Shown: one piece after another, positions 1 to 64,000 of the stretch
Numbering within the stretch: the first letter of the stretch is position 1
How the letters are laid out: the number at the start of each line of letters is the position of its first letter
Assembly (NCBI GenBank): GCA_965248925.1
Contig: CBDFLE010000004.1
Span: 160,001-224,000, forward strand
From: Candidatus Multivoradales bacterium
GTDB taxonomy: Bacteria; Acidobacteriota; Thermoanaerobaculia; Multivoradales; J023
Direction of reading: 5' to 3'
DNA: 64,000 nt
Notes under the pieces: generated by a model
What the model saw: the letters and a program-made list of their open reading frames with translations, nothing else
The model's database searches: none
What the model was told of the DNA's origin: nothing
Made by a program: the position numbers and the translations under genes

Positions 1-2561
1 CCGGCCGGCGCACCGCCGGCTGGCAAGTCCAGGATGCCGGCAACCAGCTGTTGCTCGGCGAAAGCCTGAGCTGGACCCCCGGCTCGCGGCTGGCCACCGC
101 CACCCGCACCGATTTGGGTGGCCTCACCCGTCGTTACGGCTACCAGGACGGTCGCTTGATCTCGGCCATCCAGACTGGCGGCCCGGCCTCCAGCGCCCCG
201 GCCGCCACCGGCTGGGCCGACGTGCCCGCGAGCTTCACCTACAGCTACGACCGAGCCCAGAATCTGCTGGGGATGGACTTCGCACAAAGCTGCGCAGCCA
301 CCCAGGTCGCCCTGCCGCTGGATGGCAGCGGCTGGAACCGCCCGGCTTCAGTAGCCGGCGAAGCGCTCCAGTGGACCGCTCGCCAGGAGCTGGCGAGCAA
401 AGGAAACTTCAACTTCACTTACAGCTGGGACCACCGTCCGATCGAACTCAGGCGCAACGGGGTGACGATCGCCTCCTACAAATACGACTCCCAGGGACGC
501 CGAGTCGAGCGCCAAGTCGGCGCCGACACCTACACCACCGTCTGGTCTGGCTGGCAGCCGATCGAAGAGTACAAGAACGGTCTATTGCACAGCCGCCGCA
601 CCTACGGCGTCGGTCTCGACGAACTTATTCGCCTCGAAAGCGACCTCGACGGCGACGGTGTCTTGGAGCAGGAATACCTACCCTTCTACGACACGATCGG
701 CAACCTCGTCCTACTCACCAACGAAGCCGGCAAGCCCATCGAACGCTACGCCTACGGCCCCTACGGCCGGCAGTGGATCGTCGCCGACTCGACCGCGCCG
801 GTAGTCGAGCAGATCCGCATGAAAGGCGACGAGCTGTGGCTCGAACTCTCAGAAGAAGTGCGGCTCGACCGCCTGCAAGCCGCCGCAAGTGCCGGCACGC
901 TGACGCTGGTCAACGCCCTCGGCGAAGAGATCAGCTTGCAGATCGAGCAGCCCGTCGACAACGGCCGCGCCGCCCGGCGGCGCGTGGTGCTGAGCGAGGC
1001 GCCGAGCCAGAATCCCCCACGCTGGCCAGCGGCGGGCGAGACTGCCACCCTGACTATCCCAGCCGGAGCCCTGGTCGACCTCTTCGAAAACAAAGGCGCG
1101 GCCGTGGCCGAAGCTATGACCTGGCCGACCATCGCGGACGAGATCCACAGCGACACCGCCCCTCCCCAGCTGCTCCAGGCTTGCGTCACACCGCAGAGAA
1201 AAGTCGAGCTGGACTTCAGCGAGCCCCTCGACGAAGCGACCCTCGACACCATCCAGCTCAACAGCGTGGCAACCACCTGGACCGTCTCCGCCGATGGCTA
1301 CCGCCTGACCAGCGGCGCCCTCGCGGTCGGCTCCAACACCCTGCTGGTAGACGGCGAACTGAAAGACCTCGCCGGCACCTCGCTAGCCGGCATCGTGAGC
1401 GAGATCTTCATCGTCAACCCAGGTCAGGGCACGATCATCCACAGCGCCCCCTACGCCGGGCAGATCTCCGCCTCGGCCACCGGTAACCCGTTTGGCTTCA
1501 AAGGCTTGCCGCGAGACCCGGAGAGTGGGCTGATCTATGTGCGCAACCGCTACTACGATCCAGAAATGGGTCGGTGGATCACCTCCGATCCACTGGGACT
1601 CGTCGATGGGCCGGGGCAGTATGCCTTTGTCGGCGGGGATCCGGTGAATTTTGGCGACCCGATGGGACTCTTCAATGTCGGGTTGGGGCCGTGTGGTGCA
1701 GTTGTAGATGCCGAGAGGCGAGCAGAGTGCCTGGCGAAGTCTCGGTTGGGGGCTCAGCAGTTTGACCAGGCTGTCACTACCGCGTTAGCCAATCCCTATG
1801 TACAGGGCAGCCTTCAAGTCATCGGTGGTTGTACCGAAGCGGTTGTCGGAGGTGCTGCCGTGCTCTCCGGCGCGGGGGTCTTGCCGGGTGCTGTCGCTCT
1901 TGCTCATGGCACCGATCTGTGCGGGACGGGAATCTCAACGCTCATCGTGGGCGAGACTCAGGAGACCCTCTTCTATCAGGGTGCAACAGCTGGCTTGGTG
2001 GCAAGCGGAGTCGATCCGTACTATGCTGGTTGGGCCGCGGCAGGGCTGGACCTTGGAGTCGGGATCGGCGCTACTCGGGCTGTTGGGCGCTCGTTTGCGC
2101 GGGCTGCGACCACTGGGACGGCAGCTAAGTCCCGAGTGCCGCGAGTGAACCTCGCAAATCCAGTAAATCCGCTATTTGACAGCGAGGACTTAGTCTACGG
2201 TCTGTACAGGGCGACAACACGAAGCAGAAGGAGCGGCCTCGCTACGTTCAATCCGACCTTGGATCTAAGGAATAGAGCGGGCGGTAGACTTTTGACTTCT
2301 TTCGACAAGCCACCGGAATTGGACTGGGTTCGATTCAGCATACTCAAAATGGACGAAGTGTTGGCAAGCGGAAGAAAGATTCGTTTTAACCTGAGCTACC
2401 TTGAGGATGTTGATAACCTAATTCTCGGCCAAGGGAGGTATGGTGCATCAATTACGGCCAGTGAGCTGCGGTACCTGCGAGATAATTGGGGACGGTTTGA
2501 GAACAACGTTGTTTTTTACAAGCACTATCGAGTGGTGAGGTCGCCATGGCAAGTTCAGTAG
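1..2561 (+). CDS. Rhs/YD-repeat polymorphic toxin A, 5'-partial (type II core); C-terminal toxin domain of unknown family
   Basis: The frame is open from the window start and near-identical to 34385-35990. It has YD repeats and the Rhs core RYYDPEMGRWITSDPLG...DPVNFGDPMG. GC drops after ~1670. A Gly/Ala-rich hydrophobic segment precedes a unique tip. Confidence 0.93.
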   Translation, partial: GRRTAGWQVQDAGNQLLLGESLSWTPGSRLATATRTDLGGLTRRYGYQDGRLISAIQTGGPASSAPAATGWADVPASFTYSYDRAQNLLGMDFAQSCAATQVALPLDGSGWNRPASVAGEALQWTARQELASKGNFNFTYSWDHRPIELRRNGVTIASYKYDSQGRRVERQVGADTYTTVWSGWQPIEEYKNGLLHSRRTYGVGLDELIRLESDLDGDGVLEQEYLPFYDTIGNLVLLTNEAGKPIERYAYGPYGRQWIVADSTAPVVEQIRMKGDELWLELSEEVRLDRLQAAASAGTLTLVNALGEEISLQIEQPVDNGRAARRRVVLSEAPSQNPPRWPAAGETATLTIPAGALVDLFENKGAAVAEAMTWPTIADEIHSDTAPPQLLQACVTPQRKVELDFSEPLDEATLDTIQLNSVATTWTVSADGYRLTSGALAVGSNTLLVDGELKDLAGTSLAGIVSEIFIVNPGQGTIIHSAPYAGQISASATGNPFGFKGLPRDPESGLIYVRNRYYDPEMGRWITSDPLGLVDGPGQYAFVGGDPVNFGDPMGLFNVGLGPCGAVVDAERRAECLAKSRLGAQQFDQAVTTALANPYVQGSLQVIGGCTEAVVGGAAVLSGAGVLPGAVALAHGTDLCGTGISTLIVGETQETLFYQGATAGLVASGVDPYYAGWAAAGLDLGVGIGATRAVGRSFARAATTGTAAKSRVPRVNLANPVNPLFDSEDLVYGLYRATTRSRRSGLATFNPTLDLRNRAGGRLLTSFDKPPELDWVRFSILKMDEVLASGRKIRFNLSYLEDVDNLILGQGRYGASITASELRYLRDNWGRFENNVVFYKHYRVVRSPWQVQ

Positions 2562-3028
2562 TTCTTCCGTTATCAGGCACTGGTTCGATTGAGCTTGTAG
2601 AACAGTGGGTTGATGGTAAAGAGAGAAGACCGCAGCGGTCAACTTACTTTGACTCCCATAGATTTAGAGACTGTGTCCTTTGGTCGGTTTCAGTGCGTTG
2701 CATTGATAGTGAAGTGCGACTGGGGAGTGCAAGTAGAGGTTCTTGGGTTTCTGCGTTCCGGTCCTTCGCGTCGAGCATCAATGCTCTGAAATTTAAGTTT
2801 GAGAAGTTTCTGGGGGAGAACGTCTACTTGTTACTATACCTACACGATGAGTGTGGGCCTTTCGCGAATCTCTATGTCGTTGAATACGGTCGGCGGCAGA
2901 TTGAACTTGGGTGGCAGGTTGGCACAGGTAAAATCGAGAGGAGCGGCATCGAGATTGATCGCGCATTGGTTGAAACTTGGCCGAGTCTTCTTCGAGTGTC
3001 CCGTCCGCCGCGTCCACAATCAGATTAG
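2546..3028 (+). CDS. Putative immunity protein for toxin A
   Basis: Small low-GC ORF overlapping the toxin stop. Its last ~10 codons (VSRPPRPQSD*) are supplied by the TGT repeat that starts at 2997. Confidence 0.75.
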   Translation: MASSVVLPLSGTGSIELVEQWVDGKERRPQRSTYFDSHRFRDCVLWSVSVRCIDSEVRLGSASRGSWVSAFRSFASSINALKFKFEKFLGENVYLLLYLHDECGPFANLYVVEYGRRQIELGWQVGTGKIERSGIEIDRALVETWPSLLRVSRPPRPQSD

Positions 3029-3207
3029 TAGCCAAACGGCCACTTTACTGGTCGCCGGCCCTCATTGATGGACCCGCTCCTTGTCGCTCCTCCTCAGCTC
3101 ACGCCGAGTCAGGAAATCCATGGAAACTTGCGGTGTCCCGTCCGCCGCGTCCACAGCCAAAATTTGTCCCGTCCGCCACGTCCACATGTCCCGTCCGCCG
3201 CGTCCAC
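2997..3207 (+). repeat. Cluster 1 of the TGTCCCGTCCGCCGCGTCCAC element-end motif (4 copies at 2997, 3134, 3165, 3187)
   Basis: Direct repeats read from the sequence. The 5' TGTCCC is invariant and the downstream flanks are truncated to different lengths. Confidence 0.95.
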
Positions 3208-3413
3208 GAACAGAATAGTGGCTAAAAGGCCACTTTATTGACCGTTTAGCCACGCCGGTAAGTCGGCACCGTGCCGATCATCCTCAGCGCATTCTGAAAA
3301 TCTTCCCAGTCGACCGCCCTCTTCGCTCACCGGCCGGAAATCGTGCCCCATGGTCGCACGTCACCGTGGACAGCGCGTCGCAGCAGCCCATCAACTCTCC
3401 AGCCTGAGCCGCT

Positions 3414-4328
3414 CTACTTGGGCGCATGGAAGCCAGAGAGCACTCCTTGCCAGGCGGTCATGAATCGTAGGTGCCCTCGTGAGGGCTGGCGGCCGGTCCA
3501 GATCTCTGCCGGTGTGCAGCCGTCGAGGTTCTGGTGCGGGCGCAGTTCGTTATACCAAAACCGGAAGACATCCAACTGTCGCTGGGTCTTGTGGCCCGCT
3601 GGCAGCGGCTCGCGCCGCCGCCGCAGGCGCTCTTTGAAGGTGCCGAAGAAGCGCTCGATACGTCCGTTCTGCCACGGCGAGGCCAGCTGGGTGCGCTGGT
3701 GGCGAATACCCAGTATGGCCAGCGAAAGCCGGAAGATCCAAGATGTAAAGACTGGCTCGTTGTCAGTGCGCAAGCACTTTGGCTTGCCGCATAGCTCGAT
3801 CGTGTCGAGCAGCTGGCGCACCAGTTCGACCGATGCTTTGGTCTTCACTGCTTGAAGGCTCAAGCAGAGCCGAGTGCCGTGGTCGAGCAGGCCGAAGATG
3901 GTTTCTTTCTGGCCGGCGGTGTTATCAGCGTAGGTGAGATCGGCGGCCCAGATCAGCCGCTTGCCGCCGATCCCAGGTTTTCTCCTGCGGATCTTCCGGC
4001 GCCAAGCGAGAATCTCCAGCTGGTGCTCGTTGAAGATCTTTGCAACGTAGCTCTTGCCCACCGTCATTCGGCGATGGCGGTAGTTGCGATTGAAGGCTGC
4101 CGCGATCGCCCTACAGCCATCGTCGGGCTGCAACGCCTTGAGCCGGATCACCGCTTGGCGCACCCACTTGGGCTTGCGCCGGCAGAAGCCGCGACAAGTC
4201 GTCGGGTCGGGTGGACACTTGGCTCGGCGGCGGTGCTTTGCTCTGGGTCGCAGGGCGAAGGAAGTGAGCGCAAGAATCAGAAGCAACACGAACGCCCAGA
4301 GAAGGGCGCCGGCAAGGTCGGAAGTCAT
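3414..4328 (-). CDS. rve/DDE integrase-core protein (IS481/IS3-like fold) with N-terminal hydrophobic helix, copy 1
   Basis: DDE triad motifs WAADLT, LRTDNEPVF and NGRIERFFGTFK; C-terminal WYNELRPHQNL; HTH-like region upstream. Four intact paralogs in the window. Confidence 0.92.
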   Translation of the reverse strand: MTSDLAGALLWAFVLLLILALTSFALRPRAKHRRRAKCPPDPTTCRGFCRRKPKWVRQAVIRLKALQPDDGCRAIAAAFNRNYRHRRMTVGKSYVAKIFNEHQLEILAWRRKIRRRKPGIGGKRLIWAADLTYADNTAGQKETIFGLLDHGTRLCLSLQAVKTKASVELVRQLLDTIELCGKPKCLRTDNEPVFTSWIFRLSLAILGIRHQRTQLASPWQNGRIERFFGTFKERLRRRREPLPAGHKTQRQLDVFRFWYNELRPHQNLDGCTPAEIWTGRQPSRGHLRFMTAWQGVLSGFHAPK

Positions 4329-4378
4329 TCCTTGAGAATACCGATCTGGCGCAGCCTAGCACGAGGCGCCGCGTTCTC

Positions 4379-4846
4379 TTACTGATCACCTCCCGAATGC
4401 CAGAAGCCCGGCTTGTGCAACTCCAGCACGAAGTCCACCTCGGCGGCCCTCGTCTCGTAGTCACGCCGCTCCTTCGCCGCCGCGATCCTGGCGGCGATCT
4501 CGCTGGCCAGGTGCTCTCCCTTGCCGGGTCGCGTCGGCAAGGCTTCTCTGGCCACATCGCGGAGGACTTGCTCCACCAGCGCCCGGTCCTTCTTCTTCGG
4601 GTCGCTAGCGTGGTTGAGAAACCACAGGATCAGCGCCGCGGGCTCGAGGAAACGGTGGTTGACCGCGGCCAGGAAGGCCGCAGTCAGCTCTTCGATCGGC
4701 GCGCCGGCAGAAAGCTTTATCTCGGCCAGGCTGTCGATGCTGGAATGATTGAGTCGCTGGTTGGCGCCGGTGATCTGAGCGGCGATCTGGCGTACTGTCT
4801 GGTGGATCTGTTCGGTGGTCATAGGCTTTCTGGACAGAGTGGCCAT
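4379..4846 (-). CDS. Conserved 155-aa hypothetical protein of the repeat unit, copy 1
   Basis: AGGAGG RBS upstream on the minus strand. Near-identical intact copies at 26751 and 60693. Confidence 0.8.
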   Translation of the reverse strand: MATLSRKPMTTEQIHQTVRQIAAQITGANQRLNHSSIDSLAEIKLSAGAPIEELTAAFLAAVNHRFLEPAALILWFLNHASDPKKKDRALVEQVLRDVAREALPTRPGKGEHLASEIAARIAAAKERRDYETRAAEVDFVLELHKPGFWHSGGDQ

Positions 4847-4871
4847 TCTGGTGTTCCTCCTAGGTGATCTA

Positions 4872-5009
4872 TTATTGGCGGATATTGACGCCGAAGCCGA
4901 TGGCCATGGTTTCGATGGCTTGGGCCAGGGCGATGTGTTGCTCGGTGAGTTCGGCCTCCGGCGTGGCGGGCAGCTTGAGGGTCAGCAAAGTGCCGCGTAG
5001 ATGAACTTC
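4872..5009 (-). pseudogene. 3' remnant of the 101-aa PCD-fold gene (start codon and RBS deleted)
   Basis: Comparison with the intact copy 61186-61491 shows ~180 bp missing at GAACTTC|TTTGAGG. Confidence 0.8.
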
Positions 5010-5025
5010 TTTGAGGTCACGGTTC

Positions 5026-5071
5026 AAGAAAAAGCACCCTCCGGGCAGAAGGGACCGGTCCTGCCCGGAGG
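5026..5071 (-). terminator. Candidate intrinsic terminator between the two PCD-fold genes
   Basis: CCTCCGGGCAG/CTGCCCGGAGG stem followed on the minus strand by GTGCTTTTTCTT. Present in all four blocks with a variable loop. Confidence 0.5.
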
Positions 5072-5180
5072 GGAGTCGCCGTGGTTGGGGAGGGACCACC
5101 ACGGCCATCACAGGGAATCCAGACCTCCTGACCTACCCCTCCTAACCCTCTGAAAACACAGGACCGCCCCTCAGAGGTGG

Positions 5181-5858
5181 TGCGGACCCAAAACTGTCCG
5201 CTCTTTTCGGTGCCGAGGCATGATCGAGCATGGCACTGACGAGCGAGCACACCGTCCTGTTCCCAGACCACGCCGGGGTCCCCGATGGGGTTGTGGTGAT
5301 CAACGACCGCTGCCGCCTCCAGCAGAGGGGCGGCTATCGGGTGGTGGTGGTCAGCGGCATGCCGCTCGCTCACTTCGCTGCCGGCGACAGGACAGGAGAG
5401 GCCCACGCGATGGTGAGTCTCGTTGAATTGGGCTGGGCACAGCAACGCGAGGTGGCCCTTGCGTTCGCTTGTGATGTGCGGACTGTGCGCCGGAATCAGC
5501 GCCGCTTCGAAGAAGGTGGGCTGGCTGCTCTGGGCCGGCCGCGCGGTTTTCCCCGGGGTCAGTCTCGGGTAGCGCAGGGCCGCCTGGACGCGGTCAACGG
5601 CTGGAAGGCCGAGGATGTGTCGAATCGCGAGATTGGCCGGCGGCTGGGCATCGATGAGAAGGCCGTTCGCAAGCTCGCCAAGCGCCTGGGCTGGAAAGAG
5701 CGGTCGGTAGTGCAGATGACGATGCCCTTCGAGAGTGCGGACCCAAAACTGTCCGCCTCTGATGAGCAGCAGGTCGACGGCCCCCTGAAAACTGCGGATC
5801 TTGCGCTCGACGCTGAGGGTGGCGGTGACCCAGCGGCTGCGGACCCAAAACTGTCCGC
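5181..5858. repeat. Three identical 21-bp copies of TGCGGACCCAAAACTGTCCGC (5181, 5736, 5838)
   Basis: Read directly. The arms GCGGAC/GTCCGC are inverted around an 8-nt spacer. Confidence 0.9.
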
Positions 5859-7623
5859 TTCTGCGTCCGAGCAAGATCAGGTTCCCCTCTCGCTGGACCT
5901 CGATCCAGCGGATCGCGCCAGCGATCGGCTGCTGGCGAGGCTGGGATTCCTCGATGATGCGGCGCCGATCTTCGGAGCGGCGACCCAGCTACCGGGCGCC
6001 GGTGCTCTGCTGGCGATTCCCGCCCTGGTGGACAGCGGCGTGCTCTCCATCGCGCAGGAGCTGTACGGCAGCATCGGGCCGGCCTTCTATGGGCTGCGCA
6101 CCACTCTGGTAACCCTGCTGCTGATGGCACTGTTGCGGGTCAAGCGACCCGAAGGGCTCAAGGAGCGCTCACCCCGGCATTTGGGTCAGCTTCTCGGGCT
6201 CGACCGAGCGCCGGAAGTGAAAACCTTGCGCAACAAGCTCGCTCGGCTGGCCGCGCATGGCCTGGCCGCGGATCTCGGTCGCGCCCTCGCTCAGCGCCGG
6301 GTCGCCACCAGGGGCCATGCCATGGGCTTCCTCTACGTGGACGGGCATGTGCGCGCCTACCACGGTGGCCGAGAGATTCCCAAGACACACGTAGCGCGGA
6401 TGCGGATCGCGATGCCGGCCACCACCGACTACTGGGTCAACGATGCTGAGAGCGAGCCTCTCTTCGTGGTCCCCACCGAGGCCAACAAGGGGCTTGCGAC
6501 GATGCTTCCCCTCATTCTCGAAGAGGTACGAAAGCTACTCGGAGACCGGCGAGTCACCGTCGTCTTCGACCGTGGGGGTTGGAGCCCGAAGCTGTTTGCG
6601 AAGCTCATCGCCAAGAAGTTCGACATCCTCACATACCGAAAGGCCCCCTTTCGTCCGGTGCCGTTGAGCAAGTTCGGGCAGATCAAGGACACCATCCACG
6701 GGCGGAAGCTCGAGTACCTCCTCGCCGATCAGCGTATCTACCTCGAGTATGGCCCGAGGAAGAAGCGCAAGCGGCTGTACCTGCGCCAGGTCACCCGCCT
6801 CTGCGACAACGGCCACCAGACGTCCATCATCACCTCCCGCCGCGACCTCTCCACACTCGAGGTCGCCTACCGCATGTTCGATCGTTGGAGGCAAGAGAAC
6901 TTCTTCAAATACCTGCGCGAAGAATTCGCACTCGATGCCCTGGTGGACTATGGCACCGAGCCAGCGGACGCCGCCCGCGATGTGCCGAATCCCGAGCGCG
7001 GCAAGATCAATGCAGAGCTGCGCAAAGCTCACGCACATCTCGAGCAGCTCCGGGCCCACATCGGGATCGCTGCTCTTGAAAACCGCGAGGATCGGCGGCG
7101 CACGATGCGCGGATTCAAGATCGCCAACGCCGCCATCTCCGCCAGGGTCCGGGCAGCGATAGAGCAGATCACCGAACTCGAGAACCAGCGCGCGACCCTC
7201 CCCGTCCGCGTCCCCGTCCAAGAGGTCGTCGAAGCGGATGTCATCAAGCTGTCCGTCGAGCGCAAGCACCTCACCGATATTCTCAAGATGGTCGCCTACC
7301 AGGCCGAAGGTGATCTTCTCCGGCTCCTATCACCCCACTACCGCCGCACCGAGCAGGAGGGACGCACCCTGATCCAAAGCGCTTTCGCGGCCGGCGGCGA
7401 TATGGAGGTTACCGACACCGTGCTGCTCCTTTCCATCGACCCGCTCAGCTCTCCCCACAAGACGGCGGCGATCGCCGCCGTCTGCGAAGAACTCAACGCT
7501 ACCGCCACCCACTTCCCCGGCACCGAGCTACGGATGCGGTTCGCGATCAAGAAGGCGCCACCCCGGAGCCTGGCCTTCCCAGGGCCTCGGAACACCTCCG
7601 GAGGGGCTCAACCGGACATTTGA
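5230..7623 (+). CDS. 797-aa DDE transposase with N-terminal HTH domains
   Basis: Motifs FLYVDGH, VVFDRGG and RWRQENFFKY; two HTH-like segments (QQREVALAFACDVRTVRR; SNREIGRRLGIDEKAVRK). The ORF fills the IR-bounded element. Confidence 0.9.
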   Translation: MALTSEHTVLFPDHAGVPDGVVVINDRCRLQQRGGYRVVVVSGMPLAHFAAGDRTGEAHAMVSLVELGWAQQREVALAFACDVRTVRRNQRRFEEGGLAALGRPRGFPRGQSRVAQGRLDAVNGWKAEDVSNREIGRRLGIDEKAVRKLAKRLGWKERSVVQMTMPFESADPKLSASDEQQVDGPLKTADLALDAEGGGDPAAADPKLSASASEQDQVPLSLDLDPADRASDRLLARLGFLDDAAPIFGAATQLPGAGALLAIPALVDSGVLSIAQELYGSIGPAFYGLRTTLVTLLLMALLRVKRPEGLKERSPRHLGQLLGLDRAPEVKTLRNKLARLAAHGLAADLGRALAQRRVATRGHAMGFLYVDGHVRAYHGGREIPKTHVARMRIAMPATTDYWVNDAESEPLFVVPTEANKGLATMLPLILEEVRKLLGDRRVTVVFDRGGWSPKLFAKLIAKKFDILTYRKAPFRPVPLSKFGQIKDTIHGRKLEYLLADQRIYLEYGPRKKRKRLYLRQVTRLCDNGHQTSIITSRRDLSTLEVAYRMFDRWRQENFFKYLREEFALDALVDYGTEPADAARDVPNPERGKINAELRKAHAHLEQLRAHIGIAALENREDRRRTMRGFKIANAAISARVRAAIEQITELENQRATLPVRVPVQEVVEADVIKLSVERKHLTDILKMVAYQAEGDLLRLLSPHYRRTEQEGRTLIQSAFAAGGDMEVTDTVLLLSIDPLSSPHKTAAIAAVCEELNATATHFPGTELRMRFAIKKAPPRSLAFPGPRNTSGGAQPDI

Positions 7624-7913
7624 GAAAAAGGGTATGTCAGGAGTTCTGGACTCAGGGAGCGAGCGAGGTCGAAGTCCGCCGGCCGCAGACGGGCCGGCGC
7701 CGCCGGCCCGATCCGTACCGAGACCCAGCGGCCGACCATTGCGGCTCTGGGTTCTAGGTTGGTGAGTTCACCGCGATAGAACACCCACTCGACGAAGATC
7801 AGAGAATCGCGCCAAGAATCAAAGAGATATTTGCGGGTGATCTTTTGTTGCCCTTTGATTTGTCGCCAATCGGGTAGGGTGTTTAGGGCCTGTTGGATCT
7901 CTTCGTCGGTCAT
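7608..7913 (-). CDS. PCD/DCoH-fold protein 1, C-terminal tail replaced by IS sequence
   Basis: The pattern EEIQQALNTLPDW...ITRKYLFDSWRDSLIFV...DFDLARSL resembles pterin-4a-carbinolamine dehydratase but lacks the HHP histidines. The original tail is at 5017-5119. Confidence 0.7.
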   Translation of the reverse strand: MTDEEIQQALNTLPDWRQIKGQQKITRKYLFDSWRDSLIFVEWVFYRGELTNLEPRAAMVGRWVSVRIGPAAPARLRPADFDLARSLSPELLTYPFSQMSG

Positions 7914-8051
7914 CGCTTGCTCCTTGGGTCTAGGAGGATGGTAGGCGATGACAGGAGGGATTGAGCAGACGTCCTGCTTTTCAAGCGCTCACTCCGCGCG
8001 GCCCGTCCCGTGATCGTCGGACTACCTGGCGGCTGGTTGATTCTGAGGCTT

Positions 8052-8104
8052 GAGGACTGTGAGTCCTCTTCATTGAGTAAGAGAGAGGACTGAGAGTCCT
8101 CTCT
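8052..8104. promoter_or_regulatory. Paired palindromic operators GAGGACT-GWG-AGTCCTC, 33 bp apart, in the divergent intergenic region
   Basis: Two 17-bp palindromes at 8052 and 8085, conserved at 42165/42198 and 62011/62044, next to an XRE-HTH gene. Confidence 0.7.
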
Positions 8105-8196
8105 GTCCAAAAACTCCGTCGTTTTTGCTGTCGAGGCCCCGGAGAGCCGTTGGTTGCGATACTCTTTGGGCCTAATCAATATCTCTGGAGGGAGCA

Positions 8197-9534
8197 ATGT
8201 TTGGCGAATCAGCGAGCGAGCAGCACCAGCGATGCCTACAAACGCTGAAGGCCCATGTGCGACGGCATCCGATGTCGGTAAGGGAGATCGAGCGGCGCCT
8301 GGGATATTCTCCGTCCTACTTGCACCGGATCCTTCGTGGCAAAGTAGGGTTGTCGTTTGAGGGCTTGTTGCAGCTGCTCGAAGTCGTGGATATGAGCTTC
8401 GAGGAGCTGGCGATCAAGACGGCGCGAGTGGATGCTGAGGGATTGTTGGAGAGGGCCTTACCTCCGGGCACGGTAGATCCGCCAGAGATTGAGGAGCTGG
8501 CGTTGATAGCCAGTCAGCTCATCGTCGGCGAGTATACTGACAAGGTCCACGATTCGGCATGCCAGGCACTGTTCCAGGCGGTGAGGGATGCTGATGATCA
8601 GCGTTACTCGGCCCCATGGCTAGCTGCCGCGAAGGTGCGCCCAATAGCAACTCATGTTGCTCCTAGAATAGCTGGAATAGTGGCGTTGGAGCTCTTCTGC
8701 CGAGCGACCAGCGTCTACGGGTCTTGCTGCCGCATCGGTGGAAGCGTTCAGCACGCGATCCGTACCCTGATCACTACCAGCCAGCTCGCTCGGTCGTGCG
8801 GGTCGAGTCATCGGGCGGACTGGCTTCTTCGTGCTGCGTCAGCCTTGAATAGTCACAGTGAGCATGATGCCGGTCTGGAAGTCGCTATCGTAGCTGGGGA
8901 GATTTTTGAGAGATTGGGCGACAGTGCGGGCGTAGGCTCGTCTTTCATCAGCAAAGCGATTTCGATGACACTTATACCGGACAGCGAGCGAGCCGAGGCG
9001 GCCTTTCGCACAGCGCTTCTTCATATTCCACTGAATGGGCATTCACGTCTGCTGATAGCAGCGCATCACGGTTTGGCGAAGCTTCTAGTCGAACGGGAGG
9101 ACTTAGAGCAGGCGGGTTCCCACCTTGAAATAGTGTCATCGAAGATTTATAAGTCGGACACCTATAGTCGGGGAATGTTGGCCAGAACCTTAGGTAACTG
9201 GCATAGGAAGAAGGGACACAGGGAAGAGGCGATAGAGAACCTACGGCAAGCGGAGGGTTTCTTTCTTGAGATCAATCCCTTCGACACGGCGTTTGTCGTG
9301 CTGGACCAGATCGATTTCTGTTTGGAAGATGGCCGACTCCAAGAGGCGGTCAGAATCGCGGAAGACACGGCCGATGTGATCGAGCTACTCAAATCGAATC
9401 CGGTCGCTGGTGGCATTCTCATGAGACTACGAGACGCTGCCCAGAAGGGAAGGTTGACTGCTCGGCTGATTGAAGCTGCTCGTAAGAAGATAGCCGGCGG
9501 GCGCCGGTTCGGAATCCGCCCGCCGGTAGCCTAG
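8197..9534 (+). CDS. XRE-type HTH + TPR-like transcriptional regulator, copy 1
   Basis: N-terminal MSVREIERRLGYSPSYLHRILRG HTH; helical TPR-like repeats (AEAAFRTAL, AHHGLAKLL, EEAIENLRQA); GGAGGGAG RBS. Confidence 0.85.
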   Translation: MFGESASEQHQRCLQTLKAHVRRHPMSVREIERRLGYSPSYLHRILRGKVGLSFEGLLQLLEVVDMSFEELAIKTARVDAEGLLERALPPGTVDPPEIEELALIASQLIVGEYTDKVHDSACQALFQAVRDADDQRYSAPWLAAAKVRPIATHVAPRIAGIVALELFCRATSVYGSCCRIGGSVQHAIRTLITTSQLARSCGSSHRADWLLRAASALNSHSEHDAGLEVAIVAGEIFERLGDSAGVGSSFISKAISMTLIPDSERAEAAFRTALLHIPLNGHSRLLIAAHHGLAKLLVEREDLEQAGSHLEIVSSKIYKSDTYSRGMLARTLGNWHRKKGHREEAIENLRQAEGFFLEINPFDTAFVVLDQIDFCLEDGRLQEAVRIAEDTADVIELLKSNPVAGGILMRLRDAAQKGRLTARLIEAARKKIAGGRRFGIRPPVA

Positions 9535-9865
9535 CTAGCCACTAGGATCGATGGACGTACCGAACTGCATCTCCGCTGACTTGTACTTGAGCATCTGGTT
9601 CTCCCTTGAAACGAGCTGGCCGGGCCACGACATTGTGCCCGCTGCCCGCTACTGGGGCCAAAGCTACCGTGCTTCTCCGAGTAGATCCTTGATTTGAATG
9701 CCCATCAGAGGGTGGTCGAGACCGTGAACTCGGATTGAGCGCAAGTAGCCTCGGTAGGCTTGTAAGCCACTTGGGGCCAGCTATTAGCTCCGAGTGAGGC
9801 TCGTCTCTTGGCTGATCCGAGGCGGCTTGGGCAGCAGAACCTCTATCATTCAGTGATCTGAGGGG

Positions 9866-9935
9866 AAACGGTTCATTTCGAGCTTGCACAAATGAACCGT
9901 TTGGTCTCAGCGGTGGACTTGCCTACAGTCTTCCG
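9866..9935 (+). promoter_or_regulatory. 13-bp-arm palindrome plus candidate sigma70 promoter for a leaderless rhs transcript
   Basis: AAACGGTTCATTT-N11-AAATGAACCGTTT (9866-9902) followed by TTGGTC-N17-TACAGT-N6-ATG. Conserved at 43979 and 63827. Confidence 0.65.
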
Positions 9936-12900
9936 ATGCCAAAACAGCCCTCTCTGCGCTTTCTCCTCATCCTCCAGGTCTCTCTCGGAGTTCTCTTACT
10001 GTCGGCGAGTGCCGCTCAGGCGGCGCCGGTCTTTGTCTCGGTAACCCCCGTCGACGGCACTCTGTCGAGCGCCGCGTCGGTGACTCTGACGATCGAGGTG
10101 CAGGCCGCTGCCAGCTTGCAGGTGGACGGCCAAGCGGTCACTACGGTCGATCCCTCGGGGACGGTGTGGACCGCCGGCCCCTACTCGCTGAGCGAAGGGG
10201 AGCGGGTGTTCGTGTTGATCGCCGAGGACGCTTCTGGGGTGCAGGCTCAGCAGCTGCACCGGGTGGTGCGGGACTCGCTGCCGCCGGTGCTGAGCTTGAG
10301 CCAGCCGGCGGCGGGGGCGATCGTTGCCAGCTCGCCGCTCATCGTGGTCGGCACGGCGGTGGATGCGCATCTGGCGGCGGTGCGGGTGGGGGGCCAGGTG
10401 GCGGCTCTCAGTGGTGCGAGTTTTTCGCACTCTCTGGTCTTGGTGGAGGGCGAGCAGACGTTCACCGTGGAGGCGAGCGACAGCCTGGGGCAGAGCGGGC
10501 AGCAGAGTGTGACGGTGACTCTCGATAGCCAGCCGCCGACGGTGGCGCTGTTGGAAGGAGCTCAGCCGTTGGCGGCGGATGCGCTGTTCAATCGCTCGGT
10601 GGTGCTGAGCTTCAGCGTCACGGATGCGACGGCTACGACGGTCGAAGCGCTGCTCGACGGCGCTTCATTCACCTCCGGCACGACGGTGAGCGCGGCGGGT
10701 TCGCATGTGTTCTCAGTGACCGCCACCGACGCGGCTGGCCAGCCGACTAGCGTCAGCCGGAGCTTTGAGATCGACCTGACGGCGCCGTCTTTTCTCAGCT
10801 TCACGCCGAGCGATGGCACGCTCTTGGCAGACTCGCAGGTGACCCTCAGCGGGGTGGTGGAGGGTGCGGCCGCGCTGAGTGTCGAGGGGCAGGCGGCGAG
10901 CCTGGTGGGGCAGTCGTGGACGGCCGGGGCGTTGCAGCTGATCGAGGGGGAGCGGGAGATTTCTATCCTCGCTACTGATCTGGCGGGCAATAGCGCCTCG
11001 TTCACCTTGCATTTGGAGCGCGACGCGACGGCGCCGCAGCTGATCGGCCTGGTGCCCAGCCTGGACACGGTTCTGGCGACCTCGCCGGTGGCCGTAAGCG
11101 GCACCGCGAGTGACGCCCACTTGCTGGAGGTGCGGGTGGGGGGCGAGCTGGCGAGCCTGACGGGCTCGCAGTTCAGCCACCCGGCGGTAGTGCTGGTGGA
11201 GGGTGAGAATCTCCTGCCGATCGTGGCCACGGATCAGGTGGGCCATCAGGCGACGGCCGAGCTGCGGCTGGTGCTCGACACCCAAGCACCGACGCTGTCG
11301 CTGCTGGTGGCGGGAGTGCCGCTGCAGGGTGGGGCGGTGTTCGCCGGCCCGGTGACGCCTGAGATCTCGGCCAGCGACGCCACCGAGGTGGTGACGTCGG
11401 CGACTCTCGACGGCGCCACCTACCTGCCGGGGACGGTGATTGATGGCGATGGCTTGCATCAGCTGTCGGTGAGCGCCAGCGACGCGGCGGGCCATCAGGC
11501 GACGGTGCTGGTGAGCTTCAGCCTCGACCTGGCGGCGCCGGTGTTCGCGGATCTGGCGCCGGTGGATGGCAGTGTGGACAGCGGGGCTCAGGTGACGCTG
11601 ACCGGCCGCGCGCCGGGGGCGGTGTCGGTGTCGGTGGACGGGCAGGCGGCGACGCTGGCGGGGGATGGCTTCAGCGCCGGTCCCTTCAATTTGAGCGAGG
11701 GAGAGCGGGTGTTCTTGCTCGCCGCCACCGATAGCGGCGGCAACGTCACCCAGCTGACCCACCACCTGACTCGCGATTCGACGGCGCCGCAGCTCACTCT
11801 CGGCCAGCCGGCGGCCGGAGCCCTGCTGGGGAGTACCTCGGTCGATGTCAGCGGTACGGCGAGTGATCCGCGTCTCGATCAGGTGACGGTCAATGGGGTG
11901 CTGGCCGAGCTCAGTGGCGGCGCTTTCCTGGCCCGTCAGGTGCCGCTTATTGAAGGTGACAATGTACTCACGGTGGTGGCGGCGGACACGGTGGGCAACG
12001 AGGTCCAAACGACCCGCTCGGTGACCGTTGATACGACGCCGCCGACGGTCGTCATCACCGACCCGGCCAGCGGCACGATCACCCCCGAGGCGGGGCTGAC
12101 CCTGTCGGGCAGCGCCGCGGATCCTCATCTCGATCGGGTCGAGGTGGCGGGGGTGGGGGCGAGCTTGGCGGGTGGGCAATGGTCGTTGGCGGTGGATCTG
12201 CAAGAGGGCAGTAACACTTTCACCGTCGAAGCCTTCGACCCGCTCGGCCACAGCACCAGCGCTAGCGTCACGGTGACCCGCGACAGCTCGGCGCCTGAGA
12301 TCCACATCGAGAGCCCGGCCGAGGGGCTTTACAGCCCAGCAGCGAATCTCACGGTCAGCGGCACGGTGGTCGCGGAGCCCGATTTGACGGTGACGGTGGG
12401 CGGCGTGGCGGCGACGGTGGCGGGCAGTAGCTGGAGCGCCGCCGCGGTGCCGCTAGTAGAGGGTGAGAACCGGCTGATCGCAAGGGTGACCGACGCCCTG
12501 GGCAACCAAGGCACTCACACGCGGGTGGTGTGGCGCGACAACCAAGCGCCGGAGTTTCTATCGTCGATCCCCGCCGCGGGGGCTCTCGAGCTGCCGGCCG
12601 GCAGCAGCTTCCGGCTGCGCTTCAGCGAGCCGTTGGCGGCGCCCAGCGGGGGCGCCTACAGCCTCAGCACCTTGGCCGGGCAAGCCCTGGCGAGCAGCGC
12701 CGAGATCGATGGCGACGACTTGGTGATCACCCCGCAGGCAGCACTGCCGTCGGCCACCGAGCTGCGCCTGGTGCTAGGGGCGGGGCTGGTCGATCGGGCG
12801 GGCAATGCTCTAGCGGCGGCTCATACTCTGGCTTTCACCGTGGTCGATGGCGGCTCCCCGGCGGCGCCGCAGCTCGACGCCTACGCTAGCTATCTCTGTG

Positions 12901-15900
12901 CGCCGGCTACCACCCTTGCCGGCAGTGCCGAGCCTGGTGCTTGGATCGAGGTAGATGGCGGGGCCTCAGTAGGAGCGGGGCAGGTGGCAGACGATGGCCG
13001 TTTCGCCATCAGCGTCGTGCTGCTGCCCGAGGGGCCGAATCACCTGACGGTGATCGCCGTCGACGCCGCGGGCAACCCCTCGCCCGCGACGAGCGCCGAT
13101 ATCGTCCACGATTGCACCGCGCCGGAAGTGCTGGGTGCCAGCCGGGAGGCGGCGGGATTCCGCATCGCCCTCAGCGAGACGGTCGACCCGCTGAGCTTGA
13201 GCGGCTCGGTGCGGGTGTACGACGGCGGGATGGAAATCGCCGGCACAGAGAGTGCGACTGCCAGCGAGCTGATCTGGACCGCCAGCGGAGCGTTGCCAGC
13301 AGTCGCTCTGCTGGTCGAAGTCGAGGGAGCTTTGGCGGACCTGGCCGGCAACCCGTTGGCTTTCCCCTACCGGCAACTCTTCGATATAGCCCTGGGCGGT
13401 AGCTTCTTCTCTGGCACCGCTATCGACGACGCCAGCGGCCGGCCGCTGGCCGGGGTGCGGGCGGTGGTGACGGCTAGCGACGGGGTGGCCCTGGCCGAGC
13501 CCTGGCCGGAGCAGACCAGCGGCGAGGACGGTCGCCTGGTGATCGCTCTGCCCGCCGGCACTCACGACGTGACCTTTGCCCGGCCGGGCTACACGCCGGT
13601 GTTTCGGGTGGTGACGACGGTCGACGGCCAAGGCACGGACGTTTTCGACCCTCGCCTGACGCCGGCCGCGGCGGCGGTGTCGATAGATGCATCGGGCGGC
13701 TTGGTGGAGGGCTCTTCCGAGGTCGGCACGGCGCCGCGTCTCACTCTTCCGCTCGCCGGCCTGGCGTCGGCTGCGGCGGTGCGCCTGACGGCGGTGGGCG
13801 GCCAGGGGCTGGCCGCCTTGCTGCCCTACGGCTGGGCACCGCGGGGTGCCGTCTGGGTGGATCTCTCGGCCGTGAATCTGGATAGTTCCGCGACCCTCGA
13901 TCTGCCGGTGACCTCGGCCGACGGGACGGTCCTGGAAGCGGTGACTCTCGATCTCGCCACCCTGCAATGGCGTTCGCTGGGGGTGGTGACGGTGAGCGGC
14001 GGCGAGGTCACGATGACCGTCGACGGCGAAGGAGCCTGGGCGGCGGTGGAAGCCGACTCGGGAGCTTTGGCGCCGCCCCCGGCGGTCGCTGGCCAGATGC
14101 TGGGCTCCTCGGCCGCGCCGCCGTCCGGCGGGGTGACTAGCGCCAGCCTGAGCTTCGATCCCGAGGTGGTCTTGCCGACGCAGCGCAGCTGGGTACAGGT
14201 GCTCTACGGGCTGGCGGCGGAGGTGCCGAGCGGGGTGCCGCTGACTTTGTCGATCGAGGAGCGGCTGGAGCTACTCGATGGCAGCGTGCGGCGGATCAGT
14301 CCCTACAGCGCCGATCTGGTGCTCTACCGCGATTCGCTGGGCGATCCGACCTCGAGGTTCCGCCTGCGGCCTTCGGCCGCGGCGCGCAGCCTGCCGGTGC
14401 GGCTAGGTGCCGAGCAAGTCAGCGTGCGGTCCTACGGTGATGAGACGGTGCGCGGCAACGTGCTCGGCCCCGACGGCGGGGTGGTGTCGAGTGCCGAGGG
14501 CGATCAGGTGGTGTTGCCGACGGGAGCCCTCGAGGAGCCCACGGCGGTGACCCTGAGTCGCCGGACAGTGGCAGATCTGCCGCTGGCTCCACCCGCTGGT
14601 GGCACGGTCGATGGCGTCTTGGAGCTGGACCTTGCCGGCCGCCGGCTGTTGCTGCCGGCTGAGTTGTCGTGGTCGCTGACCCCGGCACCGGCTGCTGGCA
14701 CGCCGGGTTTGTTGCTAGGGGTGGTGGAAGTGGAAGGCGAGCCGCGCTATCGGGCGATTGCCGAGCTGGAAGCCACCGCCACGGGCTGGAGGACCCAGGC
14801 GATTGACGCTGCCGATCTGGCCTGGCCGGGGGTGCTGGAAGGTGGTTTGTACGTTTTCTTGCGCCTCGATGCGGCACCGCGCTTTGTGCGGGGCATGGTG
14901 CTTGACCCAGGAGGTGCTCCGGTCGTGGGCGCGGTGGTCGAGTCGACGACGGTGCCTTGGCTCCAGATCTCAGCCGCCGAGGGTGGCTACGTGCTGCCGA
15001 TTCTGCTGGATGCCGCCACTCTCAGCGCGCGGCGCGCGGTCACCGGCAACGCGGTGGCGGTGGCGCTGCCGGCCGGGGTTGCGGCGGAGCGGGTCGATCT
15101 CGATCTGCCGCTACAGATCGTGGCGCCGTGGGTCGAGCAGATCACTCCGTCAGCGGGCACCAGCGGAGTGTTGCTCGGGGTCAATCCAGTGGTGCGTTTC
15201 AGCGAGCCGGTGGATCGGGCCTCGCTCGATGGCGCTATCGAGCTGCGCCAGGGGGGCGTGGCGGTGGCGGTGGCACTCGATCACCAGGGCGCCCTGGTCA
15301 CCCTGCTACCGCAGGCGACGCTGGTGCCTGGCAGTGAGTACGAGGTCTGGGTGGGGGCGGCGGTGCGTGACTTGCAGGGCTATGGGCTGAGCGGCTCGGT
15401 GAGCGTGCTGTTTAGCACCGAGGTGGTGGCGACGCCAGCCGGGGTCGATCGCGGGCGGATCTTCCTGGTCGAGCCCGATGCCCAGGGGCTGGCGCGAGTG
15501 GAGGGCGTGGCGGGGGCGGCGCCGGCCGGCACGCTGGTCTTCGTCGAAAACCTGACGTCGTTCTCGACCACCGAGTCTGTACAGAGCGCGGGTGACGGTA
15601 GCTTCCTGCTGACGATCGGCGCCAGCCTCGAGGATCAGCTGCTGCTGCATGTGCTGATCGATGGGGGTAACGAGGTAGTGATCCTGCTGACTCCGTTCCT
15701 GGGCGCCGACCTGCGCACCGGCCTGGCGGGGACGGGGGCGGGGGAGTTTACGACCGCCGATGGAATCACTGTACGCTACTCGGCTGGCACCTTCGCCGGG
15801 CCGTCCAGGGTAAAGGTGACGCCGATCGCCATGGGCACGCTCGCGGCGGCAGAAGACTTCAGCGAGCTGGTGACCTTCCGGCTGGAGATCGCCGGCGCGC

Positions 15901-18900
15901 AGCCACTGAAGCCGCTGGAAGTGACGATGGCGGCGCCGGCTGGCACCGCACCAGCTGGCACCGCAGCGGGCAGCCTCTGGCTGCTGCGCCGGCAGCTCGA
16001 GATTGCCGATTTACCGTGGATGGTCCACGCCGAGCTGGCTCTCGATGGCGGTGAGCTGAGCACGATCCACACCGTGGGCGAAGCCCAATCCGCCAACTCC
16101 GGCGAGGTGGGTGGCACCAAGTCAGGCACGTTTGACGTGCCGGCCCCTCTGCGGGTACTGAGCCCGGCAGAAGCCGCCGCGCGGCTGCCGCGCTCGGGCT
16201 TCTTGAGCGCTCTGCCGCCTGCTGACCCAGCGGCTCTGGTCGAGGTCGAGCCGCCCCTGGCCGGCTTGGGAGCGGCCAAGGCGACCGTCGCCCCTACCTT
16301 GGCGGACTATCTGGTCGGCGTCTCCCGCCCCGGCGTCTATCAGGCAGCGCGGGCCGAGGTCGAGCTGGGTTGGATCGCCTTCCCCTTCCGTGGCGCCCAA
16401 GACCTGGTGGTGCGCAGCGCCGAGTTGCCCGAGGTGGTGCTGGCGCTCGATGCGGTCAACCGCTCCTTCCTGCCGCTAGGCGCCGGTGCCTTGCCGGTTG
16501 AACTCAGCCCGACGCCATTGAACGCCGATCCCGCCGCGCCGGGGACCAAGGCGCCGCCAGCGGGCGAGCCCAAGGCCGACTCGGTGGAGATCCAGGTGCT
16601 CGATTTCGCCGGTGTCGAGCTTTACCGGCTGGTGGTCGACGCCCCGACCCAGCAGCTGGTGCTGCTGACCCCCAGCCAGCTACCCAACGCCGGGCCGCCC
16701 ATGCCGCTGGGCGGTGGGCCGCTGCGCTTCCATGCTTTTAGCGCCGCTCCAGGCACTAGCGAGATCGCCGCCGGCATCAGCGCCGAGCTGGAGGGTAACT
16801 CGCTCACCGTGCGCGGCGAGGCCGGCAGTGCCGGAGCTGGAGTGGCGGTGCGTTTGATCGATCTAGAAAGCTCGAACGTGCTCAGCGCTACGGCTTCTCC
16901 AGGCGGTAGCTTCAGCGTCGTCGCCAGTCCGTCGCAGCTCGGCGATCAGCTGGTGCTGGCGATCTCGGCCAAGCTCACTCCCGGCCAGCCGCTGCGCCTC
17001 GACTTCTCAGAAGCCTTGCAAGAAGAGGCGCCAGGTATCCGGGTCGAGCACGACGGGATGGCGCTGCCGATCACCAAAGAGCCTCTGGGCAGCTGGGCAC
17101 AGCTGCGGATCCATGGCGGCTGGCAGGCTGGCAAGACCTACAACTTGCGCCTGGACTCGACCATGGCCGACGCCGCCGGCTTACCTTGGGACGCAAACAT
17201 GACTCTGCCTTTCGAAGTCGCCGAATCGAGCGCCGGCACTAGCTTCGCGCTCGACGAGGCGCACGACATCGCGCGCCTCGGCTCGTTGCTCTTCGTGGCC
17301 GCCGGAGCCGATGGCCTGGCGGTGCTCGACGCCAGCGACCCGCGCCAGCTGAAGAACTGGCTGGCGGCTGAGACCTACGTCGACCTGGTCGCGGAGCCCG
17401 GTCTACCGGTGCGCGGGGTGGCGACCGACAGCCATGGCCGGGTGGTGGCAGTAGGGGGTGGCGTCGCCCGCCGGGGGGTGCTGCTGATCCTCGATCCGCA
17501 AGAGCTGCCCCAGGGTGCCGCGACGGTGCCCGCGGCGGCGATTCTCGGCCGCACCCTCCTCACCGAGCCCCAGCTGGCTGGCTCGGGTGCCCCGCCGCTG
17601 CTCATCGGTCGGCCGCTGGAGGTCGAAATCTTCAACCGCGACCAGAGCACGACTTGGACGCTGGGGGAGGCGGTGCCGCCGGGCCTCACCCTGGCCCCGC
17701 CCAGTCCACCGAGCGGCACGGCGGCCGTCTCGCTCACGGTCAGCGGCATGGCGACGGCGGAGCGTCCGGTGACCTTGCGCAATCTCACCACCGGCGAGCG
17801 CGACAGCGCTCGCGTCGGCAGTGCTGGTGGCGGCGGTGCTGGCAGTTTCTCCCTGAGTCTCAGCGTGCAGCGCGGCGACCGCCTGGAGCTACTGCGCAAC
17901 GAGCTGTCCCTGGCCTACGTGGCAGGTTACGACGCCGGGGTGGTGACGGTGGATCTGAACGCCGTCGAAGCGGCCGATGAGGAAGTCGACGATCCTTGGG
18001 ATGCTTTCGATCTGCTGCGCTACAACACTCATTATTTTGTACCGACCGAGGTGCTGTGCTCGACGTTTGAGAACGATCAGCGCTTCGACGTGATCGACGC
18101 GCGGGTGCTGCCGGCGGCGTCGGAGGGCGAGCCTTGGAGCGTGCTGGCTCTGGTTGAGAACTATGGCTTGCTGTCGCTCGGTGCCTCGGTCGCCACTCCG
18201 CTGGAGAAGCTGGCCTACCGCGACGCTCTGTGCGGCGAGGTCGACGGCAACCGCAAGCTGGGCGGTCTCGATGTGCTGCCCGGCTACCGCTTCGACCGTA
18301 ACGGCGACGGTGTGCTGGACGACACTGAGCCCGAGCGTGACTACGCGCTGCTCACCAACACCGTCGGTGGCGGCGGTCGTGGCTGGCTGCTGATTGTCGA
18401 TGTCACCGAGCGCGATGAGCTGCGCCGGGTGGGCCGCATCGAGCTGCCCGGCCCGGCGACGCGGGTGACCGCCGATGCAATCGGCCGCCGCGCCCTGGTC
18501 TCAGGCCTCGGTGGCGGGGTCTACATCGTCGACCTCGACCGGTGGCCCGAGCTGGGTGGCGGCGGCGGAACCCCTCAGATCTGGTCGAGCGATCGGGTGG
18601 TCGAGCGCCTGAGCTTTGGCGAGGACGTGCGCGCCCCCACCCTGGTGGCTCCAGAACTGGGCCTGGCCTTCGCCGGTGGCGTTGCCCGCGGCGTGACCCC
18701 CCTCAGCACCGGCCTGCCACGCCTGTCGCTGGTGACTAGCGGCAAAAAGGGACTGCGCCGGGTCGCCCGGTTGGCGCCATTTGGCGCGCCTAGCGCGCCG
18801 GAGAGCGCCGAGGAAGGTGCCGAAGAAATACCCGGCCTGATCCGCGTGCAGGCGCAGCTTCCCGGTGGCCTGGCCGATGCCGAGGGCAAGATCCGCGTCG

Positions 18901-21900
18901 ACCTCGCGGGCATCGGCCCCGCCGGGCTGCCGCTGCGCGGCCTTGGTGAGGGGCTGATGGACGAGCCCGTGGCCGAGCTGAAAGACGATAAGGCGCTGGT
19001 GCTGCAACGGCAGTCAGACAACCCCCTCTCAGAGGGCTACAACGTCTTCCTCTCCGACCCGGTGGTGCTGCTGGCCGATGTACGCGCTTCGGCGCATTTC
19101 GAGCGCTCGGAGGCCGAGAAGAAGGTCTGCCGCCGCTGCGACCTGGTGGACGAGGGGGTCTACACCGCGGCCGATCTACCTCCCAACGAGCTGCATGTCG
19201 AGCTGCTGTCGGGCCATCAAGTGCGGGCTAGCTACAGCGCAGCCTTCGCCACCAGCCTTGCCGGCCTCTACGATGCCGACCTGCTAGCGGGCTACGCCGT
19301 CGTCGCCGACAGCGTGCCCTGGGATCTCAGCCCCTCGCCGCACCAGGAGCCGGTACTCAATGCCGCCACTAGCGCGATGGCGGCGCCGGGCACCCTCTTG
19401 CACTCAGGAGAGATGACCCGCCAGGCGATCGACTTAAGCCTCCAAGGCCGGGGATTGGACCTCGCCTTGGTGCGCACCTACCGCAGCCAGACCATCAGCA
19501 ACGGCCCCCTCGGCCCGGGCTGGGATCATGGCTACCGCCTGCGCCTGCGGCTCTTGCCCAATGGCGATATCGACTTCTTCGACGGCACTGGCCGCCGCGA
19601 GACCTTCACCTTGGAAGACGACGGCAAGCTTATGCCGCCCGTCGGCCGCTTCGTCCAGCTCAAGAAGTACGCCGAGGGCTACACCCTGATCGGCAGCGGC
19701 TACCAGCGCTGGCGTTTCGACCGCTGGGGTCGTTTAGTGTCGATGATCGACTCGGTGCGCACCAGCGAAGAGACCGGCAACGAGATCACCTTCCACTACG
19801 ACGCCCACTCGCGCCTGGCGCGAATCCACGACGATCTCGACCGCAACACCTTCCTGCACTACGACGACGAAGGCCGCCTGGAGAAGATCGTCGACTTCAG
19901 TGATCGCGACTTCCTCTACCACTACGACGCCCAGGGAAGATTGACCAGTTTCGAGACTCCAGTCGTCGACCTCGGCAGCGGCAGCAGCCAGCGTCTATCG
20001 ACCACCTACGCCTACCACGCCGCCGGCACCGGCCTGGCTGGCCAGCTCAGCCAACGCGATGATCTGAAAAGCGAGACCGACGCCAAGAGCCAGACCTGGC
20101 TCACCCTGCGGTATCAGGATTCCGACGGCAACGGCCGCCCCGATGCGCTCAAAGAACAAGATTGGGGAGCGGAGACAGTGCATTTGGCCTTCGATTTCGA
20201 CGGCCAGCAGACCACCCTGACCGATCGCCGAGGCAAAGTCTGGACCTACCATCTCAACGCTGCTGGGCAGGCCACCAGCCTGGTCGATCCGAAGTCAGCC
20301 AACGGGTCGTGGCAATACGACGGCGAGGGTCTGCTGACCCGCGCCACCCGCCCCTTGGGTGGGGCTACCCAGATCGAGTATCCGGCGGACACCTCCGGCG
20401 ACCGCCGCGGCAGAGGCGATGCCCAGCGGATGGTTAAGATCGCCGATGGCCGCGGCCCCAACGGCTCGCCCAGCGAGCTGGTGACCACCTGGGAATACCA
20501 CTCACCGACCCACCAGCCCAGCCGAAAAACCGAGCCCGGTGGCGCGGTGACGGTGTGGGAACGGACGGATAATGGCCTGCCCGAGCAGATCGTGCGGGCC
20601 GCTGGCGCGGCGGAGCAGAGCATCACTGGGTTGAGCTACAACGCCCACGGCCAGCTGCTGGAAGCCACCAATCCCAACGGCCACGTCACCCGCCACAGCT
20701 ATTTCACCTCTGGCTCAGAAGAAGGCTACTTGAAGCAAACTGAAGTCGACCCTGGCGGTCTCAGCCTGGTCACCATTTACGAGCGCAACGATCGCGGCCA
20801 GCTGGAGGCGATCACCGATCCGCGAGGCGTGCGCCATGAGACCGAGCTGAACAGGCTGGATTGGCCGCTGGCCCAGGTAGCCGCCGCCAGCACCAGCGGT
20901 TTTCTGGCACCCCTCGGCTACCGCACGACCTGGCGCTATGACGCTAACGGCGACATCAGCGAAGTGTCTAGTCCTTTCGGCGATGGCTCAACTACGACGA
21001 TCGAGGTCCGCACCTACGGCGTGCTCGGCGAGCTGCTGTCGGCCGAGAGAGAGGTGGCTCCAGGGGGTCGACGTATTGTAGAGACCTCGACCTATGACCC
21101 AAACCTGAACCTCTTGACTCACGTCGACGGTGCCGGCCAGCGGGTCGAGCGCGAGTACGACGAGCGAGGACAGTTGTCTCTGGTGCGCCGCGGCTTGGGT
21201 ACCGGCGCATTGGCGACACCGATTGTCGAGCACCAGAGCTACGACCTGGACGGCCATTTGAGCAGTCAGCGCGATGGCCGCGGCATGACCTGGGAGGCCG
21301 AGCGCGATGGCCATGGTCGGGTGCTGCGCAGCCGCTCGCCTCTCGGCCACTACCGAGAGCAACGCTACAATCCGGCCGGCGATCTGGCTGCCCTGCTGGC
21401 CTACGATGCCGGGGGGCAGCTGCTAGTCGAGAGTGCTTTTGCCTACGATCTGCTGCACCGCCGCACCGAGACCACCGCCTGGCGCTGGACACCGGACCCG
21501 CAGCAGCCCGACCCCTCTCGTACCGCTGAGAAGACTCACCATCGGTGGGACGCCGCCAGCAACCTGCTCGAAGTCGAAGATCCGCTGGGTCGCCTGACCA
21601 GGACTTCTTACGATGCTGCCGAGCGCCCCGAGCGAGTGGAGCTGCCCGAGGGCAACGTGCGCCGCACGACCTACGATTCTGGTGGCTTGCCGATTACCGA
21701 GCATGCCGACGAGGTCGATCCGGCGGGCGGCTCGCACACCATCACCTATCAATCGACTTTCGATGCCCTCGGCCGCCGCCTCAGCCGCCAAGACGGAATC
21801 TTCGCCAACCGCACCCTCTGGACGCTGGATGCTCGCGGCCAGGTGACCCTCGAAATCGACCCGACGGGTCGATTCACCCGGCGCAGCTACGATGGGCTCA

Positions 21901-24900
21901 ACCGGATGACCCGCGAGGTGCGGCCGGAAGGAATCTCGGTCGACTACAGTTGGGACGACGCTTCGCGCCTCACCACCTACACCGACGCCCGCGGCCAGGC
22001 CACCCGCTGGGAGTACGACGGCGTGGGTCGGCGCACCAAAGTCGTCTATCCCGATCAGCAGCAGGAGCGTTGGGTCTATGACCCCACCAACAACGTCACC
22101 GAGCGCCACGATCCTCGCGGCCTGGTAGTGCATCAAAGCTGGGACGAGGCTGGCCGGTTGCAATCTCGTACTGTCACCCAGTCGCCGGGAGGCGCTGTGG
22201 AAGGGCCGATGGTCGAGGCTTTCTCCTTCGACGGCCTCGACCGCCTAATCAGAGCCCAGTCGGGAAGCGTAGTTACCGAGCGAGTCTACAACTCCCTCTC
22301 CCACCTGGCCTCAGAGACGAATGCCGGACGCACCACCAGCTGGCAGCGCAACGCCCTTGGCGAGCCCACTCGCACTAGCTACCCCTCGGGACGCCAGGTC
22401 GAGCGCACTTTCGACAATCTCGGCCGAGTTAGCACGGTCGGCGAGTCCGGCGCGCCAGCTTCGATTGCCAGCTATGGTTATCGCGGCCCGGCGATTGCCC
22501 GCAAAGACCTCGGCAATGGCCTCCAGGGCAACATGAGCTTCGATGGCCTGCGCCGCATGGTGGACAACAACTTCAGCTTGGCGGGGGAGTCCGCCACCTT
22601 CCAAGAATCTCTGGCCTGGAGCCCCCGCAGCCTCAAGACCGGCCAATCGCGGGGCGATCTGGGCGGTGCTGGCCGGGTCTTTGCCTACGATGGCGCTCAA
22701 CGCTTGATCGAATCCGCCCGCGTGCCCCCGGCGCTGGCTCAGCGCCCCGGTAACACGCCCCCCGACGTGGCCCTGTTGGCCAGCTTGCCCGAGCGCACTA
22801 GCTATCAGCACGACAACGCCATGAACCTGATTCGCAGCACCACCACCCAGCGTGGCATCGAGCAGATCACCGACTTACCGCCCGACAATCGCAATCGTCC
22901 CAGCGCCTTCGGCGGCGTTGCCCTCGAATGGGATGCCGCCGGCAACATGAAGCGCAAAGGCGATATGCAGATGTACTATGATTTACACAACCGCCTGACG
23001 CGGGTTACTCGGAGTGGTGTCGAAGTCGCCAAATATCACTACGATGCTTTCAATCGTCGGGTGAAGATCCAGACTCCGGTTTACTCTGAGGAGAGCGTCT
23101 GGGACGGCTGGCAGTCCATGGAAACCTACCGCAACGGTGTTTTGGCCTCGCGGCGGGTCTACGGCAATGGAATCGACGAGATTCTCCAGCACGAGGTCGA
23201 CCTCAACGGAGATGGTACTGTGGAGCAGACCTACTATCCGATCACCGACAGCACTGGCAATGTGGCGATGCTGACCTCTTCTAACGGCAAACCCATCGAG
23301 CGTTATTTTTACAGCCCCTATGGTGAGCGGCGGGTGTTGGTGGATCTGACTGCCCCGAGCAATCATCAACTTCTCATCGATACTTCCGGGATGCTGCGAA
23401 TCGAGCTGAGCGAAGAGGTTTCTATCGAGGAGCTTGAATCGGGCCTGGCAGATGGCCGGATCAAGCTAGAGAGAGTGTCCGACGGGTCGCAGATTCCTCT
23501 TACCCTGGACCTGCCCGTTCAAGGCGGACCGCTGGCTCGACGCCGGTTGGTGCTGGCCCCAGCCACGCCGCCCGCGGCAGGGGAGCAAGTGCGGTTCCAA
23601 GTGGCGCCCTCGGCGCTGCTCGATACTTTCCACAACTCGGCCGTCTCGGGTATCGACCACACCTGGGCCTGGTCGGCGACGCCCAGCGTGCTCCAGGACA
23701 CGGCGCCGCCGAGAGTCAGCGAGGTAGTGGTCCGCTCGGGCGTTGTCGAGATCGTGTTTACGGAGGAAGTTGATCCAGCTGCTGCGGCGGCGATAGTACA
23801 GCTCGACGGCCAGCCCGCCAGCTGGACCTTGGCTGATGATCGCTACACCGTCATCGCTACTACCGCGCTGAGTGCTGGTTCCCACACCCTCGACATCGGC
23901 ACCGCGGCTCTCGACCTCGCCGGCACCGGCCTGGCCCAGCCCTTCAGCTTGGATCTTGAGATCGGTGCCGCTGCCAATCCACAGTCGGCTAACCTGACTG
24001 CAAAGAGTCCGGCTGGTGCCAAGGCGGAATCCGGTGACAGCTTCGTGGCCTACCAAGATGTGGACTTGCTCTTCAGCGACACCAGCGCGGTCGGCAACGT
24101 CTACGGCTTCCACGGCCGGCCACTCGATCGAGAGACCGGGCTGCTGTACTTCAGGAACAGGTATCTCGATCCGGAGATGGGACGGTTTATCAGCATGGAT
24201 CCGATGGGGTATGTGGATGGGCCTAGTGGGTATCAGTTTGCTGGGAGTTCGCCGGGGGATGGAAGGGATCCGTTGGGGTTGTGTGTGGGGAGGCTAAGAG
24301 AGACTGGTTTCTGCAAGGGCGTCAATGATTTGCTAACCGGGTATGGGCCGGTGGTCAATGACAATGCCGTTCTCAAGGAGTATGAAACGGTGAGACGGGA
24401 GGCGATTCGGGTTGTAGATGGTCTAGTTTTCTCGCCTAGGGTCGGACATCAGATCTATCCGAACCTGCACCATGGAAGCATGTCTTCTGTTGTAGGACTT
24501 GTTGTTCATCAGACGACTGCTGCTACCGCGACTTCTACTTACAATACGTATTCCAGTCCGGAGAGGACAGTTGGTGCTCACTTCTTGATCGAGAGGAATG
24601 GGAAAATCGTTCAAACGGCGTTGGTGAACCAACAGGCTTTCCACGTTGGCACTATGAAGTCGAAGTGTCTGGATGAATTCGAGGCTTGTGCCGTTGCGGT
24701 GGGTCCCTTCGTTGCGTTGTCAGCCGCTCTGGATATTGCCGAGTTCCTGCAGAGTCTTGCAATGGAGAATCATAGTCCGCGAGCACTCTCTGCCTACGAG
24801 AAGAAGAAGTCGTTCCCATTTCGGTATCCTTCGAATGCCGACTCAATCGGCATTGAGGCTGTTGGTGCAACTAGAGACCCTGCCACGGGAGCCTATCCAT

Positions 24901-25073
24901 ATTGGAAAAGCGATGCTGTTTTTGACGATGCAACGTCACGGCAAAACGATTCTTTGAAGTGGTTAGTCGGCCAACTGCGAAGGGTCTATGGTGTTGAGAA
25001 GATGTATGTTTACCGCCACCCGAGCATTGCGCGAAAGAATGCGGGCGAATCACAATCACTGGTGTGGGAGTAG
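9936..25073 (+). CDS. Giant (5045 aa) secreted Ig-repeat/YD-repeat Rhs toxin B with C-terminal PGRP/Amidase_2-type N-acetylmuramoyl-L-alanine amidase
   Basis: Signal peptide ending AQA; DxxAP/EG-N Ig-like repeats; LVIVD-like repeats; DUF6531-like RTYRSQ...GPLGPGW; YD repeats; core RYLDPEMGRFISMDPMG; tip with LVVHQT, AHFLI, AFHVG, SIGIE and YRHP. Confidence 0.93.
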   Translation: MPKQPSLRFLLILQVSLGVLLLSASAAQAAPVFVSVTPVDGTLSSAASVTLTIEVQAAASLQVDGQAVTTVDPSGTVWTAGPYSLSEGERVFVLIAEDASGVQAQQLHRVVRDSLPPVLSLSQPAAGAIVASSPLIVVGTAVDAHLAAVRVGGQVAALSGASFSHSLVLVEGEQTFTVEASDSLGQSGQQSVTVTLDSQPPTVALLEGAQPLAADALFNRSVVLSFSVTDATATTVEALLDGASFTSGTTVSAAGSHVFSVTATDAAGQPTSVSRSFEIDLTAPSFLSFTPSDGTLLADSQVTLSGVVEGAAALSVEGQAASLVGQSWTAGALQLIEGEREISILATDLAGNSASFTLHLERDATAPQLIGLVPSLDTVLATSPVAVSGTASDAHLLEVRVGGELASLTGSQFSHPAVVLVEGENLLPIVATDQVGHQATAELRLVLDTQAPTLSLLVAGVPLQGGAVFAGPVTPEISASDATEVVTSATLDGATYLPGTVIDGDGLHQLSVSASDAAGHQATVLVSFSLDLAAPVFADLAPVDGSVDSGAQVTLTGRAPGAVSVSVDGQAATLAGDGFSAGPFNLSEGERVFLLAATDSGGNVTQLTHHLTRDSTAPQLTLGQPAAGALLGSTSVDVSGTASDPRLDQVTVNGVLAELSGGAFLARQVPLIEGDNVLTVVAADTVGNEVQTTRSVTVDTTPPTVVITDPASGTITPEAGLTLSGSAADPHLDRVEVAGVGASLAGGQWSLAVDLQEGSNTFTVEAFDPLGHSTSASVTVTRDSSAPEIHIESPAEGLYSPAANLTVSGTVVAEPDLTVTVGGVAATVAGSSWSAAAVPLVEGENRLIARVTDALGNQGTHTRVVWRDNQAPEFLSSIPAAGALELPAGSSFRLRFSEPLAAPSGGAYSLSTLAGQALASSAEIDGDDLVITPQAALPSATELRLVLGAGLVDRAGNALAAAHTLAFTVVDGGSPAAPQLDAYASYLCAPATTLAGSAEPGAWIEVDGGASVGAGQVADDGRFAISVVLLPEGPNHLTVIAVDAAGNPSPATSADIVHDCTAPEVLGASREAAGFRIALSETVDPLSLSGSVRVYDGGMEIAGTESATASELIWTASGALPAVALLVEVEGALADLAGNPLAFPYRQLFDIALGGSFFSGTAIDDASGRPLAGVRAVVTASDGVALAEPWPEQTSGEDGRLVIALPAGTHDVTFARPGYTPVFRVVTTVDGQGTDVFDPRLTPAAAAVSIDASGGLVEGSSEVGTAPRLTLPLAGLASAAAVRLTAVGGQGLAALLPYGWAPRGAVWVDLSAVNLDSSATLDLPVTSADGTVLEAVTLDLATLQWRSLGVVTVSGGEVTMTVDGEGAWAAVEADSGALAPPPAVAGQMLGSSAAPPSGGVTSASLSFDPEVVLPTQRSWVQVLYGLAAEVPSGVPLTLSIEERLELLDGSVRRISPYSADLVLYRDSLGDPTSRFRLRPSAAARSLPVRLGAEQVSVRSYGDETVRGNVLGPDGGVVSSAEGDQVVLPTGALEEPTAVTLSRRTVADLPLAPPAGGTVDGVLELDLAGRRLLLPAELSWSLTPAPAAGTPGLLLGVVEVEGEPRYRAIAELEATATGWRTQAIDAADLAWPGVLEGGLYVFLRLDAAPRFVRGMVLDPGGAPVVGAVVESTTVPWLQISAAEGGYVLPILLDAATLSARRAVTGNAVAVALPAGVAAERVDLDLPLQIVAPWVEQITPSAGTSGVLLGVNPVVRFSEPVDRASLDGAIELRQGGVAVAVALDHQGALVTLLPQATLVPGSEYEVWVGAAVRDLQGYGLSGSVSVLFSTEVVATPAGVDRGRIFLVEPDAQGLARVEGVAGAAPAGTLVFVENLTSFSTTESVQSAGDGSFLLTIGASLEDQLLLHVLIDGGNEVVILLTPFLGADLRTGLAGTGAGEFTTADGITVRYSAGTFAGPSRVKVTPIAMGTLAAAEDFSELVTFRLEIAGAQPLKPLEVTMAAPAGTAPAGTAAGSLWLLRRQLEIADLPWMVHAELALDGGELSTIHTVGEAQSANSGEVGGTKSGTFDVPAPLRVLSPAEAAARLPRSGFLSALPPADPAALVEVEPPLAGLGAAKATVAPTLADYLVGVSRPGVYQAARAEVELGWIAFPFRGAQDLVVRSAELPEVVLALDAVNRSFLPLGAGALPVELSPTPLNADPAAPGTKAPPAGEPKADSVEIQVLDFAGVELYRLVVDAPTQQLVLLTPSQLPNAGPPMPLGGGPLRFHAFSAAPGTSEIAAGISAELEGNSLTVRGEAGSAGAGVAVRLIDLESSNVLSATASPGGSFSVVASPSQLGDQLVLAISAKLTPGQPLRLDFSEALQEEAPGIRVEHDGMALPITKEPLGSWAQLRIHGGWQAGKTYNLRLDSTMADAAGLPWDANMTLPFEVAESSAGTSFALDEAHDIARLGSLLFVAAGADGLAVLDASDPRQLKNWLAAETYVDLVAEPGLPVRGVATDSHGRVVAVGGGVARRGVLLILDPQELPQGAATVPAAAILGRTLLTEPQLAGSGAPPLLIGRPLEVEIFNRDQSTTWTLGEAVPPGLTLAPPSPPSGTAAVSLTVSGMATAERPVTLRNLTTGERDSARVGSAGGGGAGSFSLSLSVQRGDRLELLRNELSLAYVAGYDAGVVTVDLNAVEAADEEVDDPWDAFDLLRYNTHYFVPTEVLCSTFENDQRFDVIDARVLPAASEGEPWSVLALVENYGLLSLGASVATPLEKLAYRDALCGEVDGNRKLGGLDVLPGYRFDRNGDGVLDDTEPERDYALLTNTVGGGGRGWLLIVDVTERDELRRVGRIELPGPATRVTADAIGRRALVSGLGGGVYIVDLDRWPELGGGGGTPQIWSSDRVVERLSFGEDVRAPTLVAPELGLAFAGGVARGVTPLSTGLPRLSLVTSGKKGLRRVARLAPFGAPSAPESAEEGAEEIPGLIRVQAQLPGGLADAEGKIRVDLAGIGPAGLPLRGLGEGLMDEPVAELKDDKALVLQRQSDNPLSEGYNVFLSDPVVLLADVRASAHFERSEAEKKVCRRCDLVDEGVYTAADLPPNELHVELLSGHQVRASYSAAFATSLAGLYDADLLAGYAVVADSVPWDLSPSPHQEPVLNAATSAMAAPGTLLHSGEMTRQAIDLSLQGRGLDLALVRTYRSQTISNGPLGPGWDHGYRLRLRLLPNGDIDFFDGTGRRETFTLEDDGKLMPPVGRFVQLKKYAEGYTLIGSGYQRWRFDRWGRLVSMIDSVRTSEETGNEITFHYDAHSRLARIHDDLDRNTFLHYDDEGRLEKIVDFSDRDFLYHYDAQGRLTSFETPVVDLGSGSSQRLSTTYAYHAAGTGLAGQLSQRDDLKSETDAKSQTWLTLRYQDSDGNGRPDALKEQDWGAETVHLAFDFDGQQTTLTDRRGKVWTYHLNAAGQATSLVDPKSANGSWQYDGEGLLTRATRPLGGATQIEYPADTSGDRRGRGDAQRMVKIADGRGPNGSPSELVTTWEYHSPTHQPSRKTEPGGAVTVWERTDNGLPEQIVRAAGAAEQSITGLSYNAHGQLLEATNPNGHVTRHSYFTSGSEEGYLKQTEVDPGGLSLVTIYERNDRGQLEAITDPRGVRHETELNRLDWPLAQVAAASTSGFLAPLGYRTTWRYDANGDISEVSSPFGDGSTTTIEVRTYGVLGELLSAEREVAPGGRRIVETSTYDPNLNLLTHVDGAGQRVEREYDERGQLSLVRRGLGTGALATPIVEHQSYDLDGHLSSQRDGRGMTWEAERDGHGRVLRSRSPLGHYREQRYNPAGDLAALLAYDAGGQLLVESAFAYDLLHRRTETTAWRWTPDPQQPDPSRTAEKTHHRWDAASNLLEVEDPLGRLTRTSYDAAERPERVELPEGNVRRTTYDSGGLPITEHADEVDPAGGSHTITYQSTFDALGRRLSRQDGIFANRTLWTLDARGQVTLEIDPTGRFTRRSYDGLNRMTREVRPEGISVDYSWDDASRLTTYTDARGQATRWEYDGVGRRTKVVYPDQQQERWVYDPTNNVTERHDPRGLVVHQSWDEAGRLQSRTVTQSPGGAVEGPMVEAFSFDGLDRLIRAQSGSVVTERVYNSLSHLASETNAGRTTSWQRNALGEPTRTSYPSGRQVERTFDNLGRVSTVGESGAPASIASYGYRGPAIARKDLGNGLQGNMSFDGLRRMVDNNFSLAGESATFQESLAWSPRSLKTGQSRGDLGGAGRVFAYDGAQRLIESARVPPALAQRPGNTPPDVALLASLPERTSYQHDNAMNLIRSTTTQRGIEQITDLPPDNRNRPSAFGGVALEWDAAGNMKRKGDMQMYYDLHNRLTRVTRSGVEVAKYHYDAFNRRVKIQTPVYSEESVWDGWQSMETYRNGVLASRRVYGNGIDEILQHEVDLNGDGTVEQTYYPITDSTGNVAMLTSSNGKPIERYFYSPYGERRVLVDLTAPSNHQLLIDTSGMLRIELSEEVSIEELESGLADGRIKLERVSDGSQIPLTLDLPVQGGPLARRRLVLAPATPPAAGEQVRFQVAPSALLDTFHNSAVSGIDHTWAWSATPSVLQDTAPPRVSEVVVRSGVVEIVFTEEVDPAAAAAIVQLDGQPASWTLADDRYTVIATTALSAGSHTLDIGTAALDLAGTGLAQPFSLDLEIGAAANPQSANLTAKSPAGAKAESGDSFVAYQDVDLLFSDTSAVGNVYGFHGRPLDRETGLLYFRNRYLDPEMGRFISMDPMGYVDGPSGYQFAGSSPGDGRDPLGLCVGRLRETGFCKGVNDLLTGYGPVVNDNAVLKEYETVRREAIRVVDGLVFSPRVGHQIYPNLHHGSMSSVVGLVVHQTTAATATSTYNTYSSPERTVGAHFLIERNGKIVQTALVNQQAFHVGTMKSKCLDEFEACAVAVGPFVALSAALDIAEFLQSLAMENHSPRALSAYEKKKSFPFRYPSNADSIGIEAVGATRDPATGAYPYWKSDAVFDDATSRQNDSLKWLVGQLRRVYGVEKMYVYRHPSIARKNAGESQSLVWE

Positions 25074-25075
25074 AG

Positions 25076-25537
25076 ATGCCTAGTCGCCCTGTCAATACGC
25101 TTGGACACTTATTCGTCACCGCCTTCCTGTTTCTAGGTCTAGGCGGAAATCCTATGGATGTCGAGAAGGAGAACGAGCCGTCTCGCTTTGTAGATGTGTA
25201 CGGGCGGAAGTTCACTATAGAAATCCAGGAGCTTAAAGGGGACTTCGAGGAAAGGGTTTGTCAGCAGTTTCATCTGGAAGCTAAAGATGTGAAGTTTTTT
25301 TTCGACAATGCTGTATTAGTTGACGGTTACACTCTAGAGAAGGAGTATCCATGGTACCCCTGTGGTTTGAACGGGAAAATAACCATTGGCGAGCAAATCT
25401 TCGAGTGGGAGATTACGCCCGGGGGCAAGGGTGTGCTAGAGCCTATTTCTGGAGCTGAAGAGTCAGTCTGCCTAGTGTGTGATCTAGGCTGTGAGGATGT
25501 TTTTCCGCATGGTGGGAATATGTTCAGGGGCGAATAG
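25076..25537 (+). CDS. Putative exported immunity protein for amidase toxin B
   Basis: ATG 2 nt after the toxin stop with a GGAG RBS; N-terminal hydrophobic segment; several Cys; low GC. Confidence 0.8.
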   Translation: MPSRPVNTLGHLFVTAFLFLGLGGNPMDVEKENEPSRFVDVYGRKFTIEIQELKGDFEERVCQQFHLEAKDVKFFFDNAVLVDGYTLEKEYPWYPCGLNGKITIGEQIFEWEITPGGKGVLEPISGAEESVCLVCDLGCEDVFPHGGNMFRGE

Positions 25538-25541
25538 GGTC

Positions 25542-25579
25542 TGTCCCGTCCGCCGCGTTGTCCCGTCCGCCGCGTCCGC
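25542..25579 (+). repeat. Cluster 2 of the TGT element-end motif (17-nt truncated copy at 25542, full copy at 25559)
   Basis: Starts 4 nt after the immunity stop codon. Confidence 0.95.
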
Positions 25580-25785
25580 GATCAAAATCGTAGCCAAACG
25601 GCCACTTTATTGGTCGCCTTCCTTCGTTGATGGACCCGCTCCTTGTCGCTCCTCTTCAGCTCACGCCGAGAATTTCCCAGACCGACGGCGATCTTCGCTA
25701 GCTGCCGAGAATCCGAGGCGCCTGAGCGAGCCTCACCGTGGACAGCGCGTCGCAGCAGCCCATCAACTCGCCAGCCTGAGCCGCT

Positions 25786-26700
25786 CTACTTGGGCGCATA
25801 GAAGCCAGAGAGCACTCCTTGCCAGGCGGTCATGAATCGTAGGTGCCCCCGTGAGGGCTTGCGGCCGGTCCAGACCTCGGCCGGTGTGCAGCCGTCGAGG
25901 TTCTGATGCGGGCGCAGTTCGTTATACCAAAACCGGAAGACATCCAACTGTCGCTGGGTCTTGTGGCCCGCTGGCAGCGGCTCGCGCCGCCGCCGCAGGC
26001 GCTCTTTGAAGGTGCCGAAGAAGCGCTCGATACGTCCGTTCTGCCACGGCGAGGCCAGCTGGGTGCGCTGGTGGCGAATACCCAGTATGGCCAGCGAAAG
26101 CCGGAAGATCCAAGATGTAAAGACTGGCTCGTTGTCAGTGCGCAAGCACTTTGGCTTGCCGCATAGCTCGATCGTGTCGAGCAGCTGGCGCACCAGTTCG
26201 ACCGATGCTTTGGTCTTCACTGCTTGAAGGCTCAAGCAGAGCCGAGTGCCGTGGTCGAGCAGGCCGAAGATGGTTTCTTTCTGGCCGGCGGTGTTATCAG
26301 CGTAGGTGAGATCGGCGGCCCAGATCAGCCGCTTGCCGCCGATCCCAGGTTTTCTCCTGCGGATCTTCCGGCGCCAAGCGAGAATCTCCAGCTGGTGCTC
26401 GTTGAAGATCTTTGCAACGTAGCTCTTGCCCACCGTCATTCGGCGATGGCGGTAGTTGCGATTGAAGGCTGCCGCGATCGCCCTACAGCCATCGTCGGGC
26501 TGCAACGCCTTGAGCCGGATCACCGCTTGGCGCACCCACTTGGGCTTGCGCCGGCAGAAGCCGCGATAAGTCGTTGGGTCGGGTGGACACTTGGCTCGGC
26601 GGCGGTGCTTCGCCCTGGGTTGCAGGGCGAGCGAAGTGAGCGCAAGAATCAGAAGCAACACGAACGCCCAGAGCAGGACGCCGGCAAGGTCGGAAGTCAT
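25786..26700 (-). CDS. rve/DDE integrase with N-terminal hydrophobic helix, copy 2
   Basis: Near-identical to copy 1; DDE motifs intact. Confidence 0.92.
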   Translation of the reverse strand: MTSDLAGVLLWAFVLLLILALTSLALQPRAKHRRRAKCPPDPTTYRGFCRRKPKWVRQAVIRLKALQPDDGCRAIAAAFNRNYRHRRMTVGKSYVAKIFNEHQLEILAWRRKIRRRKPGIGGKRLIWAADLTYADNTAGQKETIFGLLDHGTRLCLSLQAVKTKASVELVRQLLDTIELCGKPKCLRTDNEPVFTSWIFRLSLAILGIRHQRTQLASPWQNGRIERFFGTFKERLRRRREPLPAGHKTQRQLDVFRFWYNELRPHQNLDGCTPAEVWTGRKPSRGHLRFMTAWQGVLSGFYAPK

Positions 26701-26750
26701 TCCTTGAGAATACCGATCTCACGCAGCCTAGCCCGAGGTGCCGCGCTGCC

Positions 26751-27218
26751 TCACGTATCACCTCCCGAATGCCAGAAGCCCGGCTTGTGCAGCTCCAGCA
26801 CGAAGTCCACCTCGGCGGCCCTCCTCTCGTAGTCACGCCGCTCCTTCGCCGCCGCGATCCTGGCGGCGATCTCGCTGGCCAGGTGCTCTCCCTTGCCGGG
26901 TCGCGTCGGCAAGGCTTCCCTGGCCACGTCACGGAGGACTTGCTCCACCAGCGCCCGGTCCTTCTTCTTCGGGTCACAAGCGTGGTTGAGAAACCACAGG
27001 ATCAGCGCCGCGGGCTCGAGGAATCGGTGGTTGACCGCGGCCAGGAAGGCCGCGGTCAGCTCTTCGATCGGTGCGCTGGCAGAAAGCTTAATCTCAGCCA
27101 GGCTGTCGATGCTGGAATGATTGAGTCGCTGGTTGGCGCCGGTGATCTGAGCGGCGATCTGGCGTACTGTCTGGAGGATCTGTTCGGTGGTCATAGGCTT
27201 TCTGGACAGAGTGGCCAT
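26751..27218 (-). CDS. Conserved 155-aa hypothetical protein, copy 2
   Basis: Paralog of 4379-4846 with an RBS. Confidence 0.8.
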   Translation of the reverse strand: MATLSRKPMTTEQILQTVRQIAAQITGANQRLNHSSIDSLAEIKLSASAPIEELTAAFLAAVNHRFLEPAALILWFLNHACDPKKKDRALVEQVLRDVAREALPTRPGKGEHLASEIAARIAAAKERRDYERRAAEVDFVLELHKPGFWHSGGDT

Positions 27219-27240
27219 TCTGGTGTTCCTCCTCGGTAAT

Positions 27241-27381
27241 CTATTGTTGGCGGATATTGACGCCGAAGCCGATGGCCATGGTTTCGATGGCTTGGGCCAG
27301 GGCGATGTGTTGCTCGGTGAGTTCGGCCTCCGGCGTGGCGGGCAGCTTGAGGGTCAGCAAAGTGCCTCGTAGATGAACTTC
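27241..27381 (-). pseudogene. 3' remnant of the 101-aa PCD-fold gene
   Basis: Same deletion junction as in block 1 (GAACTTC|TTTGAGG). Confidence 0.8.
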
Positions 27382-27388
27382 TTTGAGG

Positions 27389-27754
27389 TCACGGTTCAAG
27401 AAAAAGCACCCTCCGGGCAGAAGGGGCTGATTCTGCCCGGAGGGGTGGAGTCGCCGTGGTTGGGGAGGGACCACCACGGCCATCACAGGGACTCAGGGAG
27501 CGAGCGAGGTCGAAATCTTCCGGCCGCAGACGGGCCGGTGCCACCGGCCCGATCCGTACCGAGACCCAGCGGCCGACCATCGCGGCTCTGGGTTCTAGGT
27601 TGGTGAGTTCACCGCGATAAAACACCCACTCGACGAAGATCAGGGAATCGCGCCAAGAGTCAAAGAGGTATTTGCGGGTGATCTTTTGTTGCCCTTTGAT
27701 TTGTCGCCAATCGGGTAGGGTGTTTAGGGCCTGTTGGATCTCTTCATCGGTCAT
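27389..27754 (-). CDS. PCD/DCoH-fold protein 1, copy 2
   Basis: Starts MTDEEIQQ after an AAGGAG RBS; paralog of 61510-61872. Confidence 0.75.
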   Translation of the reverse strand: MTDEEIQQALNTLPDWRQIKGQQKITRKYLFDSWRDSLIFVEWVFYRGELTNLEPRAAMVGRWVSVRIGPVAPARLRPEDFDLARSLSPCDGRGGPSPTTATPPLRAESAPSARRVLFLEP

Positions 27755-27847
27755 CACTCTCTCCTTGGGTCTAGGAGGATGGTAAAGCCAACAGATTTGA
27801 TCTGTGCAAATGATCTGGGCTGCGCCATATCCTGGAGCTGTGCATCT

Positions 27848-27909
27848 TGGACCTCCGCCTCCGAGGTCCATTCAGGAGTCAAAGAACCCGATATTGGACT
27901 CTGAGTGCA
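27848..27909. promoter_or_regulatory. Variant palindromes upstream of the divergent regulator
   Basis: TGGACCTC-N7-GAGGTCCA (27848-27870) and the imperfect TGGACTC-T-GAGTGCA (27895-27909) sit where the other blocks have the GAGGACT operators. Confidence 0.45.
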
Positions 27910-28028
27910 CACTGGTTTGACATGGCTGCGCACTCTCGTGCAGCTTTGATGTTTTTCGTTCCAAGATTTCGGGGCGAGTCCAACGATGCGCTATACTTTG
28001 CCCCTGACCCAACTATCTGGAGGAGAGC

Positions 28029-29360
28029 ATGTCAGAAGTTCTATATCTATCCGACCATCAGCGGCTCCTAACTACACTGAGAACGCATGTGCGGCGGCAT
28101 CCGAGGTCACTTCAGGCTATCGAGAGGCGCCTCGGGTGGTCGCGTTCCTATCTGTCTCGCAAGCTTGGCGGTGCAATTTCCCTTTCTACGGAGCAGCTGC
28201 TTGAGATTCTTAAGATCGTTGATTTGAATCTGAGCGAGCTAGAAGCGAAGGCATCCTGGGTTGATGTCGAGGGCCTCCTTGAGGGTCTGCTGCCTGAAGG
28301 AAGTCGAAATCCAGCTCCGATTGTGGAGTTGCGACGAGTAGCTCGGGAGCTGGCGGAACGGGACGGGGTCATAGGCGAGAACATCGAAGTTGCTGAACCT
28401 CACTTGTCGACTCTGCTAGCTGTCGATCGGTTACGATTCTCTCATCCGTGGCCTGCTGCGAGACAAGCCTTCGCCGTGGCGGCCCATGTGGCTCCTGCGA
28501 TCAATGGAGACGAAGCAAAGGAAATATTCTCTCGGGCCGCAGGCGTGTACGCTTCCTGTTGTCGAATGGGCGGTTCGCCAGAAGACGGAGTCCGCGCCAT
28601 CCTTGTTGCCTTGTCCGCAGCGGGTTCGTCAAACCCGCAACTTCGAGCCTCGCTCATGGAGCGCGCTGCCTATCTGCTGATTTCTTTCGCTCAGAACCTC
28701 AATGCGATTGCGGTATTTGATTTGGCGGATTCGATCAATATTGGAACTGGTGATCGATCTTGCCGAGGCCGGCTTGCCGTGGGGCGAGGTGTAGCTTGGC
28801 ATCTGGAGAACGAGTTTCAGTTGTCAGCTACAGAGTTTCTATCGGCTTTGCAGCTTCTCAGTAATTGTGAGCAGGTATTTGCCGGATCGGCTCATCAATG
28901 TCTTGGGCAAGTTAGAATGGATGAAGGGGATCTCATCGGGGCTGCACGAGAAATCGAATTTGCCAGAACGTTGCTAGCCGATGGTGACGTGTATAGCCTA
29001 GGTATTGTAGAATGGACGGCTGCTCGTCTGGCTAGCAAGTGTGGTCAGTCGGAGCAGGCTGAATTGTTGTTTCGAGGAGCTGTCGACAACTTGATGAAGA
29101 TCAATCCGTTCGACACCACTTTGGTCTGTCTAGATTGGGTTAAGTTGCTTCTTGAAAAAGGTGAAGCCGCCGATGCCGTCTTGACAGCCAGGAGAACGGC
29201 TAGGTTAATTGAGCAATTCGAATCGAATCCGATTGCGGGTAGAACTATCCTGGAATTGAAGAAGGCATCTCTGAGGGGGCAGCTGACGTTCAGACTTGTA
29301 GGAGCGGCCCGGATGAGTATCGAGAGTGGGCGCTGCCTAGGCATACGCCCACTCTTTTGA
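28029..29360 (+). CDS. XRE-HTH + TPR-like regulator, divergent paralog
   Basis: HTH SLQAIERRLGWSRSYLSRKLGG. Shares INPFD, SNPIAG and GIRP motifs with the other copies; GGAGGAG RBS. Confidence 0.85.
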   Translation: MSEVLYLSDHQRLLTTLRTHVRRHPRSLQAIERRLGWSRSYLSRKLGGAISLSTEQLLEILKIVDLNLSELEAKASWVDVEGLLEGLLPEGSRNPAPIVELRRVARELAERDGVIGENIEVAEPHLSTLLAVDRLRFSHPWPAARQAFAVAAHVAPAINGDEAKEIFSRAAGVYASCCRMGGSPEDGVRAILVALSAAGSSNPQLRASLMERAAYLLISFAQNLNAIAVFDLADSINIGTGDRSCRGRLAVGRGVAWHLENEFQLSATEFLSALQLLSNCEQVFAGSAHQCLGQVRMDEGDLIGAAREIEFARTLLADGDVYSLGIVEWTAARLASKCGQSEQAELLFRGAVDNLMKINPFDTTLVCLDWVKLLLEKGEAADAVLTARRTARLIEQFESNPIAGRTILELKKASLRGQLTFRLVGAARMSIESGRCLGIRPLF

Positions 29361-29463
29361 TCTAACCTCCCGGCATTATTGCAGGCCCGTACAGCGTGGC
29401 ACTGACTTTGCGCAGATAGCTCACCTGTGATCTCCTATTCCACGACATCGCCAGAGGGTCGGA

Positions 29464-32400
29464 TTGATCCTCCGGGTTCGTGATTTAGGCAACCCTACCC
29501 TGGAGATCTTCAACCGCGACCAGAGCACGACTTGGACGCTGGGGGAAGCGGTGCCGCCGGGCCTCACCCTGGCTCCGCCCAGCCCACCGAGCGGCACGGC
29601 GGCTGTCTCGCTCACCGTCAGTGGCATGGCGACGGCGGAGCGTCCGGTGACTCTGCGCAACCTCACCACCGGCGAGCGCGACAGCGCTCGCGTCGGCAGT
29701 CCTGGTGGCGGCGGTGCTGGCAGTTTCTCCCTGAGTCTCAGCGTGCGGCGCGGCGACCGCCTGGAGCTACTGCGCAACGAGCTGTCCTTGGCCTACGTGG
29801 CGGGTTACGACGCCGGGGTGGTGACGGTGGATCTGAACGCCGTCGAAGCGGTCGATGAGGAAGTCGACGATCCCTGGGATGCCTTCGATCTGCTGCGCTA
29901 CAACACTCACTATTTTGTACCGACCGAGGTGCTGTGCTCGACGTTTGAGAACGATCAGCGCTTCGACGTGATCGACGCGCGGGTGCTGCCGGCGGCGTCG
30001 GAGGGCGAGCCTTGGAGCGTGCTGGCCCTGGTCGAGAATTATGGCTTGCTGTCGCTGGGTGCCTCGGTCGCTGCGCCGCTCGACAAGCTGGCCTACCGCG
30101 ACGCTCTGTGCGGCGAGGTCGATGACAACCGCAAGATGGGGGGTCTCGATGTGCTGCCCGGCTACCGCTTCGATCGCAACGGCGACGGTGTGCTGGACGA
30201 CGAGGACCCCGAGCGTGACTTCGCGCTGCTCACCAACACCGTTGGTGGCGGGGGTCTTGGCTGGCTGCTGATTGTCGATGTCACCGAGCGCGATGAGCTG
30301 CTTCTTGTGGGCCGCATCGAGCTGCCCGGCCCGGCGACGCGGGTGACCGCTGACCCGGTCGGCCGCCGCGCCCTGGTGTCGGGCCACGGTGGTGGGGTCT
30401 ACATCGTCGACCTCGACCGCTGGCCCGAGCTGGGTGGAGGGGGCGGAACCCCTCAGATCTGGTCGAGCGATCGGGTGGTCGAGCGCCTGAGCTTTGGCGA
30501 GGACGTGCGCGCCCCCACCCTGGTGGCTCCAGAACTGGGCCTGGCCTTCGCCGGTGGCGTTGCCCGCGGCGTGACCCCCCTCAGCACCGGCCTGCCACGC
30601 CTGTCGCTGGTGACTAGCGGCAAAAAGGGACTGCGCCGGGTCGCCCGGTTGGCGCCATTTGGCGCGCCTAGCGCGCCGGAGAGCGCCGAGGAAGGTGCCG
30701 AAGAAATACCCGGCGTGATCCGCGTGCAGGCGCAGCTTCCTGGTGGCCTGGCCGATGCCGAGGGCAAGATCCGTGTCGACCTCGCGGGCATCGGCCCCGC
30801 CGGTTTGCCGGTGCGCGGCCTCGGCGAGGGGCTGATGGACGAGCCCATGGCCGAGCTGAAAGACGATAAGGCGCTGGTGCTACAACGGCAGTCGGACAAC
30901 CCCCTGTCAGAGGGCTACAACGTCTTCCTCTCCGACCCGGTGGTGCTGCTGGCTGACGTGCGCGCCTCGGCGCATTTCGAGCGCTCGGAGGCTGAGAAGA
31001 AGGTCTGCCGCCGCTGCGACCTGGTGGACGAGGGGGTCTACACCGCGGCCGATCTACCTCCCAACGAGCTGCATGTCGAGCTGCTGTCGGGTCATCAAGT
31101 GCGGGCGAGCTACAGCGCCGCCGTCGCCTCCAGCCTCACCGGCCTCTACGATGCCGACCTGCTAGCGGGCTACGCCGTCGTCGCCGATAGCGTGCCCTGG
31201 GATCTCAGCCCCTCGCCGCACCAGGAGCCGGCGCTCAATGCCGCCACTAGCGCGATGGCGGCGCCGGGCACCCTCCTGCACTCAGGAGAGATGACCCGCC
31301 AGGCGATCGACCTCAGCCTCCAAGGCCGGGGTTTAGATGTGGCCTTGGTGCGCACCTACCGCAGCCAAACGATCAGCAACGGCCCCCTCGGCCCGGGCTG
31401 GGATCATGGCTACCGCCTGCGCTTGCGGCTCTTGCCCAATGGCGATATCGACTTCTTCGACGGCACTGGCCGCCGCGAGACCTTCACCTTGGAAGACGAC
31501 CGCGAGCTGAAGCCGCCCGTCGGCCGCTTCGTCCAGCTCAAGAAGTACGCCGAGGGCTACACCCTGATCGGCAGCGGCTACCAGCGCTGGCGTTTCGACC
31601 GCTGGGGTCGCCTGGTGTCGATGATCGACTCGGTGCGCACCAGCGAAGAGACCGGCAACGAGATCACCTTCCACTACGACTCCCACTCGCGCCTGGCGCG
31701 GATCCACGACGATCTCGGCCGCAACACCCTCCTGCACTACGACGACGAAGGCCGTCTGGAGAAGATCGAAGACTTCAGCGATCGCGACTTCCTCTACCAC
31801 TACGACGCCCAGGGAAGATTGACCAGTTTCGAGACTCCAGACGTCGACCTAGGCAGCGGCAGCAGCCAGCGCCTGTCGACCACCTACGCCTACCATCCCC
31901 TTGGCACCGGCCTGGCTGGCCAGCTCACCCAGCGCGATGATCTGAAAAGCGAGACCGACGCCAAGAGCCAGACCTGGCTCACCCTGCGGTATCAGGACTC
32001 CGACGGCAACGGCCGCCCCGATGCGCTCAAAGAACAGGATTGGGGAGCGGGGACAGTGCATTTGGCCTTCGATTTCGACGGCCAGCAGACCACCCTCACT
32101 GATCGCCGAGGCAAAGTCTGGACCTACCATCTCAACGCTGCTGGGCAGATGCTCAGCGAGCGCGACCCGGCGTCTCATCAGTCGAACTGGTCCTACGAGC
32201 CAAGTGGTGCGCTGGCACAGGCCACCGAGGCGGGGGGAATCACCACCGATCTGACCTACGGCTCGGACTCTCCGCGCCAGCGGGGCAATGTGTCGAGCGT
32301 GACGACGACGCCTTCCCCTGGCTACCCCAACCCTGTCGCGCCGGTGGTGGTGCAGGTGCTAGAGAGGGTTAAGAAAACCAATCGGGTGGCCAGTTGGAAC

Positions 32401-35400
32401 GATAAGCACGGTGCGCAGCACCTGATCATCACCTATCCCAACGAGCTGCCCAAGGTGCGTCATGACGCCTATGGCACGCCGCTCAACGCCACCTCGTCGA
32501 TGACGTACGACTTTTTCGGTCGGATCACCGAGCAGACCGCCCCCAACCAGAGCAAAACCACCTTTACCTATTCCCTTGAGGACGGTTACTTGACTCAGGT
32601 GGTCGCCGATGCCCAGAACCTGGCTCTGAGCACCGACTTTCTGGAGCGCGACGCCCGTGGCAATCCGCTGCGCTGGCGCGACCCGCGCGGGGTGATCCAC
32701 GAAGCTGAGTACAACGCCCTCGGCTGGCTGCTGCGCCAGCGGCAGGCGATCTCAGGCGGGGCTGCCCCGATCGGCCTGGTGAGTGAATTCGACTACGACG
32801 CCAACGGCCAGGTCACGGCGACCCGGCGCTCCCACAGTGGCGGCGGGATGACCGCCGTTCGCTTCACCTACGGGGTTCTCGGCGAGCTGCTGCGCAGCGA
32901 GCGCGAGGTCGAGCCCGGCGGGGCGGCGATCCTCGAGACCGTAGCGTATGACCCTCACCTCAACCCGACTCGCATCGTCGATGGTGTCGGTGGGGTCACC
33001 CTGCTGGAGTACGACGCCCGCAACCTACCGCTGCGCAAGACTAGCGGGGCGGGTACGGCGGCGGAGATTGCAGAGGAGTACTCCTATGACGCCGATGGCC
33101 GGCTGGTGGTCTACACCGATGCTCGCCAACAAGTTTGGCGTACTGAGTACGACGGCTTGGGACGCCCCGCGGCACAGATCAATCCGCTGGGAGAGCGCAC
33201 CGAGACCGAGTACACCCCAGGTGACCTGCCAATCCACCAGCGCCGCTTGAGTGCCTCGGGCGTCGTGAAGAGCGAGCAGCAATGGCAGTGGGACGTGCGG
33301 GCTCGGCAGACCCGCGGCATTGCCCATCTGTGGGCCTATGGCGAGGGTGGCGGCGATGGCGAAGCTCATCAGCAGCTGACGACAGACTTTACTTACGATG
33401 CCATCTCGAATCTGCTCACCGTCGAGGGTCCTGGCATCTCGTTGGAGCATCGCTACGACTCGGCGGGGCGGCGGACCTTGTCGCAGGACCAGGCCGGCAA
33501 CATCGTCGAGCTGGACCTTGACCCGCTAGGTCTGGTCACCAGCCAACGCCACCTTGAGCAGCTCGCCGAGGGGGGCACCGCGACCGTCGAGAACACCTTC
33601 ACCCACGACGCTCTGGGCCGTCCGCTGAGCGAGAGTCTGCCGCACGGTGGCAGCCGCAGCTGGCAATATGACGTCCGTGGCAACCTGACTCGTTTTGCCG
33701 ACGCCGACGGCCGCGTCTGGACCTGGCAATACGACGGCCTCGACCGCCGGCTCGCCGAGCAGGCTCCGGGCGGCGTTGACCTCAGCCACACCTATGACCA
33801 GGCTTCGCGGCCGCTGACCTACACCGACGCTCTCGGTAACCAGACCCGCTGGGTCTACGACATTCTGGGTCGGCGCACCGACTGGCTGCTCAACGGCGTC
33901 GGAGTAGAGATCTACGGCCACGACGAGAGCGGCAACCCAACCTCGATTCTGCGCGCCGACGGCAGCCGCATCGACCAGAGTTTCGATGCCGCCGGCCGGC
34001 TGATCAGCCGCCAGATCAACCTCCCTGACGGCACCCTGGGCGAGGCCGAGAGCTACTCCCATGACGCCCTGGGGCGGATCACCCAGCAAACCGCGGGCGG
34101 CATCTCCACCCAGCACACCTTCGACTCGTTGTCGCGGCTGACCGCCGAGACCACCGCTGGCCTCACCGTCGGTTACCAGCACGATGCCGCCGGCAACTTG
34201 ATTCAGATCAGCTACCCCTCGGGTCGCCGGGTCGACATCGTGCCCGACGGGCTCAATCGCCCCTCCACGGTCGCCTGGGCGGCGCCCGGCCCACCCGAAG
34301 TCAAGGTGCGCTACGGCTATCGCGGCGGCAATCTGATGTCCTCCCGCAGCCTGGCCCAGCTCACCGGGGTGAAGACTTTTGATGCCGGCCGGCGCACCGC
34401 CGGCTGGCAAGTCCAGGATGCTGGCAACCAGTTGCTGCTCGGCGAAAGCCTGACCTGGACCCCCGGCTCGCGGCTGGCCACCGCCACCCGCACCGATTTG
34501 GGTGGCCTCACCCGTCGTTACGGCTACCAGGACGGTCGCTTGATCTCGGCCATCCAGACTGGCGGCCCGGCCTCCAGCACCCCGGCCGCCACCGGCTGGG
34601 CCGACGTGCCCGCGAGCTTCACCTACAGCTACGACCGAGCCCAGAATCTGCTGGGGATGGACTTCGCACAAAGCTGCGCAGCCACCCAGGTCGCCCTGCC
34701 GCTGGATGGCAGCGGCTGGAACCGCCCGGCTTCAGTAGCCGGCGAAGCGCTCCAGTGGACCCCACGCCAGGAGCTGGCGAGCAAAGGAAACCTCAACTTC
34801 ACTTACAGCTGGGACCACCGTCCCATCGAACTTCGGCGCAATGGGGTGACGATCGCCAGCTACAAATACGACTCCCAAGGTCGCCGAGTCGAGCGCCAAG
34901 TCGGCGCCGACACCTACACCACCGTCTGGTCCGGCTGGCAGCCGATCGAAGAATACAAAAACGGTCTATTGCACAGCCGCCGCACCTACGGCGTTGGCCT
35001 CGACGAACTCATTCGCCTCGAAAGCGACCTCGACGGCGACGGTGTTCTAGAGCAGGAATACCTGCCCTTCTACGACACGATCGGCAACCTAGTCCTACTC
35101 ACCAACGAAGCCGGCAAACCCATCGAACGCTACGCCTACGGCCCTTACGGCCGGCAGTGGATCGTCGCCGATTTGACAGCGCCCGCAGTCGAGCAGATCC
35201 GCATGAAAGGTGATGAGCTGTGGATCGAACTCTCAGAAGAAGTGCGGCTCGACCGCCTGCAAGCCGCCTCTAGCGCCGGCACGCTGACGCTGGTCAACGC
35301 CCTCGGCGATGAAATCAGCTTGCAGATCGAGCAGCCCATCGACAGCGGCCGCGCCGCCCGGCGGCGCGTGGTGCTCAGCGAGCTGCCGAGCCAGAATCCC

Positions 35401-36942
35401 CCACGCTGGCCGGTGGCGGGGGAGATTGCCACCCTGACCATCCCAGCCGGAGCCCTGGTCGACCTCTTCGAAAACAAAGGCGCGGCCGTGGCCGAGTCCA
35501 TGACCTGGCCGGCCATCGCGGACGAGATTTACAGCGACACAGCCCCTCCCCAGCTGCTTCAGGCTTGCGTCACAGCGCAAAGAAAAGTCGAGCTGGAATT
35601 CAGCGAGCCCCTCGACGAAGCGACCCTCGACACCATCCAGCTCAACAGCGTGGCAACCACCTGGACCGTCTCCGCCGATGGCTACCGCCTGACCAGCGGC
35701 GCCCTCGCGGTCGGCTCCAACACCCTGCTGGTAGACGGCGAACTGAAAGACCTCGCCGGCACCTCGCTGGCAGGCACCGTGAGCGAGAGCTTCATCGTCA
35801 ATCTAGATCAAGGCACGATCATCCACAGCGCTCCCTACGCCGGGCAGATCGCCATCTCGGCTACCGGTAACCCGTTTGGCTTCAAAGGCTTGCCGAGAGA
35901 CCCGGAGAGTGGGCTGATCTATGTCAGGCACCGCTACTACGATCCAGAAATAGGCCGGTGGATCACCTCCGATCCACTGGGACTCGTCGATGGGTCGAAC
36001 CGCTACCAGTTTGCCCTGAATGATCCGACTAACAACAGCGATCCCACCGGGGAGTTTGTGGTTGTTGGTTCGATCCTGATCGCAGCGGCGATCTATGGGG
36101 CTACTCACGAGATCGAACGAGCCACGGACGTAGACCCGCATGCTAGCGTTGGCGGAGCGGCGGCCCTGGGAGCGACGCGAGGTTTGGTAGTTGGCGGTCT
36201 CGCCATTGCATCGGGAGGGTTTGGTGGAGGACTTGCTGCTGGGCTTGGAGGAGGTACGATTGTCCAGGGCGCTACGGTGGGTGTCTTTGCGGGTGTTGGG
36301 GGCGTCTTTGCTGAGGATGTGATCGATGTCGGGGTGCTTCATCATCGGGAGAGCTTCAGCTCTATCGGGCAGTATGCTGGGGCAGCGGCGATTGGTGGTG
36401 CGTTGGGAGGTGTTGGTGGCGCAGTTCTGGCACGAATGCAGCCAGGAGGTGCTGGTAGGGTGGCACGAGGTGTTAGATCTATTCCAAGACGAAGTGTGAA
36501 GTACAAGACTTCAGGTATGGTTGCCGACATGGCTAGGTTCGACACTAGAAGGGGTGTTCAGTATCTCAATGAGGTTTCTAGGAGACGATATAGGATCTCA
36601 ATCAAGAATGGGAAGCTATACGACGCTTCAGGTCAGCTGTTCGAAACAGTCTCGGCTTCAACAGCATTTAGTAAAGGTAAGGCAATTTTTGTGATGAATG
36701 AAGTTGGAGAAATATTTGCTTCGACATCTCATAGAGTTGGCAGATTTCATCATTCTTCTTTCTTGGCTGGTGGGAAAGTTGCTGCTTCAGGAGAGATCGA
36801 AGTTATGAGAGGTATAGTTGTCGGAATGACGAGAAATAGTGGCCACTACAGGCAGGGTCCGCAGTACCTTCAGCAGATGACGAAAGAGCTTCGTAGGCAT
36901 GGTGTGCGTATTTCTCCAAGTCAAATAAAGGGAGGGTTCTAG
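29464..36942 (+). CDS. 5'-truncated (orphan-like) Rhs toxin C, type II core, with C-terminal HHSSF...SGHY domain
   Basis: Homology to toxin B starts abruptly at ~29503 (toxin B residue ~2564). No signal peptide or upstream palindrome; weak TTG start. Core RYYDPEIGRWITSDPLG...DPTG. Confidence 0.88.
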   Translation: MILRVRDLGNPTLEIFNRDQSTTWTLGEAVPPGLTLAPPSPPSGTAAVSLTVSGMATAERPVTLRNLTTGERDSARVGSPGGGGAGSFSLSLSVRRGDRLELLRNELSLAYVAGYDAGVVTVDLNAVEAVDEEVDDPWDAFDLLRYNTHYFVPTEVLCSTFENDQRFDVIDARVLPAASEGEPWSVLALVENYGLLSLGASVAAPLDKLAYRDALCGEVDDNRKMGGLDVLPGYRFDRNGDGVLDDEDPERDFALLTNTVGGGGLGWLLIVDVTERDELLLVGRIELPGPATRVTADPVGRRALVSGHGGGVYIVDLDRWPELGGGGGTPQIWSSDRVVERLSFGEDVRAPTLVAPELGLAFAGGVARGVTPLSTGLPRLSLVTSGKKGLRRVARLAPFGAPSAPESAEEGAEEIPGVIRVQAQLPGGLADAEGKIRVDLAGIGPAGLPVRGLGEGLMDEPMAELKDDKALVLQRQSDNPLSEGYNVFLSDPVVLLADVRASAHFERSEAEKKVCRRCDLVDEGVYTAADLPPNELHVELLSGHQVRASYSAAVASSLTGLYDADLLAGYAVVADSVPWDLSPSPHQEPALNAATSAMAAPGTLLHSGEMTRQAIDLSLQGRGLDVALVRTYRSQTISNGPLGPGWDHGYRLRLRLLPNGDIDFFDGTGRRETFTLEDDRELKPPVGRFVQLKKYAEGYTLIGSGYQRWRFDRWGRLVSMIDSVRTSEETGNEITFHYDSHSRLARIHDDLGRNTLLHYDDEGRLEKIEDFSDRDFLYHYDAQGRLTSFETPDVDLGSGSSQRLSTTYAYHPLGTGLAGQLTQRDDLKSETDAKSQTWLTLRYQDSDGNGRPDALKEQDWGAGTVHLAFDFDGQQTTLTDRRGKVWTYHLNAAGQMLSERDPASHQSNWSYEPSGALAQATEAGGITTDLTYGSDSPRQRGNVSSVTTTPSPGYPNPVAPVVVQVLERVKKTNRVASWNDKHGAQHLIITYPNELPKVRHDAYGTPLNATSSMTYDFFGRITEQTAPNQSKTTFTYSLEDGYLTQVVADAQNLALSTDFLERDARGNPLRWRDPRGVIHEAEYNALGWLLRQRQAISGGAAPIGLVSEFDYDANGQVTATRRSHSGGGMTAVRFTYGVLGELLRSEREVEPGGAAILETVAYDPHLNPTRIVDGVGGVTLLEYDARNLPLRKTSGAGTAAEIAEEYSYDADGRLVVYTDARQQVWRTEYDGLGRPAAQINPLGERTETEYTPGDLPIHQRRLSASGVVKSEQQWQWDVRARQTRGIAHLWAYGEGGGDGEAHQQLTTDFTYDAISNLLTVEGPGISLEHRYDSAGRRTLSQDQAGNIVELDLDPLGLVTSQRHLEQLAEGGTATVENTFTHDALGRPLSESLPHGGSRSWQYDVRGNLTRFADADGRVWTWQYDGLDRRLAEQAPGGVDLSHTYDQASRPLTYTDALGNQTRWVYDILGRRTDWLLNGVGVEIYGHDESGNPTSILRADGSRIDQSFDAAGRLISRQINLPDGTLGEAESYSHDALGRITQQTAGGISTQHTFDSLSRLTAETTAGLTVGYQHDAAGNLIQISYPSGRRVDIVPDGLNRPSTVAWAAPGPPEVKVRYGYRGGNLMSSRSLAQLTGVKTFDAGRRTAGWQVQDAGNQLLLGESLTWTPGSRLATATRTDLGGLTRRYGYQDGRLISAIQTGGPASSTPAATGWADVPASFTYSYDRAQNLLGMDFAQSCAATQVALPLDGSGWNRPASVAGEALQWTPRQELASKGNLNFTYSWDHRPIELRRNGVTIASYKYDSQGRRVERQVGADTYTTVWSGWQPIEEYKNGLLHSRRTYGVGLDELIRLESDLDGDGVLEQEYLPFYDTIGNLVLLTNEAGKPIERYAYGPYGRQWIVADLTAPAVEQIRMKGDELWIELSEEVRLDRLQAASSAGTLTLVNALGDEISLQIEQPIDSGRAARRRVVLSELPSQNPPRWPVAGEIATLTIPAGALVDLFENKGAAVAESMTWPAIADEIYSDTAPPQLLQACVTAQRKVELEFSEPLDEATLDTIQLNSVATTWTVSADGYRLTSGALAVGSNTLLVDGELKDLAGTSLAGTVSESFIVNLDQGTIIHSAPYAGQIAISATGNPFGFKGLPRDPESGLIYVRHRYYDPEIGRWITSDPLGLVDGSNRYQFALNDPTNNSDPTGEFVVVGSILIAAAIYGATHEIERATDVDPHASVGGAAALGATRGLVVGGLAIASGGFGGGLAAGLGGGTIVQGATVGVFAGVGGVFAEDVIDVGVLHHRESFSSIGQYAGAAAIGGALGGVGGAVLARMQPGGAGRVARGVRSIPRRSVKYKTSGMVADMARFDTRRGVQYLNEVSRRRYRISIKNGKLYDASGQLFETVSASTAFSKGKAIFVMNEVGEIFASTSHRVGRFHHSSFLAGGKVAASGEIEVMRGIVVGMTRNSGHYRQGPQYLQQMTKELRRHGVRISPSQIKGGF

Positions 36943-37256
36943 TGGTAGATTTAGCGGATGAATTGAGGACTGTGCTGTATACGATTTTCTATGTTGAAGA
37001 CTTGTCAGCATTTCAGGGTTTGACCTCCTCTCAGAAGGAAGCATTTCTTCGTGACCATACCCTTGAAGAGTTGGGAAAAATGCGAGATGGTCTCCGGTGG
37101 GGAGTGGCCAATTCTGACTACAATTTCTCATCTCTCTGGGAGGGTCTTAGCTATACTGACCAGGAGATTCTGAGGTATGTAGAAATATTACTGAGGGATT
37201 TTGAAGAATTTGTGCCGAAGCTGTCCCGTCCGCCGCGTCCACAGCCAAAATTGTAG
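36942..37256 (+). CDS. Putative cytoplasmic immunity protein for toxin C
   Basis: GTG overlaps the toxin TAG; acidic, helical 104 aa; low GC. The C-terminal LSRPPRPQPKL* is supplied by the TGT repeat. Confidence 0.8.
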   Translation: MVDLADELRTVLYTIFYVEDLSAFQGLTSSQKEAFLRDHTLEELGKMRDGLRWGVANSDYNFSSLWEGLSYTDQEILRYVEILLRDFEEFVPKLSRPPRPQPKL

Positions 37257-37318
37257 CCAAACGACCACTTTATTGGTCGCCGTCCCTCATTAGATGGTGT
37301 CCCGTCCGCCGCGTCCAC
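37222..37318 (+). repeat. Cluster 3 of the TGT element-end motif (copies at 37222 and 37298)
   Basis: Two 21-nt copies. The 55 nt between them is a truncated version of the flank that follows the second copy. Confidence 0.95.
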
Positions 37319-37524
37319 AGTCAAAATTGTAGCCAAACGACCACTTTACTGGTCGCTGGTCCTTGTCAATGGACCCGCTCCTTGTCGCTCCTCCTCAGCT
37401 CACGCCGAGAATCTGCCAAACCGACGGCGATCTTCGCTTGCTGCCGAGAATCCGAGGCGCCTGAGCGAGCCTCACCGTGGACAGCGCGTCGCAGCAGCCC
37501 ATCAACTCTCCAGCCTGAGCCGCT

Positions 37525-38439
37525 CTACTTGGGCGCATGGAAGCCAGAGAGCACTCCTTGCCAGGCGGTCATGAATCGTAGGTGCCCTCGTGAGGGCTGG
37601 CGGCCGGTCCAGATCTCTGCCGGTGTGTAGCCGTCGAGGTTCTGGTGCGGGCGCAGTTCGTTGTACCAAAACCGGAAGAAATCCAGCTGCCTCTGGGCCT
37701 TGCGGCCCGCTGGCAGCGGCTCGCGCCGCCGCCGCAAGCGCTCTTTGAAGGTGCCAAAGAATCGCTCGATGCGTCCGTTCTGCCACGGCGAGGCCACCTG
37801 AGTTCGCTGGTGGCGAATGCCGAGAAGAAAAAGTGAGAGCCGGAAGATCCAAGAGGTAAAAGTGGGTTCATTATCGGTGCGCAGACACCTTGGCTTGCCG
37901 CAAAGCTCAATCGCGTCGAGCAGCTGGCGTACCAGCTCGACTGAGGCTTTGGTCTTGACAACCTGAAGGCACAAGCAGAGCCGAGTGCCGTGATCCAGCA
38001 GGCCGAGAATCATCTCTTTCTTGCCGGAGGTGTTGTCGGCGTAGGTGAGATCGGCGGCCCAGATCAGCCGCTTGCCGATGATTCCAGGTTTTCTCCTGCG
38101 GATCTTCCGGCGCCAAGCGAGAATCTCCAGCTGGTGCTCGTTGAAGATCTTTGCAACGTAGCTCTTGCCCACCGTCATTCGGCGATGGCGGTAGTTGCGA
38201 TTGAAGGCTGCCGCGATCGCCCTACAGCCATCGTCGGGCTGCAACGCCTTGAGCCGGATCACCGCTTGGCGCACCCACTTGGGCTTGCGCCGGCAGAAGC
38301 CGCGATAAGTCGTTGGGTCGGGTGGACACTTGGCTCGGCGGCGGTGCTTCGCCCTGGGTTGCAGGGCGAGCGAAGTGAGCGCAAGAATCAGAAGCAACAC
38401 GAACGCCCAGAGCAGGGCGCCGGCAAGATCAGAAGTCAT
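37525..38439 (-). CDS. rve/DDE integrase with N-terminal hydrophobic helix, copy 3
   Basis: DDE motifs intact; central part diverged from copies 1 and 2. Confidence 0.92.
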   Translation of the reverse strand: MTSDLAGALLWAFVLLLILALTSLALQPRAKHRRRAKCPPDPTTYRGFCRRKPKWVRQAVIRLKALQPDDGCRAIAAAFNRNYRHRRMTVGKSYVAKIFNEHQLEILAWRRKIRRRKPGIIGKRLIWAADLTYADNTSGKKEMILGLLDHGTRLCLCLQVVKTKASVELVRQLLDAIELCGKPRCLRTDNEPTFTSWIFRLSLFLLGIRHQRTQVASPWQNGRIERFFGTFKERLRRRREPLPAGRKAQRQLDFFRFWYNELRPHQNLDGYTPAEIWTGRQPSRGHLRFMTAWQGVLSGFHAPK

Positions 38440-38786
38440 TCCTTGAGAATACCGATCTCACGCAGCCTAGCCCGAGGTGCCGCGCTGCCTCACGTATCAC
38501 CTCTCGAATGCCAGAAGCCCGGCTTGTGCAACTCCAGCACGAAGTCCACCTCGGCGGCCCTCGTCTCGTAGTTGCCTGCACCGACGGAATTCGACCACCG
38601 ATTCCGATTGAAAGTGACCAGTGATTCCAACGGAATCTGACCATCGATTCCGATCGAAAGTGACCACTTTTCCGGGTCGATCGGAATGGGTGGTCAGATT
38701 GGATCGGAATCCTGGCCACGGCGGAGTTCGACGGTAGCGCGCTCCTCACAATTGGGGTATTCCAGCCTCCTTGAAAGGAGGATTGG

Positions 38787-40361
38787 ATGCCGAGAGTGAG
38801 GACATCGATGCGCAAGATACGCGAGGTACTGAGACTGAAATGGCAGCATGGCCTGTCGCACCGCCAGATCGGACGGTCGGTTCGGCTGGGCCACGTGACG
38901 GTGTGCAACTACCTGCTGCGAGCCAAGGTTGAAGGCCTGAGCTGGGAGCAAGTAGCAGCTTTGAGCGACGCTGAGCTGGAGCAACGCCTGTACCCTCGGC
39001 CGCAGCCGCTTCGGAGGGGTGGTCAGCGAGCCTTGCCCGACTGGACCAAGGTGCATGGCGAGCTGAAGAAGAAGTGCGTAACCCTGTCGCTGCTGTGGCA
39101 GGAGTACCGGGAGGACCATCCTGACGGCTACGGTCTCAGCCGCTTCTGTCAGCTGTACCGGATCTGGGAAGGGCGCCTGGATGTGTGCCTGCGCCAAGCC
39201 TACCGGGCGGGCGAGAAGCTGTTCGTCGACTATGCCGGACAGACCGTGAGGGTGATCGACCCGGCGACTGGCAAAGAGCGCGAAGCGCAGATCTTCGTGG
39301 CGGTGCTGGGGGCGAGCAACTACACCTATGCCGAATCAACGTGGAGCCAGGGCCTGGAGGACTGGATCGGCTCTCATGTGCGGACCTTCGCGGCTCTGGG
39401 CGGGGTGAGCGAGCTGGTGGTGCCGGACAATCTGAAGAGCGGCGTGACCAGCCCGTGCCGCTACGAGCCGGAGATCAATCGCACCTACGCGGAGTTGGCC
39501 GAGCACTACGGCGTGGCGGTGGTGCCGGCGCGGGTGAGGAAGCCCCAAGACAAGGCGAAGGTCGAAAACGGTGTATTGCAAGTGGAGCGCTGGATTCTGG
39601 CCCGGCTGCGTAACCAGCAGTTCTTCAGCCTGCGAGAGCTCAACGAGAGCATCGCGAAGCTTCTGGTCGAGCTTAACGACCGTCCGCTGAAGGTGTTGGG
39701 CGTCTCGCGCCGAGCGCTGTTCGAGCAGGTCGATCGTCCTGCTCTGGGTGCTTTGCCGCTCCAGCCCTACGAGCTTGCCGAATGGAAGAAGGTACGCGTT
39801 GCCCCGGACTACCACGTCGAGTTCGAGGGCCACTATTACAGTGTGCCGTACCAGCTGATCAAGAAGCAGCTCGATCTGCGGGCGACGGCGCAACTGGTGG
39901 AGGTGCTCGATCGCGGCAAGCGTGTGGCTGCTCATCGTCGCAATCGGTGTCGGGGTCGGCACACGACCCAGAGCGAGCACATGCCCAAAGCGCACCAGGC
40001 GTACCTGGAGTGGACACCGACACGGCTGATCAGCTGGGCGGCGAAAACAGGCCAGGCGACGGCCGAACTGGTGGAGACCATCATGCTTAACCGCTCCCAT
40101 CCTCAGCACGGCTTTCGCTCGTGTCTGGGGCTGATGCGCCTGGGCAAGACCTATGGTGCCAATCGTTTGGAGGCTGCGTGCCGCCGCGCGCTCGCCATTC
40201 ACGGCCTGTCCTACAAGAGCGTGAAGTCGATCCTGAAGAGCGGCCTGGACCAGCAAGCAGCGCCCGAGCCCACCGAAGTGACGGCGCCGATCGAGCATCG
40301 CAACGTCCGCGGCGCCAGCTACTACAGTGCCGCGCGCCGCGAGGAGACGCCGCCATGCTGA
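38787..40361 (+). CDS. istA: IS21 transposase IstA
   Basis: MRKIREVLRL N-terminus; FVDYAG, VPDNLKSGV and DKAKVE motifs; EHRNVRGASYY C-terminus. Confidence 0.95.
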   Translation: MPRVRTSMRKIREVLRLKWQHGLSHRQIGRSVRLGHVTVCNYLLRAKVEGLSWEQVAALSDAELEQRLYPRPQPLRRGGQRALPDWTKVHGELKKKCVTLSLLWQEYREDHPDGYGLSRFCQLYRIWEGRLDVCLRQAYRAGEKLFVDYAGQTVRVIDPATGKEREAQIFVAVLGASNYTYAESTWSQGLEDWIGSHVRTFAALGGVSELVVPDNLKSGVTSPCRYEPEINRTYAELAEHYGVAVVPARVRKPQDKAKVENGVLQVERWILARLRNQQFFSLRELNESIAKLLVELNDRPLKVLGVSRRALFEQVDRPALGALPLQPYELAEWKKVRVAPDYHVEFEGHYYSVPYQLIKKQLDLRATAQLVEVLDRGKRVAAHRRNRCRGRHTTQSEHMPKAHQAYLEWTPTRLISWAAKTGQATAELVETIMLNRSHPQHGFRSCLGLMRLGKTYGANRLEAACRRALAIHGLSYKSVKSILKSGLDQQAAPEPTEVTAPIEHRNVRGASYYSAARREETPPC

Positions 40362-41119
40362 GGCACGCGACGCTCGATCAACTCGCCGCGCTCAAGCTCC
40401 ACGGTATGGCCAAAGCCTTTGAGGAGCAGCTGTCGATGGTCGATGTCTCAGAGCTCTCCTTCGAAGAGCGCCTCGGGCTGCTGGTCGAGCGCGAAGCGAC
40501 CGAGCGATCCAGCCGCCGCTTGATAGCGCGGTTGCGAAAAGCCAAGCTGCGCGAGCAGGCGGCCATCGAAGACATCGACTGGCGAGCCAAGAGGGGCCTG
40601 GACAAAGGCCAGATCCTGCGCCTGGCCTCGTGCCAGTGGATCGCCGAGCATCTCAACGTGCTGATCACCGGCAAGGCCGGGGTGGGCAAGACCTTTCTCG
40701 CCTGCGCCTTCGCGCACAAGGCATGTCGGGAGGGTTACACCGCTTTGTACCTGCGGGTGCCGAGGCTGTTTCGCCAGTTCGCCATCGCGCGGGGTGATGG
40801 TAGCTACGAGAAGCTGCTCAAGAGCTATGCTCGCACAGACCTGCTCATCCTCGACGACTGGGGGCTGGCGCCGATCGGGGCCAGCGAGCGGCGCGACCTG
40901 CTCGAGATTCTTGAGGACCGCTACGGCAACCGCTCCACGCTGGTGACCTCCCAGCTACCGGTTGAGAGCTGGTACGAGGTCATCGGCGATCCGACCTTGG
41001 CCGACGCCATCCTCGATCGCATTGTCCACGGCGCCTACAAGCTCGCGGTGGACGGTGACTCCATGCGGGCGAAGAGAGCCGGCGGTATTCGCAAGGCCGC
41101 CCAGCGAGAGGCAAGGTGA
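40355..41119 (+). CDS. istB: IS21 helper AAA+ ATPase IstB
   Basis: ATG overlaps the istA end with a GAGGAG RBS. Walker A GKAGVGKT, Walker B LLILDDWG, ADAILDRIVH. Confidence 0.95.
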   Translation: MLRHATLDQLAALKLHGMAKAFEEQLSMVDVSELSFEERLGLLVEREATERSSRRLIARLRKAKLREQAAIEDIDWRAKRGLDKGQILRLASCQWIAEHLNVLITGKAGVGKTFLACAFAHKACREGYTALYLRVPRLFRQFAIARGDGSYEKLLKSYARTDLLILDDWGLAPIGASERRDLLEILEDRYGNRSTLVTSQLPVESWYEVIGDPTLADAILDRIVHGAYKLAVDGDSMRAKRAGGIRKAAQREAR

Positions 41120-41201
41120 GATCCAAGAGCATGCTGAAGCGATCGCCGATCCTGACCCATCAGCGGGCCTGCGGCCCGATCCGGACCCGACCCAAGATGG
41201 A

Positions 41202-41304
41202 CTGTGGAAGCTGCCGCGGTTGTGGAAATCGCTCTGCGATTCCCACAACCGCTTGGAAAACGCCCCCCTGCCCCCCAACCTGCGTTTCCCACAGCTACGC
41301 ACAG
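41202..41304 (+). other. Multi-stem structured element in the IS21 right non-coding region
   Basis: Hairpin GCGGTTGTGGAAATCGC/GCGATTCCCACAACCGC, second stem TGGAAAACGC/GCGTTTCCCA, closing stem CTGTG..AGCTG/CAGCT..CACAG. Confidence 0.55.
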
Positions 41305-41511
41305 CCCCGACGACGGGTTATTTGAATACAATCAATCAAGAAGAAGAGCCGGAAGGAGGGCTCCAGCTACAGCGAAAGTGGACACTTACAACTGAGGAGA
41401 GCGCCAGCGTCGCTTCGCTCCGACAAGTGGTCGGTTTCGATCGGAATGGCTGGTCAGTTTCGTCGGAATAGGCACAGGGTGGCCATTCTGGTGCTCCTCC
41501 TCGGTGATCTA

Positions 41512-41646
41512 TTATTGGCGGATATTGACGCCGAAACCAATGGCCATGGTTTCGTCTAGCTGCTGGGCAATAACTTGTGGATTGTCTTCGCTCTGGCGCC
41601 AATGTACTAGCCGCCCTAGCCCGAGCTGAATTCGTTCGGGTTTCAT
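41512..41646 (-). pseudogene. 101-aa PCD-fold gene with an in-frame 171-bp internal deletion (44 aa left)
   Basis: Junction GGTTTCG|TCTAGC relative to the intact copy 61186-61491. Confidence 0.8.
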
Positions 41647-41664
41647 TCACAATACTCCTTGAGG

Positions 41665-42027
41665 TCACGGTTCAAGAAAAAGCACCCACCGGGCAGAAGG
41701 GACCGGTCCTGCCCGGAGGGGAGTCGCCGTGGTTGGGGAGGGGCCACCACGGCCATCACAGGGACTCAGGGAGCGAGCGAGGTCGAAGTCCGCCGGCCGC
41801 AGACGGGCCGGCGCCACCGGCCCGATCCGTACCGAGACCCAGCGGCCGACTATCGCGGCTCTGGGTTCTAGGTTGGTGAGTTCACCGCGATAAAACACCC
41901 ACTCGACGAAGATCAGGGAATCGCGCCAAGAGTCAAAGAGATATTTGCGGGTGATCTTTTGTTGCCCCTTGATTTGTCGCCAAACGGGTAGGGCACTCAG
42001 GGCCTGTTGGATCTCTTCGTCGGTCAT
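41665..42027 (-). CDS. PCD/DCoH-fold protein 1, copy 3
   Basis: Intact paralog with an RBS. Confidence 0.75.
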   Translation of the reverse strand: MTDEEIQQALSALPVWRQIKGQQKITRKYLFDSWRDSLIFVEWVFYRGELTNLEPRAAIVGRWVSVRIGPVAPARLRPADFDLARSLSPCDGRGGPSPTTATPLRAGPVPSARWVLFLEP

Positions 42028-42164
42028 CGCTCTCTCCTTGGGTCTAGGAGATGGTAGGCGAAGGCAGGAGGGATTGAGCAGACATCCTGCTTTTCAAGCG
42101 CTCACTCCGCGCGGCCCGCCCCGTGATCGCCGGACTACCTGGCGGCTGGTTGATTCTCAGGCGT

Positions 42165-42217
42165 GAGGACTGTGAGTCCTCTTCATTGAGAAAGAGAGAG
42201 GACTGAGAGTCCTCTCT
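42165..42217. promoter_or_regulatory. Paired GAGGACT-GWG-AGTCCTC operators
   Basis: Palindromes identical to those at 8052 and 8085. Confidence 0.7.
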
Positions 42218-42309
42218 GTCCAAAAACTCCGTCGTTTTTGCTGTCGAAGCCCCGGAGAGTCGTTGGTTGCGATACTCTTTGGGCCTAATCAATATCTCTG
42301 GAGGGAGCA

Positions 42310-43647
42310 ATGTTTGGCGAATCAGCGAGCGAGCAGCACCAGCGATGCCTACAAACGCTGAAGGCCCATGTGCGACGGCATCCGATGTCGGTAAGGGAGA
42401 TCGAACGCCGCCTGGGATATTCTCCGTCCTACTTGCACCGGATCCTTCGTGGCAAAGTAGGGTTGTCGTTTGAGGGCTTGTTGCAGCTGCTCGAAGTGGT
42501 GGATATGAGCTTCGAGGAGCTGGCGATCAAGACGGCGCGAGTGGATGCCGAGGGATTGTTGGAGAGAGCCTTACCTCCGGGCACGGTAGATCCGCCAGAA
42601 ATTGAGCAGTTGTCGTTAGTAGCAACTCAGCTCATCGAAGGTGATCTTGTTAGAACAGCACCCGATTCAGCATGTCAGGCGCTATTTCAGGCGGTGAGTG
42701 AAGCTGATGAGCAGCGCTACTCGGACCCCTGGTTAGCCGCTGAAAAGGCGTGGTCAATCGCAGCTTATGTAGCGCCTAGAATAGCCGGCAGATCGGCGCT
42801 GGAACTCTGCTGTGGAGCGATCAGTGTTTACGGGTCTTGCTGCCGCATAGGTGGAAGCGTTCAGCAGGCGATCCGTACTCTGATCACGACCGGCCAACTC
42901 GCCCGGTCGTGCGGTCCGAGCCATCAGGCTAATTGGCTTCTTCGTTCTGCGTCGGCCTTGAATAGTCACGGTGAGCATGAGGCCGGGCTGGAACTTGCCC
43001 TGATAGCTGGGGAGATTTTTGAGACATCCGGCGACAGTGCGGGCATGGGCTCGGCCTTTATCAGCAAGGCGATTTCGATGACATTGCTGCCGGACATTGA
43101 GCGAGCAGAAGCGGCCTACCGCACAGCGCTTCTTCACATTCCGCCGGCTGGCCATTTGCGACTACTGTGTTCGGCGCATCACGGCGTCGCTAGGCTTCTG
43201 ATTGAGCGGGGGGAGTTGGGGCGGGCCAAATCACATCTTGAGCATGCTTCTTCGAAGCTTCCAGAGACGGACATCTACAGTCGAGGTATTTTGGCCCGGA
43301 CCTTGGGCTACTGGCATAGGAAAATGGGGCACAGGAAAGAAGCAATAGAGAATCTCAGTCTAGCGGCGAGCTGCCTTTCCAAGATCAACCCCTTCGACAT
43401 GGCTTTTGTTGTGCTCGACCAGATTGAGTTCTGTTTGGAAGATGGGCGACCCGAACAAGCGGTCAAGGCTGCCGAAGATACGTCCGACCTAATCGAGCTG
43501 TTCAAGTCCAATCCGGTCGCAGGTGGCATTCTCTTGAGGCTTCGAGACGCTGCCCAGAAGGGGCGGCTGACAGTGCGTCTGGTTGAGATTGCCCGGAAGA
43601 AGATGGCCGGCAGGCGGAGGTTCGGAATCCGCCCACCGGTTGCCTAG
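42310..43647 (+). CDS. XRE-HTH + TPR-like regulator, copy 3
   Basis: HTH region identical to copy 1; TPR region diverged. Confidence 0.85.
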   Translation: MFGESASEQHQRCLQTLKAHVRRHPMSVREIERRLGYSPSYLHRILRGKVGLSFEGLLQLLEVVDMSFEELAIKTARVDAEGLLERALPPGTVDPPEIEQLSLVATQLIEGDLVRTAPDSACQALFQAVSEADEQRYSDPWLAAEKAWSIAAYVAPRIAGRSALELCCGAISVYGSCCRIGGSVQQAIRTLITTGQLARSCGPSHQANWLLRSASALNSHGEHEAGLELALIAGEIFETSGDSAGMGSAFISKAISMTLLPDIERAEAAYRTALLHIPPAGHLRLLCSAHHGVARLLIERGELGRAKSHLEHASSKLPETDIYSRGILARTLGYWHRKMGHRKEAIENLSLAASCLSKINPFDMAFVVLDQIEFCLEDGRPEQAVKAAEDTSDLIELFKSNPVAGGILLRLRDAAQKGRLTVRLVEIARKKMAGRRRFGIRPPVA

Positions 43648-43978
43648 CTAGCCGTTGGGATCGATGAATGGGCCGAACTGCATCTCCGCTGACTTGTACT
43701 TGGACATCTGGTTCTCCCTTGAAACGAGCTGGTCGGGCCACGACATTGCGCCCGCTGCCCGCGACAGAGGCCAAAGCTACCTTGCTTCCCCGAGTTGATC
43801 CTTGACTTGAATGCCCATCAGACAGCGGCCGAGACCATGAACCCGGAGTGAGTGCAAGTAGACTCGGAGGGCAGGTATGCCACCTGGGGCCAGTGAGCCG
43901 CTCCGCGTGAGGCCCGTCTCTTGGCTGATCCGAGGCGGCTTAGGCAGCAGAACCTCTGTCATTCAGTGATCTGAGGGG

Positions 43979-44048
43979 AAACGGTTCATTTCGAGCTTGC
44001 GTAAATGAACCGTTTGGTCTCGATGACCATTTTTCCTACAGTCTTCCG
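43979..44048 (+). promoter_or_regulatory. Palindrome and candidate leaderless promoter of rhs D
   Basis: Same 13-bp arms and TTGGTC-N17-TACAGT-N6-ATG, with a different spacer sequence of the same length. Confidence 0.65.
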
Positions 44049-47000
44049 ATGTCGAAACAGCTATCTCTGCGCTCTCTCCTCGTCCTCCAAGCCTCTCTCG
44101 GTGCCCTCTTACTGTCGGTGAGCGCCGCGCAGGCGGCGCCGGTCTTTGTCTCGGTAACCCCCGCCGACGGCACTCTGTCGAGCGCCGCGACGGTGACTCT
44201 GACTATCGAAGTGCAGGCCGCGACCAGCTTGCAGGTGGATGGCCAAGCGGTCACCACGGTTGATCCCTCGGGGACGGTGTGGACCGCCGGTCCTTACTCG
44301 TTGAGCGAGGGGGAGCGGGTGTTGGTGTTGATCGCCGAGGACGCTTCTGGGGTGCAGGCTCAGCAGCTGCACCGGGTGGTGCGGGACTCGCTGCCGCCGG
44401 TGCTGAGCTTGAGCCAGCCGGCGGCGGGGGCGATCGTTGCCAGCTCGCCGCTGATCGTGGCCGGCACGGCGGTGGATGCGCATCTGGCGGCGGTGCGGGT
44501 GGGGGGTCAGGTGGCGGCTCTCAGTGGTGCGAGTTTTTCGCACTCTCTGGTCTTGGTGGAGGGCGAGCAGACGTTCACCGTGGAGGCGAGCGACAGCCTG
44601 GGGCAGAGCGGGCAGCAGAGTGTGACGGTGACTCTCGATAGCCAGCCGCCGACGGTGGCGCTGTTGGAGGGAGCTCAGCCGCTGGCGGCGGATGCGCTGT
44701 TCAATCGCTCGGTGGTGCTGAGCTTCAGCGTCACGGATGCGACGGCTACGACGGTCGAAGCGCTGCTCGACGGCGCTTCATTCACCTCCGGCACGACGGT
44801 GAGCGCGGCGGGTTCGCATGTGCTTTCAGTGACCGCCACCGACGCGGCTGGCCAGCCGACTAGCGTCAGCCGGAGCTTTGAGATCGACCTGACGGCGCCG
44901 ACTTTTCTCAGCTTCACGCCGAGCGATGGCACGCTCTTGGCAGACTCGCAGGTGACCCTCAGCGGGGTGGTGGAGGGTGCGGCCGCGCTGAGTGTCGAGG
45001 GGCAGGCGGCGAGCCTGGTGGGGCAGTCGTGGACGGCCGGGGCGTTGCAGCTGATCGAGGGGGAGCGGGAGATTTCTATCCTCGCTACTGATCTGGCGGG
45101 CAATAGCGCCTCGTTCACCTTGCATTTGGAGCGCGACGCGACGGCGCCGCAGCTGATCGGCCTGGTGCCCAGTGTGGACTCGGTTTTGGCGACCTCGCCG
45201 GTGGCGATCAGCGGCACCGCGAGTGACGCCCACTTGCTGGAGGTGCGGGTGGGGGGCGAGCTGGCGAGCCTGACGGGCTCGCAGTTCAGCCACCCGGCGG
45301 TAGTGCTGGTGGAAGGCGAGAATCTTCTGCCGATCGTTGCCACGGATCAGGTGGGCCATCAGGCGACGGCCGAGCTGCGGCTGGTGCTCGACACCCAAGC
45401 ACCGACACTGTCGGTGCTGGTGGCGGGGGTGCCGCTGCAGGGAGGCGCGGTGTTTGCCGGCCCGGTGACGCCTGAGATCTCGGCCAGCGATGCCACTGAA
45501 GTGGTGACGTCGGCGACTCTCGACGGTGCCACCTACTTGCCTGGCACGGTGATCGCTGGCGATGGCTTGCATCAGCTGTCGGTGAGCGCCAGCGACGCGG
45601 CGGGCCATCAGGCGACGGTGCTGGTGAGCTTCAGCCTCGACCTGGCGGCGCCGGTGTTCGCGGATCTGGCGCCGGTGGCTGGCAGTGTGGACAGCGCTGC
45701 TCAGGTGACGCTGACCGGCCGCGCGCCGGGGGCGGTGTCGGTGTCGGTGGACGGGCAAGCGGCGACGCTGGCGGGGGATGGCTTTAGCGCCGGTCCCTTC
45801 AATTTGAGCGAAGGGGAGCGGGTGTTCTTGCTCGCCGCCACCGATAGCGGCGGCAACGTCACCCAGCTGACCCACCGCCTGACCCGCGACTCGACGGCGC
45901 CGCAGCTCACCCTCGGCCAGCCGGCGGCCGGATCCCTGCTGGGGAGTACCACGGTCGATGTCAGCGGCACGGCGAGTGATCCGCGTCTTGATCAGGTGAC
46001 GGTCAATGGGGTGCTGGCCGAAATCAGTGGCGGCGCTTTCCTGGCCCGTCAGGTGGCGCTTATTGAAGGTGACAATGTGCTCACGGTGGTGGCGGCGGAC
46101 ACGGTGGGCAACGAGGTCCAAACGACCCGCTCGGTGACCGTTGATACGACGCCGCCGACGGTCGTCATCACCGACCCGGCCAGCGGCACGATCACCCCCG
46201 AGGCGGGGCTGACCCTGTCGGGCAGCGCCGCGGATCCTCATCTCGATCGGGTCGAGGTGGCGGGGGTGGGGGCGAGCTTGGCGGGTGGGCAATGGTCGTT
46301 GGCGGTGGATCTGCAAGAGGGCAGTAACACTTTCACCGTCGAAGCCTTCGACCCGCTCGGCCACAGCACCAGCGCTAGCGTGACGGTGACCCGCGACAGC
46401 TCGGCGCCTGAGATCCACATCGAGAGCCCGGCCGAGGGGCTTTACAGCCCAGCAGCGAATCTCACGGTCAGCGGCACGGTGGTCGCGGAGCCCGATTTGA
46501 CGGTGACGGTGGGCGGCGTGGCGGCGACGGTGGCGGGCAGTAGCTGGAGCGCCGCCGCGGTGCCGCTAGTAGAGGGTGAGAACCGGCTGATCGCAAGGGT
46601 GACCGACGCCCTGGGCAACCAAGGCACTCACACGCGGGTGGTGTGGCGCGACAACCAAGCGCCGGAGTTTCTATCGTCGATCCCCGCCGCGGGGGCTCTC
46701 GAGCTGCCGGCCGGCAGCAGCTTCCGGCTGCGCTTCAGCGAGCCGTTGGCGGCGCCCAGCGGGGGCGCCTACAGCCTCAGCACATTGGCTGGGCAAGCCC
46801 TGGCGAGCAGTGCCGAGATCGATGGCGACGACTTGGTGATCACCCCGCAGGCAGCACTGCCGTCGGCCACCGAGCTGCGCCTGGTGCTAGGGGCGGGGCT
46901 GGTCGATCGGGCGGGCAATGCTCTAGCGGCGGCTCATACTCTGGCTTTCACCGTGGTCGATGGCGGCTCCCCGGCGGCGCCGCAGCTCGACGCCTACGCT

Positions 47001-50000
47001 AGCTATCTCTGTGCGCCGGCTATCACCCTTGCCGGCAGTGCCGAGCCTGGTGCTTGGATCGAGGTAGATGGCGGGGCCTCAGTAGGAGCGGGGCAGGTGG
47101 CAGACGATGGCCGTTTCGCCATCAGCGTCGTGCTGCTGCCCGAGGGGCCGAATCACCTGACGGTGATCGCCGTCGACGCCGCGGGCAACCCCTCGCCCGC
47201 GACGAGCGCCGATATCGTCCACGATTGCACCGCGCCGGAGGTGCTGGGTGCCAGCCGGGAGGCGGCGGGATTCCGCATCGCCCTCAGCGAGACGGTCGAT
47301 CCGCTGACCTTGAGCGGCTCGGTGCGGGTGTACGACAGTGGCGTGGAGATCGCCGGCACGGTGAGCGCCGCGGTCAATGCTGGCGCTGGCGAGCTGATCT
47401 GGACGGCCACTGCGGCACTGCCATCCGTCGCTCTGCTGGTCGAGGTCGAAGGAGCTTTGGCGGACCTGGCCGGCAACCCGTTGGCTTTCCCCTACCGGCA
47501 ACTCTTCGATATAGCGCTGGGCGGTAGCTTCTTCTCTGGCACCGCTATCGACGACGCCTCCGGCCGGCCGCTGGGCGGGGTGCGGGCGGTGGTGACGGCC
47601 AGCGACGGGGTGGCCCTGGCCGAGCCCTGGCCGGAGCAGACCAGCGGCGAGGACGGTCGCCTGGTGATCGCTCTGCCCGCCGGCACTCACGACGTGACCT
47701 TTGCCCGGCCGGGCTACACGCCGGTGTTTCGGGTGGTGACGACGGTCGACGGCCAAGGCACGGACGTTTTCGACCCTCGCCTGACGCCGGCCGCGGCGGC
47801 GGTGTCGATAGATGCATCGGGTGGCTTGGTGGAGGGCTCTTCCGAGGTCGGCACGGCGCCGCGTCTCACCCTTCCGCCCGCCGGCCTGGCGTCGGCTGCG
47901 GCGGTGCGCCTGACGGCGGTGGGCGGCCAGGGGCTGGCCGCCTTGCTGCCCTACGGCTGGGCACCGCGGGGTGCCGTCTGGGTGGATCTCTCGGCCGTGA
48001 ATCTGGATAGTTCCGCGACCCTCGATCTGCCGGTGACCTCGCCCGACGGGACGGTCCTGGAAGCGGTGACTCTCGATCTCGCCACCCTGCAATGGCGTTC
48101 GCTGGGGGTGGTGACGGTGAGCGGCGGCGAGGTCACGATGACCGTCGACGGCGAAGGAGCCTGGGCGGCGGTGGAAGCCGACTCGGGAGCTTTGGCGCCG
48201 CCCCCGGCGGTCGCTGGCCAGATGCTGGGCTCCTCGGCCGCGCCGCCGTCCGGCGGGGTGACTAGCGCCAGCCTGAGCTTCGATCCCGAGGTGGTCTTGC
48301 CGACGCAGCGCAGCTGGGTACAGGTGCTCTACGGGCTGGCGGCGGAGGTGCCGAGCGGGGTGCCGCTGACTTTGTCGATCGAGGAGCGGCTGGAGCTACT
48401 CGATGGCAGCGTGCGGCGGATCAGTCCCTACAGCGCCGATCTGGTGCTCTACCGCGATTCGCTGGGCGATCCGACCTCGAGGTTCCGCCTGCGGCCTTCG
48501 GCCGCGGCGCGCAGCCTGCCGGTGCGGCTAGGTGCCGAGCAAGTCAGCGTGCGGTCCTACGGTGATGAGACGGTGCGCGGCAACGTGCTCGGCCCCGACG
48601 GCGGGGTGGTGTCGAGTGCCGAGGGCGATCAGGTGGTGTTGCCGACGGGAGCCCTCGAGGAGCCCACGGCGGTGACCCTGAGTCGCCGGACAGTGGCAGA
48701 TCTGCCGCTGGCTCCACCCGCTGGTGGCACGGTCGATGGCGTCTTGGAGCTGGACCTTGCCGGCCGCCGGCTGTTGCTGCCGGCTGAGTTGTCGTGGTCG
48801 CTGACCCCGGCACCGGCTGCTGGCACGCCGGGTTTGTTGCTAGGGGTGGTGGAAGTGGAAGGCGAGCCGCGCTATCGGGCGATTGCCGAGCTGGAAGCCA
48901 CCGGCACGGGCTGGAGGACCCAGGCGATTGACGCTGCCGATCTGGCCTGGCCGGGGGTGCTGGAAGGTGGTTTGTACGTTTTCTTGCGCCTCGATGCGGC
49001 ACCGCGCTTTGTGCGGGGCATGGTGCTTGACCCAGGAGGTGCTCCGGTCGTGGGCGCGGTGGTCGAGTCGACGACGGTGCCTTGGCTCCAGATCTCAGCC
49101 GCCGAGGGTGGCTACGTGCTGCCGATTCTGCTGGATGCCGCCACTCTCAGCGCGCGGCGCGCGGTCACCGGCAACGCGGTGGCGGTGGCGCTGCCGGCCG
49201 GGGTTGCGGCGGAGCGGGTCGATCTCGATTTGCCGCTACAGATCGTGGCGCCGTGGGTCGAGCAGATCACTCCGTCAGCGGGCACCAGCGGAGTGCTGCT
49301 CGGCTTCAATCCAGTGGTGCGTTTCAGCGAGCCGGTGGATCGGGCCTCGCTCGATGGCGCTATCGAGCTGCGCCAGGGGGGCGTGGCGGTGGCGGTGGCA
49401 CTCGATCACCAGGGCGCCCTGGTCACCCTGCTACCGCAGGCGACGCTGGTGCCCGGCAGCGAGTACGAGGTCTGGGTGGGGGCGGCGGTGCGTGACTTGC
49501 AGGGCTATGGGCTGAGCGGCTCGGTGAGCGTGCTGTTTAGCACCGAGGTGGTGGCGACGCCAGCCGGGGTCGATCGCGGGCGGATCTTCCTGGTCGAGCC
49601 CGATGCCCAGGGGCTGGCGCGAGTGGAGGGCCTGGCGGGGGCGGCGCCGGCCGGCACGCTGGTCTTCGTCGAAAACCTGACATCGTTCTCGACCACCGAA
49701 TCTGTACAGAGCGCGGGTGACGGCAGCTTCCTACTGACAATCGGCGCCAGCCTCGACGATCAGCTGCTGCTGCATGTGCTGATCGACGGCGGTAACGAGG
49801 TAGTGATCCTGCTGACTCCGTTCCTGGGCGCCGACCTGCGCACCGGCCTGGCGGGGACGGGGGCGGGGGAGTTTACGACCGCCGATGGAATCACCGTGCG
49901 TTACGCGGCTGGCACCTTCGCCGGGCCGTCCAGGGTGCAGGTGACGCCGATCGCCATGGGCACGCTGGCGGCGGCAGAAGACTTCAGCGAGCTGGTGACC

Positions 50001-53000
50001 TTCCGGCTGGAGATCGCCGGCGCGCAGCCACTGAAGCCGCTGGAAGTGACGATGGCGGCGCCGGCTGGCACCGCACCAGCTGGCACCGCAGCGGGCAGCC
50101 TCTGGCTGCTGCGCCGGCAGCTCGAGATTGCCGATTTACCGTGGATGGTCCACGCCGAGCTGGCTCTCGATGGCGGTGAGCTGAGCACGATCCACACCGT
50201 GGGCGAAGCCCAATCCGCCAACTCCGGCGAGGTGGGTGGCACCAAGTCAGGCACGTTTGACGTGCCGGCCCCTCTGCGGGTACTGAGCCCGGCAGAAGCC
50301 GCCGCGCGGCTGCCGCGCTCGGGCTTCTTGAGCGCTCTGCCGCCTGCTGACCCAGCGGCTCTGGTCGAGGTCGAGCCGCCCCTGGCCGGCTTGGGACCGG
50401 CCAAGGCGACCGTTGTCCCCGTCCTGGCGGACTACCTGGTCGGCGTCTCCCGCCCCGGCATCTACCAGGCAGCGAGGGCCGAGGTCGAGCTGGGTTGGAT
50501 CGCCTTCCCCTTCCGTGGCGCCCAAGATCTGGTGGTGCGCACCGCCGAGTTACCCGAGGTGGTGCTGGCGCTCGATGCCGTCAACCGCTCCTTCCTGCCG
50601 CTAGGCGCCGGTGCCTTGCCGGTTGAACTCAGCCCGACGCCATTGAACGCCGATCCAGCCGCGCCGGGGACCAAGGCGCCGCCAGCGGGCGAGCCCAAGG
50701 CCGACTCGGTGGAGATCCAGGTGCTCGATTTCGCCGGTGTCGAGCTTTACCGGCTGGTGGTCGACGCCCCGACCCAGCAGCTGGTGCTGCTGACCCCCAG
50801 CCAGCTACCCAACGCCGGGCCGCCCATGCCGGTGGGTGGTGGGCCGCTGCGCTTCCATGCATTCGACGTCGCTGAAGGCACCGCTGAGATCGCCGCCGGC
50901 ATCAGCGCCGAGCTGGAGGGTAACTCGCTCACCGTGCGCGGCGAGGCCGGCAGTGCCGGAGCTGGAGTGGCGGTGCGTTTGATCGATCTAGAAAGCTCGA
51001 ACGTGCTCAGCGCTACGGCTTCTCCAGGCGGTAGCTTCAGCGTCGTCGCCAGTCCGTCGCAGCTCGGCGATCAGCTGGTGCTGGCGATCTCGGCCAAGCT
51101 CACTCCCGGCCAGCCGCTGCGCCTCGACTTCTCAGAAGCCTTGCAAGAAGAGGCGCCAGGTATCCGGGTCGAGCACGACGGGATGGCGCTGCCGATCACC
51201 AAAGAGCCTCTGGGCAGCTGGGCACAGCTGCGGATCCATGGCGGCTGGCAGGCTGGCAAGACCTACAACTTGCGCCTGGACTCCACCATGGCCGACGCCG
51301 CCGGCTTGCCTTGGGATACTGACCTGACTCTGCCTTTCGAAGTCGCCGAATCGAGCGCCGGCACTAGCTTCGCGCTCGACGCGGCGCACGACATCGCGCG
51401 CCTCGGCTCGTTGCTCTTCGTGGCCGCCGGCGCCGATGGCCTGGCGGTGCTCGACGCCAGCGACCCGCGCCAGCTGAAGAACTGGCTGGCGGCTGAGACC
51501 TACGTCGATCTGGTCTCGGAGCCAGGTCTACCGGTGCGCGGGGTGGCGACCGACAGCCATGGCCGGGTGGTGGCAGTAGGGGGTGGCGTCGCCCGCCGGG
51601 GGGTGCTGCTGATCCTCGATCCGCAAGAGCTGCCCCAGGGTGCCGCGACGGTGCCCGCGGCGGCGATTCTCGGCCGCACCCTCCTCACCGAGCCCCAGCT
51701 GGCTGGCTCGGGTGCCCCGCCGCTGCTCATCGGTCGGCCGCTGGAGGTCGAAATCTTCAACCGCGACCAGAGCACGACTTGGACGCTGGGGGAGGCGGTG
51801 CCGCCGGGCCTCACCCTGGCCCCGCCCAGTCCACCGAGCGGCACGGCGGCCGTCTCGCTCACGGTCAGCGGCATGGCGACGGCGGAGCGTCCGGTGACCT
51901 TGCGCAATCTCACCACCGGCGAGCGCGACAGCGCTCGCGTCGGCAGTGCTGGTGGCGGCGGTGCTGGCAGTTTCTCCCTGAGTCTCAGCGTGCAGCGCGG
52001 CGACCGCCTGGAGCTACTGCGCAACGAGCTGTCCCTGGCCTACGTGGCAGGTTACGACGCCGGGGTGGTGACGGTGGATCTGAACGCCGTCGAAGCGGCC
52101 GATGAGGAAGTCGACGATCCCTGGGATGCTTTCGATCTGCTGCGCTACAACACCCATTATTTTGTACCGACCGAGGTGCTGTGCTCGACGTTTGAGAACG
52201 ACCAGCGCTTCGACGTGATCGAGGCGCGGGTGCTGCCGGCGGCGTCGGAGGGCGAGCCTTGGAGCGTGCTGGCTCTGGTTGAGAACTATGGCTTGCTGTC
52301 GCTGGGTGCCTCGGTCGCTGCGCCGCTGGACAAGCTGGCCTACCGCGACGCTCTGTGCGGCGAGGTCGATGACAACCGCAAGCTGGGCGGTCTCGACGTG
52401 CTGCCCGGCTACCGTTTCGACCGTAACGGCGACGGTGTGCTGGACGACGATGAGCCCGAGCGTGACTACGCGCTGCTCACCAACACCGTCGGTGGCGGCG
52501 GTCGTGGCTGGCTGCTGATTGTCGATGTCACCGAGCGCGATGAGCTTCGCCGGGTGGGCCGCATCGAGCTGCCCGGCCCGGCGACGCGGGTGACTGCTGA
52601 TCCGGTCGGCCGCCGCGCCCTGGTCTCAGGCCTCGGTGGCGGGGTCTACATCGTCGACCTCGACCGCTGGCCCGAGCTGGGTGGCGGCGGCGGAACCCCT
52701 CAGATCTGGTCGAGCGATCGGGTGGTCGAGCGCTTGAGCTTTGGCGAGGACGTGCGCGCCCCCACCTTGGTGGCGCCGGAGCTGGGCCTGGCCTTCGCCG
52801 GTGGCGTTGCCCGCGGCGTGACCCCCATCAGCACCGGCCTGCCGCGCCTGTCGCTGGTGACCAGCGGCCAGCAGGGACTGCGTCGGGTCGCCCGGCTGGC
52901 GCCATTTGGCGCGCCTACCGCGCCGGAGAGTGCCGAGGAGGGAGCGGAAGAAATACCCGGCGTGATCCGCGTGCAGGCGCAGCTTCCTGGTGGCCTGGCC

Positions 53001-56000
53001 GATGCCGAGGGCAAGATCCGTGTCGACCTCGCGGGCATCGGCCCCGCCGGTTTGCCGGTGCGCGGCCTCGGCGAGGGGCTGATGGACGAGCCCATGGCCG
53101 AGCTGAAAGACGATAAGGCGCTGGTGCTACAACGGCAGTCGGACAACCCCCTGTCAGAGGGCTACAACGTCTTCCTCTCCGACCCGGTGGTGCTGCTGGC
53201 TGACGTGCGCGCCTCGGCGCATTTCGAGCGCTCGGAGGCTGAGAAGAAGGTCTGCCGCCGCTGCGACCTGGTGGACGAGGGGGTCTACTCCGCGGCCGAT
53301 CTACCTCCCAACGAGCTGCATGTCGAGCTGCTGTCGGGTCACCAGGTCCGCGCCAGCTACAGCGCCAGCTTCGCCACCAGCCTCAGCGGGCTTTACAACG
53401 CCGATCTGCTAGCGGGCTACGCCGTCATCGCCGACAGTGTGCCCTGGGATCTCAGCCCCTCGCCGCACCAGGAGCCGGTGCTCAATGCCGCCACTAGCGC
53501 GATGGCGGCGCCGGGCACCCTCCTGCACTCAGGAGAGATGACCCGCCAGGCGATCGACTTAAGCCTCCAAGGCCGGGGATTGGACCTCGCCTTGGTGCGC
53601 ACCTACCGCAGCCAGACAATCAGCAACGGCCCCCTCGGCCCGGGCTGGGATCATGGCTACCGCCTGCGCCTGCGGCTCTTGCCCAATGGCGATATCGACT
53701 TCTTCGACGGCACTGGCCGCCGCGAGACCTTCACCTTGGAAGACGACCGCGAGCTGAAGCCGCCCGTCGGCCGCTTCGTCCAGCTCAAGAAGTACGCCGA
53801 GGGCTACACCCTGATCGGCAGCGGCTACCAGCGCTGGCGTTTCGACCGCTGGGGTCGTTTAGTGTCGATGATCGACTCGGTGCGCACCAGCGAAGGGACC
53901 GGCAACGAGATCACCTTCCACTACGACTCCCACTCGCGCCTGGCGCGAATCCACGACGACCTCGACCGCAACACCTTCCTGCACTACGACGACGAAGGCC
54001 GCCTGGAGAAGATCGTCGACTTCAGTGATCGCGACTTCCTCTACCACTACGACGCCCAGGGAAGATTGACCAGTTTCGAGACCCCAGACGTCGACCTCGG
54101 CAGCGGCAGCAGCCAGCGCCTGTCGACCACCTACGCCTACCATCCCCTTGGCACGGGCCTGGCCGGGCAGCTCACCCAGCGCGATGATCTGAAAAGCGAG
54201 ACCGACGCCAAGAGCCAGACCTGGCTCACCCTGCGGTATCAGGACTCCGACGGCAACGGCCGCCCCGATGCGCTCAAAGAACAAGACTGGGGAGCGGGGA
54301 CAGTGCATTTGGCCTTCGATTTCGACGGCCAGCAGACCACCCTCACCGATCGCCGAGGCAAAGTCTGGACCTACCATCACAACGCTGCTGGGCAGGCCAC
54401 CAGCCTGGTCGATCCGAAGTCAGCCAACGGGTCGTGGCAATACGACGGCGAGGGTCTACTGACCCGCGCCACCCGCCCCCTGGGTGGGGCTACCGAGATC
54501 GAGTATCCGGCGGACACCTCCGGCGACCGCCGCGGCAGAGGCGATGCTCTGCGGATGGTTAAGATCGCCGACAGCCGCGGCCCCAACGGCTCGCCCAGCG
54601 AGCTGGTGACCACCTGGGAATACCACTCGCCGACCCACCAGCCCAGCCGAAAGACCGAGCCCGGTGGCGCGGTGACGGTGTGGGTACGGACGGACAATGG
54701 CCTGCCCCAGCAAATCGTGCGGGCGGCTGGCGCGGCGGAGCAGAGCATCACCGGATTGACCTACAACGCCCGCGGCCAGCTGCTGGAAGCCACTAATCCC
54801 AACGGTCACGTCACCCGCCACAGCTATTTCGCCTCTGGCGGGCAGAAAGGCTATCTGCAGCAAACAGAAGTCGACCCTGGCGGTCTCAGTCTGGTCACCA
54901 CCTACGAGCGCAATGATCGCGGCCAGCTGGAGGCGATCACCGATCCGCGGGGTGTGCGCCATGAGACCGAGCTGAACAATCTGGATTGGCCGCTGGCCCA
55001 AGTAGCCGCCGCCAGCACCAGCGGTTTTCTGGCACCCCTCGGCTACCGCACGACCTGGAGCTACGACGCCAACGGCGACATCAGCGAAGTGGCCAGCCCT
55101 TTCGGCGATGGCTCGACGACGACGATCGAAGCTCGTACTTACGGCGTGCTCGGCGAGCTGCTGTCGGTCGAGAGGGAGGTGGCACCGGGAGGTCGGCGGA
55201 TTGTCGAGACCTCGACCTATGACCCAAACCTGAACCTCTTGACTCACATCGACGGCGCCGGCCAGCGGGTCGAGCGTGAGTACGACGACCGAGGCCAGTT
55301 GTCTCTGGTGCGCCGCGGCTTGGGTACCGGCGCATTGGCGACACCGATTGTCGAGCACCAGAGCTACGACCTGGACGGCCATTTGAGCAGTCAGCGCGAT
55401 GGCCGCGGCATGACCTGGGAGGCCGAGCGCGATGGCCATGGTCGGGTGCTGCGCAGCCGCTCGCCTCTCGGCCACTACCGAGAGCAACGCTACAATCCGG
55501 CCGGCGATCTGGCTGCCCTGCTGGCCTACGATGCCGGGGGGCAGCTGCTAGTCGAGAGTGCTTTTGCCTACGATCTGCTGCACCGCCGCACCGAGACCAC
55601 CGCCTGGCGCTGGACACCGGACCCGCAGCAGCCCGACCCCTCTCGTACCGCTGAGAAGACTCACCATCGGTGGGACGCCGCCAGCAACCTGCTCGAAGTC
55701 GAAGATCCGCTGGGTCGCCTGACCAGGACTTCTTACGATGCTGCCGAGCGCCCCGAGCGAGTGGAGCTGCCCGAGGGCAACGTGCGCCGCACGACCTACG
55801 ATTCTGGTGGCTTGCCGATTACCGAGCATGCCGACGAGGTCGATCCGGCGGGCGGCTCGCACACCATCACCTATCAATCGACTTTCGATGCCCTCGGCCG
55901 CCGCCTCAGCCGCCAAGACGGAATCTTCGCCAACCGCACCCTCTGGACGGTGGATGCTCGCGGCCAAGTGACCCTCGAAGTCGACCCGACCGGTAGTTTC

Positions 56001-58976
56001 ACCCAGCGCAGCTACGATGGGCTCAACCGGATGACCCGCGAGGTGCGGCCGGAAGGAATCTCGGTCGACTACAGTTGGGACGACGCTTCGCGCCTCACCA
56101 CCTACACCGACGCCCGCGGCCAGGCCACCCGCTGGGAGTACGACGGCGTGGGTCGGCGCACCAAAGTCGTCTATCCCGATCAGCAGCAGGAGCGTTGGGT
56201 CTATGACCCCACCGGCAACGTTACCGAGCGCCACGATCCTCGCGGCCTGGTAGTGCATCAAAGCTGGGACGAGGCTGGGCGGTTGCAATCACGTACTGTC
56301 ACCCCGCCGCTGGGCGGCACCCTCGAAGGGCCGGGGGTCGAGGCTTTCACCTTCGACGGCCTCGACCGCCTGACCCGAGCCCAGTCGGGAAGCGTAGTTA
56401 CCGAGCGAGTCTACAACTCCCTCTCCCACCTGGCCTCAGAGACGAATGCCGGACGCACCACCAGCTGGCAGCGCAACGCCCTTGGCGAGCCCACTCGCAC
56501 TAGCTACCCCTCGGGCCGCCAGGTCGAGCGCGCCTTCGACAATCTCGGCCGAGCCAGCACGGTTGGCGAACCCGGCGCGCCAGCCTCGATTGCCAGCTAC
56601 GGCTATCGCGGCCCGGCGATTGCCTACAAGGCTCTCGGCAATGGTCTCCTGGGCAACATAAGCTTCGATGGCTTGCGCCGGATGGTGGACAGCAACTTCA
56701 GCCTGGCGGGGGAGTCCGCCACCTTCCAGGAGAGTCTGGCCTGGAGTCCCCGCAGCCTCAAGACCGGCCAATCGCGGGGCGATCTGGGCGGCGCCGGCCG
56801 GGTCTTCGCCTACGATGGCGCGAAGCGCCTGATCGAATCCGCTCGCGTGCCCCCGGCTTTGGCTCAGCGCCCTGGCAACACGCCCCCCGACGTGGCCCTG
56901 CTGGCCACCTTGCCCGAACGCACGAGCTACCAGCACGACAACGCCATGAACCTGATTCGCAGCACCACCACCCAGCGTGGCATCGAGCAGATCACCGACT
57001 TGCCGCCCGACAATCGCAATCGTCCCAGCGCCTTCGGCGGCGTTGCCCTCGAATGGGACGCTGCCGGCAACATGAAGCGCAAAGGCGATATGCAGATGTA
57101 CTATGATTTACACAACCGCCTGACGCGGGTCGCCCGCGCCGGTGTCGAAGTCGCCAAGTATCACTACGACGCCTTCAACCGCCGGGTGAAGGTCGAAACG
57201 CCGACCCACACTGACGACAGCGTATGGGACGGCTGGCAGTCGTTAGAGACCTATCGCGATGGCGCCTTGGCTTCGCGGCGAGTTTACGGCAACGGTATCG
57301 ACGAGATCCTGCAACAAGAGGCCGACCTCGACGGAGATGGCACGGTGGAGCAGACTTACTATCCGATCACCGACAGCACCGGCAACGTGGCGATGCTGAC
57401 CGGAGCCGACGGCAAGCCCATCGAGCGCTACTTCTACAGCCCCTTCGGCGGGCGCAAAGTGCTGGTCGACTCCACGCCCCCCGAGGTCGAACAGGTGCGG
57501 GTCCAAGACAGTGCACTGTGGATCGAGCTTTCTGAAGAAGTCTCCACCGAAGAACTACAAGCCAGCCTGGCCGACGGTCGCATCCAGCTGACCCAGACCA
57601 GCGACGGAATGCCCCTACCGCTGAACTTCGATCTACCCGTTCAGGAAGGCCGTCAAGCTCGGCGAAGACTCGTACTGACGCCGGCCACGCTGCCGGCCGA
57701 CGGTGACAGCCTGCGGCTAGAAGTCGCCGCCAGCGCGCTGAGCGATACCTTCCGCAACCTGGCCAATGCCGGCGTCGACCTCACCTGGACCTGGTCCGCG
57801 GCCGACGAAGTGCTGCAAGATACCGCCGCGCCGCGGGTCGCCGAAATCCTGCTGCGATCACGCGTCGTCGAGATCCAGTTCAGCGAAGAAGCCGATTTCG
57901 CCGCCGCGTCTGGCGCGATCCTCTTAGACGGTCAGCCCACTAGCTGGACCCTGGCTGAAGACCGATACACCCTGATCTCTACTACGACGCTGGCAGCAGG
58001 AACGCACACACTCGACATCAGCACCACCGCTCTCGACCTCGCCGGCAGCGGCCTGGCCGCTGCCTTCAGTCAGGCGCTCGACGTGCCCGCCAGCGGCGAC
58101 CAGCTGGCCTACCAGGCCGCCGACCCACGACTCAGCAGCACCAGTGCCGCCGGCAACGCTCATGGCTTCCATGGCCGGCCGGTGGATGAGGAAACCGGGC
58201 TGCTGTACTTCAGGAATCGGTATCTTGATCCGGAGATGGGACGGTTTGTTAGTAGCGACCCGATGGGTTATGTGGATGGGCCTAGTGGGTATCAGTTTGC
58301 GGGGAATAACCCTGTCAATGATAGTGATTCTCTTGGCCTGAGGCGGGAAGTGAGAGAGCCGGTTACGAGAAAGGAAAGGCGGATCGCGCGAGCTTACAAC
58401 GCTGAGTATGAGAAAATGAAGTCGGACCCGAGATTTTCCGACGCTCTCAAAGAGCTTAAAGAAAATGAAGATTATACTTTGGAGGTCGTCTTTGATGATG
58501 AGTACGATGGATATGGGCAGTTGGCAGTAGTGGGGGGGTACAAGTTTGACGATGATGGGAACCTTATAGGTGCAACGCTAACAGTCGGGCCAGGTTTTAG
58601 AGGCTCTATTAATATTGGAAATGACGAAATGTACCCGTATGGGAGTACTCTCTCGGGAGAGAAGAACAGGCGAGTTTATACAATCTTGCATGAGGAGCTC
58701 GGACATGGTTTCCTGCCTATAACAGACAGGAAATATCTCAGTATACTTCAGGAGAAATCTGCTTACAACGAACGCCTCAACGAGCTGGAAGAAAGTGTCA
58801 GCGTGCCCAGGTCGAGTGCCCGAGAGTGGGTTGAAGAATATCAGCGGCTTTTCGCTGAGAGTGAATTCAGTACGCCTGAGTTCAAGAAGCGCAGGATCGA
58901 AATTAAGAAATATATTGAAAACAGTGCCGATCAACGTGCCCAGGAACTCATTGAAGGTGGTGGAAGGGATGAGTAG
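44049..58976 (+). CDS. Giant (4975 aa) secreted Ig/YD-repeat Rhs toxin D with putative zinc metallopeptidase tip (HEELGH)
   Basis: Near-identical to toxin B over most of its length. Core RYLDPEMGRFVSSDPMG...DSLG; unique low-GC tip with YTILHEELGHG. Confidence 0.93.
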   Translation: MSKQLSLRSLLVLQASLGALLLSVSAAQAAPVFVSVTPADGTLSSAATVTLTIEVQAATSLQVDGQAVTTVDPSGTVWTAGPYSLSEGERVLVLIAEDASGVQAQQLHRVVRDSLPPVLSLSQPAAGAIVASSPLIVAGTAVDAHLAAVRVGGQVAALSGASFSHSLVLVEGEQTFTVEASDSLGQSGQQSVTVTLDSQPPTVALLEGAQPLAADALFNRSVVLSFSVTDATATTVEALLDGASFTSGTTVSAAGSHVLSVTATDAAGQPTSVSRSFEIDLTAPTFLSFTPSDGTLLADSQVTLSGVVEGAAALSVEGQAASLVGQSWTAGALQLIEGEREISILATDLAGNSASFTLHLERDATAPQLIGLVPSVDSVLATSPVAISGTASDAHLLEVRVGGELASLTGSQFSHPAVVLVEGENLLPIVATDQVGHQATAELRLVLDTQAPTLSVLVAGVPLQGGAVFAGPVTPEISASDATEVVTSATLDGATYLPGTVIAGDGLHQLSVSASDAAGHQATVLVSFSLDLAAPVFADLAPVAGSVDSAAQVTLTGRAPGAVSVSVDGQAATLAGDGFSAGPFNLSEGERVFLLAATDSGGNVTQLTHRLTRDSTAPQLTLGQPAAGSLLGSTTVDVSGTASDPRLDQVTVNGVLAEISGGAFLARQVALIEGDNVLTVVAADTVGNEVQTTRSVTVDTTPPTVVITDPASGTITPEAGLTLSGSAADPHLDRVEVAGVGASLAGGQWSLAVDLQEGSNTFTVEAFDPLGHSTSASVTVTRDSSAPEIHIESPAEGLYSPAANLTVSGTVVAEPDLTVTVGGVAATVAGSSWSAAAVPLVEGENRLIARVTDALGNQGTHTRVVWRDNQAPEFLSSIPAAGALELPAGSSFRLRFSEPLAAPSGGAYSLSTLAGQALASSAEIDGDDLVITPQAALPSATELRLVLGAGLVDRAGNALAAAHTLAFTVVDGGSPAAPQLDAYASYLCAPAITLAGSAEPGAWIEVDGGASVGAGQVADDGRFAISVVLLPEGPNHLTVIAVDAAGNPSPATSADIVHDCTAPEVLGASREAAGFRIALSETVDPLTLSGSVRVYDSGVEIAGTVSAAVNAGAGELIWTATAALPSVALLVEVEGALADLAGNPLAFPYRQLFDIALGGSFFSGTAIDDASGRPLGGVRAVVTASDGVALAEPWPEQTSGEDGRLVIALPAGTHDVTFARPGYTPVFRVVTTVDGQGTDVFDPRLTPAAAAVSIDASGGLVEGSSEVGTAPRLTLPPAGLASAAAVRLTAVGGQGLAALLPYGWAPRGAVWVDLSAVNLDSSATLDLPVTSPDGTVLEAVTLDLATLQWRSLGVVTVSGGEVTMTVDGEGAWAAVEADSGALAPPPAVAGQMLGSSAAPPSGGVTSASLSFDPEVVLPTQRSWVQVLYGLAAEVPSGVPLTLSIEERLELLDGSVRRISPYSADLVLYRDSLGDPTSRFRLRPSAAARSLPVRLGAEQVSVRSYGDETVRGNVLGPDGGVVSSAEGDQVVLPTGALEEPTAVTLSRRTVADLPLAPPAGGTVDGVLELDLAGRRLLLPAELSWSLTPAPAAGTPGLLLGVVEVEGEPRYRAIAELEATGTGWRTQAIDAADLAWPGVLEGGLYVFLRLDAAPRFVRGMVLDPGGAPVVGAVVESTTVPWLQISAAEGGYVLPILLDAATLSARRAVTGNAVAVALPAGVAAERVDLDLPLQIVAPWVEQITPSAGTSGVLLGFNPVVRFSEPVDRASLDGAIELRQGGVAVAVALDHQGALVTLLPQATLVPGSEYEVWVGAAVRDLQGYGLSGSVSVLFSTEVVATPAGVDRGRIFLVEPDAQGLARVEGLAGAAPAGTLVFVENLTSFSTTESVQSAGDGSFLLTIGASLDDQLLLHVLIDGGNEVVILLTPFLGADLRTGLAGTGAGEFTTADGITVRYAAGTFAGPSRVQVTPIAMGTLAAAEDFSELVTFRLEIAGAQPLKPLEVTMAAPAGTAPAGTAAGSLWLLRRQLEIADLPWMVHAELALDGGELSTIHTVGEAQSANSGEVGGTKSGTFDVPAPLRVLSPAEAAARLPRSGFLSALPPADPAALVEVEPPLAGLGPAKATVVPVLADYLVGVSRPGIYQAARAEVELGWIAFPFRGAQDLVVRTAELPEVVLALDAVNRSFLPLGAGALPVELSPTPLNADPAAPGTKAPPAGEPKADSVEIQVLDFAGVELYRLVVDAPTQQLVLLTPSQLPNAGPPMPVGGGPLRFHAFDVAEGTAEIAAGISAELEGNSLTVRGEAGSAGAGVAVRLIDLESSNVLSATASPGGSFSVVASPSQLGDQLVLAISAKLTPGQPLRLDFSEALQEEAPGIRVEHDGMALPITKEPLGSWAQLRIHGGWQAGKTYNLRLDSTMADAAGLPWDTDLTLPFEVAESSAGTSFALDAAHDIARLGSLLFVAAGADGLAVLDASDPRQLKNWLAAETYVDLVSEPGLPVRGVATDSHGRVVAVGGGVARRGVLLILDPQELPQGAATVPAAAILGRTLLTEPQLAGSGAPPLLIGRPLEVEIFNRDQSTTWTLGEAVPPGLTLAPPSPPSGTAAVSLTVSGMATAERPVTLRNLTTGERDSARVGSAGGGGAGSFSLSLSVQRGDRLELLRNELSLAYVAGYDAGVVTVDLNAVEAADEEVDDPWDAFDLLRYNTHYFVPTEVLCSTFENDQRFDVIEARVLPAASEGEPWSVLALVENYGLLSLGASVAAPLDKLAYRDALCGEVDDNRKLGGLDVLPGYRFDRNGDGVLDDDEPERDYALLTNTVGGGGRGWLLIVDVTERDELRRVGRIELPGPATRVTADPVGRRALVSGLGGGVYIVDLDRWPELGGGGGTPQIWSSDRVVERLSFGEDVRAPTLVAPELGLAFAGGVARGVTPISTGLPRLSLVTSGQQGLRRVARLAPFGAPTAPESAEEGAEEIPGVIRVQAQLPGGLADAEGKIRVDLAGIGPAGLPVRGLGEGLMDEPMAELKDDKALVLQRQSDNPLSEGYNVFLSDPVVLLADVRASAHFERSEAEKKVCRRCDLVDEGVYSAADLPPNELHVELLSGHQVRASYSASFATSLSGLYNADLLAGYAVIADSVPWDLSPSPHQEPVLNAATSAMAAPGTLLHSGEMTRQAIDLSLQGRGLDLALVRTYRSQTISNGPLGPGWDHGYRLRLRLLPNGDIDFFDGTGRRETFTLEDDRELKPPVGRFVQLKKYAEGYTLIGSGYQRWRFDRWGRLVSMIDSVRTSEGTGNEITFHYDSHSRLARIHDDLDRNTFLHYDDEGRLEKIVDFSDRDFLYHYDAQGRLTSFETPDVDLGSGSSQRLSTTYAYHPLGTGLAGQLTQRDDLKSETDAKSQTWLTLRYQDSDGNGRPDALKEQDWGAGTVHLAFDFDGQQTTLTDRRGKVWTYHHNAAGQATSLVDPKSANGSWQYDGEGLLTRATRPLGGATEIEYPADTSGDRRGRGDALRMVKIADSRGPNGSPSELVTTWEYHSPTHQPSRKTEPGGAVTVWVRTDNGLPQQIVRAAGAAEQSITGLTYNARGQLLEATNPNGHVTRHSYFASGGQKGYLQQTEVDPGGLSLVTTYERNDRGQLEAITDPRGVRHETELNNLDWPLAQVAAASTSGFLAPLGYRTTWSYDANGDISEVASPFGDGSTTTIEARTYGVLGELLSVEREVAPGGRRIVETSTYDPNLNLLTHIDGAGQRVEREYDDRGQLSLVRRGLGTGALATPIVEHQSYDLDGHLSSQRDGRGMTWEAERDGHGRVLRSRSPLGHYREQRYNPAGDLAALLAYDAGGQLLVESAFAYDLLHRRTETTAWRWTPDPQQPDPSRTAEKTHHRWDAASNLLEVEDPLGRLTRTSYDAAERPERVELPEGNVRRTTYDSGGLPITEHADEVDPAGGSHTITYQSTFDALGRRLSRQDGIFANRTLWTVDARGQVTLEVDPTGSFTQRSYDGLNRMTREVRPEGISVDYSWDDASRLTTYTDARGQATRWEYDGVGRRTKVVYPDQQQERWVYDPTGNVTERHDPRGLVVHQSWDEAGRLQSRTVTPPLGGTLEGPGVEAFTFDGLDRLTRAQSGSVVTERVYNSLSHLASETNAGRTTSWQRNALGEPTRTSYPSGRQVERAFDNLGRASTVGEPGAPASIASYGYRGPAIAYKALGNGLLGNISFDGLRRMVDSNFSLAGESATFQESLAWSPRSLKTGQSRGDLGGAGRVFAYDGAKRLIESARVPPALAQRPGNTPPDVALLATLPERTSYQHDNAMNLIRSTTTQRGIEQITDLPPDNRNRPSAFGGVALEWDAAGNMKRKGDMQMYYDLHNRLTRVARAGVEVAKYHYDAFNRRVKVETPTHTDDSVWDGWQSLETYRDGALASRRVYGNGIDEILQQEADLDGDGTVEQTYYPITDSTGNVAMLTGADGKPIERYFYSPFGGRKVLVDSTPPEVEQVRVQDSALWIELSEEVSTEELQASLADGRIQLTQTSDGMPLPLNFDLPVQEGRQARRRLVLTPATLPADGDSLRLEVAASALSDTFRNLANAGVDLTWTWSAADEVLQDTAAPRVAEILLRSRVVEIQFSEEADFAAASGAILLDGQPTSWTLAEDRYTLISTTTLAAGTHTLDISTTALDLAGSGLAAAFSQALDVPASGDQLAYQAADPRLSSTSAAGNAHGFHGRPVDEETGLLYFRNRYLDPEMGRFVSSDPMGYVDGPSGYQFAGNNPVNDSDSLGLRREVREPVTRKERRIARAYNAEYEKMKSDPRFSDALKELKENEDYTLEVVFDDEYDGYGQLAVVGGYKFDDDGNLIGATLTVGPGFRGSINIGNDEMYPYGSTLSGEKNRRVYTILHEELGHGFLPITDRKYLSILQEKSAYNERLNELEESVSVPRSSAREWVEEYQRLFAESEFSTPEFKKRRIEIKKYIENSADQRAQELIEGGGRDE

Positions 58977-59433
58977 ATTAAGGAATTGTATTCATGTTGT
59001 TGAGTCATTGACTCTGGGTATTGCTATATTCCTTATTGTCGAGGCTTGTGCAGTTACCGGAGAGTGTTTGATCTCTGAAGGCGAGATTTCGTCGTATCAG
59101 AGGTTAATTGTTCGACCAGAGAACTCTGGTGATTTCTACCGGGTAGTCGGGATTTACCGTGGTGGGTTTGAGACTTCTGTAGTTACCCTGTTCCTTGATG
59201 AGGATCTGAGTTTGTTGAATTTGGACTATAGCGGGTCTATGGCGTATTGCGTTAGAGTCAGAGACTCTTGTGAATCGGTGTTTTACGAAGGACTCTCTGG
59301 CAACGTGGAGGCGTCATTCGACTACCCATTCTATGGCAAGGTCGATTTGCTGGTTCGCTTTGAAGGGGAGTCTAGCGATTTAGACTGTCGGTCTGGCAGA
59401 TTGACCGTGTTGCGAATTCACGAAATGCATTGA
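58969..59433 (+). CDS. Putative exported immunity protein for toxin D
   Basis: ATG overlaps the toxin end; hydrophobic LTLGIAIFLIVEAC segment; low GC. Confidence 0.78.
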   Translation: MSRLRNCIHVVESLTLGIAIFLIVEACAVTGECLISEGEISSYQRLIVRPENSGDFYRVVGIYRGGFETSVVTLFLDEDLSLLNLDYSGSMAYCVRVRDSCESVFYEGLSGNVEASFDYPFYGKVDLLVRFEGESSDLDCRSGRLTVLRIHEMH

Positions 59434-59442
59434 TTTCCTGTC

Positions 59443-59521
59443 TGTCCCGTCCGCGTGTCCCGTCCGCGGCGTCCACGATCAAAATCGTAGCCAAACGGCC
59501 TGTCCCGTCCGCGGCGTCCGC
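59443..59521 (+). repeat. Cluster 4 of the TGT element-end motif (13-nt copy at 59443, full copies at 59456 and 59501; GCGG variant)
   Basis: Starts 9 nt after the immunity stop. Confidence 0.95.
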
Positions 59522-59727
59522 GAACGAAATAGTGGCTAAAAGGCCACTTTATTAGCCGTCTAGCCTCGCCGGTAAGCCGGCACCGTGCCGATCATCCTCA
59601 GCTCATTCTGAAAATCTTCCCAGCCGACCGCCATCTTCGCTCACCGGCCGGAAATCGTGCCCCATGGTCGCACCTCACCGTGGACAGCGCGTCGCAGCAG
59701 CCCATCAACTCGCCAGCCCGAACCGCT

Positions 59728-60642
59728 CTACTTGGGCGCATAGAAGCCAGAGAGCACTCCTTGCCAGGCGGTCATGAATCGTAGGTGCCCTCGTGAGGGC
59801 TGGCGGCCGGTCCATATCTCTGCCGGTGTGCAGCCGTCGAGGTTCTGATGCGGGCGCAGTTCGTTATACCAAAACCGGAAGACATCCAGCTGCCTCTGGG
59901 CCTTGCGGCCCGCTGGCAGCGACTCGCACCGCCGCCGCAGGCGCTCTTTGAAAGTGCCGAAGAAGCGCTCGATTCGGCCGTTCTGCCAGGGCGAGGCCAG
60001 TTGCGTTCGCTGATGGCGGATGCCCAGCAGGGCCAGCGAGAGCCGGAAGATCCACGAGGTGAAGACAGGCTCGTTGTCAGTGCGCAAGCACTTTGGCTTG
60101 CCGCAGAACTCGATCGCGTCGAGCAGCTGGCGCACCAGTTCGACCGAGGCTTTGGTCTTGACAACTTGAAGGCACAAGCAGAGCCGAGTGCCGTGATCCA
60201 GCAGGCCGAGAATCATCTCTTTCTTGCTGGCGGTGTTGTCAGCGTAGGTGAGATCGGCGGCCCAGATCAGCCGCTTGCCGCCGATCCCAGGTTTTCTCCT
60301 GCGGATCTTCCGGCGCCAAGCGAGAATCTCCAGCTGGTGCTCGTTGAAGATCTTTGCAACGTAGCTCTTGCCCACCGTCATTCGGCGATGGCGGTAGTTG
60401 CGATTGAAGGCTGCCGCGATCGCCCTACAGCCATCGTCAGGCTGCAACGCCTTGAGCCGGATCACCGCTTGGGGCACCCACTTGGGCTTGCGCCGGCAGA
60501 AGCCGCGATAAGTCGTTGGGTCGGGTGGACACTTGGCTCGGCGGCGGTGCTTCGCCCTGGGTTGCAGGGCGAGCGAAGTGAGCGCAAGAATCAGAAGTAA
60601 CATGAAGGCACAGAGCAGGGCGCCGGCAAGATCAGAAGTCAT
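59728..60642 (-). CDS. rve/DDE integrase with N-terminal hydrophobic helix, copy 4
   Basis: DDE motifs intact. Confidence 0.92.
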   Translation of the reverse strand: MTSDLAGALLCAFMLLLILALTSLALQPRAKHRRRAKCPPDPTTYRGFCRRKPKWVPQAVIRLKALQPDDGCRAIAAAFNRNYRHRRMTVGKSYVAKIFNEHQLEILAWRRKIRRRKPGIGGKRLIWAADLTYADNTASKKEMILGLLDHGTRLCLCLQVVKTKASVELVRQLLDAIEFCGKPKCLRTDNEPVFTSWIFRLSLALLGIRHQRTQLASPWQNGRIERFFGTFKERLRRRCESLPAGRKAQRQLDVFRFWYNELRPHQNLDGCTPAEIWTGRQPSRGHLRFMTAWQGVLSGFYAPK

Positions 60643-60692
60643 TCCTTGAGAATACCGATCTCACGCAGCCTAGCCCGAGGTGCCGCGCTGCC

Positions 60693-61160
60693 TCACGTAT
60701 CACCTCCCGAATGCCAGAAGCCCGGCTTGTGCAACTCCAGCACGAAGTCCACCTCGGCGGCCCTCGTCTCGTAGTCACGCCGCTCCTTCGCCGCCGCGAT
60801 CCTGGCGGCGATCTCGCTGGCCAGGTGCTCTCCCTTGCCGGGTCGCGTCGGCAAGGCTTCTCTGGCCACATCGCGGAGGACTTGCTCCACCAGCGCCCGG
60901 TCCTTCTTCTTCGGGTCGCTAGCGTGGTTGAGAAACCACAGGATCAGCGCCGCGGGCTCGAGGAAGCGGTGGTTGACCGCGGCCAGGAAGGCCGCGGTCA
61001 GCTCTTCGATCGGTGCGCTGGCAGAAAGCTTAATCTCAGCCAGGCTGTCGATGCTGGAATGATTGAGTCGCTGGTTGGCGCCGGTGATCTGAGCGGCGAT
61101 CTGGCGTACTGTCTGGTGGATCTGTTCGGTGGTCATAGGCTTTCTGGACAGAGTGGCCAT
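60693..61160 (-). CDS. Conserved 155-aa hypothetical protein, copy 4
   Basis: Intact paralog with an AGGAGG RBS. Confidence 0.8.
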   Translation of the reverse strand: MATLSRKPMTTEQIHQTVRQIAAQITGANQRLNHSSIDSLAEIKLSASAPIEELTAAFLAAVNHRFLEPAALILWFLNHASDPKKKDRALVEQVLRDVAREALPTRPGKGEHLASEIAARIAAAKERRDYETRAAEVDFVLELHKPGFWHSGGDT

Positions 61161-61185
61161 TCTGGTGTTCCTCCTAGGTGATCTA

Positions 61186-61491
61186 TTATTGGCGGATATT
61201 GACGCCGAAGCCGATGGCCATGGTTTCGATGGCTTGGGCCAGGGCGATGTGTTGCTCGGTGAGTTCGGCCTCCGGCGTGGCGGGCAACTTGAGGGTCAGC
61301 AAAGTGCCTCGTAGATGAACTTCGATCGTTGCCCTCTGACACACCACGAAAGCCAGGAGCTGGCGCAGGAACCGGTAGGCGGCGGGGAAGTCGACGAACT
61401 CTAGCCGCTGGGCAATAACTTGTGGATTGTCTTCGCTCTGGCGCCAATGTACTAGCCGCCCTAGCCCGAGCTGAATTCGTTCGGGTTTCAT
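61186..61491 (-). CDS. PCD/DCoH-fold protein 2 (the only intact copy)
   Basis: AAGGAG RBS. The pattern W...IAQRLEFVDFPAAYRFL...ELTEQHIALAQAIE resembles PCD but has no HHP motif. Confidence 0.75.
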   Translation of the reverse strand: MKPERIQLGLGRLVHWRQSEDNPQVIAQRLEFVDFPAAYRFLRQLLAFVVCQRATIEVHLRGTLLTLKLPATPEAELTEQHIALAQAIETMAIGFGVNIRQ

Positions 61492-61509
61492 TCACAATAC
61501 TCCTTGAGG

Positions 61510-61872
61510 TCACGGTTCAAGAAAAAGCACCCTCCGGGCAGCAGGGGCTGATTCTGCCCGGAGGGGAGTCGCCGTGGTTGGGGAGGGACCACCACGGCCA
61601 TCACAGGGACTCAGGGAGCGAGCGAGGTCGAAATCTTCCGGCCGCAGACGGGCCGGCGCCGCCGGCCCGATCCGTACCGAGACCCAGCGGCCGACCATCG
61701 CGGCTCTGGGTTCTAGGTTGGTGAGTTCACCGCGATAGAACACCCACTCGACGAAGATCAGAGAATCGCGCCAAGAATCAAAGAGATATTTGCGGGTGAT
61801 CTTTTGTTGCCCTTTGATTTGTCGCCAAACGGGTAGGGCACTCAGGGCCTGTTGGATCTCTTCGTCGGTCAT
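61510..61872 (-). CDS. PCD/DCoH-fold protein 1, copy 4
   Basis: Intact paralog. Confidence 0.75.
   Translation of the reverse strand: MTDEEIQQALSALPVWRQIKGQQKITRKYLFDSWRDSLIFVEWVFYRGELTNLEPRAAMVGRWVSVRIGPAAPARLRPEDFDLARSLSPCDGRGGPSPTTATPLRAESAPAARRVLFLEP
61519..61564 (-). terminator. Candidate intrinsic terminator/attenuator
   Basis: 11-bp GC stem plus a U-tract on the minus strand. Confidence 0.5.
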
Positions 61873-62010
61873 CGCTTGCTCCGTGGGTCTAGGAGGATGG
61901 TAGGCGAAGGAAGGAGGGATTGAGCAGACATCCTGCTTTTCAAGCGCTCACTCCGCGCGGCCCGTCCCGTGATCGCCGGACTACCTTGCGGCTGGTTGAT
62001 TCTGAGGCTT

Positions 62011-62063
62011 GAGGACTGTGAGTCCTCTTCATTGAGTAAGAGAGAGGACTGAGAGTCCTCTCT
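62011..62063. promoter_or_regulatory. Paired GAGGACT-GWG-AGTCCTC operators
   Basis: Palindromes identical to those at 8052 and 8085. Confidence 0.7.
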
Positions 62064-62155
62064 GTCCAAAAACTCCGTCGTTCTTGCTGTCGAGGCCGCG
62101 GAGAGCCGTTGGTTGCGATACTCTTTGGGCCTAATCAATATCTCTGGAGGGAGCA

Positions 62156-63499
62156 ATGTTTGGCGAATCAGCGAGCGAGCAGCACCAGCGATGCCTAGAA
62201 ACGCTGAAGGCCCATGTGCGACGGCATCCGATGTCGGTAAGGGAGATCGAGCGGCGCCTGGGATATTCTCCGTCCTACTTGCACCGGATCCTTCGTGGCA
62301 AAGTAGGGTTGTCGTTTGAGGGCTTGTTGCAGCTGCTCGAAGTGGTGGATATGAGCTTCGAGGAGCTGGCGATCAAGACGGCGCGAGTGGATGCCGAGGG
62401 ATTGTTGGAGAGAGCCTTACCTCCGGGCACGGTAGATCCGCCAGAAATTGAGCAGTTGTCGTTAGTAGCAACTCAGCTCATCGAAGGTGATCTTGTTAGA
62501 ACAGCACCCGATTCAGCATGTCAGGCGCTATTTCAGGCGGTGAGTGAAGCTGATGAGCAGCGCTACTCGGACCCCTGGTTAGCCGCTGAAAAGGCGTGGT
62601 CAATCGCAGCTTGTGTAGCGCCTAGAATAGCCGGCAGATCGGCGCTGGAACTCTGCTGTGGAGCGATCAGTGTTTACGGGTCTTGCTGCCGAATCGGCGG
62701 AGCTGCTCAGCACGCGATTCGCGCGTTGATTTCTGTTAGCCAGCTCGTTCGATCGTGCGGGCTGAGCCATCGGGCGGATTGGCTTCTTCGGGCCGCCTCG
62801 GCATTGAATAGTCACGGTGAGCATGAAGCTGGGCTGGAACTCGGCATTGTGGCTGGAGAGATCTTCGAGAGGTTGGGGGACAGTGCGGGTGTAGGCTCGG
62901 CTCTCATCAGCAAGGCTATCTCGATGGTCTTCTTGAAGGACAATGAGCGAGCGGCGACGACCTTCCACTCTGCGCTTCTTCATATTCCGTCGAAGGGCTA
63001 TTCTCGTCGGCTGATGGCAGCTCATCATGGTCTGGCGAAGTTGCTGGTCGAGCAAGGGGATTTGGAGGAGGCTAGATCACATATTGTGTCTGCATCGTCA
63101 GAGGTCCAAGCGTCGGACACCTACAGTCGAGGCATGCTGGCCCGGACCATGGGCAACTGGCATTGGAAGAAAGGACATAGGGAAGAGGCAATAGAGGATT
63201 TGCGCTCAGCGGAGAAGTGCCTTGTGGAGATCAATCCCTTCGATACGGCTTTTGTCGTACTCGACCAGATCGGGTTCTGCCTGGAAATTGGCCGACTCCA
63301 GGAAGCGATCAAGGCTGCCGAGGAAACGTCCGACCTGATCGAGCTGTTCAAGTCCAATCCGATGGCAGGTGGCATTCTTTTGAGGCTTCGAGACGCTGCC
63401 CAGAGGGGAAGGCTGAGCATGCGTCTGATTGAGATCGCCCGGAGAAGGATGGCCGGCAGGCGGCCTTTCGGAATCCGCCCGCCGGCAACATTTAATTAG
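62156..63499 (+). CDS. XRE-HTH + TPR-like regulator, copy 4
   Basis: Near-identical to copy 3 for the first ~180 aa, then diverges. Confidence 0.85.
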   Translation: MFGESASEQHQRCLETLKAHVRRHPMSVREIERRLGYSPSYLHRILRGKVGLSFEGLLQLLEVVDMSFEELAIKTARVDAEGLLERALPPGTVDPPEIEQLSLVATQLIEGDLVRTAPDSACQALFQAVSEADEQRYSDPWLAAEKAWSIAACVAPRIAGRSALELCCGAISVYGSCCRIGGAAQHAIRALISVSQLVRSCGLSHRADWLLRAASALNSHGEHEAGLELGIVAGEIFERLGDSAGVGSALISKAISMVFLKDNERAATTFHSALLHIPSKGYSRRLMAAHHGLAKLLVEQGDLEEARSHIVSASSEVQASDTYSRGMLARTMGNWHWKKGHREEAIEDLRSAEKCLVEINPFDTAFVVLDQIGFCLEIGRLQEAIKAAEETSDLIELFKSNPMAGGILLRLRDAAQRGRLSMRLIEIARRRMAGRRPFGIRPPATFN

Positions 63500-63826
63500 C
63501 CGCTGGGATCGATGGATCCACCGTATTGCGGCCCTACTGGCTTGGTTTCTAACATCTGATTTCTCCCTTGAAGTGCGAGCAAGCTGGGCCACTTAATTGC
63601 GCCCGCTGCCCGCTACAGGCCCAAGCTACAGCGCTTCCCAAACAGATCCTTTGGTTGAATGCTCATCAGAGGGCGATGGAGGCCGTGAACACGGCTTGAG
63701 TGCGAGTAGATTCAAAGCGCTCGTAGACTGTTTAGGGCTAGTGAGTAGCTCCGTGCGAGGCCCGCCGAAGGGTGCTTCTCTTGCGTTTTGGGCAGCAGAA
63801 CCTCTGTCATTCAGTGATCTGAGGGG

Positions 63827-63896
63827 AAACGGTTCATTTCGAGCTTGCACAAATGAACCGTTTGGTCTCAGCGGTGGACTTGCCTACAGTCTTCCG
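63827..63896 (+). promoter_or_regulatory. Palindrome and candidate leaderless promoter of rhs E
   Basis: Matches 9866-9935. Confidence 0.65.
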
Positions 63897-64000
63897 ATGC
63901 CAAAACAGCTATCTCTGCGCTCTCTCCTCGTCCTCCAAGCCTCTCTCGGTGCCCTCCTACTGTCGGCGAGCGCCGCTCAAGCGGCGCCTGCCTTTATCTC
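63897..64000 (+). CDS. Start of a fifth giant Rhs gene (3'-partial, signal peptide only)
   Basis: MPKQLSLRSLLVLQASLGALLLSASAAQAAP matches the N-termini of toxins B and D. Confidence 0.88.
   Translation, partial: MPKQLSLRSLLVLQASLGALLLSASAAQAAPAFI

Follow-up and report, generated by a model that had tools for sequence, protein, structure and literature searches.

The window (the whole 64,000-nucleotide stretch that was analysed) is a slice of an array which, on the array map, comprises 13 Rhs genes or fragments on a single strand over ~200 kb of an 8 Mb host genome (62% G+C). The features of the window are listed below with coordinates and strand.

3..2561 (+): 3' part of the preceding unit's Rhs gene, open at the window start; DPxGL at nt 1587 and 1656, then tip
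2546..3028 (+): 160-aa ORF after tip 0, putative immunity gene, no family match; its final 32 nt lie inside the first TGT end copy
2997..3207 (+): unit-1 TGT end cluster; three truncated copies, 112 bp (2997-3108), 31 bp (3134) and 22 bp (3165), then the complete end at 3187
3187..4370 (−): integrase element of unit 1, ~1.2 kb; outer end precise at 3187, then a 227-bp non-coding stretch before the integrase gene (3414-4328); inner boundary approximate, placed by analogy with other genomes
4379..4846 (−): 155-aa ORF of unit 1, part of the PCD/regulator module and not of the integrase element
5115..7647 (+): secondary multicopy IS in unit 1; 797-aa Transposase_29 protein at 5230-7623; 31 genome copies
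7608..7913 (−): PCD-fold (Pterin_4a) gene of unit 1
8197..9534 (+): XRE-type HTH and TPR regulator of unit 1
9936..25073 (+): Rhs1, 5,045 aa; N-terminal Ig-like repeats, RHS repeats, DPLGL at nt 24267, Amidase_2 tip
25064..25537 (+): 157-aa ORF after tip 1, putative immunity gene; stops 5 nt short of the TGT end
25542..26745 (−): unit-2 TGT ends (17-bp stub at 25542, full end at 25559) and integrase element; gene 25786-26700
26751..27871 (−): 155-aa ORF (26751-27218) and PCD-fold gene (27389-27871) of unit 2
28029..29360 (+): divergent paralog of the XRE-TPR regulator, in unit 2
29464..36942 (+): Rhs2, 2,492 aa; DUF6531, RHS repeats, DPLGL at nt 35971
36942..37256 (+): 104-aa ORF after tip 2, putative immunity gene; the TGT end copy supplies its stop codon
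37222..38485 (−): unit-3 TGT ends (76-bp stub at 37222, full end at 37298) and integrase element; gene 37525-38439
38573..41473 (+): secondary IS21 in unit 3 (istA 38787-40361, istB 40121-41119); the 155-aa ORF is largely lost through this insertion
41665..43647: PCD-fold gene (41665-42027, −) and XRE-TPR regulator (42310-43647, +) of unit 3
44049..58976 (+): Rhs3, 4,975 aa; DNA 93.7% identical to Rhs1 until nt 58069, tip unrelated
58795..59433 (+): ORF overlapping the Rhs3 end and reaching the TGT cluster, putative immunity gene; start uncertain, no family match
59443..60690 (−): unit-4 TGT ends (stubs at 59443 and 59456, full end at 59501) and integrase element; gene 59728-60642
60693..61872 (−): 155-aa ORF (60693-61160) and two intact PCD-fold genes (61186-61491, 61510-61872) of unit 4
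62156..63499 (+): XRE-TPR regulator of unit 4
63897..64000 (+): 5' part of the following giant Rhs gene, cut by the window end; full product 5,114 aa

Repeat units of the array

The same order recurs four times: TGT cluster, rve integrase (−), 155-aa ORF (−), PCD-fold gene or genes (−), XRE-TPR regulator (+), Rhs (+) and small ORF (+). The initial annotation, made from the letters of the window, had proposed such a recurrence at 2997, 25542, 37222 and 59443, and this was confirmed by the four motif clusters and by self-BLAST, in which the repeats start at 3133/3165/3187, 25542/25559, 37298 and 59455/59501. It was also right to begin a fifth rhs at 63897, which matches position 9936 (homology of 9822-10039 to 63783-64000). 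Its unit length of ~20 kb has to be revised, as the unit starts lie 22,372, 11,739 and 22,203 bp apart and a unit measures ~22 kb with a long Rhs gene or 11.7 kb with a short one. The repeated chassis is real but was described as near-identical, which overstates it: DNA identity among window units is 78-97% (94.8% between the Rhs core stretches 1-1613 and 34385-35997), the regulator of unit 2 has 38% protein identity to that of unit 1 and Rhs2 is without the N-terminal ~2,550 residues. Two PCD-fold genes per unit hold for unit 4 but not for the other window units, in which the second gene is not whole.

Each unit consists of two parts that differ in origin, a Rhs locus typical of the host genome and a single-gene integrase element of ~1.2 kb that follows the small ORF directly. 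The 155-aa, PCD and XRE-TPR genes are present at other Rhs loci of the host genome without the integrase and are therefore placed outside the integrase element, which limits the support for a single integrase-regulator-Rhs system. Across the array there are nine intact, one frameshifted and two truncated integrase copies. The array is mostly a series of complete loci that each have their own regulator, orphans being in the minority, and two orphan Rhs fragments in it reflect plain internal deletion with a breakpoint that is not at an element end. Unequal homologous recombination of entire loci is the simplest account of the array. The Rhs regions of the host genome also carry other IS copies.

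The TGT end and the variable cassettes

A search of the window for the 21-nt TGT motif TGTCCCGTCCGCCGCGTCCAC, tolerating up to 3 mismatches, gave 10 matches against 0.01 expected by chance, all on the + strand and in four clusters (2997/3134/3165/3187, 25542/25559, 37222/37298 and 59456/59501); a further 10-mer TGT copy (up to 1 mismatch) lies at 59443. Genome-wide there are 27 copies of the motif, on one strand and with none inverted. The motif is the single conserved precise end of the integrase element (...GGACGGGACA), which on the integrase strand reads ...YGGACRnnnYGGACGGGACA-3', and past ...GGGACA the sequence is unrelated from locus to locus. Among relatives of the integrase the end motif was found at +100..+700 in 59/72 loci as against 4/70 in the upstream control, in keeping with the TG(T)-starting motif that had been predicted for the junction. 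A DDE enzyme normally requires two like ends. An inverted partner of the end, sought upstream in 58 loci, was not found (best match 13.4/24 nt versus 13.8 in the control), nor was one present in the whole host genome, and paired inverted repeats are thus lacking in both. Element copies within one genome delimit a unit of 1.16-1.25 kb whose left and right termini differ, a dissimilarity that speaks against a role in exchange.

Unrelatedness between units is limited to tip and immunity gene: the four variable segments (1614-3132, 23948-25541, 35998-37297 and 58070-59454) have no mutual match by BLAST except for 24073-24246 with 58132-58305 (84%). The variable block runs from the end of the Rhs core to the first TGT end and is base-exact at the TGT side, as the initial annotation had suggested. 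Its description of the toxin and immunity tips as unrelated applies between units, this 84% stretch apart, but the unit-2 cassette recurs elsewhere in the genome, on another contig, at 99.9% identity. Each of the end stubs (17, 22, 31, 45, 76, 112 and 496 bp) breaks off where the next exact TGT begins, and the one at 2997-3108 has a sequence of the unit-2/3 type and lies ahead of a unit-1/4-type element. A tract of 9.7 kb with 99.6% identity (window 27380-37071 = C5:51432-61123, C5 being a second contig) stops exactly at the TGT end, beyond which identity falls to about 92%; the C5 copy has its TGT end 150 bp further into the cassette than the window copy does. Nested truncated ends together with one cassette joined at two positions show that precise end-joining has been repeated: many joining events, at various positions, have placed the end within earlier copies of its own end region and, in one case, within a putative immunity ORF. 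Alternatively, the nested ends could have arisen if a complete IS had inserted, in the ordinary manner, into copies of itself and homologous deletion had followed.

The same tract bears on the trustworthiness of the assembly, since 9.7 kb at 99.6% identity is common to two units and the assembly breaks within the array (contig C4 ends and C5 begins inside Rhs genes), as might be expected if dispersed Rhs loci had been collapsed or chained into a false tandem array. We regard this as highly improbable, because the window units differ by 3-22% and have unique IS insertions and unique cassettes, each junction is continuous sequence with its own end-stub pattern, and comparable arrays occur in independent assemblies, one of them a complete chromosome.

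The integrase and its relatives

The integrase is a 304-aa rve-type DDE protein (Pfam rve_3, 58.4 bits versus a cut-off of 26.5) in which D130, D189 and E225 are conserved in 12/12 sequences; among 48 sequences D130 and D189 are invariant and E225 is at least 90% conserved. Its AF2 model (pLDDT 88.9) has an RNase H-like core, with retroviral integrases and TnsB as the best PDB matches. Like IS481 and IS3 elements it has a single protein of ~300 aa that combines a helix-turn-helix-like region, an rve/RNase H core bearing a DDE triad and a small beta domain at the C-terminus, an element length of about 1.2 kb and a terminus ...CA-3' (TGT... on the other strand). Unlike them, it scores below the NCBI family cut-offs (IS481, 108 bits versus 224; IS3, 94 versus 160), its element is without a detected terminal inverted repeat, a hydrophobic N-terminal helix is predicted in 34/48 family members (the host protein being predicted to bear an N-terminal membrane helix), and the host copies are diverged, selected and restricted to toxin arrays in the host genome. 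The nine intact copies are maintained by purifying selection, dN/dS among them being 0.19 while dS reaches 0.28. Where the databases give a name it is 'integrase core domain-containing protein', 'transposase InsO family protein' or 'putative transposase'.

The closest relatives of the integrase are in Thermoanaerobaculia (Acidobacteriota), and the element is a member of an unnamed family spread over several phyla. Neighbouring genes were surveyed at the best-scoring 80 of 305 relatives, which are not a random sample, and 62 of these genome_contigs loci were usable, having at least 1.5 kb of contig downstream. In this best-scoring set a convergent toxin gene lies within 4 kb in 28/62 loci (Rhs in 17, CdiA-like in 11) and a same-strand Rhs/CdiA-like gene within 4 kb downstream in 0/62, which agrees with the prediction that homologs would sit convergently behind toxin genes. 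Upstream, again among the best 80, Rhs/CdiA genes occur in 11/61 loci and are on the opposite strand in all 11; where there is no convergent Rhs/CdiA gene within 4 kb, the strands of the first large downstream ORF split 17:11. The remaining 34/62 loci of the set have no recognisable Rhs or CdiA gene, and many housekeeping Pfam families (GcpE, Lon, HSP70 and DXP synthase, for example) are found among their neighbour ORFs; toxin loci are thus not the only sites of the element. In 4/8 regions from relative genomes all of the large ORFs scanned (7/7) carry RHS repeats, with the integrase convergent behind. In the host genome a convergent Rhs gene lies beyond the 3' end of 11/12 integrase copies versus 1/31 for each of two abundant IS families, although the first figure overstates the case as copies within one array are not independent. 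In an integrase tree (quick version only) the sequences cluster mostly according to host taxon, and at least three switches between Rhs and CdiA fall on well-supported branches; a plasmid search found an integrase homolog in 1/72,556 plasmids.

These data bear on two further explanations. In the first the element is a selfish IS481/IS3-like IS with a degenerate left end, hitch-hiking behind toxin cassettes with no role in their exchange; it would prefer its own end or dispensable DNA after immunity genes and then be copied with the Rhs units. We consider this possible but rather doubtful. The precise, transposon-like end, the first 10 nt of which are those of the inverted repeats tabulated for ISPa57 in PMC7378034, the standard DDE protein, the loci of the best-scoring set that have no toxin gene and in some cases have housekeeping neighbours, and the presence of other IS copies in the Rhs regions are all consistent with it, and nested ends fit self-targeted insertion and later deletion. 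Against it are the failure to find an inverted partner in 58 loci or in the whole host genome and the invariant orientation of toxin genes in the best-scoring set (28/28 convergent downstream and 11/11 opposite upstream, other genes being mixed), as well as the age of the integrase copies, which are nevertheless intact and under selection, whereas the two multicopy IS families of the host are near-identical and dispersed. The near absence of the family from plasmids and a tree that mostly tracks host taxa argue in the same direction.

The second explanation, which we judge improbable, is that an IS remnant behind one ancestral Rhs locus was amplified by unequal crossing-over, the integrase being inactive and irrelevant and the tips being replaced via classical homologous recombination or C-terminal displacement. 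Repetition of whole units, regulator and full-length Rhs included, the 9.7-kb tract shared by two of them, the orphan fragments from internal deletion and the decay of some integrase copies would all be accounted for, but the low dN/dS of the intact copies would not, and stubs of another sequence type and differing junction positions need repeated exact-end joining rather than one ancestral insertion. The same arrangement is also seen in unrelated genomes, with CdiA in place of Rhs in some, and this cross-phylum recurrence makes such a relic unlikely as an explanation by itself.

A possible role in cassette exchange and comparison with known systems

The reading that we favour, at about even confidence, is of a Rhs locus joined by a one-ended integrase element with a putative role in cassette exchange and unit rearrangement. 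The earlier idea of a cassette-shuffling unit is thus partly supported, and its dedicated DDE enzyme setting the right boundary finds support in that the end is a real joining point (stubs, two-position cassette) but sits less well with the toxin-free loci (34/62 in the best-scoring 80 of 305 relatives). As about half of the integrase family is outside toxin loci, the shuffling mechanism is one that we infer. The array would grow and shrink by unequal homologous recombination between repeated units. The integrase may cleave its own ...ACA-3' end, the presumed substrate being DNA ending ...GGACnnnnnGGACGGGACA, and join it behind an immunity gene or into the end of another copy; such end transfer could couple or uncouple cassettes and chassis, or delete units. 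The element would also be a portable right-hand homology arm and, with the Rhs core as the left arm, the tip and immunity block would thereby be exchangeable by recombination. An integrase element at cassette ends may in this way help to explain the exchange of Rhs/CdiA toxin cassettes.

H-rpt belongs to the ISAs1 family, from which the present integrase differs in matching rve and not an ISAs1-type protein. In the passages available from PMC3032704, H-rpt of the E. coli Rhs loci is IS-like, with a DDE-type ORF behind Rhs C-terminal tips, and its transposition was not observed; the present element is likewise a DDE-type IS-like unit lodged behind Rhs tips. In the present case, however, every cassette has an element of its own, CdiA genes are accompanied by the family as well, the end shows conservation across phyla and orientation is tightly fixed. 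According to the available parts of earlier work, Rhs tips vary past the core end, orphan modules of core fragment, tip and immunity gene lie downstream, and exchange is attributed to recombination in the Rhs core (Jackson 2009; Poole 2011; Koskiniemi 2014). The window shares with these C-terminal displacement systems the conserved core-end motif (DPxGL) before the tip. As set out in those parts, the displacement and orphan models do not call for a dedicated enzyme or specify where the cassette ends on the right, whereas here the right boundary is marked by a precise transposon-type end accompanied by an integrase of its own, and the host array, unlike orphan cassette arrays, is mostly complete loci. 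Integrase-like genes also repeatedly adjoin Rhs in the bee-gut bacteria Snodgrassella and Gilliamella, where a 'Rhs-associated integrase' was suggested to aid transfer or capture of Rhs sequences; the available passages (Steele et al. 2017, PMC5727410) assign those genes to no family, set out neither an end sequence nor a rule of orientation and include no survey across phyla, and the likeness to the present system lies in the repeated placement beside Rhs. No published description of a one-ended integrase element tied to Rhs/CdiA cassettes was found.

Integrons have a recombination enzyme beside an array of exchangeable cassettes, and ISEcp1-type IS have one dominant end and are associated with adjacent genes; both are functional analogies only. 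The host system differs from integrons in being without a tyrosine recombinase or attC-like sites and in having one integrase per cassette, not per array, and from both integrons and ISEcp1-type IS in that the cassette is located beyond the element end rather than within the element.

Organization of the array and of its units

Both the ORF listing and the self-comparison of the window bore out the recurring gene order described in the initial annotation, with repeat families beginning at 3187, 25559, 37298 and 59501 (spacings of 22,372, 11,739 and 22,203 bp). The 21-nt end motif TGTCCCGTCCGCCGCGTCCAC has 10 matches in the window at up to 3 mismatches (chance expectation 0.01), in four clusters and all on the + strand, and each of its 27 copies genome-wide lies on the strand of the array. 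Mapping of contig C4 outside the window (C4:160001-224000) and of the beginning of contig C5 showed the units to belong to a tandem array of 13 Rhs genes or fragments on a single strand, from C4:147397 to C5:64082. We infer that the C4 and C5 ends abut because both fall inside Rhs genes, and provided that they do the array is about 200 kb long. It contains 12 copies of the integrase (nine intact, one frameshifted and two truncated), and two degenerate copies adjoin another Rhs array, whose Rhs genes of about 3,550 aa lie at contig ends (C5:2318242-2357353 and C6:5202499-5214744), the assembly having probably broken within these repeats. That the tandem array is itself an artefact of assembly is very unlikely, given the sequences specific to each unit. 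Two very large ORFs unlabelled by the Rhs reference set immediately precede giant Rhs genes in the same orientation: one of 4,727 aa (C4:133194-147377) the first giant Rhs gene, and one of 1,658 aa (C5:16044-21020) another. Two of the units have been interrupted by later insertions:

5115-7647, Transposase_29 IS of 2.5 kb encoding a 797-aa protein (PF21804)
38573-41473, IS21, in the second of the two interrupted units

The Transposase_29 IS has 31 copies in the genome, 98-100% identical and spread over C5 and C6, and looks recently active, in contrast to the diverged integrase copies.

The Rhs proteins of 5,045, 2,492 and 4,975 aa carry Ig-like repeats, DUF6531 and RHS repeats (Pfam/NCBIfam), the RHS/YD repeat core matching PF05593 with E values of 9e-65 and 2.5e-62. 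The motif expected at the end of the core (PxxxxDPxGL) is represented by DPxGL in the Rhs protein that is open at the window start (R0) and in those of units 1 and 2, and by DSLGL at the aligned place in that of unit 3. Similarity between units ends near DPxGL and returns exactly at the first TGT motif, and the unrelated blocks therefore consist only of the tip and the small ORF that follows each tip. Thus the tip and putative immunity pairs are indeed unrelated between units and bounded by the Rhs core on the left and the TGT motif on the right, as had been proposed. Tip 1 is an Amidase_2 domain; the domain search gave no family match for the other tips, nor did the small ORFs match any family in Pfam/NCBIfam. 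The rest of the locus (the chassis) is repeated between units at 78-97% identity and not, as first described, near-identical; of the two PCD genes attributed to each unit the second is whole in unit 4 only.

By Pfam/NCBIfam the remaining parts of the unit are the 304-aa integrase (rve_3/rve), Pterin_4a (PCD-fold) genes and HTH_31/HTH_3 plus TPR (XRE-TPR) regulators. The 155-aa ORF has no Pfam or NCBIfam family, and an atlas search gave only weak unnamed matches. As further Rhs loci in the genome have PCD genes, the 155-aa ORF and XRE-TPR regulators but no integrase, these genes are part of the Rhs locus and not of the integrase element. Pterin_4a gene pairs with a 155-aa-like ORF and an XRE-TPR gene were seen beside many other Rhs genes of the genome, sometimes co-directional with Rhs, and constitute a putative Rhs-linked accessory or regulatory module; examples lie at:

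C6:4910543-4919000, accessory module beside an Rhs gene
C6:1046875-1056000, accessory module beside an Rhs gene
C6:4661000-4664400, accessory module beside an Rhs gene
C5:1076500-1079300, accessory module beside an Rhs gene

The possibility that the 155-aa ORF is an IS3-like OrfA was rejected, since paralogs 37-41% identical to it accompany PCD genes at integrase-free loci. An ORF of 156 aa (4397-4867, + strand) is nearly coextensive with that of 155 aa (4379-4846, − strand) on the opposite strand; it was the minus-strand product that, as query, found the distant paralogs. A junction at the equivalent of window position 4492 in two units was considered as a left end of the element and rejected, being a plain deletion that fuses the 155-aa ORF to the Rhs core.

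The integrase and its single conserved end

The 304-aa protein matches PF13683 (rve_3) with 58.4 bits, above the cut-off of 26.5, which places it in the rve DDE superfamily, and PF00665 (rve) with 29.4 bits, just under the cut-off of 32.6. Scores against the IS481 model (NF033577, 108.4 bits) and the IS3 model (NF033516, 94.2 bits, the match being restricted to the model's C-terminal two thirds) fall below the respective cut-offs of 224 (equivalog) and 160, so that it is assigned to neither family; where homologs are named at all in public records they are called 'integrase core domain-containing protein', 'transposase InsO family protein' or 'putative transposase'. The DDE triad (D130, D189 and E225) is kept in 12 of 12 aligned homologs, and among 48 homologs both aspartates are invariant and the glutamate is at least 90% conserved. 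In the AF2 model (pLDDT 88.9) residues 2-26 form an N-terminal helix, 54-115 a helical, DNA-binding-like region and 126-262 an RNase H-like core, with a small beta domain in addition; the model's top Foldseek matches in the PDB are retroviral integrases (intasomes) and TnsB. In 34 of the 48 homologs a 19-residue N-terminal window has a mean hydropathy of at least 1.6, followed in most by basic residues, which suggests that the helix may be a membrane anchor; a membrane-anchored DDE integrase, if that is what it is, would be unusual.

4194-4328, − strand, hydrophobic N-terminal helix (integrase residues 1-45)

From copies within single genomes (three in the relative G009, four in a complete Nitrincola chromosome, and those of one Thermoanaerobaculia MAG) the element could be defined as a unit of 1.16-1.25 kb made up of the gene, 40-60 bp 5′ of its start codon and a tail of about 230 bp that closes precisely in ...GGACGGGACA, the left terminus being approximate. 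Among the best 80 of 305 relatives, retrieved with the family alignment, the end motif (no more than one mismatch) is present at +100 to +700 in 59 of the 72 loci with at least 400 bp downstream, and in two or more copies in 10 of these 59, as against 4 of 70 loci for an upstream control region searched on either strand; the expectation that the right junction bears a motif starting TG(T) is thus upheld. In an alignment anchored at the end the last 20 nt have the consensus YGGACRnnnYGGACGGGACA, with two sub-repeats that covary (for example GAAC...GAAC in three Rheinheimera/Chromatiaceae loci, L065, L068 and L078), and the DNA past the final A is unrelated from locus to locus. The stop of the next convergent ORF lies at a median distance of 93.5 nt from the end (56 loci), a descriptive value not used as evidence. 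About 25 nt inward from the end is a conserved hairpin that resembles a terminator of the integrase gene, and no Rfam family was found in the window at gathering thresholds that would make the 230-bp tail an RNA element. The terminal octamer ACGGGACA is repeated in tandem, up to four times, past the end in the Nitrincola locus (L024, about 11150-11200 and 2520-2560).

The main rival explanation for these observations, which we regard as a real but lesser possibility, treats the element as a selfish IS hitch-hiking in toxin loci. A table in PMC7378034 lists for ISPa57 inverted repeats that start with the same ten bases as the end, and this likeness hints at a conventional IS relative. Against a selfish IS stands the absence of the terminal inverted repeats of a classical IS: the 21-nt end has no inverted copy in the window or in the 8-Mb genome, for 58 homologs the best inverted match within 700 bp upstream is 13.4 of 24 nt (control, 13.8), the sequences upstream of the integrase homologs show no enriched 8-mer, and the left termini of the G009 and Nitrincola copies are unlike the right end. 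Nor are the copies near-identical and dispersed as in a classical IS, being confined to Rhs arrays; the nine intact copies differ by a dS of up to 0.28 with a dN/dS of 0.19 and are therefore old and under purifying selection, unlike freshly transposed IS copies.

Junctions at the end

Full ends are preceded by truncated copies (stubs) of 17, 22, 31, 45, 76 and 112 bp, and of 496 bp on C5, each of which starts at an exact TGT and breaks off where the next one begins. The 112-bp stub (2997-3108) is of the unit-2/3 sequence type (90% identity) and lies ahead of an element of the unit-1/4 type, the two types being only about 80% alike in the stub region; since stub and element differ in type, cassette and chassis have recombined at the end. 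Another junction is provided by a 9.7-kb tract (27380-37071, and C5:51432-61123) containing the regulator, the Rhs gene of unit 2, its tip and part of the small ORF, which is 99.6% identical between the two copies and ends exactly where the TGT end starts, identity past that point being about 92%. In the C5 copy the end lies 150 bp deeper and cuts the small ORF by about 50 codons (C5:60994-61130, compared with 36942-37256 in the window), and in the window copy the TGT end itself supplies the stop codon of the small ORF. If the small ORF encodes the immunity protein, the C5 unit would depend on the copy in the window. A precise end with variable partners is what would be expected of a terminus processed by a transposase. 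The pattern would be no different if a complete element had inserted into its own kind and homologous deletion had followed.

Toxin loci in other genomes and the possible role of the element

Large ORFs were scanned in four of the eight regions fetched from relatives; all seven of these ORFs carry RHS repeats, and in each of the four regions the integrase is convergent behind an RHS-repeat protein. In G009 the succession Rhs fragment, small ORF, end and integrase occurs three times in a row. In the source genome itself 11 of the 12 integrase copies have a convergent Rhs gene within 4 kb of the 3′ end (copies that are not independent of one another), compared with 1 of 31 copies in each of two abundant dispersed IS families. 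The wider claim that integrase homologs lie convergently behind toxin genes proved true of 28 of the 62 loci (from the best 80 of 305 relatives) with at least 1.5 kb downstream, 17 having a convergent Rhs ORF and 11 a convergent filamentous-haemagglutinin/CdiA-like ORF within 4 kb; at the other 34 no Rhs or CdiA gene was found. In none of the 62 was such an ORF on the integrase strand downstream. Upstream, an Rhs/CdiA-like ORF is present in 11 of 61 loci; its strand is the opposite one in every case, and seven of the 11 lie 38-190 bp away, as in orphan arrays. This fixed geometry is seen in Acidobacteriota, Nitrospirota and Pseudomonadota, cultured isolates among them. Cultured carriers of the family include isolates of Rheinheimera, Nitrincola, Limnohabitans and Cellvibrio. 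At the 34 loci with no recognised Rhs or CdiA gene Pfam searches of 29 and 103 neighbouring ORFs gave RTX repeats in four, Tox-REase-7 once and many housekeeping families; there the first large ORF downstream is on one strand in 17 cases and on the other in 11, so that the orientation rule is specific to toxin contexts.

The many non-toxin loci are what a selfish IS would lead one to expect, but it is disfavoured by the invariant orientation to toxins, by the scarcity of the family on plasmids (a homolog on 1 of 72,556) and by a host-congruent tree, the integrases clustering largely by host taxon in a quick tree in which Rhs- and CdiA-linked members are intermixed and supported branches force at least three changes. 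That the element is a mere relic of duplication we consider distinctly unlikely, as this leaves its recurrence in other phyla and with CdiA unexplained.

The acquisition, swapping and amplification of toxin tips and immunity genes are ascribed to homologous recombination in the conserved core, and we know of no dedicated machinery or defined right-hand boundary described for tip exchange. The best-supported reading, to which we give an even chance as a whole, is that unequal homologous recombination of complete Rhs loci built the array, that the unit of toxin variation has the Rhs core as its left boundary and a one-ended DDE element as its right one, and that this element comes from a widespread family whose association with polymorphic toxin cassettes is strong and oriented; the integrase may actively couple, uncouple or mobilise cassettes. 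More tentatively, and in our view with a good deal less probability, the family could be an undescribed class of mobile or domesticated, membrane-anchored, one-ended DDE elements specialised on polymorphic-toxin loci across bacterial phyla. The integrase of such a class would cut at the one conserved end and attach this end downstream of immunity genes, making enzyme-delimited exchangeable modules of Rhs/CdiA tip and immunity cassettes, and would be a transposase-based counterpart of the integron for interbacterial toxins that drives the expansion and contraction of giant arrays. Integrons themselves differ in having a tyrosine-recombinase integrase instead of a DDE integrase, and attI/attC sites where the repeated site here is a transposon-type end and not an attC-like palindrome. 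H-rpt/ISAs1-type elements have an ISAs1-type (DDE_Tnp_1-like) transposase, whereas the 304-aa protein matches only rve, IS481, IS3 and ISNCY in Pfam and NCBIfam. Conserved integrase family, synthesisable 20-nt end and fixed toxin geometry together make a testable candidate machinery. Should the enzyme act on the ends, this would explain the rapid diversification of interbacterial weapons, and an element with asymmetric ends and a predicted membrane anchor would be an unusual addition to the DDE elements; even if the enzyme proves not to do so, the family remains useful in genome annotation for marking cassette boundaries.

A search of full article texts returned no description of the integrase family, its end or its context. 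The only near precedent found is a remark by Steele et al. (2017; PMC5727410) on 'Rhs-associated integrase' genes in bee-gut bacteria, whose role is left open there. The E. coli W genome paper states that H-repeat elements accompany Rhs tips and that their transposition has not been observed, and passages of a 2026 Stenotrophomonas preprint mention, purely as indications of horizontal acquisition, integrases and tRNA genes that flank some of the vgrG6 clusters. The word 'integrase' is absent from the first 300,000 characters of the 2012 polymorphic-toxin survey (PMC3482391). The one plasmid homolog (locus L101) is convergent with a hypothetical protein gene and a gene of about 38.8 kb for a 'tandem-95 repeat protein':

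127727-168629, Undibacterium sp. YM2 plasmid pUYM01, locus of the plasmid homolog

Follow-up and report, generated by a model that had tools for sequence, protein, structure and literature searches.

Stacked, truncated copies of an integrase unit's end in Rhs toxin arrays: a probable record of repeated end joining

A tandem array of giant Rhs genes, each followed by an integrase unit

The stretch of DNA analysed here (the window) is 64,000 nucleotides of a Candidatus Multivoradales bacterium genome (GenBank assembly GCA_965248925.1, contig CBDFLE010000004.1, positions 160,001 to 224,000; C4:160,001-224,000 where C4, C5 and C6 denote contigs of this genome). It is not a set of scattered IS copies but part of a tandem array of large, 20-30-kb near-repeated modules; for example, 7648-23319 is 95% identical to 41762-57444. 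Each module holds a 304-aa rve-type DDE integrase gene, two small ORFs without family hits, a pterin-4a-like ORF, an HTH-TPR regulator and a giant RHS-repeat protein gene. The large ORFs match RHS_repeat with E values of 8e-51, 1e-26, 8e-14 and 7e-32, and one C-terminal tip is an Amidase_2 domain. GC content drops from about 0.70 in the Rhs core to about 0.52 in the tip and the small ORFs that follow it, and the tips are mostly not alike between modules, as in Rhs polymorphic toxin loci; the toxic and immunity functions of the tips and small ORFs are presumed from sequence and position. Two unrelated insertions interrupt the modules. The features are collected in Table 1.

Table 1. Features of the window (positions are those of the 64,000-nt stretch).
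Position	Strand	Feature
3..2561	+	3' part of a giant Rhs-array gene; no Pfam hit in this stretch, but 1-1610 is 95% identical to the Rhs gene at 34385-35994; its low-GC tip ends before cluster 1
2546..3028	+	160-aa ORF in the position expected of an immunity gene (no family hit); its reading frame runs 32 nt into the outermost end fragment
2997..3133	+	Cluster 1, outermost end fragment, 137 nt; first 112 nt homologous to A-type ends, last 25 nt do not align with other units
3134..3164	+	Cluster 1, 31-nt end fragment
3165..3186	+	Cluster 1, 22-nt end fragment
3187..3413	+	Complete end region (B type), unit 1, from the TGT terminus to the integrase stop codon; contains a hairpin followed by T-rich sequence
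3414..4328	-	304-aa rve/rve_3 DDE integrase, unit 1
5117-7647		Multi-copy Transposase_29 IS (unrelated insertion)
9936..25073	+	5045-aa RHS-repeat protein with Ig-like domains and a C-terminal Amidase_2 tip; ends before cluster 2
25542..25558	+	Cluster 2, 17-nt end fragment
25559..25785	+	Complete end region (A type), unit 2
25786..26700	-	Integrase, unit 2 (304 aa, intact)
29464..36942	+	2492-aa RHS-repeat protein; ends before cluster 3
37222..37297	+	Cluster 3, 76-nt end fragment
37298..37524	+	Complete end region, unit 3
37525..38439	-	Integrase, unit 3 (304 aa, intact)
about 38573-41473		IS21-type element (unrelated insertion)
44049..58976	+	4975-aa RHS-repeat protein; ends before cluster 4
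59439..59442	+	Possible 4-nt micro-fragment TGTC just before the outermost copy
59443..59455	+	Cluster 4, 13-nt end fragment
59456..59500	+	Cluster 4, 45-nt A-type fragment
59501..59727	+	Complete end region (B type), unit 4
59728..60642	-	Integrase, unit 4 (304 aa, intact)

The original prediction, made from the sequence alone, was that 11 copies or truncations of TGTCCCGTCCGC... lie in four clusters, all starting exactly at TGT and cut off after 137, 31 and 22 nt (cluster 1), 17 nt (cluster 2), 76 nt (cluster 3) and 13 and 45 nt (cluster 4), with only the last copy of each cluster running on to the integrase. We confirmed this observation in full. A scan with the degenerate 21-mer, allowing up to 2 mismatches, gave nine matches, all on the + strand, against 0.00 expected in 100 dinucleotide-preserving shuffles, and the two shorter truncations at 25542 and 59443 are visible in the sequence and in scans with a 12-mer and a 9-mer. 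The two predicted flank types, A and B, are also real; the segment at nt 22-180 of the unit has two alleles that are about 63% identical. The prediction did not recognise, however, that the clusters mark the boundaries between the variable tip and presumed immunity region of one giant Rhs module and the integrase of the next.

Since the region is highly repetitive and short-read contigs break in it at many places, an assembly artefact had to be considered. Short-read contigs from four runs of one sample (probably the source sample, and so not independent) bridge the cluster 1 junctions at 2997, 3134, 3165 and 3187 without differences, and comparable stacks are present in independent assemblies (below), including complete genomes (L004) and a same-family relative (L086); we therefore regard an artefact as very unlikely. 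These contigs showed no alternative joints at the stacks, although contigs cannot show circles, rare joints or activity, and the single joint listed in them (5160 to 5281) lies in the unrelated IS.

We next asked whether the motif is a dispersed REP-like repeat or has ragged 5' ends, either of which had been named beforehand as evidence against the prediction; neither was found. The end occurs about 30 times in the genome, at C4:162,997-269,596, C5:10,730-61,121 and C5:2,329,574, always on the + strand and always in Rhs arrays, each cluster ending in an integrase unit; the remaining 12-mer hits diverge immediately after the 12-mer and look like chance. Fifteen of 15 internal junctions and 13 of 14 outermost copies start at TGT, and one starts CGT. 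The integrase unit has 12 long copies plus two diverged ones, all downstream of, and convergent with, Rhs genes. About 12 Rhs modules run from C4:147 kb to C5:62 kb, and a second Rhs family lies at C5:2.33 Mb and C6:5.21 Mb. Of 12 units that have a TGT terminus, 7 carry stacks; those outside the window are at C4:269,476 (4 copies), C5:36,610 (a 496-nt fragment) and C5:49,301 (5 copies), which gives 15 junctions in all between a fragment and the next TGT.

Origin of the end fragments and properties of the integrase unit

Fragments long enough to judge match other units better than their neighbour. The 45-nt fragment at window 59456 has 7 mismatches to the complete copy of its cluster and 0 to the two units at C4:269,596 and C5:61,121; the 45-nt fragment at C5:49,301 and the 41-nt fragment at C5:49,346 each have 8 to their cluster's complete copy and 1 to window unit 4; the 31-nt fragment at window 3134 has 5 and, to window unit 3 (37298), 1; and the 57-nt fragment at C4:269,539 has 2, and 0 elsewhere. 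Thus, as the original prediction had argued, the longer fragments are not local slippage copies. The 13-, 14- and 17-nt fragments, on the other hand, match every unit; they are uninformative and could be slippage. Junctions are strongly biased toward a resident terminus, since 14 of 15 lie within the first 137 nt of a unit that measures 1142 nt from TGT to the integrase start (binomial P about 2e-12 against uniform targeting), and 2 of 14 outermost copies are preceded by a 4- or 5-nt prefix of the motif (P about 0.001), the 5-nt one at C5:10,725. No consensus is visible by eye in the 12 nt before the TGT junctions. The units themselves are mosaics, in that units 1 and 2 are 63% identical at nt 22-180 but 100% identical at nt 400-1000. 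The copies are 84-95% identical, so there is no sign of recent bursts.

Direct repeats of a roughly 21-nt terminal motif in one orientation, spaced 13-137 nt apart next to an rve-superfamily enzyme, might instead be a functional multi-site end, like the arrays of TnsB, MuA or TniA binding sites in Tn7, Mu and Tn402. We consider this improbable, since the number of copies per end varies from 1 to 5 among 12 units of one genome with spacing that is never the same, 5 of these 12 units (and 55 of 63 relative copies with the motif, by the strict criterion described below) have a single site, the repeats extend into non-motif flank of different alleles, and no second end was found.

Nine integrase copies encode an intact 304-aa protein, and pairwise dN/dS values of 0.14-0.37 with dS up to 0.28 indicate that the paralogues have diverged in place under purifying selection. 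The protein scores 58.4 bits against Pfam rve_3 (cut-off 26.5) and 29.4 against rve, below its cut-off of 32.6, with DDE_Tnp_IS240 also near its threshold; the family profile hits retroviral integrase cores in the PDB (best E 6e-12). D130, D189 and E225 are invariant in an alignment of 25 family members, and their assignment as the catalytic triad rests on spacing and general knowledge of such enzymes. Like IS481 and IS3 insertion sequences it is an rve-type DDE enzyme of about 300 aa with a 5'-TGT terminus, and the first 10 nt of the end are identical to one end of ISPa57, whose reported ends start TGTCCCGTCCTGAA / TGTCTAGTCCTGAA (PMC7378034). However, it scores 108.4 against a cut-off of 224 for IS481 (NCBIfam NF033577) and 94.2 against 160 for IS3 (NF033516), its copy number is low and it is not dispersed. 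IS3 elements have two overlapping ORFs (orfA/orfB) joined by a frameshift, whereas here there is a single 304-aa ORF; the 155-aa ORF upstream of it has no HTH family hit, is absent from the related loci, and has paralogues elsewhere in the genome without an integrase.

The original prediction assumed an ordinary two-ended IS, but we could detect no second, inverted end. There is no copy of the 12-mer on the opposite strand within the arrays, no inverted pair involves the end in window 3150-5250, none was found within 6 kb in 80 related loci, and in 50 related loci the best match of the terminal 18 nt within 400 nt upstream of the integrase averages 10.28 of 18, against 10.40 in a control region. 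The inner boundary of the unit could not be defined in this genome, because every full unit continues on its inner side into the same sequence and similarity fades gradually after the integrase start. Rfam gave 0 matches in the window at gathering thresholds, and the 234-nt end region folds only modestly better than shuffled sequence (z = -2.5).

Relatives of the integrase in other phyla

A profile scan of one genome per species found at least 308 loci, of which the best 80 (numbered with the prefix L) were kept; they are 35-52% identical and come from Acidobacteriota, Nitrospirota, Gamma-, Beta- and Zetaproteobacteria, Fibrobacteria and others. In the plasmid collection searched only one relative reaches 40% identity, labelled just 'integrase core domain-containing protein', and everything else is at most about 33% identical and labelled IS3 family or unannotated. 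In 63 of the 80 integrase copies the motif ...GGACGGGACA, or a near variant, lies 120-480 nt after the stop codon on the integrase strand, and the terminal 18 nt are strikingly conserved, typically TGTCCCGTCCGCnTGTCC. In five other genomes the integrase has 4, 1, 1, 1 and 3 copies, and multiple copies are always clustered in one locus.

Stacks of terminal fragments recur in these relatives, with lengths of 52, 175 and then four times 8 nt in L004, 8 nt in a second L004 copy, L028 and L052, 111 nt in L005, 92 nt in L058, 71 and 17 nt in L060, and 101 and 100 nt in L075. In L052 the end of one copy is joined into the integrase ORF of the next, leaving a fragment of about 905 nt, and a genome of the same family as the window's (L086) carries a four-copy stack with fragments of 75, 27 and 32 nt. 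Our strict criterion counted 8 stacked copies of 63, and missed several that are visible by inspection. L004, L063, L075 and L003 are also direct arrays, in which the unit is about 1.24 kb long with a discrete inner boundary that is neither an inverted repeat nor conserved between genomes. No target-site duplication was seen by eye at three L004 copies, where arrays and stacks would hide one.

Some of these stacks are as well explained by integrase-independent replication slippage, unequal crossing-over or illegitimate recombination: the 8-nt unit ACGGGACA, repeated up to five times in L004 and also seen in L028 and L052, is identical to its neighbours, as are the shortest fragments in the window's genome, and the three equal repeats of about 101 nt in L075 could be unequal crossing-over. 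As a general explanation this nevertheless appears unlikely, since fragments of 22 nt or more mostly differ from their neighbour and match other units, every repeat ends exactly at the element terminus and none carries flank DNA, fragment lengths within a stack are unequal, and the same pattern arose independently in many lineages.

To examine the association with toxins we scanned the longest convergent frame (its C-terminal 700 aa or less) from 51 loci, leaving out loci whose longest such frame was under about 370 aa. Of the 51, 12 carry RHS_repeat, 4 DUF637, 3 Fil_haemagg_2 and 1 Tox-REase-7, where the last three may overlap. Full-length scans showed that L004 is a CdiA-like protein ending in Tox-REase-7, followed by a 275-aa ORF and then the end stack, and that L044 and L050 are Fil_haemagg_2 proteins. 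On an Undibacterium plasmid the integrase converges on a 12,949-aa 'tandem-95 repeat protein'. Among 31 loci with 5 kb on both sides, 17 have a frame of at least 800 aa on the convergent strand downstream, while the other three side-and-strand combinations give 4, 8 and 3.

A model for end joining and its relation to known elements

The repeats are the outer terminus (5'-TGT..., that is ...ACA-3' on the integrase strand, or in longer form ...GCGGCGGACGGGACA-3') of a roughly 1.2-kb integrase unit that sits at the distal edge of every Rhs module in the array. The original prediction, that an end repeatedly attacks DNA just inside another unit's end by adjacent deletion or targeted insertion and leaves a chronological stack of scars, is partly supported by these findings. 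Four features point to a transposase-type strand transfer from a TGT (...ACA-3') terminus into the end region of another unit: an exact terminus joined to arbitrary positions, the foreign origin of the fragments, the strong bias to the first nucleotides of a resident end, and independent recurrence across phyla. Joining of an end just inside another unit's end is the best reading, and we hold it to be somewhat more likely than not. Since only one kind of end was found and all units are direct repeats, we propose that integrase bound to two like ends of directly repeated units brings them together, and that the cleaved ...ACA-3'OH of one is joined at, or a few to about 140 nt inside, the other. 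An exact hit would be invisible, whereas a near miss would leave the outer N nt of the attacked end as a scar between the old toxin/immunity cassette and the incoming complete unit. The intervening DNA would either be lost (a module deletion) or leave as a circle of cassette plus integrase unit that could re-enter by homologous recombination in an Rhs core or in a unit, and repetition would stack the scars with the oldest next to the cassette. The analysis itself establishes the anatomy, the precise termini, the foreign origin of the informative fragments, the bias toward the end, the intact and selected integrase genes and the recurrence in other phyla; catalysis by the integrase, synapsis of two like ends, the order of events, the fate of the intervening DNA (deletion, insertion or circle formation), and the toxicity and immunity functions of the cassettes are inferred. 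There is at present no biochemical or population evidence for activity, ordinary two-ended transposition cannot be assumed, synapsis of two direct ends has no direct precedent that we know of, and the discrete inner boundary in L004, L063, L075 and L003 is not explained by this model.

A run-on form of one-ended transposition would give products that look the same. In this view a segment starts at one TGT end, runs through the integrase and the next toxin cassette, stops N nt into the following unit's end, and is inserted exactly beside a resident TGT terminus. The single recognisable end and the direct orientation of the unit-plus-cassette arrays are compatible with this idea, and one-ended transposition occurs in Tn3-family and ISEcp1-type elements. 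It is doubtful, however, since a replicative run-on mechanism is not known for rve/IS3/IS481-type enzymes, it needs two special steps (termination inside an end and insertion exactly at an end) where our model needs one, and the 905-nt and 496-nt fragments fit poorly with termination at an end. A literature search on one-ended transposition returned nothing useful.

Published behaviour of other elements makes the proposed steps plausible; the integrase would work most like end-targeting IS30/IS911 and like IS26/IS2-type translocatable units. IS30 and IS911 direct a transposon end to a resident copy's end through a single-strand transfer, which gives a branched molecule, conversion tracts and deletions that start at an end (PMC9333248), and the end bias and mosaic units seen here fit that behaviour. 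Those elements, however, join next to and outside the targeted inverted repeat and make IRL-IRR junctions, whereas here the joint lies 4-137 nt inside a like end in direct orientation, no left inverted repeat was found, and truncated ends accumulate. Directly oriented IS2-like copies flanking the bcpAIOB (CDI) genes of Burkholderia thailandensis form a transposase-dependent 'megacircle' that reinserts beside a resident copy, and IS26 translocatable units are comparable (PMC6350997). The arrays here likewise alternate unit and cassette in direct orientation, but those IS have two inverted repeats, belong to recognised families and occur elsewhere in the genome, while this integrase has one recognisable end and is confined to Rhs/CdiA toxin loci, and no circle has been observed here. 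Tandem toxin-tip/immunity cassettes separated by transposase and integrase genes downstream of CdiA or Rhs genes have been noted in general terms (PMC4927057), without naming a family, an end sequence or a mechanism. Our literature searches for the end motif, for Rhs/CDI with integrase or transposase and for DDE cassette arrays found no description of this family or of stacked ends, although they did not extend to ISfinder or supplementary files, so that a named IS entry cannot be excluded; a term search of Poole et al. 2011 and of the first 300,000 characters of Zhang et al. 2012 found no mention of integrases at these loci. Here a single family with a conserved terminus and junction scars is defined.

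A more far-reaching possibility, which we regard as tentative, is that this family is not a selfish insertion sequence but a locus-bound, single-ended DDE recombinase that serves polymorphic-toxin loci (Rhs, CdiA/TpsA and other giant secreted proteins) across phyla. Acting on its one conserved TGT terminus, it would excise, delete and re-join whole toxin-tip/immunity modules and so build and edit 'orphan' cassette arrays, as a DDE counterpart of what the integron integrase does for gene cassettes, and the stacked truncated ends would be its junction scars.

How Rhs and CDI loci swap toxin tips and build arrays of displaced 'orphan' toxin/immunity cassettes is a long-standing open question. If the stacks are only accidents of an ordinary, self-targeting IS, they are a neat but minor curiosity of transposon biology. 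The locus does name a specific candidate enzyme family and its putative DNA substrate, ...GGACGGGACA-3', and it preserves presumed natural products, the scar stacks, whose sequence would record which unit was joined to which, making the question testable at the bench. A DDE integrase with only one recognisable end, kept intact under purifying selection in at least nine paralogous copies and confined to toxin loci, would also widen the known range of transposase behaviour.

Coordinates of additional features in the Rhs modules, elsewhere in the genome and at related loci (C4 to C6, contigs of the genome containing the window; L003 to L081, loci encoding relatives of the integrase)
Location	Feature
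window 5117-7647	IS encoding a 797-aa Transposase_29 + HTH protein
window about 38573-41473	IS21-type element (524-aa Mu-transposase-like/rve protein plus an IstB ATPase)
C4:264,087-265,414	1314-bp multi-copy IS3-family element
C4:253,142	solitary 18-nt end fragment
window 2546-3028 and 37100-37242	small ORFs just upstream of clusters 1 and 3
window 4238-4328 (-)	integrase residues 1-30
window 3208-3366, 25580-25738, 59522-59680	noncoding segment between the terminal 21 nt and the integrase stop
window 4379-4846, 7608-7913, 8197-9534	155-aa ORF, pterin-4a-like ORF and HTH-TPR regulator
C5:1,076,682-1,077,687 and C6:4,661,696-4,664,304	paralogues of this trio
L004 5918, L063 5761, L075 5865, L003 5852	inner (integrase-start) boundary of the unit
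L081 (Undibacterium plasmid NZ_AP018442.1, 127,727-168,629)	relative of the integrase

Other insertions and isolated end fragments

The Transposase_29 IS is unrelated to the integrase units and is inserted in module 1; its ends recur about 30 times in the genome at roughly 99% identity, in contrast to the 84-95% identity among the integrase units. The IS21-type element replaces most of the 155-aa ORF next to integrase unit 3. Outside the window, the IS3-family element sits exactly between a 13-nt end fragment and a complete TGT end with no visible target duplication, which suggests either that the junction between a fragment and a full end is itself a favoured target, or that the TGT end was joined at the edge of that IS. 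The solitary 18-nt fragment lies downstream of an Rhs gene but has no integrase unit behind it, and other genes follow instead. The small ORFs upstream of clusters 1 and 3 read through into the end fragment, so the end was joined inside, not after, a coding frame.

Sequence features of the integrase unit and its neighbours

The integrase starts with a hydrophobic stretch (LLWAFVLLLILALTSFAL) followed by an Arg-rich segment, resembling a membrane anchor, and all nine intact copies keep it. The noncoding segment exists in two alleles about 63% identical, combined with near-identical integrase genes, and both alleles keep a hairpin followed by T-rich sequence (GTGGC..GCCAC). The 155-aa ORF, the pterin-4a-like ORF and the HTH-TPR regulator recur as a trio elsewhere in the genome (36-45% identity) without an integrase; they therefore belong to the Rhs module or its regulation, not to the integrase unit.

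Relatives in other genomes

In L004, L063, L075 and L003 the inner boundary of the unit is sharp and abuts 5'-truncated toxin genes at different positions. It is neither an inverted repeat of the outer end nor conserved between genomes, and none of the models considered here explains it. In L081 the relative of the integrase converges on a 12,949-aa "tandem-95 repeat protein", so the association may extend beyond Rhs and CdiA to other giant secreted proteins.

What the first reader, a model, noticed from the sequence alone, without database searches (positions are those of the whole stretch)
2990..3028. The repeat cuts into immunity genes and supplies their stop codons
Seen: immunity A ends ...LLRVSRPPRPQSD* and immunity C (37222-37256) ends ...VPKLSRPPRPQPKL*, both reading the motif in the same frame. 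In B and D the motif starts 4 and 9 nt after the stop. Inference: the junction is made without sequence homology and is trimmed, or selected, to the closest position that keeps immunity intact. The short in-frame stop in the element end rescues truncated genes.
Basis: partly seen in the sequence, partly recalled or inferred. Interest (0 to 1): 0.7.

Follow-up and report, generated by a model that had tools for sequence, protein, structure and literature searches.

The report
One-ended transposase end trims immunity genes
The repeat is the outer tip of a transposase-bearing element that follows every toxin-immunity gene pair in this bacterium, sometimes cutting off the end of the immunity gene and lending it a few codons and a stop, and relatives of the same element accompany toxin cassettes in many bacterial phyla.

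Summary
Observation confirmed. Immunity A (2546-3028) and C (36942-37256) run into the 22-nt motif TGTCCCGTCCGCCGCGTCCACA in the SRPPRP frame and stop at a TAG about 30 nt inside it. In B and D the motif starts 4 and 9 nt after the stop.

The motif is the exact outer terminus of a conserved block. That block runs about 227 nt into the 3' end of a 304-aa DDE transposase gene on the minus strand. All 27 exact core copies in the genome point the same way, and no inverted partner exists. Truncated copies of the terminus (12-137 nt) are stacked in front of full ends.

Genome-wide, 12 immunity-position genes meet a terminus. Seven run into it, all in the one frame with an early stop, and five end 2-14 nt before it. 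One recently duplicated immunity C copy is cut at residue 42, so immunity is not always kept intact.

The transposase family has an invariant DDE triad and dN/dS of about 0.17. It occurs in Acidobacteriota, Nitrospirae, Proteobacteria and Fibrobacteria with the same terminus core. In 22 of 51 cases it faces Rhs, CdiA or Tle1 toxin genes.

Best reading: one-ended, homology-free transposase joining, filtered by selection. I found no description of this family in print.

The parts
3..2561 (+). 3' part of Rhs toxin gene A (open at window start); PxxxxDPxGL motif at about 1641, then a 296-aa variable C-terminal domain
   Evidence: this fragment itself gave no Pfam hit, but it is 98% identical to Rhs C over its first 300 nt (D16)
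2546..3028 (+). Immunity-position gene A; native part to 2996; last 10 codons and the TAG come from the element end
   Evidence: GC 0.49 against 0.62-0.67 around it
2997..3133 (+). Truncated copy of the element end (137 nt, a third sequence variant), beginning exactly at TGTCCC
   Evidence: (family D13)
3134..3186 (+). Two further truncated end copies (31 nt and 22 nt), each beginning TGTCCC
3187..3413 (+). Full element end of module A (terminus to transposase stop, 227 nt); small hairpin AGTGGC..GCCACT at +30, with the TAG lying just before the stem and overlapping its first base
3414..4328 (-). DDE transposase, 304 aa (rve_3); N-terminal hydrophobic helix; D130, D189, E225
4379..4846 (-). 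155-aa ORF upstream of the transposase, no family match; conserved in the modules of this genome only
9936..25073 (+). Rhs toxin gene B (5045 aa): Ig-like domains, RHS repeats, Amidase_2 C-terminal domain
25064..25537 (+). Immunity-position gene B; own stop 4 nt before the first terminus
25542..25785 (+). 17-nt truncated end copy (25542-25558), then the full element end from 25559
25786..26700 (-). Transposase copy, 304 aa, intact
29464..36942 (+). Rhs toxin gene C (2492 aa)
36942..37256 (+). Immunity-position gene C; native part to 37221; the last 11 codons and the stop come from the element end
37222..37524 (+). 76-nt truncated end copy (37222-37297), then the full element end from 37298
37525..38439 (-). 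Transposase copy, 304 aa, intact; the region upstream of it is interrupted by an IS21-type element (38787-41119)
44049..58976 (+). Rhs toxin gene D (4975 aa)
58969..59433 (+). Immunity-position gene D (ATG overlaps the toxin stop); own stop 9 nt before the first terminus
59443..59727 (+). Truncated end copies of 13 nt (59443-59455) and 45 nt (59456-59500), then the full element end from 59501
59728..60642 (-). Transposase copy, 304 aa, intact

Best explanation
The 22-nt repeat is the precise outer terminus of the only conserved end of a transposase element of about 1.3 kb. Its enzyme is a DDE enzyme of the IS3/IS481 kind. A copy lies tail-to-tail with each Rhs toxin-immunity pair.

I infer that the transposase cuts exactly at TGTCCC and joins that end, without homology, to DNA close to another copy of the same end. 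That other copy could be on the sister chromosome, in a neighbouring module or on incoming DNA. The other side would be resolved by homologous recombination in the repeated element body or toxin core.

A hit a little inside the partner end leaves a truncated end copy in front of the full one, which makes a stack. A hit a little outside it deletes flank and eats into the immunity gene. Leftward moves cannot be undone. The end therefore drifts up to, and into, the 3' end of the upstream gene.

Selection then keeps the outcomes in which the gene still works and the reading frame meets the TAG about 30 nt inside the end. That is why the element appears to supply the last 9-10 codons (SRPPRPQ..) and the stop.

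Shown: the anatomy, the single orientation, the stacks, the frame bias, the conservation and selection of the transposase, and the family-wide link to toxin cassettes. Inferred: the catalytic events, their pathway and the role of selection.
For: Terminus and element. Sequence left of TGTCCC differs in all four modules, while sequence to its right is conserved into the transposase gene. The transposase matches rve_3 at 58 bits, and IS481 and IS3 profiles at 108 and 94 bits.

One orientation only. The core occurs 27 times forward and 0 times reverse. The 22-mer occurs 28 of 28 times on the + strand at up to 4 substitutions.

Stacks. Truncated ends of 12-137 nt, each starting exactly at TGTCCC, precede full ends at 10 of the 15 junction clusters printed. 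One 496-nt partial element precedes another full end (C5:36610-37105).

Junction partners are unrelated to each other. They include an IS3-family transposase gene (190 bits, cutoff 160) cut 327 nt before that IS's own end.

Frame. All 8 of 8 ORFs that enter a terminus stop at +29 or +32 in the SRPPRP frame. Under equal frames P is about 1.5e-4. A preference for G at -1 does not explain this, because P(codon position 1 given G) is 0.42.

Distance. The other 5 immunity-position genes end 2-14 nt before the terminus.

The enzyme looks alive. Nine intact paralogs have dS up to 0.28 and a median dN/dS of 0.17 over 33 pairs. D130, D189 and E225 are invariant in 57 aligned family members.

Family. 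There are 359 relatives in genome contigs. The terminus core lies a median of 232 nt after the stop in 62 of 73 loci, and 16 loci have two or more copies. Stacks also occur in Nitrincola, Thiobacillus and Pseudoduganella. In 22 of 51 cases the largest converging ORF carries RHS, CdiA-type or Tle1 domains.

No inverted left end. The locus's own 20-nt terminus scored 11.72 of 20 upstream, against 11.72 and 11.64 for the two controls, in 50 loci. Only L102 reached 17 of 20.
Against: No activity is shown. The only reads available were assembled contigs of one sample, and they show only junctions already present in the assembly.

The eight in-frame cases are few. One enters through a degenerate 22-nt partial copy. 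Two of them (the truncated IS3 gene and the immunity C copy cut at residue 42) should not be under selection for function.

Elsewhere in the family the terminus is not as tightly abutted. Of 60 termini, 6 have gaps of 0-20 nt, 12 of 21-60 nt and 18 of 61-200 nt. In same-family relatives, most upstream genes end 2-39 nt before it (stop codon starting 5-42 nt upstream).

One locus (L102) has a proper inverted left end. The family is therefore rooted in ordinary two-ended insertion sequences, and one-endedness could be decay.

Loss of native C-termini rests on one distant homolog of A (library-wide E 3.9e-4).

Immunity function of the small ORFs is assumed from position only. They match no family.
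Confidence: 0.62

Rival explanations
1. This is an ordinary two-ended insertion sequence that inserted once behind an ancestral Rhs-immunity pair. The whole module was then amplified by unequal crossing-over. The stacks are nested self-insertions collapsed by homologous recombination. The left ends have decayed. The frame bias is chance plus weak selection.
For: The modules are large direct repeats that run from the terminus through the transposase, the 155-aa ORF, a PCD-like gene, an HTH-TPR regulator and the Rhs 5' part. The element bodies are mosaics, with blocks of 100% and 91-93% identity, which is typical of gene conversion. One family member, L102, has inverted ends matching at 17 of 20. 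The transposase is of the IS3/IS481 type.
Against: No inverted copy of the terminus exists anywhere in the 8-Mb genome or in 49 of 50 family loci. Yet the right terminus is conserved across phyla, and the transposases are intact and under purifying selection. Each module has a different junction, so the junctions were made after amplification. The stack layers mix end variants. An 8 of 8 frame bias is unlikely by chance.
Confidence: 0.22
2. The transposase is domesticated, and the terminus works as a cassette boundary site in a dedicated system that captures or exchanges toxin-immunity cassettes. This would be an analogue of integron attC sites or IS26 translocatable units. The end would deliberately provide a stop codon and a terminator for the incoming cassette.
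For: The family is associated with Rhs, CdiA and Tle1 cassettes across phyla (22 of 51). Arrays of [toxin fragment - immunity - terminus - transposase] with a 4-7 kb period occur in relatives. In the Gallionella group, conservation starts at the transposase ATG with no element-like left flank. The family has an unusual conserved N-terminal hydrophobic helix. The TAG lies at the foot of a small hairpin just inside the end.
Against: The hairpin is not significant (z -0.4 to -2.1), and no + strand terminator was scored. 7 of the 51 largest converging ORFs are housekeeping genes. In other lineages the end has no early stop in any frame (my reading). No circular or exchanged forms were seen.
Confidence: 0.12
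3. The SRPPRP tail is a native, functional C-terminal peptide shared by these small proteins, and the DNA motif is conserved because it encodes that peptide.
For: Eight proteins in the genome end in SRP(P/R/S)RP-type tails.
Against: The same DNA motif occurs after the stop codons of five other genes, stacked in non-coding tandem copies, and at the end of a truncated IS3 transposase gene. The motif is conserved with the transposase in phyla where the upstream genes do not read into it. The one homolog of immunity A has a different tail.
Confidence: 0.02

Closest known systems
IS3 and IS481 family insertion sequences (DDE, rve fold; copy-out-paste-in for IS3, as I recall)
   Same: DDE triad with D-36-E spacing, a terminus beginning TG, about 1.3 kb, best profile matches IS481 and IS3. 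One member (L102) has inverted ends.
   Different: Scores are below both curated cutoffs (108 against 224, and 94 against 160). There is no inverted left end in 49 of 50 loci or anywhere in this genome. The protein has an N-terminal hydrophobic helix. The family is consistently placed tail-to-tail with polymorphic toxin cassettes. PGAP names a member only 'integrase core domain-containing protein'.
Orphan toxin-immunity arrays and C-terminal displacement in rhs and cdi loci (Poole et al. 2011, PMC3150448; Ruhe et al. 2016, PMC4927057; passages read)
   Same: Both have tandem arrays of 5'-truncated toxin fragments with immunity genes. [quoted passage not shown]
   Different: Those papers, in the passages I read, describe no particular transposase family, no conserved terminus at the immunity gene's 3' end, no stacked ends and no stop-codon donation.
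IS26 translocatable units and the IS2-like 'megacircle' carrying bcpAIOB in Burkholderia thailandensis (Ocasio and Cotter 2019, PMC6350997; abstract read)
   Same: Direct-oriented transposase copies are interleaved with cargo. [quoted passage not shown]
   Different: Those elements keep two intact inverted ends and precise junctions. Here there is one end, imprecise joints and no circle observed.
One-ended transposition (Tn3 family) and ISEcp1-type capture of adjacent DNA
   Same: One precise end and a variable other boundary; adjacent genes are mobilised.
   Different: The transposase families are unrelated, and nothing here shows that a transposition unit was moved.
Integron-like immunity arrays (rAID-1 of Bacteroidales; recalled, and named in an earlier scan note)
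   Same: Arrays of interbacterial-defence cassettes punctuated by a repeated site beside a recombinase.
   Different: Those use a tyrosine recombinase and folded sites. Here the enzyme is a DDE enzyme, with one copy per cassette.

Membership tests
IS481 family transposase (NCBIfam NF033577) | Whole-protein score at or above the curated cutoff of 224 bits | tested here: not met
   108.4 bits
IS3 family transposase (NCBIfam NF033516) | Whole-protein score at or above the curated cutoff of 160 bits | tested here: not met
   94.2 bits. As a positive control, the neighbouring true IS3-type gene scores 190 bits.
DDE (retroviral-integrase fold) transposases | Conserved D, D, E catalytic residues with about 35 residues between the second D and E | tested here: met
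   D130, D189 and E225 are invariant in 57 aligned sequences; rve_3 58 bits against a cutoff of 26.5
Classical insertion sequence | Terminal inverted repeats at both ends | tested here: not met
   0 reverse copies in the genome. No inverted match in 4300-5130 or 7640-8250. Family test on 50 loci equals the controls, with 1 exception, L102.
Classical insertion sequence | Target-site duplication flanking the element | not testable with these tools
   There is no definable left end in the arrays. At L102 the flanks are obscured by a stacked partial end.
Rhs polymorphic toxin with cognate immunity | RHS/YD repeats, a PxxxxDPxGL boundary, a variable C-terminal domain and a small downstream gene | tested here: met
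   RHS_repeat E 1e-61 to 1e-65 in B, C and D. The boundary motif was found in A and B but not by my pattern in C and D. Small low-GC ORFs follow each gene. Immunity function was not tested.
IS26-type translocatable unit arrays | IS6-family transposase; direct-oriented copies sharing cargo; circular unit | tested here: inconclusive
   Direct orientation is met. DDE_Tnp_IS240 scores only 27.5 bits against a cutoff of 27, weaker than rve_3. No circle is testable, because only contigs were available.
Integron | IntI tyrosine recombinase and attC sites | tested here: not met
   The adjacent enzyme is a DDE transposase. The repeat is a linear terminus with truncated copies, not a folded imperfect palindrome.

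The most novel reading that the evidence does not exclude
A widespread, so far undescribed family of one-ended DDE recombinases is dedicated to polymorphic-toxin cassettes (Rhs in Acidobacteriota and others, CdiA in Proteobacteria). Each cassette travels with its own enzyme gene and a single conserved end. That end is joined without homology to the 3' side of the immunity gene and provides its stop. The enzyme pairs directly repeated ends to copy out, delete or insert cassettes. This would be a transposase-based counterpart of the integron for interbacterial weapons.
Probability: 0.3. Interest if true: 0.85.

Novelty: new variant of a known kind. Interest (0 to 1): 0.62.

Why it matters
How new toxin-immunity cassettes enter rhs and cdi loci, and how orphan arrays grow and shrink, is usually put down to homologous recombination plus unspecified 'transposases and integrases'. 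This report defines a concrete enzyme family, its DNA end and its footprints: stacked truncated ends, trimmed immunity genes and donated stop codons. The family can be searched for in any genome and tested at the bench. It also warns annotators that C-terminal tails such as SRPPRPQ.. on small proteins next to toxins derive from a mobile element and are not native sequence. Finally, an intact toxin gene can sit beside a truncated immunity gene when a second immunity copy exists elsewhere.

Tried and rejected
1. Homologs of immunity A and C, to see their native C-termini.
- The word-index searches found only the query itself.
- 100 related genomes had no match to C.
- The exhaustive HMMER search with A found one distant protein, P0003.
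- I could not obtain the locus of P0003. The single metagenome hit was a chance match antisense to an iron-sulfur protein gene.

2. An uncut paralog as a yardstick. Immunity B has a 53%-identical paralog at C5:48703-49035. That paralog carries about 85 extra residues before it meets the terminus, so it does not calibrate the truncation.

3. Circles or new joints in reads. Only assembled contigs of four runs of one sample were served. All joints and loose ends correspond to arrangements already in the assembly. This is no test either way.

4. An inverted left end. None was found by local alignment in the window, in the genome or in the family, apart from L102.

5. A known RNA in the end region. 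Rfam gave no match at E up to 1 over 2400-5200.

6. A terminator role for the end. The consensus scan found only a minus-strand candidate, and the folds are not better than shuffles.

7. Microhomology at stack junctions. By eye there are 3 nt at one junction and 1 nt at another, and none at the rest. Template switching is therefore not favoured.

8. Base preference as the cause of the frame bias. Rejected.

9. Earlier notes of this scan. None touch this locus or family.

10. Literature. Five full-text searches and passages of five papers gave no description of this family. Subscription journals and ISfinder were not searchable.

Full report
**What is at the coordinates**

- Immunity-position ORF A (2546-3028) reads ...LLRV and then SRPPRPQSD*. 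The T of TGTCCCGTCCGCCGCGTCCACA lies at 2997.
- ORF C (36942-37256) reads ...VPKL and then SRPPRPQPKL* from 37222.
- B stops at 25537, with the first TGTCCC at 25542.
- D (ATG 58969, overlapping the toxin stop) stops at 59433, with the first TGTCCC at 59443.

The motif is not a chance feature.
- The window has 10 matches at up to 3 mismatches, against none in 100 shuffles.
- The 8-Mb genome has 24 at up to 2 mismatches, all forward.
- The exact 12-nt core occurs 27 times, all forward.

**What the repeat is**

Sequence to the left of TGTCCC differs in every module. Sequence to the right is conserved in all four. After about 227 nt the conserved block meets the stop codon of a 304-aa gene on the minus strand.

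That gene matches rve_3 (58 bits). It matches the IS481 and IS3 transposase profiles at 108 and 94 bits, below both curated cutoffs. TGTCCC is therefore the exact outer terminus of a transposase element that lies tail-to-tail with each toxin-immunity pair.

The toxins are giant Rhs proteins.
- They carry RHS repeats, and two of them the PxxxxDPxGL boundary.
- One has an Amidase_2 C-terminal domain.
- The small ORFs behind them have 44-49% GC in a 62-67% GC background and match no family. Their immunity role is inferred from position only.

The window is part of an array of roughly 14 Rhs-type ORFs with a terminus cluster close behind them. It spans C4:133-284 kb and C5:1-62 kb, all in one orientation.

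**Stacked ends**

In front of most full ends lie truncated copies, each beginning exactly at TGTCCC and broken off after 12-137 nt.
- Module A has three (137, 31 and 22 nt), B one (17), C one (76) and D two (13 and 45).
- Elsewhere there are up to four.
- One full end abuts a 496-nt remnant of another element copy (C5:36610-37105).
- Another abuts an IS3-family transposase gene (190 bits, cutoff 160). That IS3 copy had itself inserted 12 nt inside an older end and is now cut 327 nt short of its own right end.

By eye, only two stack junctions have any microhomology, of 3 nt and 1 nt. The terminus is thus joined again and again to unrelated sequence without homology. That is what a transposase strand transfer produces, and not what template switching or homologous exchange produces.

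**Frame and distance**

I examined the leftmost terminus of all 15 clusters in the genome, in three frames.
- Twelve lie behind immunity-position genes and one behind the IS3-type gene.
- Eight ORFs run into the terminus: immunity A, immunity C, four other immunity-position genes, the second immunity C copy and the IS3 gene.
- All eight end at the TAG (once a TGA) at +29 or +32, in the frame nTG TCC CGT CCG.
- One of the eight reaches that frame through a degenerate 22-nt partial copy.
- The other two frames would add 23 codons or more than 90 codons.
- With equal frames, 8 of 8 has P of about 1.5e-4.
- The weak preference for G just before the terminus cannot explain it, since only 42% of G in these genes lies at codon position 1.
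- The remaining five genes end 2, 4, 7, 9 and 14 nt before the terminus.

No 3' untranslated region survives behind any of the 12 genes. Two of the eight cases have no obvious function to protect.

**Are the cut genes really truncated?**

- For C there is direct evidence that the cut position is not fixed. A 9,692-nt copy of module C at C5:51432-61123 is 99.64% identical. It carries an intact 2,503-codon Rhs frame, but its immunity gene is cut at residue 42. 'Closest position that keeps immunity intact' therefore does not always hold. The full copy in the window may protect in trans; that is inference.
- For A, the only homolog in 1.8 billion representatives (P0003, E 3.9e-4) aligns at 46% identity up to residue 149. 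That is one residue before the junction. It then continues for 25 unrelated residues.
- C has no homolog.

**The enzyme is maintained**

- Nine of the paralogs are intact.
- They differ by dS up to 0.28, with a median dN/dS of 0.17 over 33 pairs.
- End variants and gene bodies are mosaics.
- D130, D189 and E225 are invariant in 57 aligned family members.
- The protein starts with a hydrophobic helix followed by a basic stretch and a KPxW...RLKA...GCR motif. That helix is hydrophobic enough to score as membrane-spanning in 34 of 72 family ORFs.

**The family**

A scan of one genome per species found 359 relatives, of which 77 loci were kept. By record title they come from Acidobacteriota, Nitrospirae, Gamma- and Betaproteobacteria (Nitrincola, Pseudoduganella, Stenotrophomonas, Gallionella, Thiobacillus), Fibrobacteria and a Saccharibacteria bin.

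- In 62 of 73 loci with a recognisable ORF, the core TGTCC(C/T)GTCC lies a median of 232 nt past the stop. In 16 loci there are two or more copies.
- Stacks occur in Nitrincola, Thiobacillus, Pseudoduganella and, six deep, in an acidobacterial bin.
- In same-family relatives of the window's genome, the motif variants recur every 4-7 kb in one orientation per contig. They sit between 5'-truncated Rhs fragments with small downstream genes.
- I took the largest converging ORF beyond 51 termini. Fourteen carry RHS repeats, seven carry CdiA-type domains (Fil_haemagg_2, DUF637, PT-VENN) and one a Tle1 domain. Seven are housekeeping genes and 22 match nothing.

**One end only**

- No inverted copy exists in this genome.
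- In 50 family loci, the locus's own 20-nt terminus finds no better inverted match upstream of the gene than two control sequences do (11.72 against 11.72 and 11.64 of 20).
- The single exception is L102, with 17 of 20. It is a 1.39-kb two-ended copy beside a small gene pair.
- In a relative's array, homology between copies ends about 55 nt upstream of the ATG.
- In the Gallionella group, conservation begins at the ATG.

The family thus stems from ordinary insertion sequences, but the copies beside toxin cassettes keep one end.

**Mechanism (inferred)**

The simplest account that covers both the stacks and the trimming is as follows.
1. The transposase cuts at the terminus.
2. It transfers that end into DNA near another copy of the same end, on the sister chromosome, in a neighbouring module or on incoming DNA.
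3. Homologous recombination in the repeated body resolves the other side.

Hits just inside the partner end add a stack layer. Hits outside it delete flank. Deletions cannot be undone, so the end creeps into the upstream gene until selection stops it. Among read-in outcomes, those that meet the early TAG survive.

Adjacent deletion by the next element downstream, or copy-out of a circle between two directly repeated ends followed by recombination in the toxin core, would leave the same footprints. I cannot tell these apart. The reads available were assembled contigs that only reproduce the assembly.

**Compared with what is known**

- Orphan toxin-immunity arrays and their loose association with 'transposase and integrase genes' are in print (PMC4927057 and PMC3150448, passages read).
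- So is a CDI locus moved as a circle by one IS2-like copy (PMC6350997, abstract read).
- A large comparative study of polymorphic toxins mentions transposases once, in another context (PMC3482391, term search).
- I found no description of this transposase family, its one-sided terminus, the stacked ends or the donated stop codons in five full-text searches. NCBI's pipeline names a member only 'integrase core domain-containing protein'.
- ISfinder and subscription journals could not be searched.

**Verdict**

The wider pattern, a conserved one-ended DDE element family tied to Rhs and CdiA cassettes across phyla, is the more interesting result and deserves experimental follow-up.

Noticed in passing
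window 3414-4328 (-) and family loci L084-L160: The transposase family starts with a hydrophobic, membrane-anchor-like helix followed by a basic stretch (34 of 72 ORFs score above 1.6 on a 19-residue Kyte-Doolittle window). This is unusual for a transposase.
   Followed up: partly
window 5115-7653: A 2.54-kb insertion sequence with a 797-aa Transposase_29 protein interrupts module A. More than 30 copies at about 99.7% identity are scattered over the genome.
   Followed up: partly
window 38787-41119: An IS21-type element (Mu-transposase-C/rve gene plus an IstB ATPase gene) is inserted in the 155-aa ORF region of module C.
   Followed up: no
window 7608-9534, 27389-29360, 41665-43647, 61510-63499: Every module carries, between the transposase and the Rhs gene, a pterin-4a-carbinolamine-dehydratase-like gene and a 95-aa ORF on the minus strand, and a 445-aa HTH plus TPR regulator gene on the plus strand.
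   Followed up: no
G000 C5:51432-61123 against window 27380-37071: A recent 9.7-kb duplicate of module C (99.64% identical) has an intact toxin gene but an immunity gene cut to 42 residues. It is a natural case of a toxin whose neighbouring immunity gene is broken while a full copy exists elsewhere.
   Followed up: partly
G000 C4:264087-265413 (locus L163): An IS3-family element (more than 20 copies in the genome) inserted 12 nt inside an older element end. It was then itself cut 327 nt before its right end by a new copy of the terminus, which gives an order of events.
   Followed up: yes
L102:3541-4990: This is the only two-ended member seen. Its inverted ends match at 17 of 20, and a 62-nt partial copy is stacked in front of the left end. 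It lies directly behind a small two-gene pair whose second product looks like an HTH antitoxin by eye.
   Followed up: partly
L108 (Nitrincola chromosome), terminus at about 5117: Here the terminus cuts straight into a cdiA fragment (DUF637 region), with no immunity gene between them. The frame reads 18 codons into the element.
   Followed up: no
L131, L152, L148, L160 (Gallionella group), just upstream of the transposase ATG: The transposase gene directly follows, on the same strand, genes whose 3' ends look by eye like type I secretion components (membrane-fusion protein and ABC ATPase). I ran no family scan on them.
   Followed up: no
G000 C5:48559-49332 against window 25064-25537: A paralog of immunity B continues about 85 residues beyond the point where B stops before meeting the terminus. 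B itself may therefore be a shortened form, although it has its own stop codon.
   Followed up: partly
L162 (Undibacterium plasmid NZ_AP018442.1:127727-168629): A family member faces a hypothetical gene and a giant 'tandem-95 repeat protein' gene of about 39 kb. The association may therefore extend to other giant secreted proteins.
   Followed up: no

Follow-up and report, generated by a model that had tools for sequence, protein, structure and literature searches.

An IS481/IS3-related integrase with a predicted N-terminal signal-anchor helix lies behind RHS toxin/immunity cassettes

We analyzed a 64,000-nucleotide stretch of a contig from Candidatus Multivoradales bacterium (the window) and found four copies of an integrase gene, all of which were located behind, and convergent to, RHS-type/immunity pairs (Table 1). 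Two of the convergent ORFs were related at the DNA level to the RHS gene at 29464-36942, which had been scanned: the first 1613 nt of ORF 3..2561 were 94.8% identical to it, and ORF 9936-25073 shared 2.6 kb with it at 95% identity. The core-end motif of ORF 3..2561 (PVNFGDPMGL) was found at nt 1641 and was followed by a unit-specific toxin tip, while the core end of ORF 9936-25073 (DPLGL) was found at nt 24252. ORF 44049-58976 was 93.7% identical in DNA to ORF 9936-25073 as far as nt 58069. Similarity between the units ended at the RHS core-end motif and returned exactly at the right terminus of the integrase element. Immunity-like ORFs extended into the motif at this terminus, which encoded the tail (..VSRPPRPQSD) of ORF 2546-3028. 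Giant convergent ORFs also adjoined the other copies examined in this genome, including a decayed copy on contig C5. The 155-aa ORF upstream of copy 1 was conserved together with the integrase in this genome and matched no Pfam or NCBIfam family; it was rejected as a partner of the integrase family on the basis of tblastn, which gave no match in 80 foreign loci.

Table 1. Integrase copies, their terminal sequences and the neighboring genes in the window.
Feature	Position	Strand	Remarks
Integrase copy 1, ORF	3414..4328	minus	304 aa, ATG start
Copy 1 hydrophobic helix	codons 5-26, nt 4316-4251		
Copy 1 basic linker	codons 27-52, nt 4250-4173		low-confidence
Copy 1 KPxWV motif and HTH	codons 52-114		
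Copy 1 RNase-H-like DDE core	codons 121-304		
Copy 1 triad	D130, nt 3941-3939; D189, nt 3764-3762; E225, nt 3656-3654		
Copy 1 3' non-coding module	3187..3372	minus	
Two extra tandem copies of 21-nt right-terminus motif	3165-3185, 3134-3154	minus	beyond copy 1 terminus
Solo 112-nt stub	2997..3108	minus	terminus-proximal part of module; overlaps 3' end of ORF 2546-3028
Integrase copy 2	25786..26700	minus	98% protein identity to copy 1
Copy 2 right-terminus motifs	25542..25579	minus	two overlapping matches
Integrase copy 3	37525..38439	minus	93% protein identity to copy 1
Copy 3 right-terminus motifs	37222..37318	minus	37298-37318 and stub 37222-37242
Integrase copy 4	59728..60642	minus	93% protein identity to copy 1
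Copy 4 right-terminus motifs	59443..59521	minus	three matches
C-terminal 852 aa of giant protein	3..2561	plus	taken as RHS-type from its DNA identity to 29464-36942
Candidate immunity ORF	2546..3028	plus	160 aa
Giant ORF	9936..25073	plus	5045 aa; taken as RHS-type from its DNA identity to 29464-36942
Candidate immunity ORF	25064-25537		157 aa; after ORF 9936-25073, convergent with copy 2
RHS-repeat protein	29464..36942	plus	2492 aa; RHS_repeat 9e-65, DUF6531; convergent with copy 3
Giant ORF	44049..58976	plus	4975 aa; convergent with copy 4
Upstream ORF	4379..4846	minus	155 aa; ~50 nt upstream of copy 1

An earlier note on this DNA had reported the ORF of copy 1 as a DDE integrase, and its coordinates, strand and N-terminus (MTSD-LAGALLWAFVLLLILALTSFAL-RPRAKHRRRAK) were all reproduced. 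The uncharged hydrophobic start, the basic stretch, the HTH and the intact D-D-E motif were likewise recovered. An alignment of 31 family members indicated that D130, D189 and E225 were invariant, as was K232, a basic residue 7 positions past E225. Copy 1 matched rve_3 in Pfam (6e-16) and, more weakly, rve and DDE_Tnp_IS240, and structure comparison indicated that its fold resembles retroviral integrases and TnsB. AlphaFold2 modeled an isolated helix at residues 2-25 (pLDDT 87-95) followed by a linker with a pLDDT of ~50. The ESM Atlas yielded nothing beyond clusters annotated as hypothetical or, generically, as "transposase family protein". The best NCBIfam match was transpos_IS481 (NF033577), to which residues 53-276 aligned over model positions 60-283 of 284, followed by transpos_IS3 (NF033516) at 9e-27. 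Membership of IS481 or IS3, as implied earlier, did not hold by the NCBIfam cut-offs of 224 and 160 bits, since the two scores were 108.4 and 94.2 bits, respectively. Judged by sequence, the integrase appears to belong to an unclassified branch of the retroviral-integrase-type (rve) DDE enzymes, with IS481 and IS3 as relatives.

Integrase-type DDE transposases are regarded as soluble DNA enzymes. The 22 residues at positions 5-26 of copy 1 contained no charged residue; the lowest 19-residue Hessa sum was -3.85, while the best window elsewhere in the protein reached +8.4. A near-identical copy in the genome (P0001) had a Kyte-Doolittle mean of 2.66. Homologues number roughly 1,400. We examined 264, of which 216 contained the KPxWV motif and 203 of those had a leader of at least 25 aa, and scored a leader as hydrophobic at a Kyte-Doolittle mean of ≥1.6, which is a crude threshold. 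The helix calls rest on these two hydrophobicity scales. Homologues could have been without the hydrophobic segment; instead, 126 of the 203 full leaders passed, and 166 reached a mean of ≥1.2, while the rest of the same proteins passed in 4 of 203. Among the homologues listed, 76 of 120 family members reached a 19-residue mean of ≥1.6 within the first 60 aa as compared to none of 120 controls, the latter being the listed homologues of one IS3-type transposase from the same genome. When the DNA was translated directly, the gene frame passed in 32 of 61 loci and the other frames in 5 and 14. Most family leaders had 19-23 uncharged residues at the extreme N-terminus and then a strong basic cluster, and the hydrophobic character was retained in relatives with wholly different leader sequences. 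The hydrophobic head is thus a family-wide trait, found in hundreds of relatives from many bacterial groups. A compositional artefact of GC-rich DNA was rejected since AT-rich members from Fibrobacteria (locus L025) and Campylobacteraceae (locus L046) retained the head.

The mean net charge of the 203 proteins was +4.27 in the 15 residues behind the hydrophobic window and +0.15 ahead of it. This pattern agreed with the earlier proposal, made from the positive-inside rule, that the catalytic domain faces the cytoplasm, and it fits an N-out/C-in signal anchor. We rejected a cleavable Sec signal peptide: the basic residues are behind the hydrophobic core, not ahead of it, and residue 4 is acidic. 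The uncharged stretch and the charge bias are those of a single-pass signal anchor (N-out/C-in), and from them we infer membrane insertion in this topology. The N-terminus could also be translated and not serve as an anchor, acting instead as a helix for self-association, a tag for aggregation or degradation, or a surface for docking a partner protein. Transposase activity is commonly held low, as would fit such a tag, and 77 of the 203 leaders were below 1.6, many of them Trp/Tyr/Gln-rich and aromatic or amphipathic (e.g. MLWLYLFYQWINQLFF) and not clean apolar runs. On the other hand, the uncharged run with its basic cluster, present in most members, is the classic signature of a signal anchor, and the modeled helix is separated from the core by a linker predicted to be disordered. 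Furthermore, hydrophobicity is conserved while sequence is not, a pattern more in keeping with lipid exposure than with a specific protein interface. We therefore consider a function other than anchoring unlikely.

Whether the segment is read as protein depends on the start codon. Residues 27-55 of copy 1 contain no M, V or L, so no ATG, GTG or TTG is possible between the helix and the family-invariant KPxWV. A start within or after the hydrophobic stretch, with the upstream codons being left-end DNA of the element, could use a position such as the in-frame codon 14 inside the helix; this codon reads GTG in copies 1-3, while copy 4 and three others have ATG. Consistent with such a start, a Shine-Dalgarno-like AAGGA directly abuts ATG(1) with zero spacer, and the left boundary of the element lies just 0-50 nt ahead of the start codon, with its terminal TGT overlapping an ATG in two loci. 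However, hydrophobicity over at least 19 residues is held in the gene frame, while nucleotide similarity between diverged members starts only at the KPxWV codons; left-end DNA under sequence constraint should show conservation at the nucleotide level, like that of the right end. Many loci also have their first start codon 1-10 codons past an in-frame stop, immediately ahead of the hydrophobic run, and the changes in codons 1-13 across the nine full-length copies of this genome were all synonymous or conservative. An internal start is accordingly very improbable. The impossibility of a start between helix and KPxWV, the conserved hydrophobicity and the selection on the whole gene described below bear out the earlier suggestion that the segment is translated, which by these sequence criteria it very probably is.

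A promoter scan of positions 2900-5200 found no sigma-70-like promoter, and the same interval had 4 terminator-like sites as compared to 2.0 expected. Rfam identified no known RNA family at positions 2800-5200. A start at codon 14 in this genome could give a protein with half a helix.

The genome contained nine full-length copies, four of them in the window, with 89-100% protein identity, as well as fragments; none of the full-length copies had a stop codon. Among codons 1-27 of the four window copies, six variable codons were synonymous, including GCG/GCC and TTG/TTA, and five carried replacements. The earlier note had described the differences in this segment as synonymous or hydrophobic-conservative, which stood for the six synonymous codons and for A8V, W11C, V14M and F24L, but R27Q, at the helix border, fell outside. 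Of 36 pairs, 33 differed at synonymous sites; in these the whole-gene dN/dS was 0.14-0.37 (~0.2) and dS reached 0.28, indicating that the integrase gene is under purifying selection. For codons 1-27 dN/dS was relaxed at 0.46, a value pooled over non-independent pairs with few changes. We rejected the possibility that the copies are dead pseudogenes, given these dN/dS values and the intact frames.

The integrase copies were 6-12% diverged in DNA, and had co-diverged and remained co-linear with their own 12-22-kb units, unlike a neighboring true IS present in >25 near-identical copies. No recent transposition of the integrase element was seen in this genome, as the copies had co-diverged with the units. 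Rather than fresh IS copies, they are paralogues that have diverged and become fixed behind RHS toxin/immunity cassettes. A plasmid-borne IS was also rejected since only 1 of 72,556 plasmid records held a relative (E ≤ 1e-20). These observations, together with the purifying selection and the return of unit similarity exactly at the right terminus, favor a domesticated part of the toxin locus, which would serve as a downstream homology arm or as a recombination function for tip/immunity swaps and would not be a selfish transposase. For a homology arm, however, an open frame and a catalytic triad would be dispensable, and both were retained. In addition, related elements occurred in differing flanks in Gallionellaceae and other genomes (loci L033, L034, L097 and L053) and about six foreign loci adjoined housekeeping genes, pointing to real mobility. 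We regard domestication as an improbable account of the family.

The element is ~1.2 kb long and its ends read TGT...ACA. Its right terminus (...GGACGGGACA-3') was found on the gene strand in 53 of 72 loci and on the opposite strand in none of the 72. The 3' module measured 166-209 nt and was closed by an inverted repeat; in copy 1, the inverted partners were an internal motif from nt 3372 onwards (CTGTCCACGG) and the right terminus, which finishes at nt 3187 (...GTGGACGCGGCGGACGGGACA). The terminal repeats read GGAC-N3/4-GGACGGGACA, and the internal site reads CTGTCCRCGG. At the left edge, the element started with TGT in loci L081 and L083; in locus L028 the edge was TGTCCCG, which matches the right end over 7 nt. 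As regards a target-site duplication of a few bp, CC often followed the right terminus (28 and 36 of the 53 loci at positions +1 and +2), and also occurred ahead of three left edges. We searched for an extended left inverted repeat and found none in the window (21-mer with ≤3 mismatches; 13-mer with ≤1 mismatch). None was found in 80 foreign loci with a 12-mer (≤2 mismatches), by local alignment of the right end with 700 nt upstream, or by counting TGTCC/GGACA positions.

Of the 57 evaluable foreign loci, 43 had a convergent ORF that was ≥400 aa long; 14 of the 43 had RHS_repeat and 7 had Fil_haemagg_2. In at least 21 of the 57, from many phyla, the integrase was likewise behind, and convergent to, RHS or CdiA-like genes. 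A Nitrincola array contained four integrases alternating with orphan toxin fragments, and one contig (C126 of G012) contained three same-strand copies at a spacing of ~4.6 kb; in both of these tandem arrays, as in the window, the integrase was positioned between successive toxin/immunity modules. Placement behind toxin cassettes is therefore a trait of the family, and one that had been overlooked in the first reading.

On balance, we think that the protein is probably the transposase of a compact IS-like element, equipped with a signal-anchor helix and specialised for polymorphic-toxin loci. The first ~25 residues would form the N-terminal signal-anchor helix, with the few residues ahead of it facing the periplasm and the rest of the protein (basic, flexible linker of ~25 residues, HTH and catalytic core) suspended in the cytoplasm, so that the enzyme would act while tethered to the membrane's inner face. 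The element immediately follows the immunity gene of RHS or CdiA-type toxins, in convergent orientation, and its right terminus marks the outer limit of the variable toxin-tip/immunity cassette. As to the purpose of the anchor, we can offer only a tentative suggestion: co-translational insertion might hold the enzyme near its own gene. Tethering could then restrict the enzyme to acting in cis and to DNA near the membrane, such as the loci of exported proteins, and limit damage elsewhere. The analysis gave no support to the earlier ideas that the protein is coupled to DNA uptake or release, or that proteolysis activates it. More speculatively, and in our opinion with little likelihood, integrase and 3' module may constitute a cassette-handling system for polymorphic toxins, integron-like in role, DDE-based and membrane-tethered. 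The single conserved end would then be joined straight to the tail of the toxin/immunity cassette. The module, closed by a lineage-specific stem, would not be an ordinary transposon end but would fold, as DNA or RNA, into an element for recognition or guidance, and the anchor would confine the reaction to the membrane-proximal loci of exported toxins.

If the signal-anchor transposase is borne out, it would be the first clear case found of a transposase built for membrane work, and in a cross-phylum family. Our literature search, which covered neither supplements nor subscription journals, found no publication describing a membrane helix in a transposase. The family would offer a concrete system for how cellular location limits transposition through cis action and target choice. 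Since a defined end sequence lies exactly at the cassette border, the family is a testable candidate for cassette exchange. It is thus a candidate for how new toxin tips and immunity genes enter Rhs and CDI loci, and for why transposase/integrase genes are so frequent in orphan arrays.

The integrase resembles the IS481 family in having a single ORF of ~300 aa, an HTH ahead of a DD(35)E core with K232 after E225, and an element of ~1.2 kb with TGT...ACA ends. It differs in that a hydrophobic helix and basic linker replace the first ~59 model positions, and in that its element, in which no extended left inverted repeat was found, has a 3' module closed by an inverted repeat of its own and sits behind toxin cassettes. 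With the OrfB of the IS3 family it shares the rve/rve_3 catalytic core, but it is a single ORF with no OrfA and no frameshift, and the hydrophobic N-terminus was absent from the listed IS3-type homologues. Another transposase gene that we take to be habitually linked to Rhs is that of H-rpt (ISAs1-family) in the Rhs loci of E. coli; it presumably belongs to a different transposase superfamily, and we know of no reported membrane segment in it. Proteins of the ToxR/CadC type act on chromosomal DNA from one inner-membrane helix, which lies between a cytoplasmic N-terminal DNA-binding domain and a periplasmic sensor domain. They are a functional analogy, not homologous, for how a membrane-held integrase could reach DNA; in the integrase, by contrast, the predicted helix is at the extreme N-terminus and almost nothing would lie outside the membrane. 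Transposase/integrase genes between orphan cdiA-CT/cdiI and rhs-CT modules are described in passages of PMC4927057 and of the review PMC7662968. Such orphan CDI/Rhs arrays, with displaced toxin/immunity modules in tandem and mobile-element genes, have exactly the layout seen in Nitrincola and in the RHS-type array of the window, although the passages concerned give no family, membrane helix or conserved end for these genes. Integron platforms have one tyrosine recombinase beside an array of promoterless cassettes that each end in a folded recombination site, as compared to one DDE integrase per cassette here; the sole resemblance is that the 3' module lying at the edges of the cassettes is palindromic.

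The integrase is an intact DDE enzyme under selection with a conserved signal-anchor-like head. It opens with MTSD, followed by 22 uncharged residues (LAGALLWAFVLLLILALTSFAL) and the basic stretch RPRAKHRRRAK. Pfam analysis identified an rve_3 core at 6e-16, with weaker matches to rve and DDE_Tnp_IS240. The best NCBIfam models were IS481, at 108 bits against a cut-off of 224, and IS3, at 94 bits against 160, and the protein is well below membership in either. A search for further copies in the genome that contains the window (8.0 Mb in six contigs) identified nine full-length, stop-free copies as well as fragments; the nine proteins are 89-100% identical and share the identical ATG and architecture, and four of them lie inside the window, each on the minus strand. 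Synonymous changes account for six of the variable codons among the window copies in the segment 1-27, and replacements for five (A8V, W11C, V14M, F24L and R27Q). The earlier note had thus described the segment and its differences between copies accurately. AlphaFold2 with a 31-sequence alignment (mean pLDDT 88.7) modeled a lone helix at residues 2-25 (pLDDT 87-95), a linker to residue 53 (pLDDT ~50), four helices (54-114) and then an RNase-H-like core. The nearest solved structures were retroviral integrases and TnsB.

We then assessed the head across the family. A word-indexed search for relatives returned 1,389 at E <= 0.001 among 5,113 candidates, and an exhaustive search against representatives at 50% identity returned 4,775 matches at E <= 0.001, 166 of them at E <= 1e-30. 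We fetched 264 foreign family proteins, of which 216 carried a KPxWV-like motif; in 203 of these 216 the leader ahead of it was 25 aa or longer, the median leader being 51 aa. A head was scored as hydrophobic when a 19-residue window averaged 1.6 or more on the Kyte-Doolittle scale, with 1.2 as a looser threshold. The leaders reached 1.6 in 126/203 proteins and 1.2 in 166/203, while the remainder of the same proteins passed the test in only 4/203. The mean net charge was +4.27 in the 15 residues behind the hydrophobic window versus +0.15 ahead of it. Taking one representative per 50%-identity cluster, 53 of 96 passed. As a control we took an IS3-type transposase that this genome also encodes (249 bits with the IS3 model); none of its 120 best relatives passed at either threshold, as compared to 76/120 (1.6) and 95/120 (1.2) for the integrase family. 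When 61 distinct loci were translated from DNA, the gene frame passed in 32 and the other frames in 5 and 14. The head sequences of diverged members were mutually unrelated. Hydrophobicity kept without sequence, at the extreme N-terminus and followed by a basic cluster, is characteristic of a signal-anchor helix. The hydrophobic segment reported earlier was thus confirmed, and it is strengthened by the relatives and the controls; of the interpretation attached to it, a catalytic domain tethered to the membrane, the part upheld is a signal-anchor-like head kept in relatives with basic charge behind it. When diverged members (loci L021-L100) were compared, DNA similarity set in no earlier than the KPxWV codons, which lie ~105-160 nt from the gene start. 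The helix-plus-linker leader evolves far faster than the remaining gene, yet is still hydrophobic and then basic.

Whole-gene dN/dS (Nei-Gojobori) was 0.14-0.37 in those copy pairs, 33 of 36, that have synonymous differences (dS <=0.28), and the copies are maintained genes rather than decaying ones. Pooling gave a dN/dS of 0.16 in the catalytic part, compared with 0.46 in codons 1-27, values that come from non-independent pairs and, for the helix, from small numbers. No M, V or L occurs between the end of the helix and the KPxWV motif, and a common start codon is therefore impossible there. A start inside the helix is possible in this genome and would leave half a helix, since codon 14 is GTG (ATG in four of the copies) and offers an alternative start, and since AAGGA adjoins ATG(1) with zero spacer.

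The gene and a 3' non-coding module make up an IS-like element. Its right terminus, GGAC-N3/4-YGGACRGGACA, lies some 210-270 nt past the integrase stop and is often followed by CC. The 12-mer of this terminus, allowing up to 2 mismatches, was present in 53/72 loci on the gene strand and in 0/72 on the opposite one, and the upstream GGAC, which was outside the search pattern, was also conserved (37-45 of 53 per position). The same terminus closes the Nitrincola and window copies, the proteins of which are only ~45% identical. An internal motif, CTGTCC(G/A)CGG, 40-70 nt past the stop, is the inverted partner of a sub-terminal GCGGACA, and the two are 166-209 nt apart in 40/44 loci. The 5' and 3' arms of one locus paired at a mean of -29.0 kcal/mol versus -27.1 kcal/mol for mixed-locus arms (12 of 10,000 permutations as low as observed), and the own arm was the best partner in only 4/37 loci. 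The mean folding z-score of the module was -1.96 on the gene strand (19/37 below -2) versus -1.44 on the other, and a search of window 2800-5200 against Rfam matched no known RNA family. The module may be an RNA, a DNA hairpin or a pair of protein sites. We mapped the left edge from pairs of related elements with unrelated flanks, in which similarity begins 3, 11-13, 35 or ~50 nt ahead of the start codon. Two left edges open with TGT (TGTAAGCT) and two overlap an ATG, (A)TGTCCCGA and (A)TGTTCCGG, the latter a short mirror of the right end; a longer left inverted repeat was not found in the window or the foreign loci. The element measures about 1.15-1.25 kb and is almost without a 5' leader, hence the membrane-helix codons are among its first. 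The 21-nt right-terminus motif occurs 2-4 times in direct order per copy, and stubs of the right end that lie past the terminus or beside copies may be scars of repeated insertion beside or into a resident copy.

Locations of the integrase, the parts of the array unit and neighboring features
Feature	Location	Strand	Remarks
Integrase copy 1	window 3414-4328	minus	304 aa
Unit part 1			HTH/TPR regulator
Unit part 2			giant ORF, 2,492-5,045 aa
Unit part 3			small candidate immunity ORF
Unit part 4		opposite	integrase; 155-aa ORF upstream of it
Candidate immunity ORFs	window 2546-3028; about 36941-37250		read through the terminus motif
155-aa ORF	window 4379-4846; 26751-27218; matching positions in other units	same as integrase	~50 nt upstream of integrase
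160-aa ORF	window 27389-27871		within an RHS unit, between integrase block and regulator
Right-terminus motif, repeated	window 2997-3207; 37222-37318; 59443-59521
Right-end stubs past terminus	window 3134-3185; 2997-3108		latter a 112-nt solo
Right-end stubs beside two copies	Nitrincola 385293-385403; 395220-395396
Solo remnants of element 3' end	Nitrincola ~404076-404403; 405750-405913; 407877-408050
Different IS	window ~5115-7648		interrupts unit A
ORF of this IS	window 5230-7623		797 aa
IS21-family element	window 38787-41119		just upstream of integrase copy 3

Units of 12-22 kb repeat in tandem across the window. A domain scan showed the 2,492-aa giant ORF to be an RHS-repeat protein; the other giant ORFs share long stretches 94-95% DNA-identical to its gene and are taken as RHS-type on that similarity. 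Similarity between units ends near the RHS core-end motif DPxGL (nt 1641 and 24252) and restarts exactly at the outer terminus of the integrase element, indicating that the unit-specific segment is the toxin tip plus the immunity gene. Since two candidate immunity ORFs run through the terminus motif, cassette and element abut with zero spacer; the tails of these ORFs (...SRPPRPQ) are encoded by the element end. Giant convergent ORFs also adjoin the other genome copies inspected, including the decayed copy on contig C5. DNA divergence among the integrase copies is 6-12% and has proceeded together with that of their units. The 155-aa ORF is kept even at two decayed chromosomal copies; it matched no Pfam or NCBIfam family and had no counterpart in 80 foreign loci. 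The 160-aa ORF carries a pterin-4a-carbinolamine dehydratase domain (3e-10). Elsewhere in this genome (G000), contigs C4 (224000-284747) and C5 (1-66000) hold at least 12 more giant ORFs (1,000-5,000 aa) on one strand, again with the integrase block between giant ORFs. It follows that the RHS-type array extends far beyond the window, and it probably spans a contig break. The IS within unit A is clearly active: its first ~686 nt recur at more than 25 other genome sites at ~99.4% identity, in contrast to the diverged integrase copies. Its ORF scored below every NCBIfam transposase cut-off (best IS630, 22 bits). The IS21-family element encodes IstA (284 bits, above cut-off) and the helper ATPase IstB (265 bits).

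The 80 homologous loci were taken from named genomes belonging to Acidobacteriota, Nitrospirota, Gallionellaceae and other Beta-/Gammaproteobacteria, Campylobacteraceae and Fibrobacteria, and 57 were evaluable, with 2 kb or more of downstream sequence. In 43/57 the integrase was followed by a convergent ORF of 400 aa or longer. RHS_repeat was found in 14 of these ORFs and Fil_haemagg_2 in 7, along with RHS, DUF637, ESPR, TPS, PT-VENN, Tox-REase-7 and NucA/NucB; about six of the 43 were housekeeping genes (amidohydrolase, DctM, DXP synthase, SelB, M20 peptidase and IstB). A position behind toxin cassettes is thus a family trait. In the complete Nitrincola genome (L107 and L108; G001 contig C1 376000-412000), a 2,931-aa protein and a 116-aa partner lead an array in which four opposite-strand integrase genes alternate with orphan toxin fragments 766-1,325 aa long; the second fragment has haemagglutinin repeats and ends in a Tox-REase-7 tip. 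DNA identity among the integrase blocks of this array is 88-92%. The element has a defined right end, and its position is fixed at the far edge of toxin/immunity cassettes. A match at E <= 1e-20 occurred in 11 of 31 genomes of the window's order, its own included, and one contig among them held three same-strand copies ~4.6 kb apart. Only 1 of 72,556 plasmid records carried a relative.

We propose that the integrase would be inserted co-translationally and that a flexible basic tether would hold its catalytic part in the cytoplasm. The enzyme would bind the GGAC repeats and expose the terminal CA-3' in the manner of integrase-type enzymes. Because the 5' leader is short or absent, expression may require transcription entering from outside or an end-to-end junction, by analogy to IS3-type circles. 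For the purpose of the anchor our preferred idea is confinement, which we advance tentatively and with more doubt than belief. Insertion during translation would keep the integrase where it is encoded and close to other membrane-proximal DNA, and confinement would favor cis action and loci for exported proteins. Proteolytic release or coupling to DNA uptake, raised in the earlier note, is conceivable but speculative.

In the accessible text of two reports (PMC4927057, PMC7662968), orphan toxin/immunity arrays hold intervening transposase and integrase genes. Our literature search, with supplements and subscription journals outside it, found no published transposase with a membrane helix. In its action the enzyme resembles IS481- and IS3-type transposases; however, it fails both curated score cut-offs, and the N-terminal region and inverted repeats of those families are missing from it and its element. 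Judged from sequence, what appears to be new is a DDE transposase family with a predicted membrane anchor, and likewise the apparent combination of a single strongly conserved end with a dedicated niche behind polymorphic toxins.
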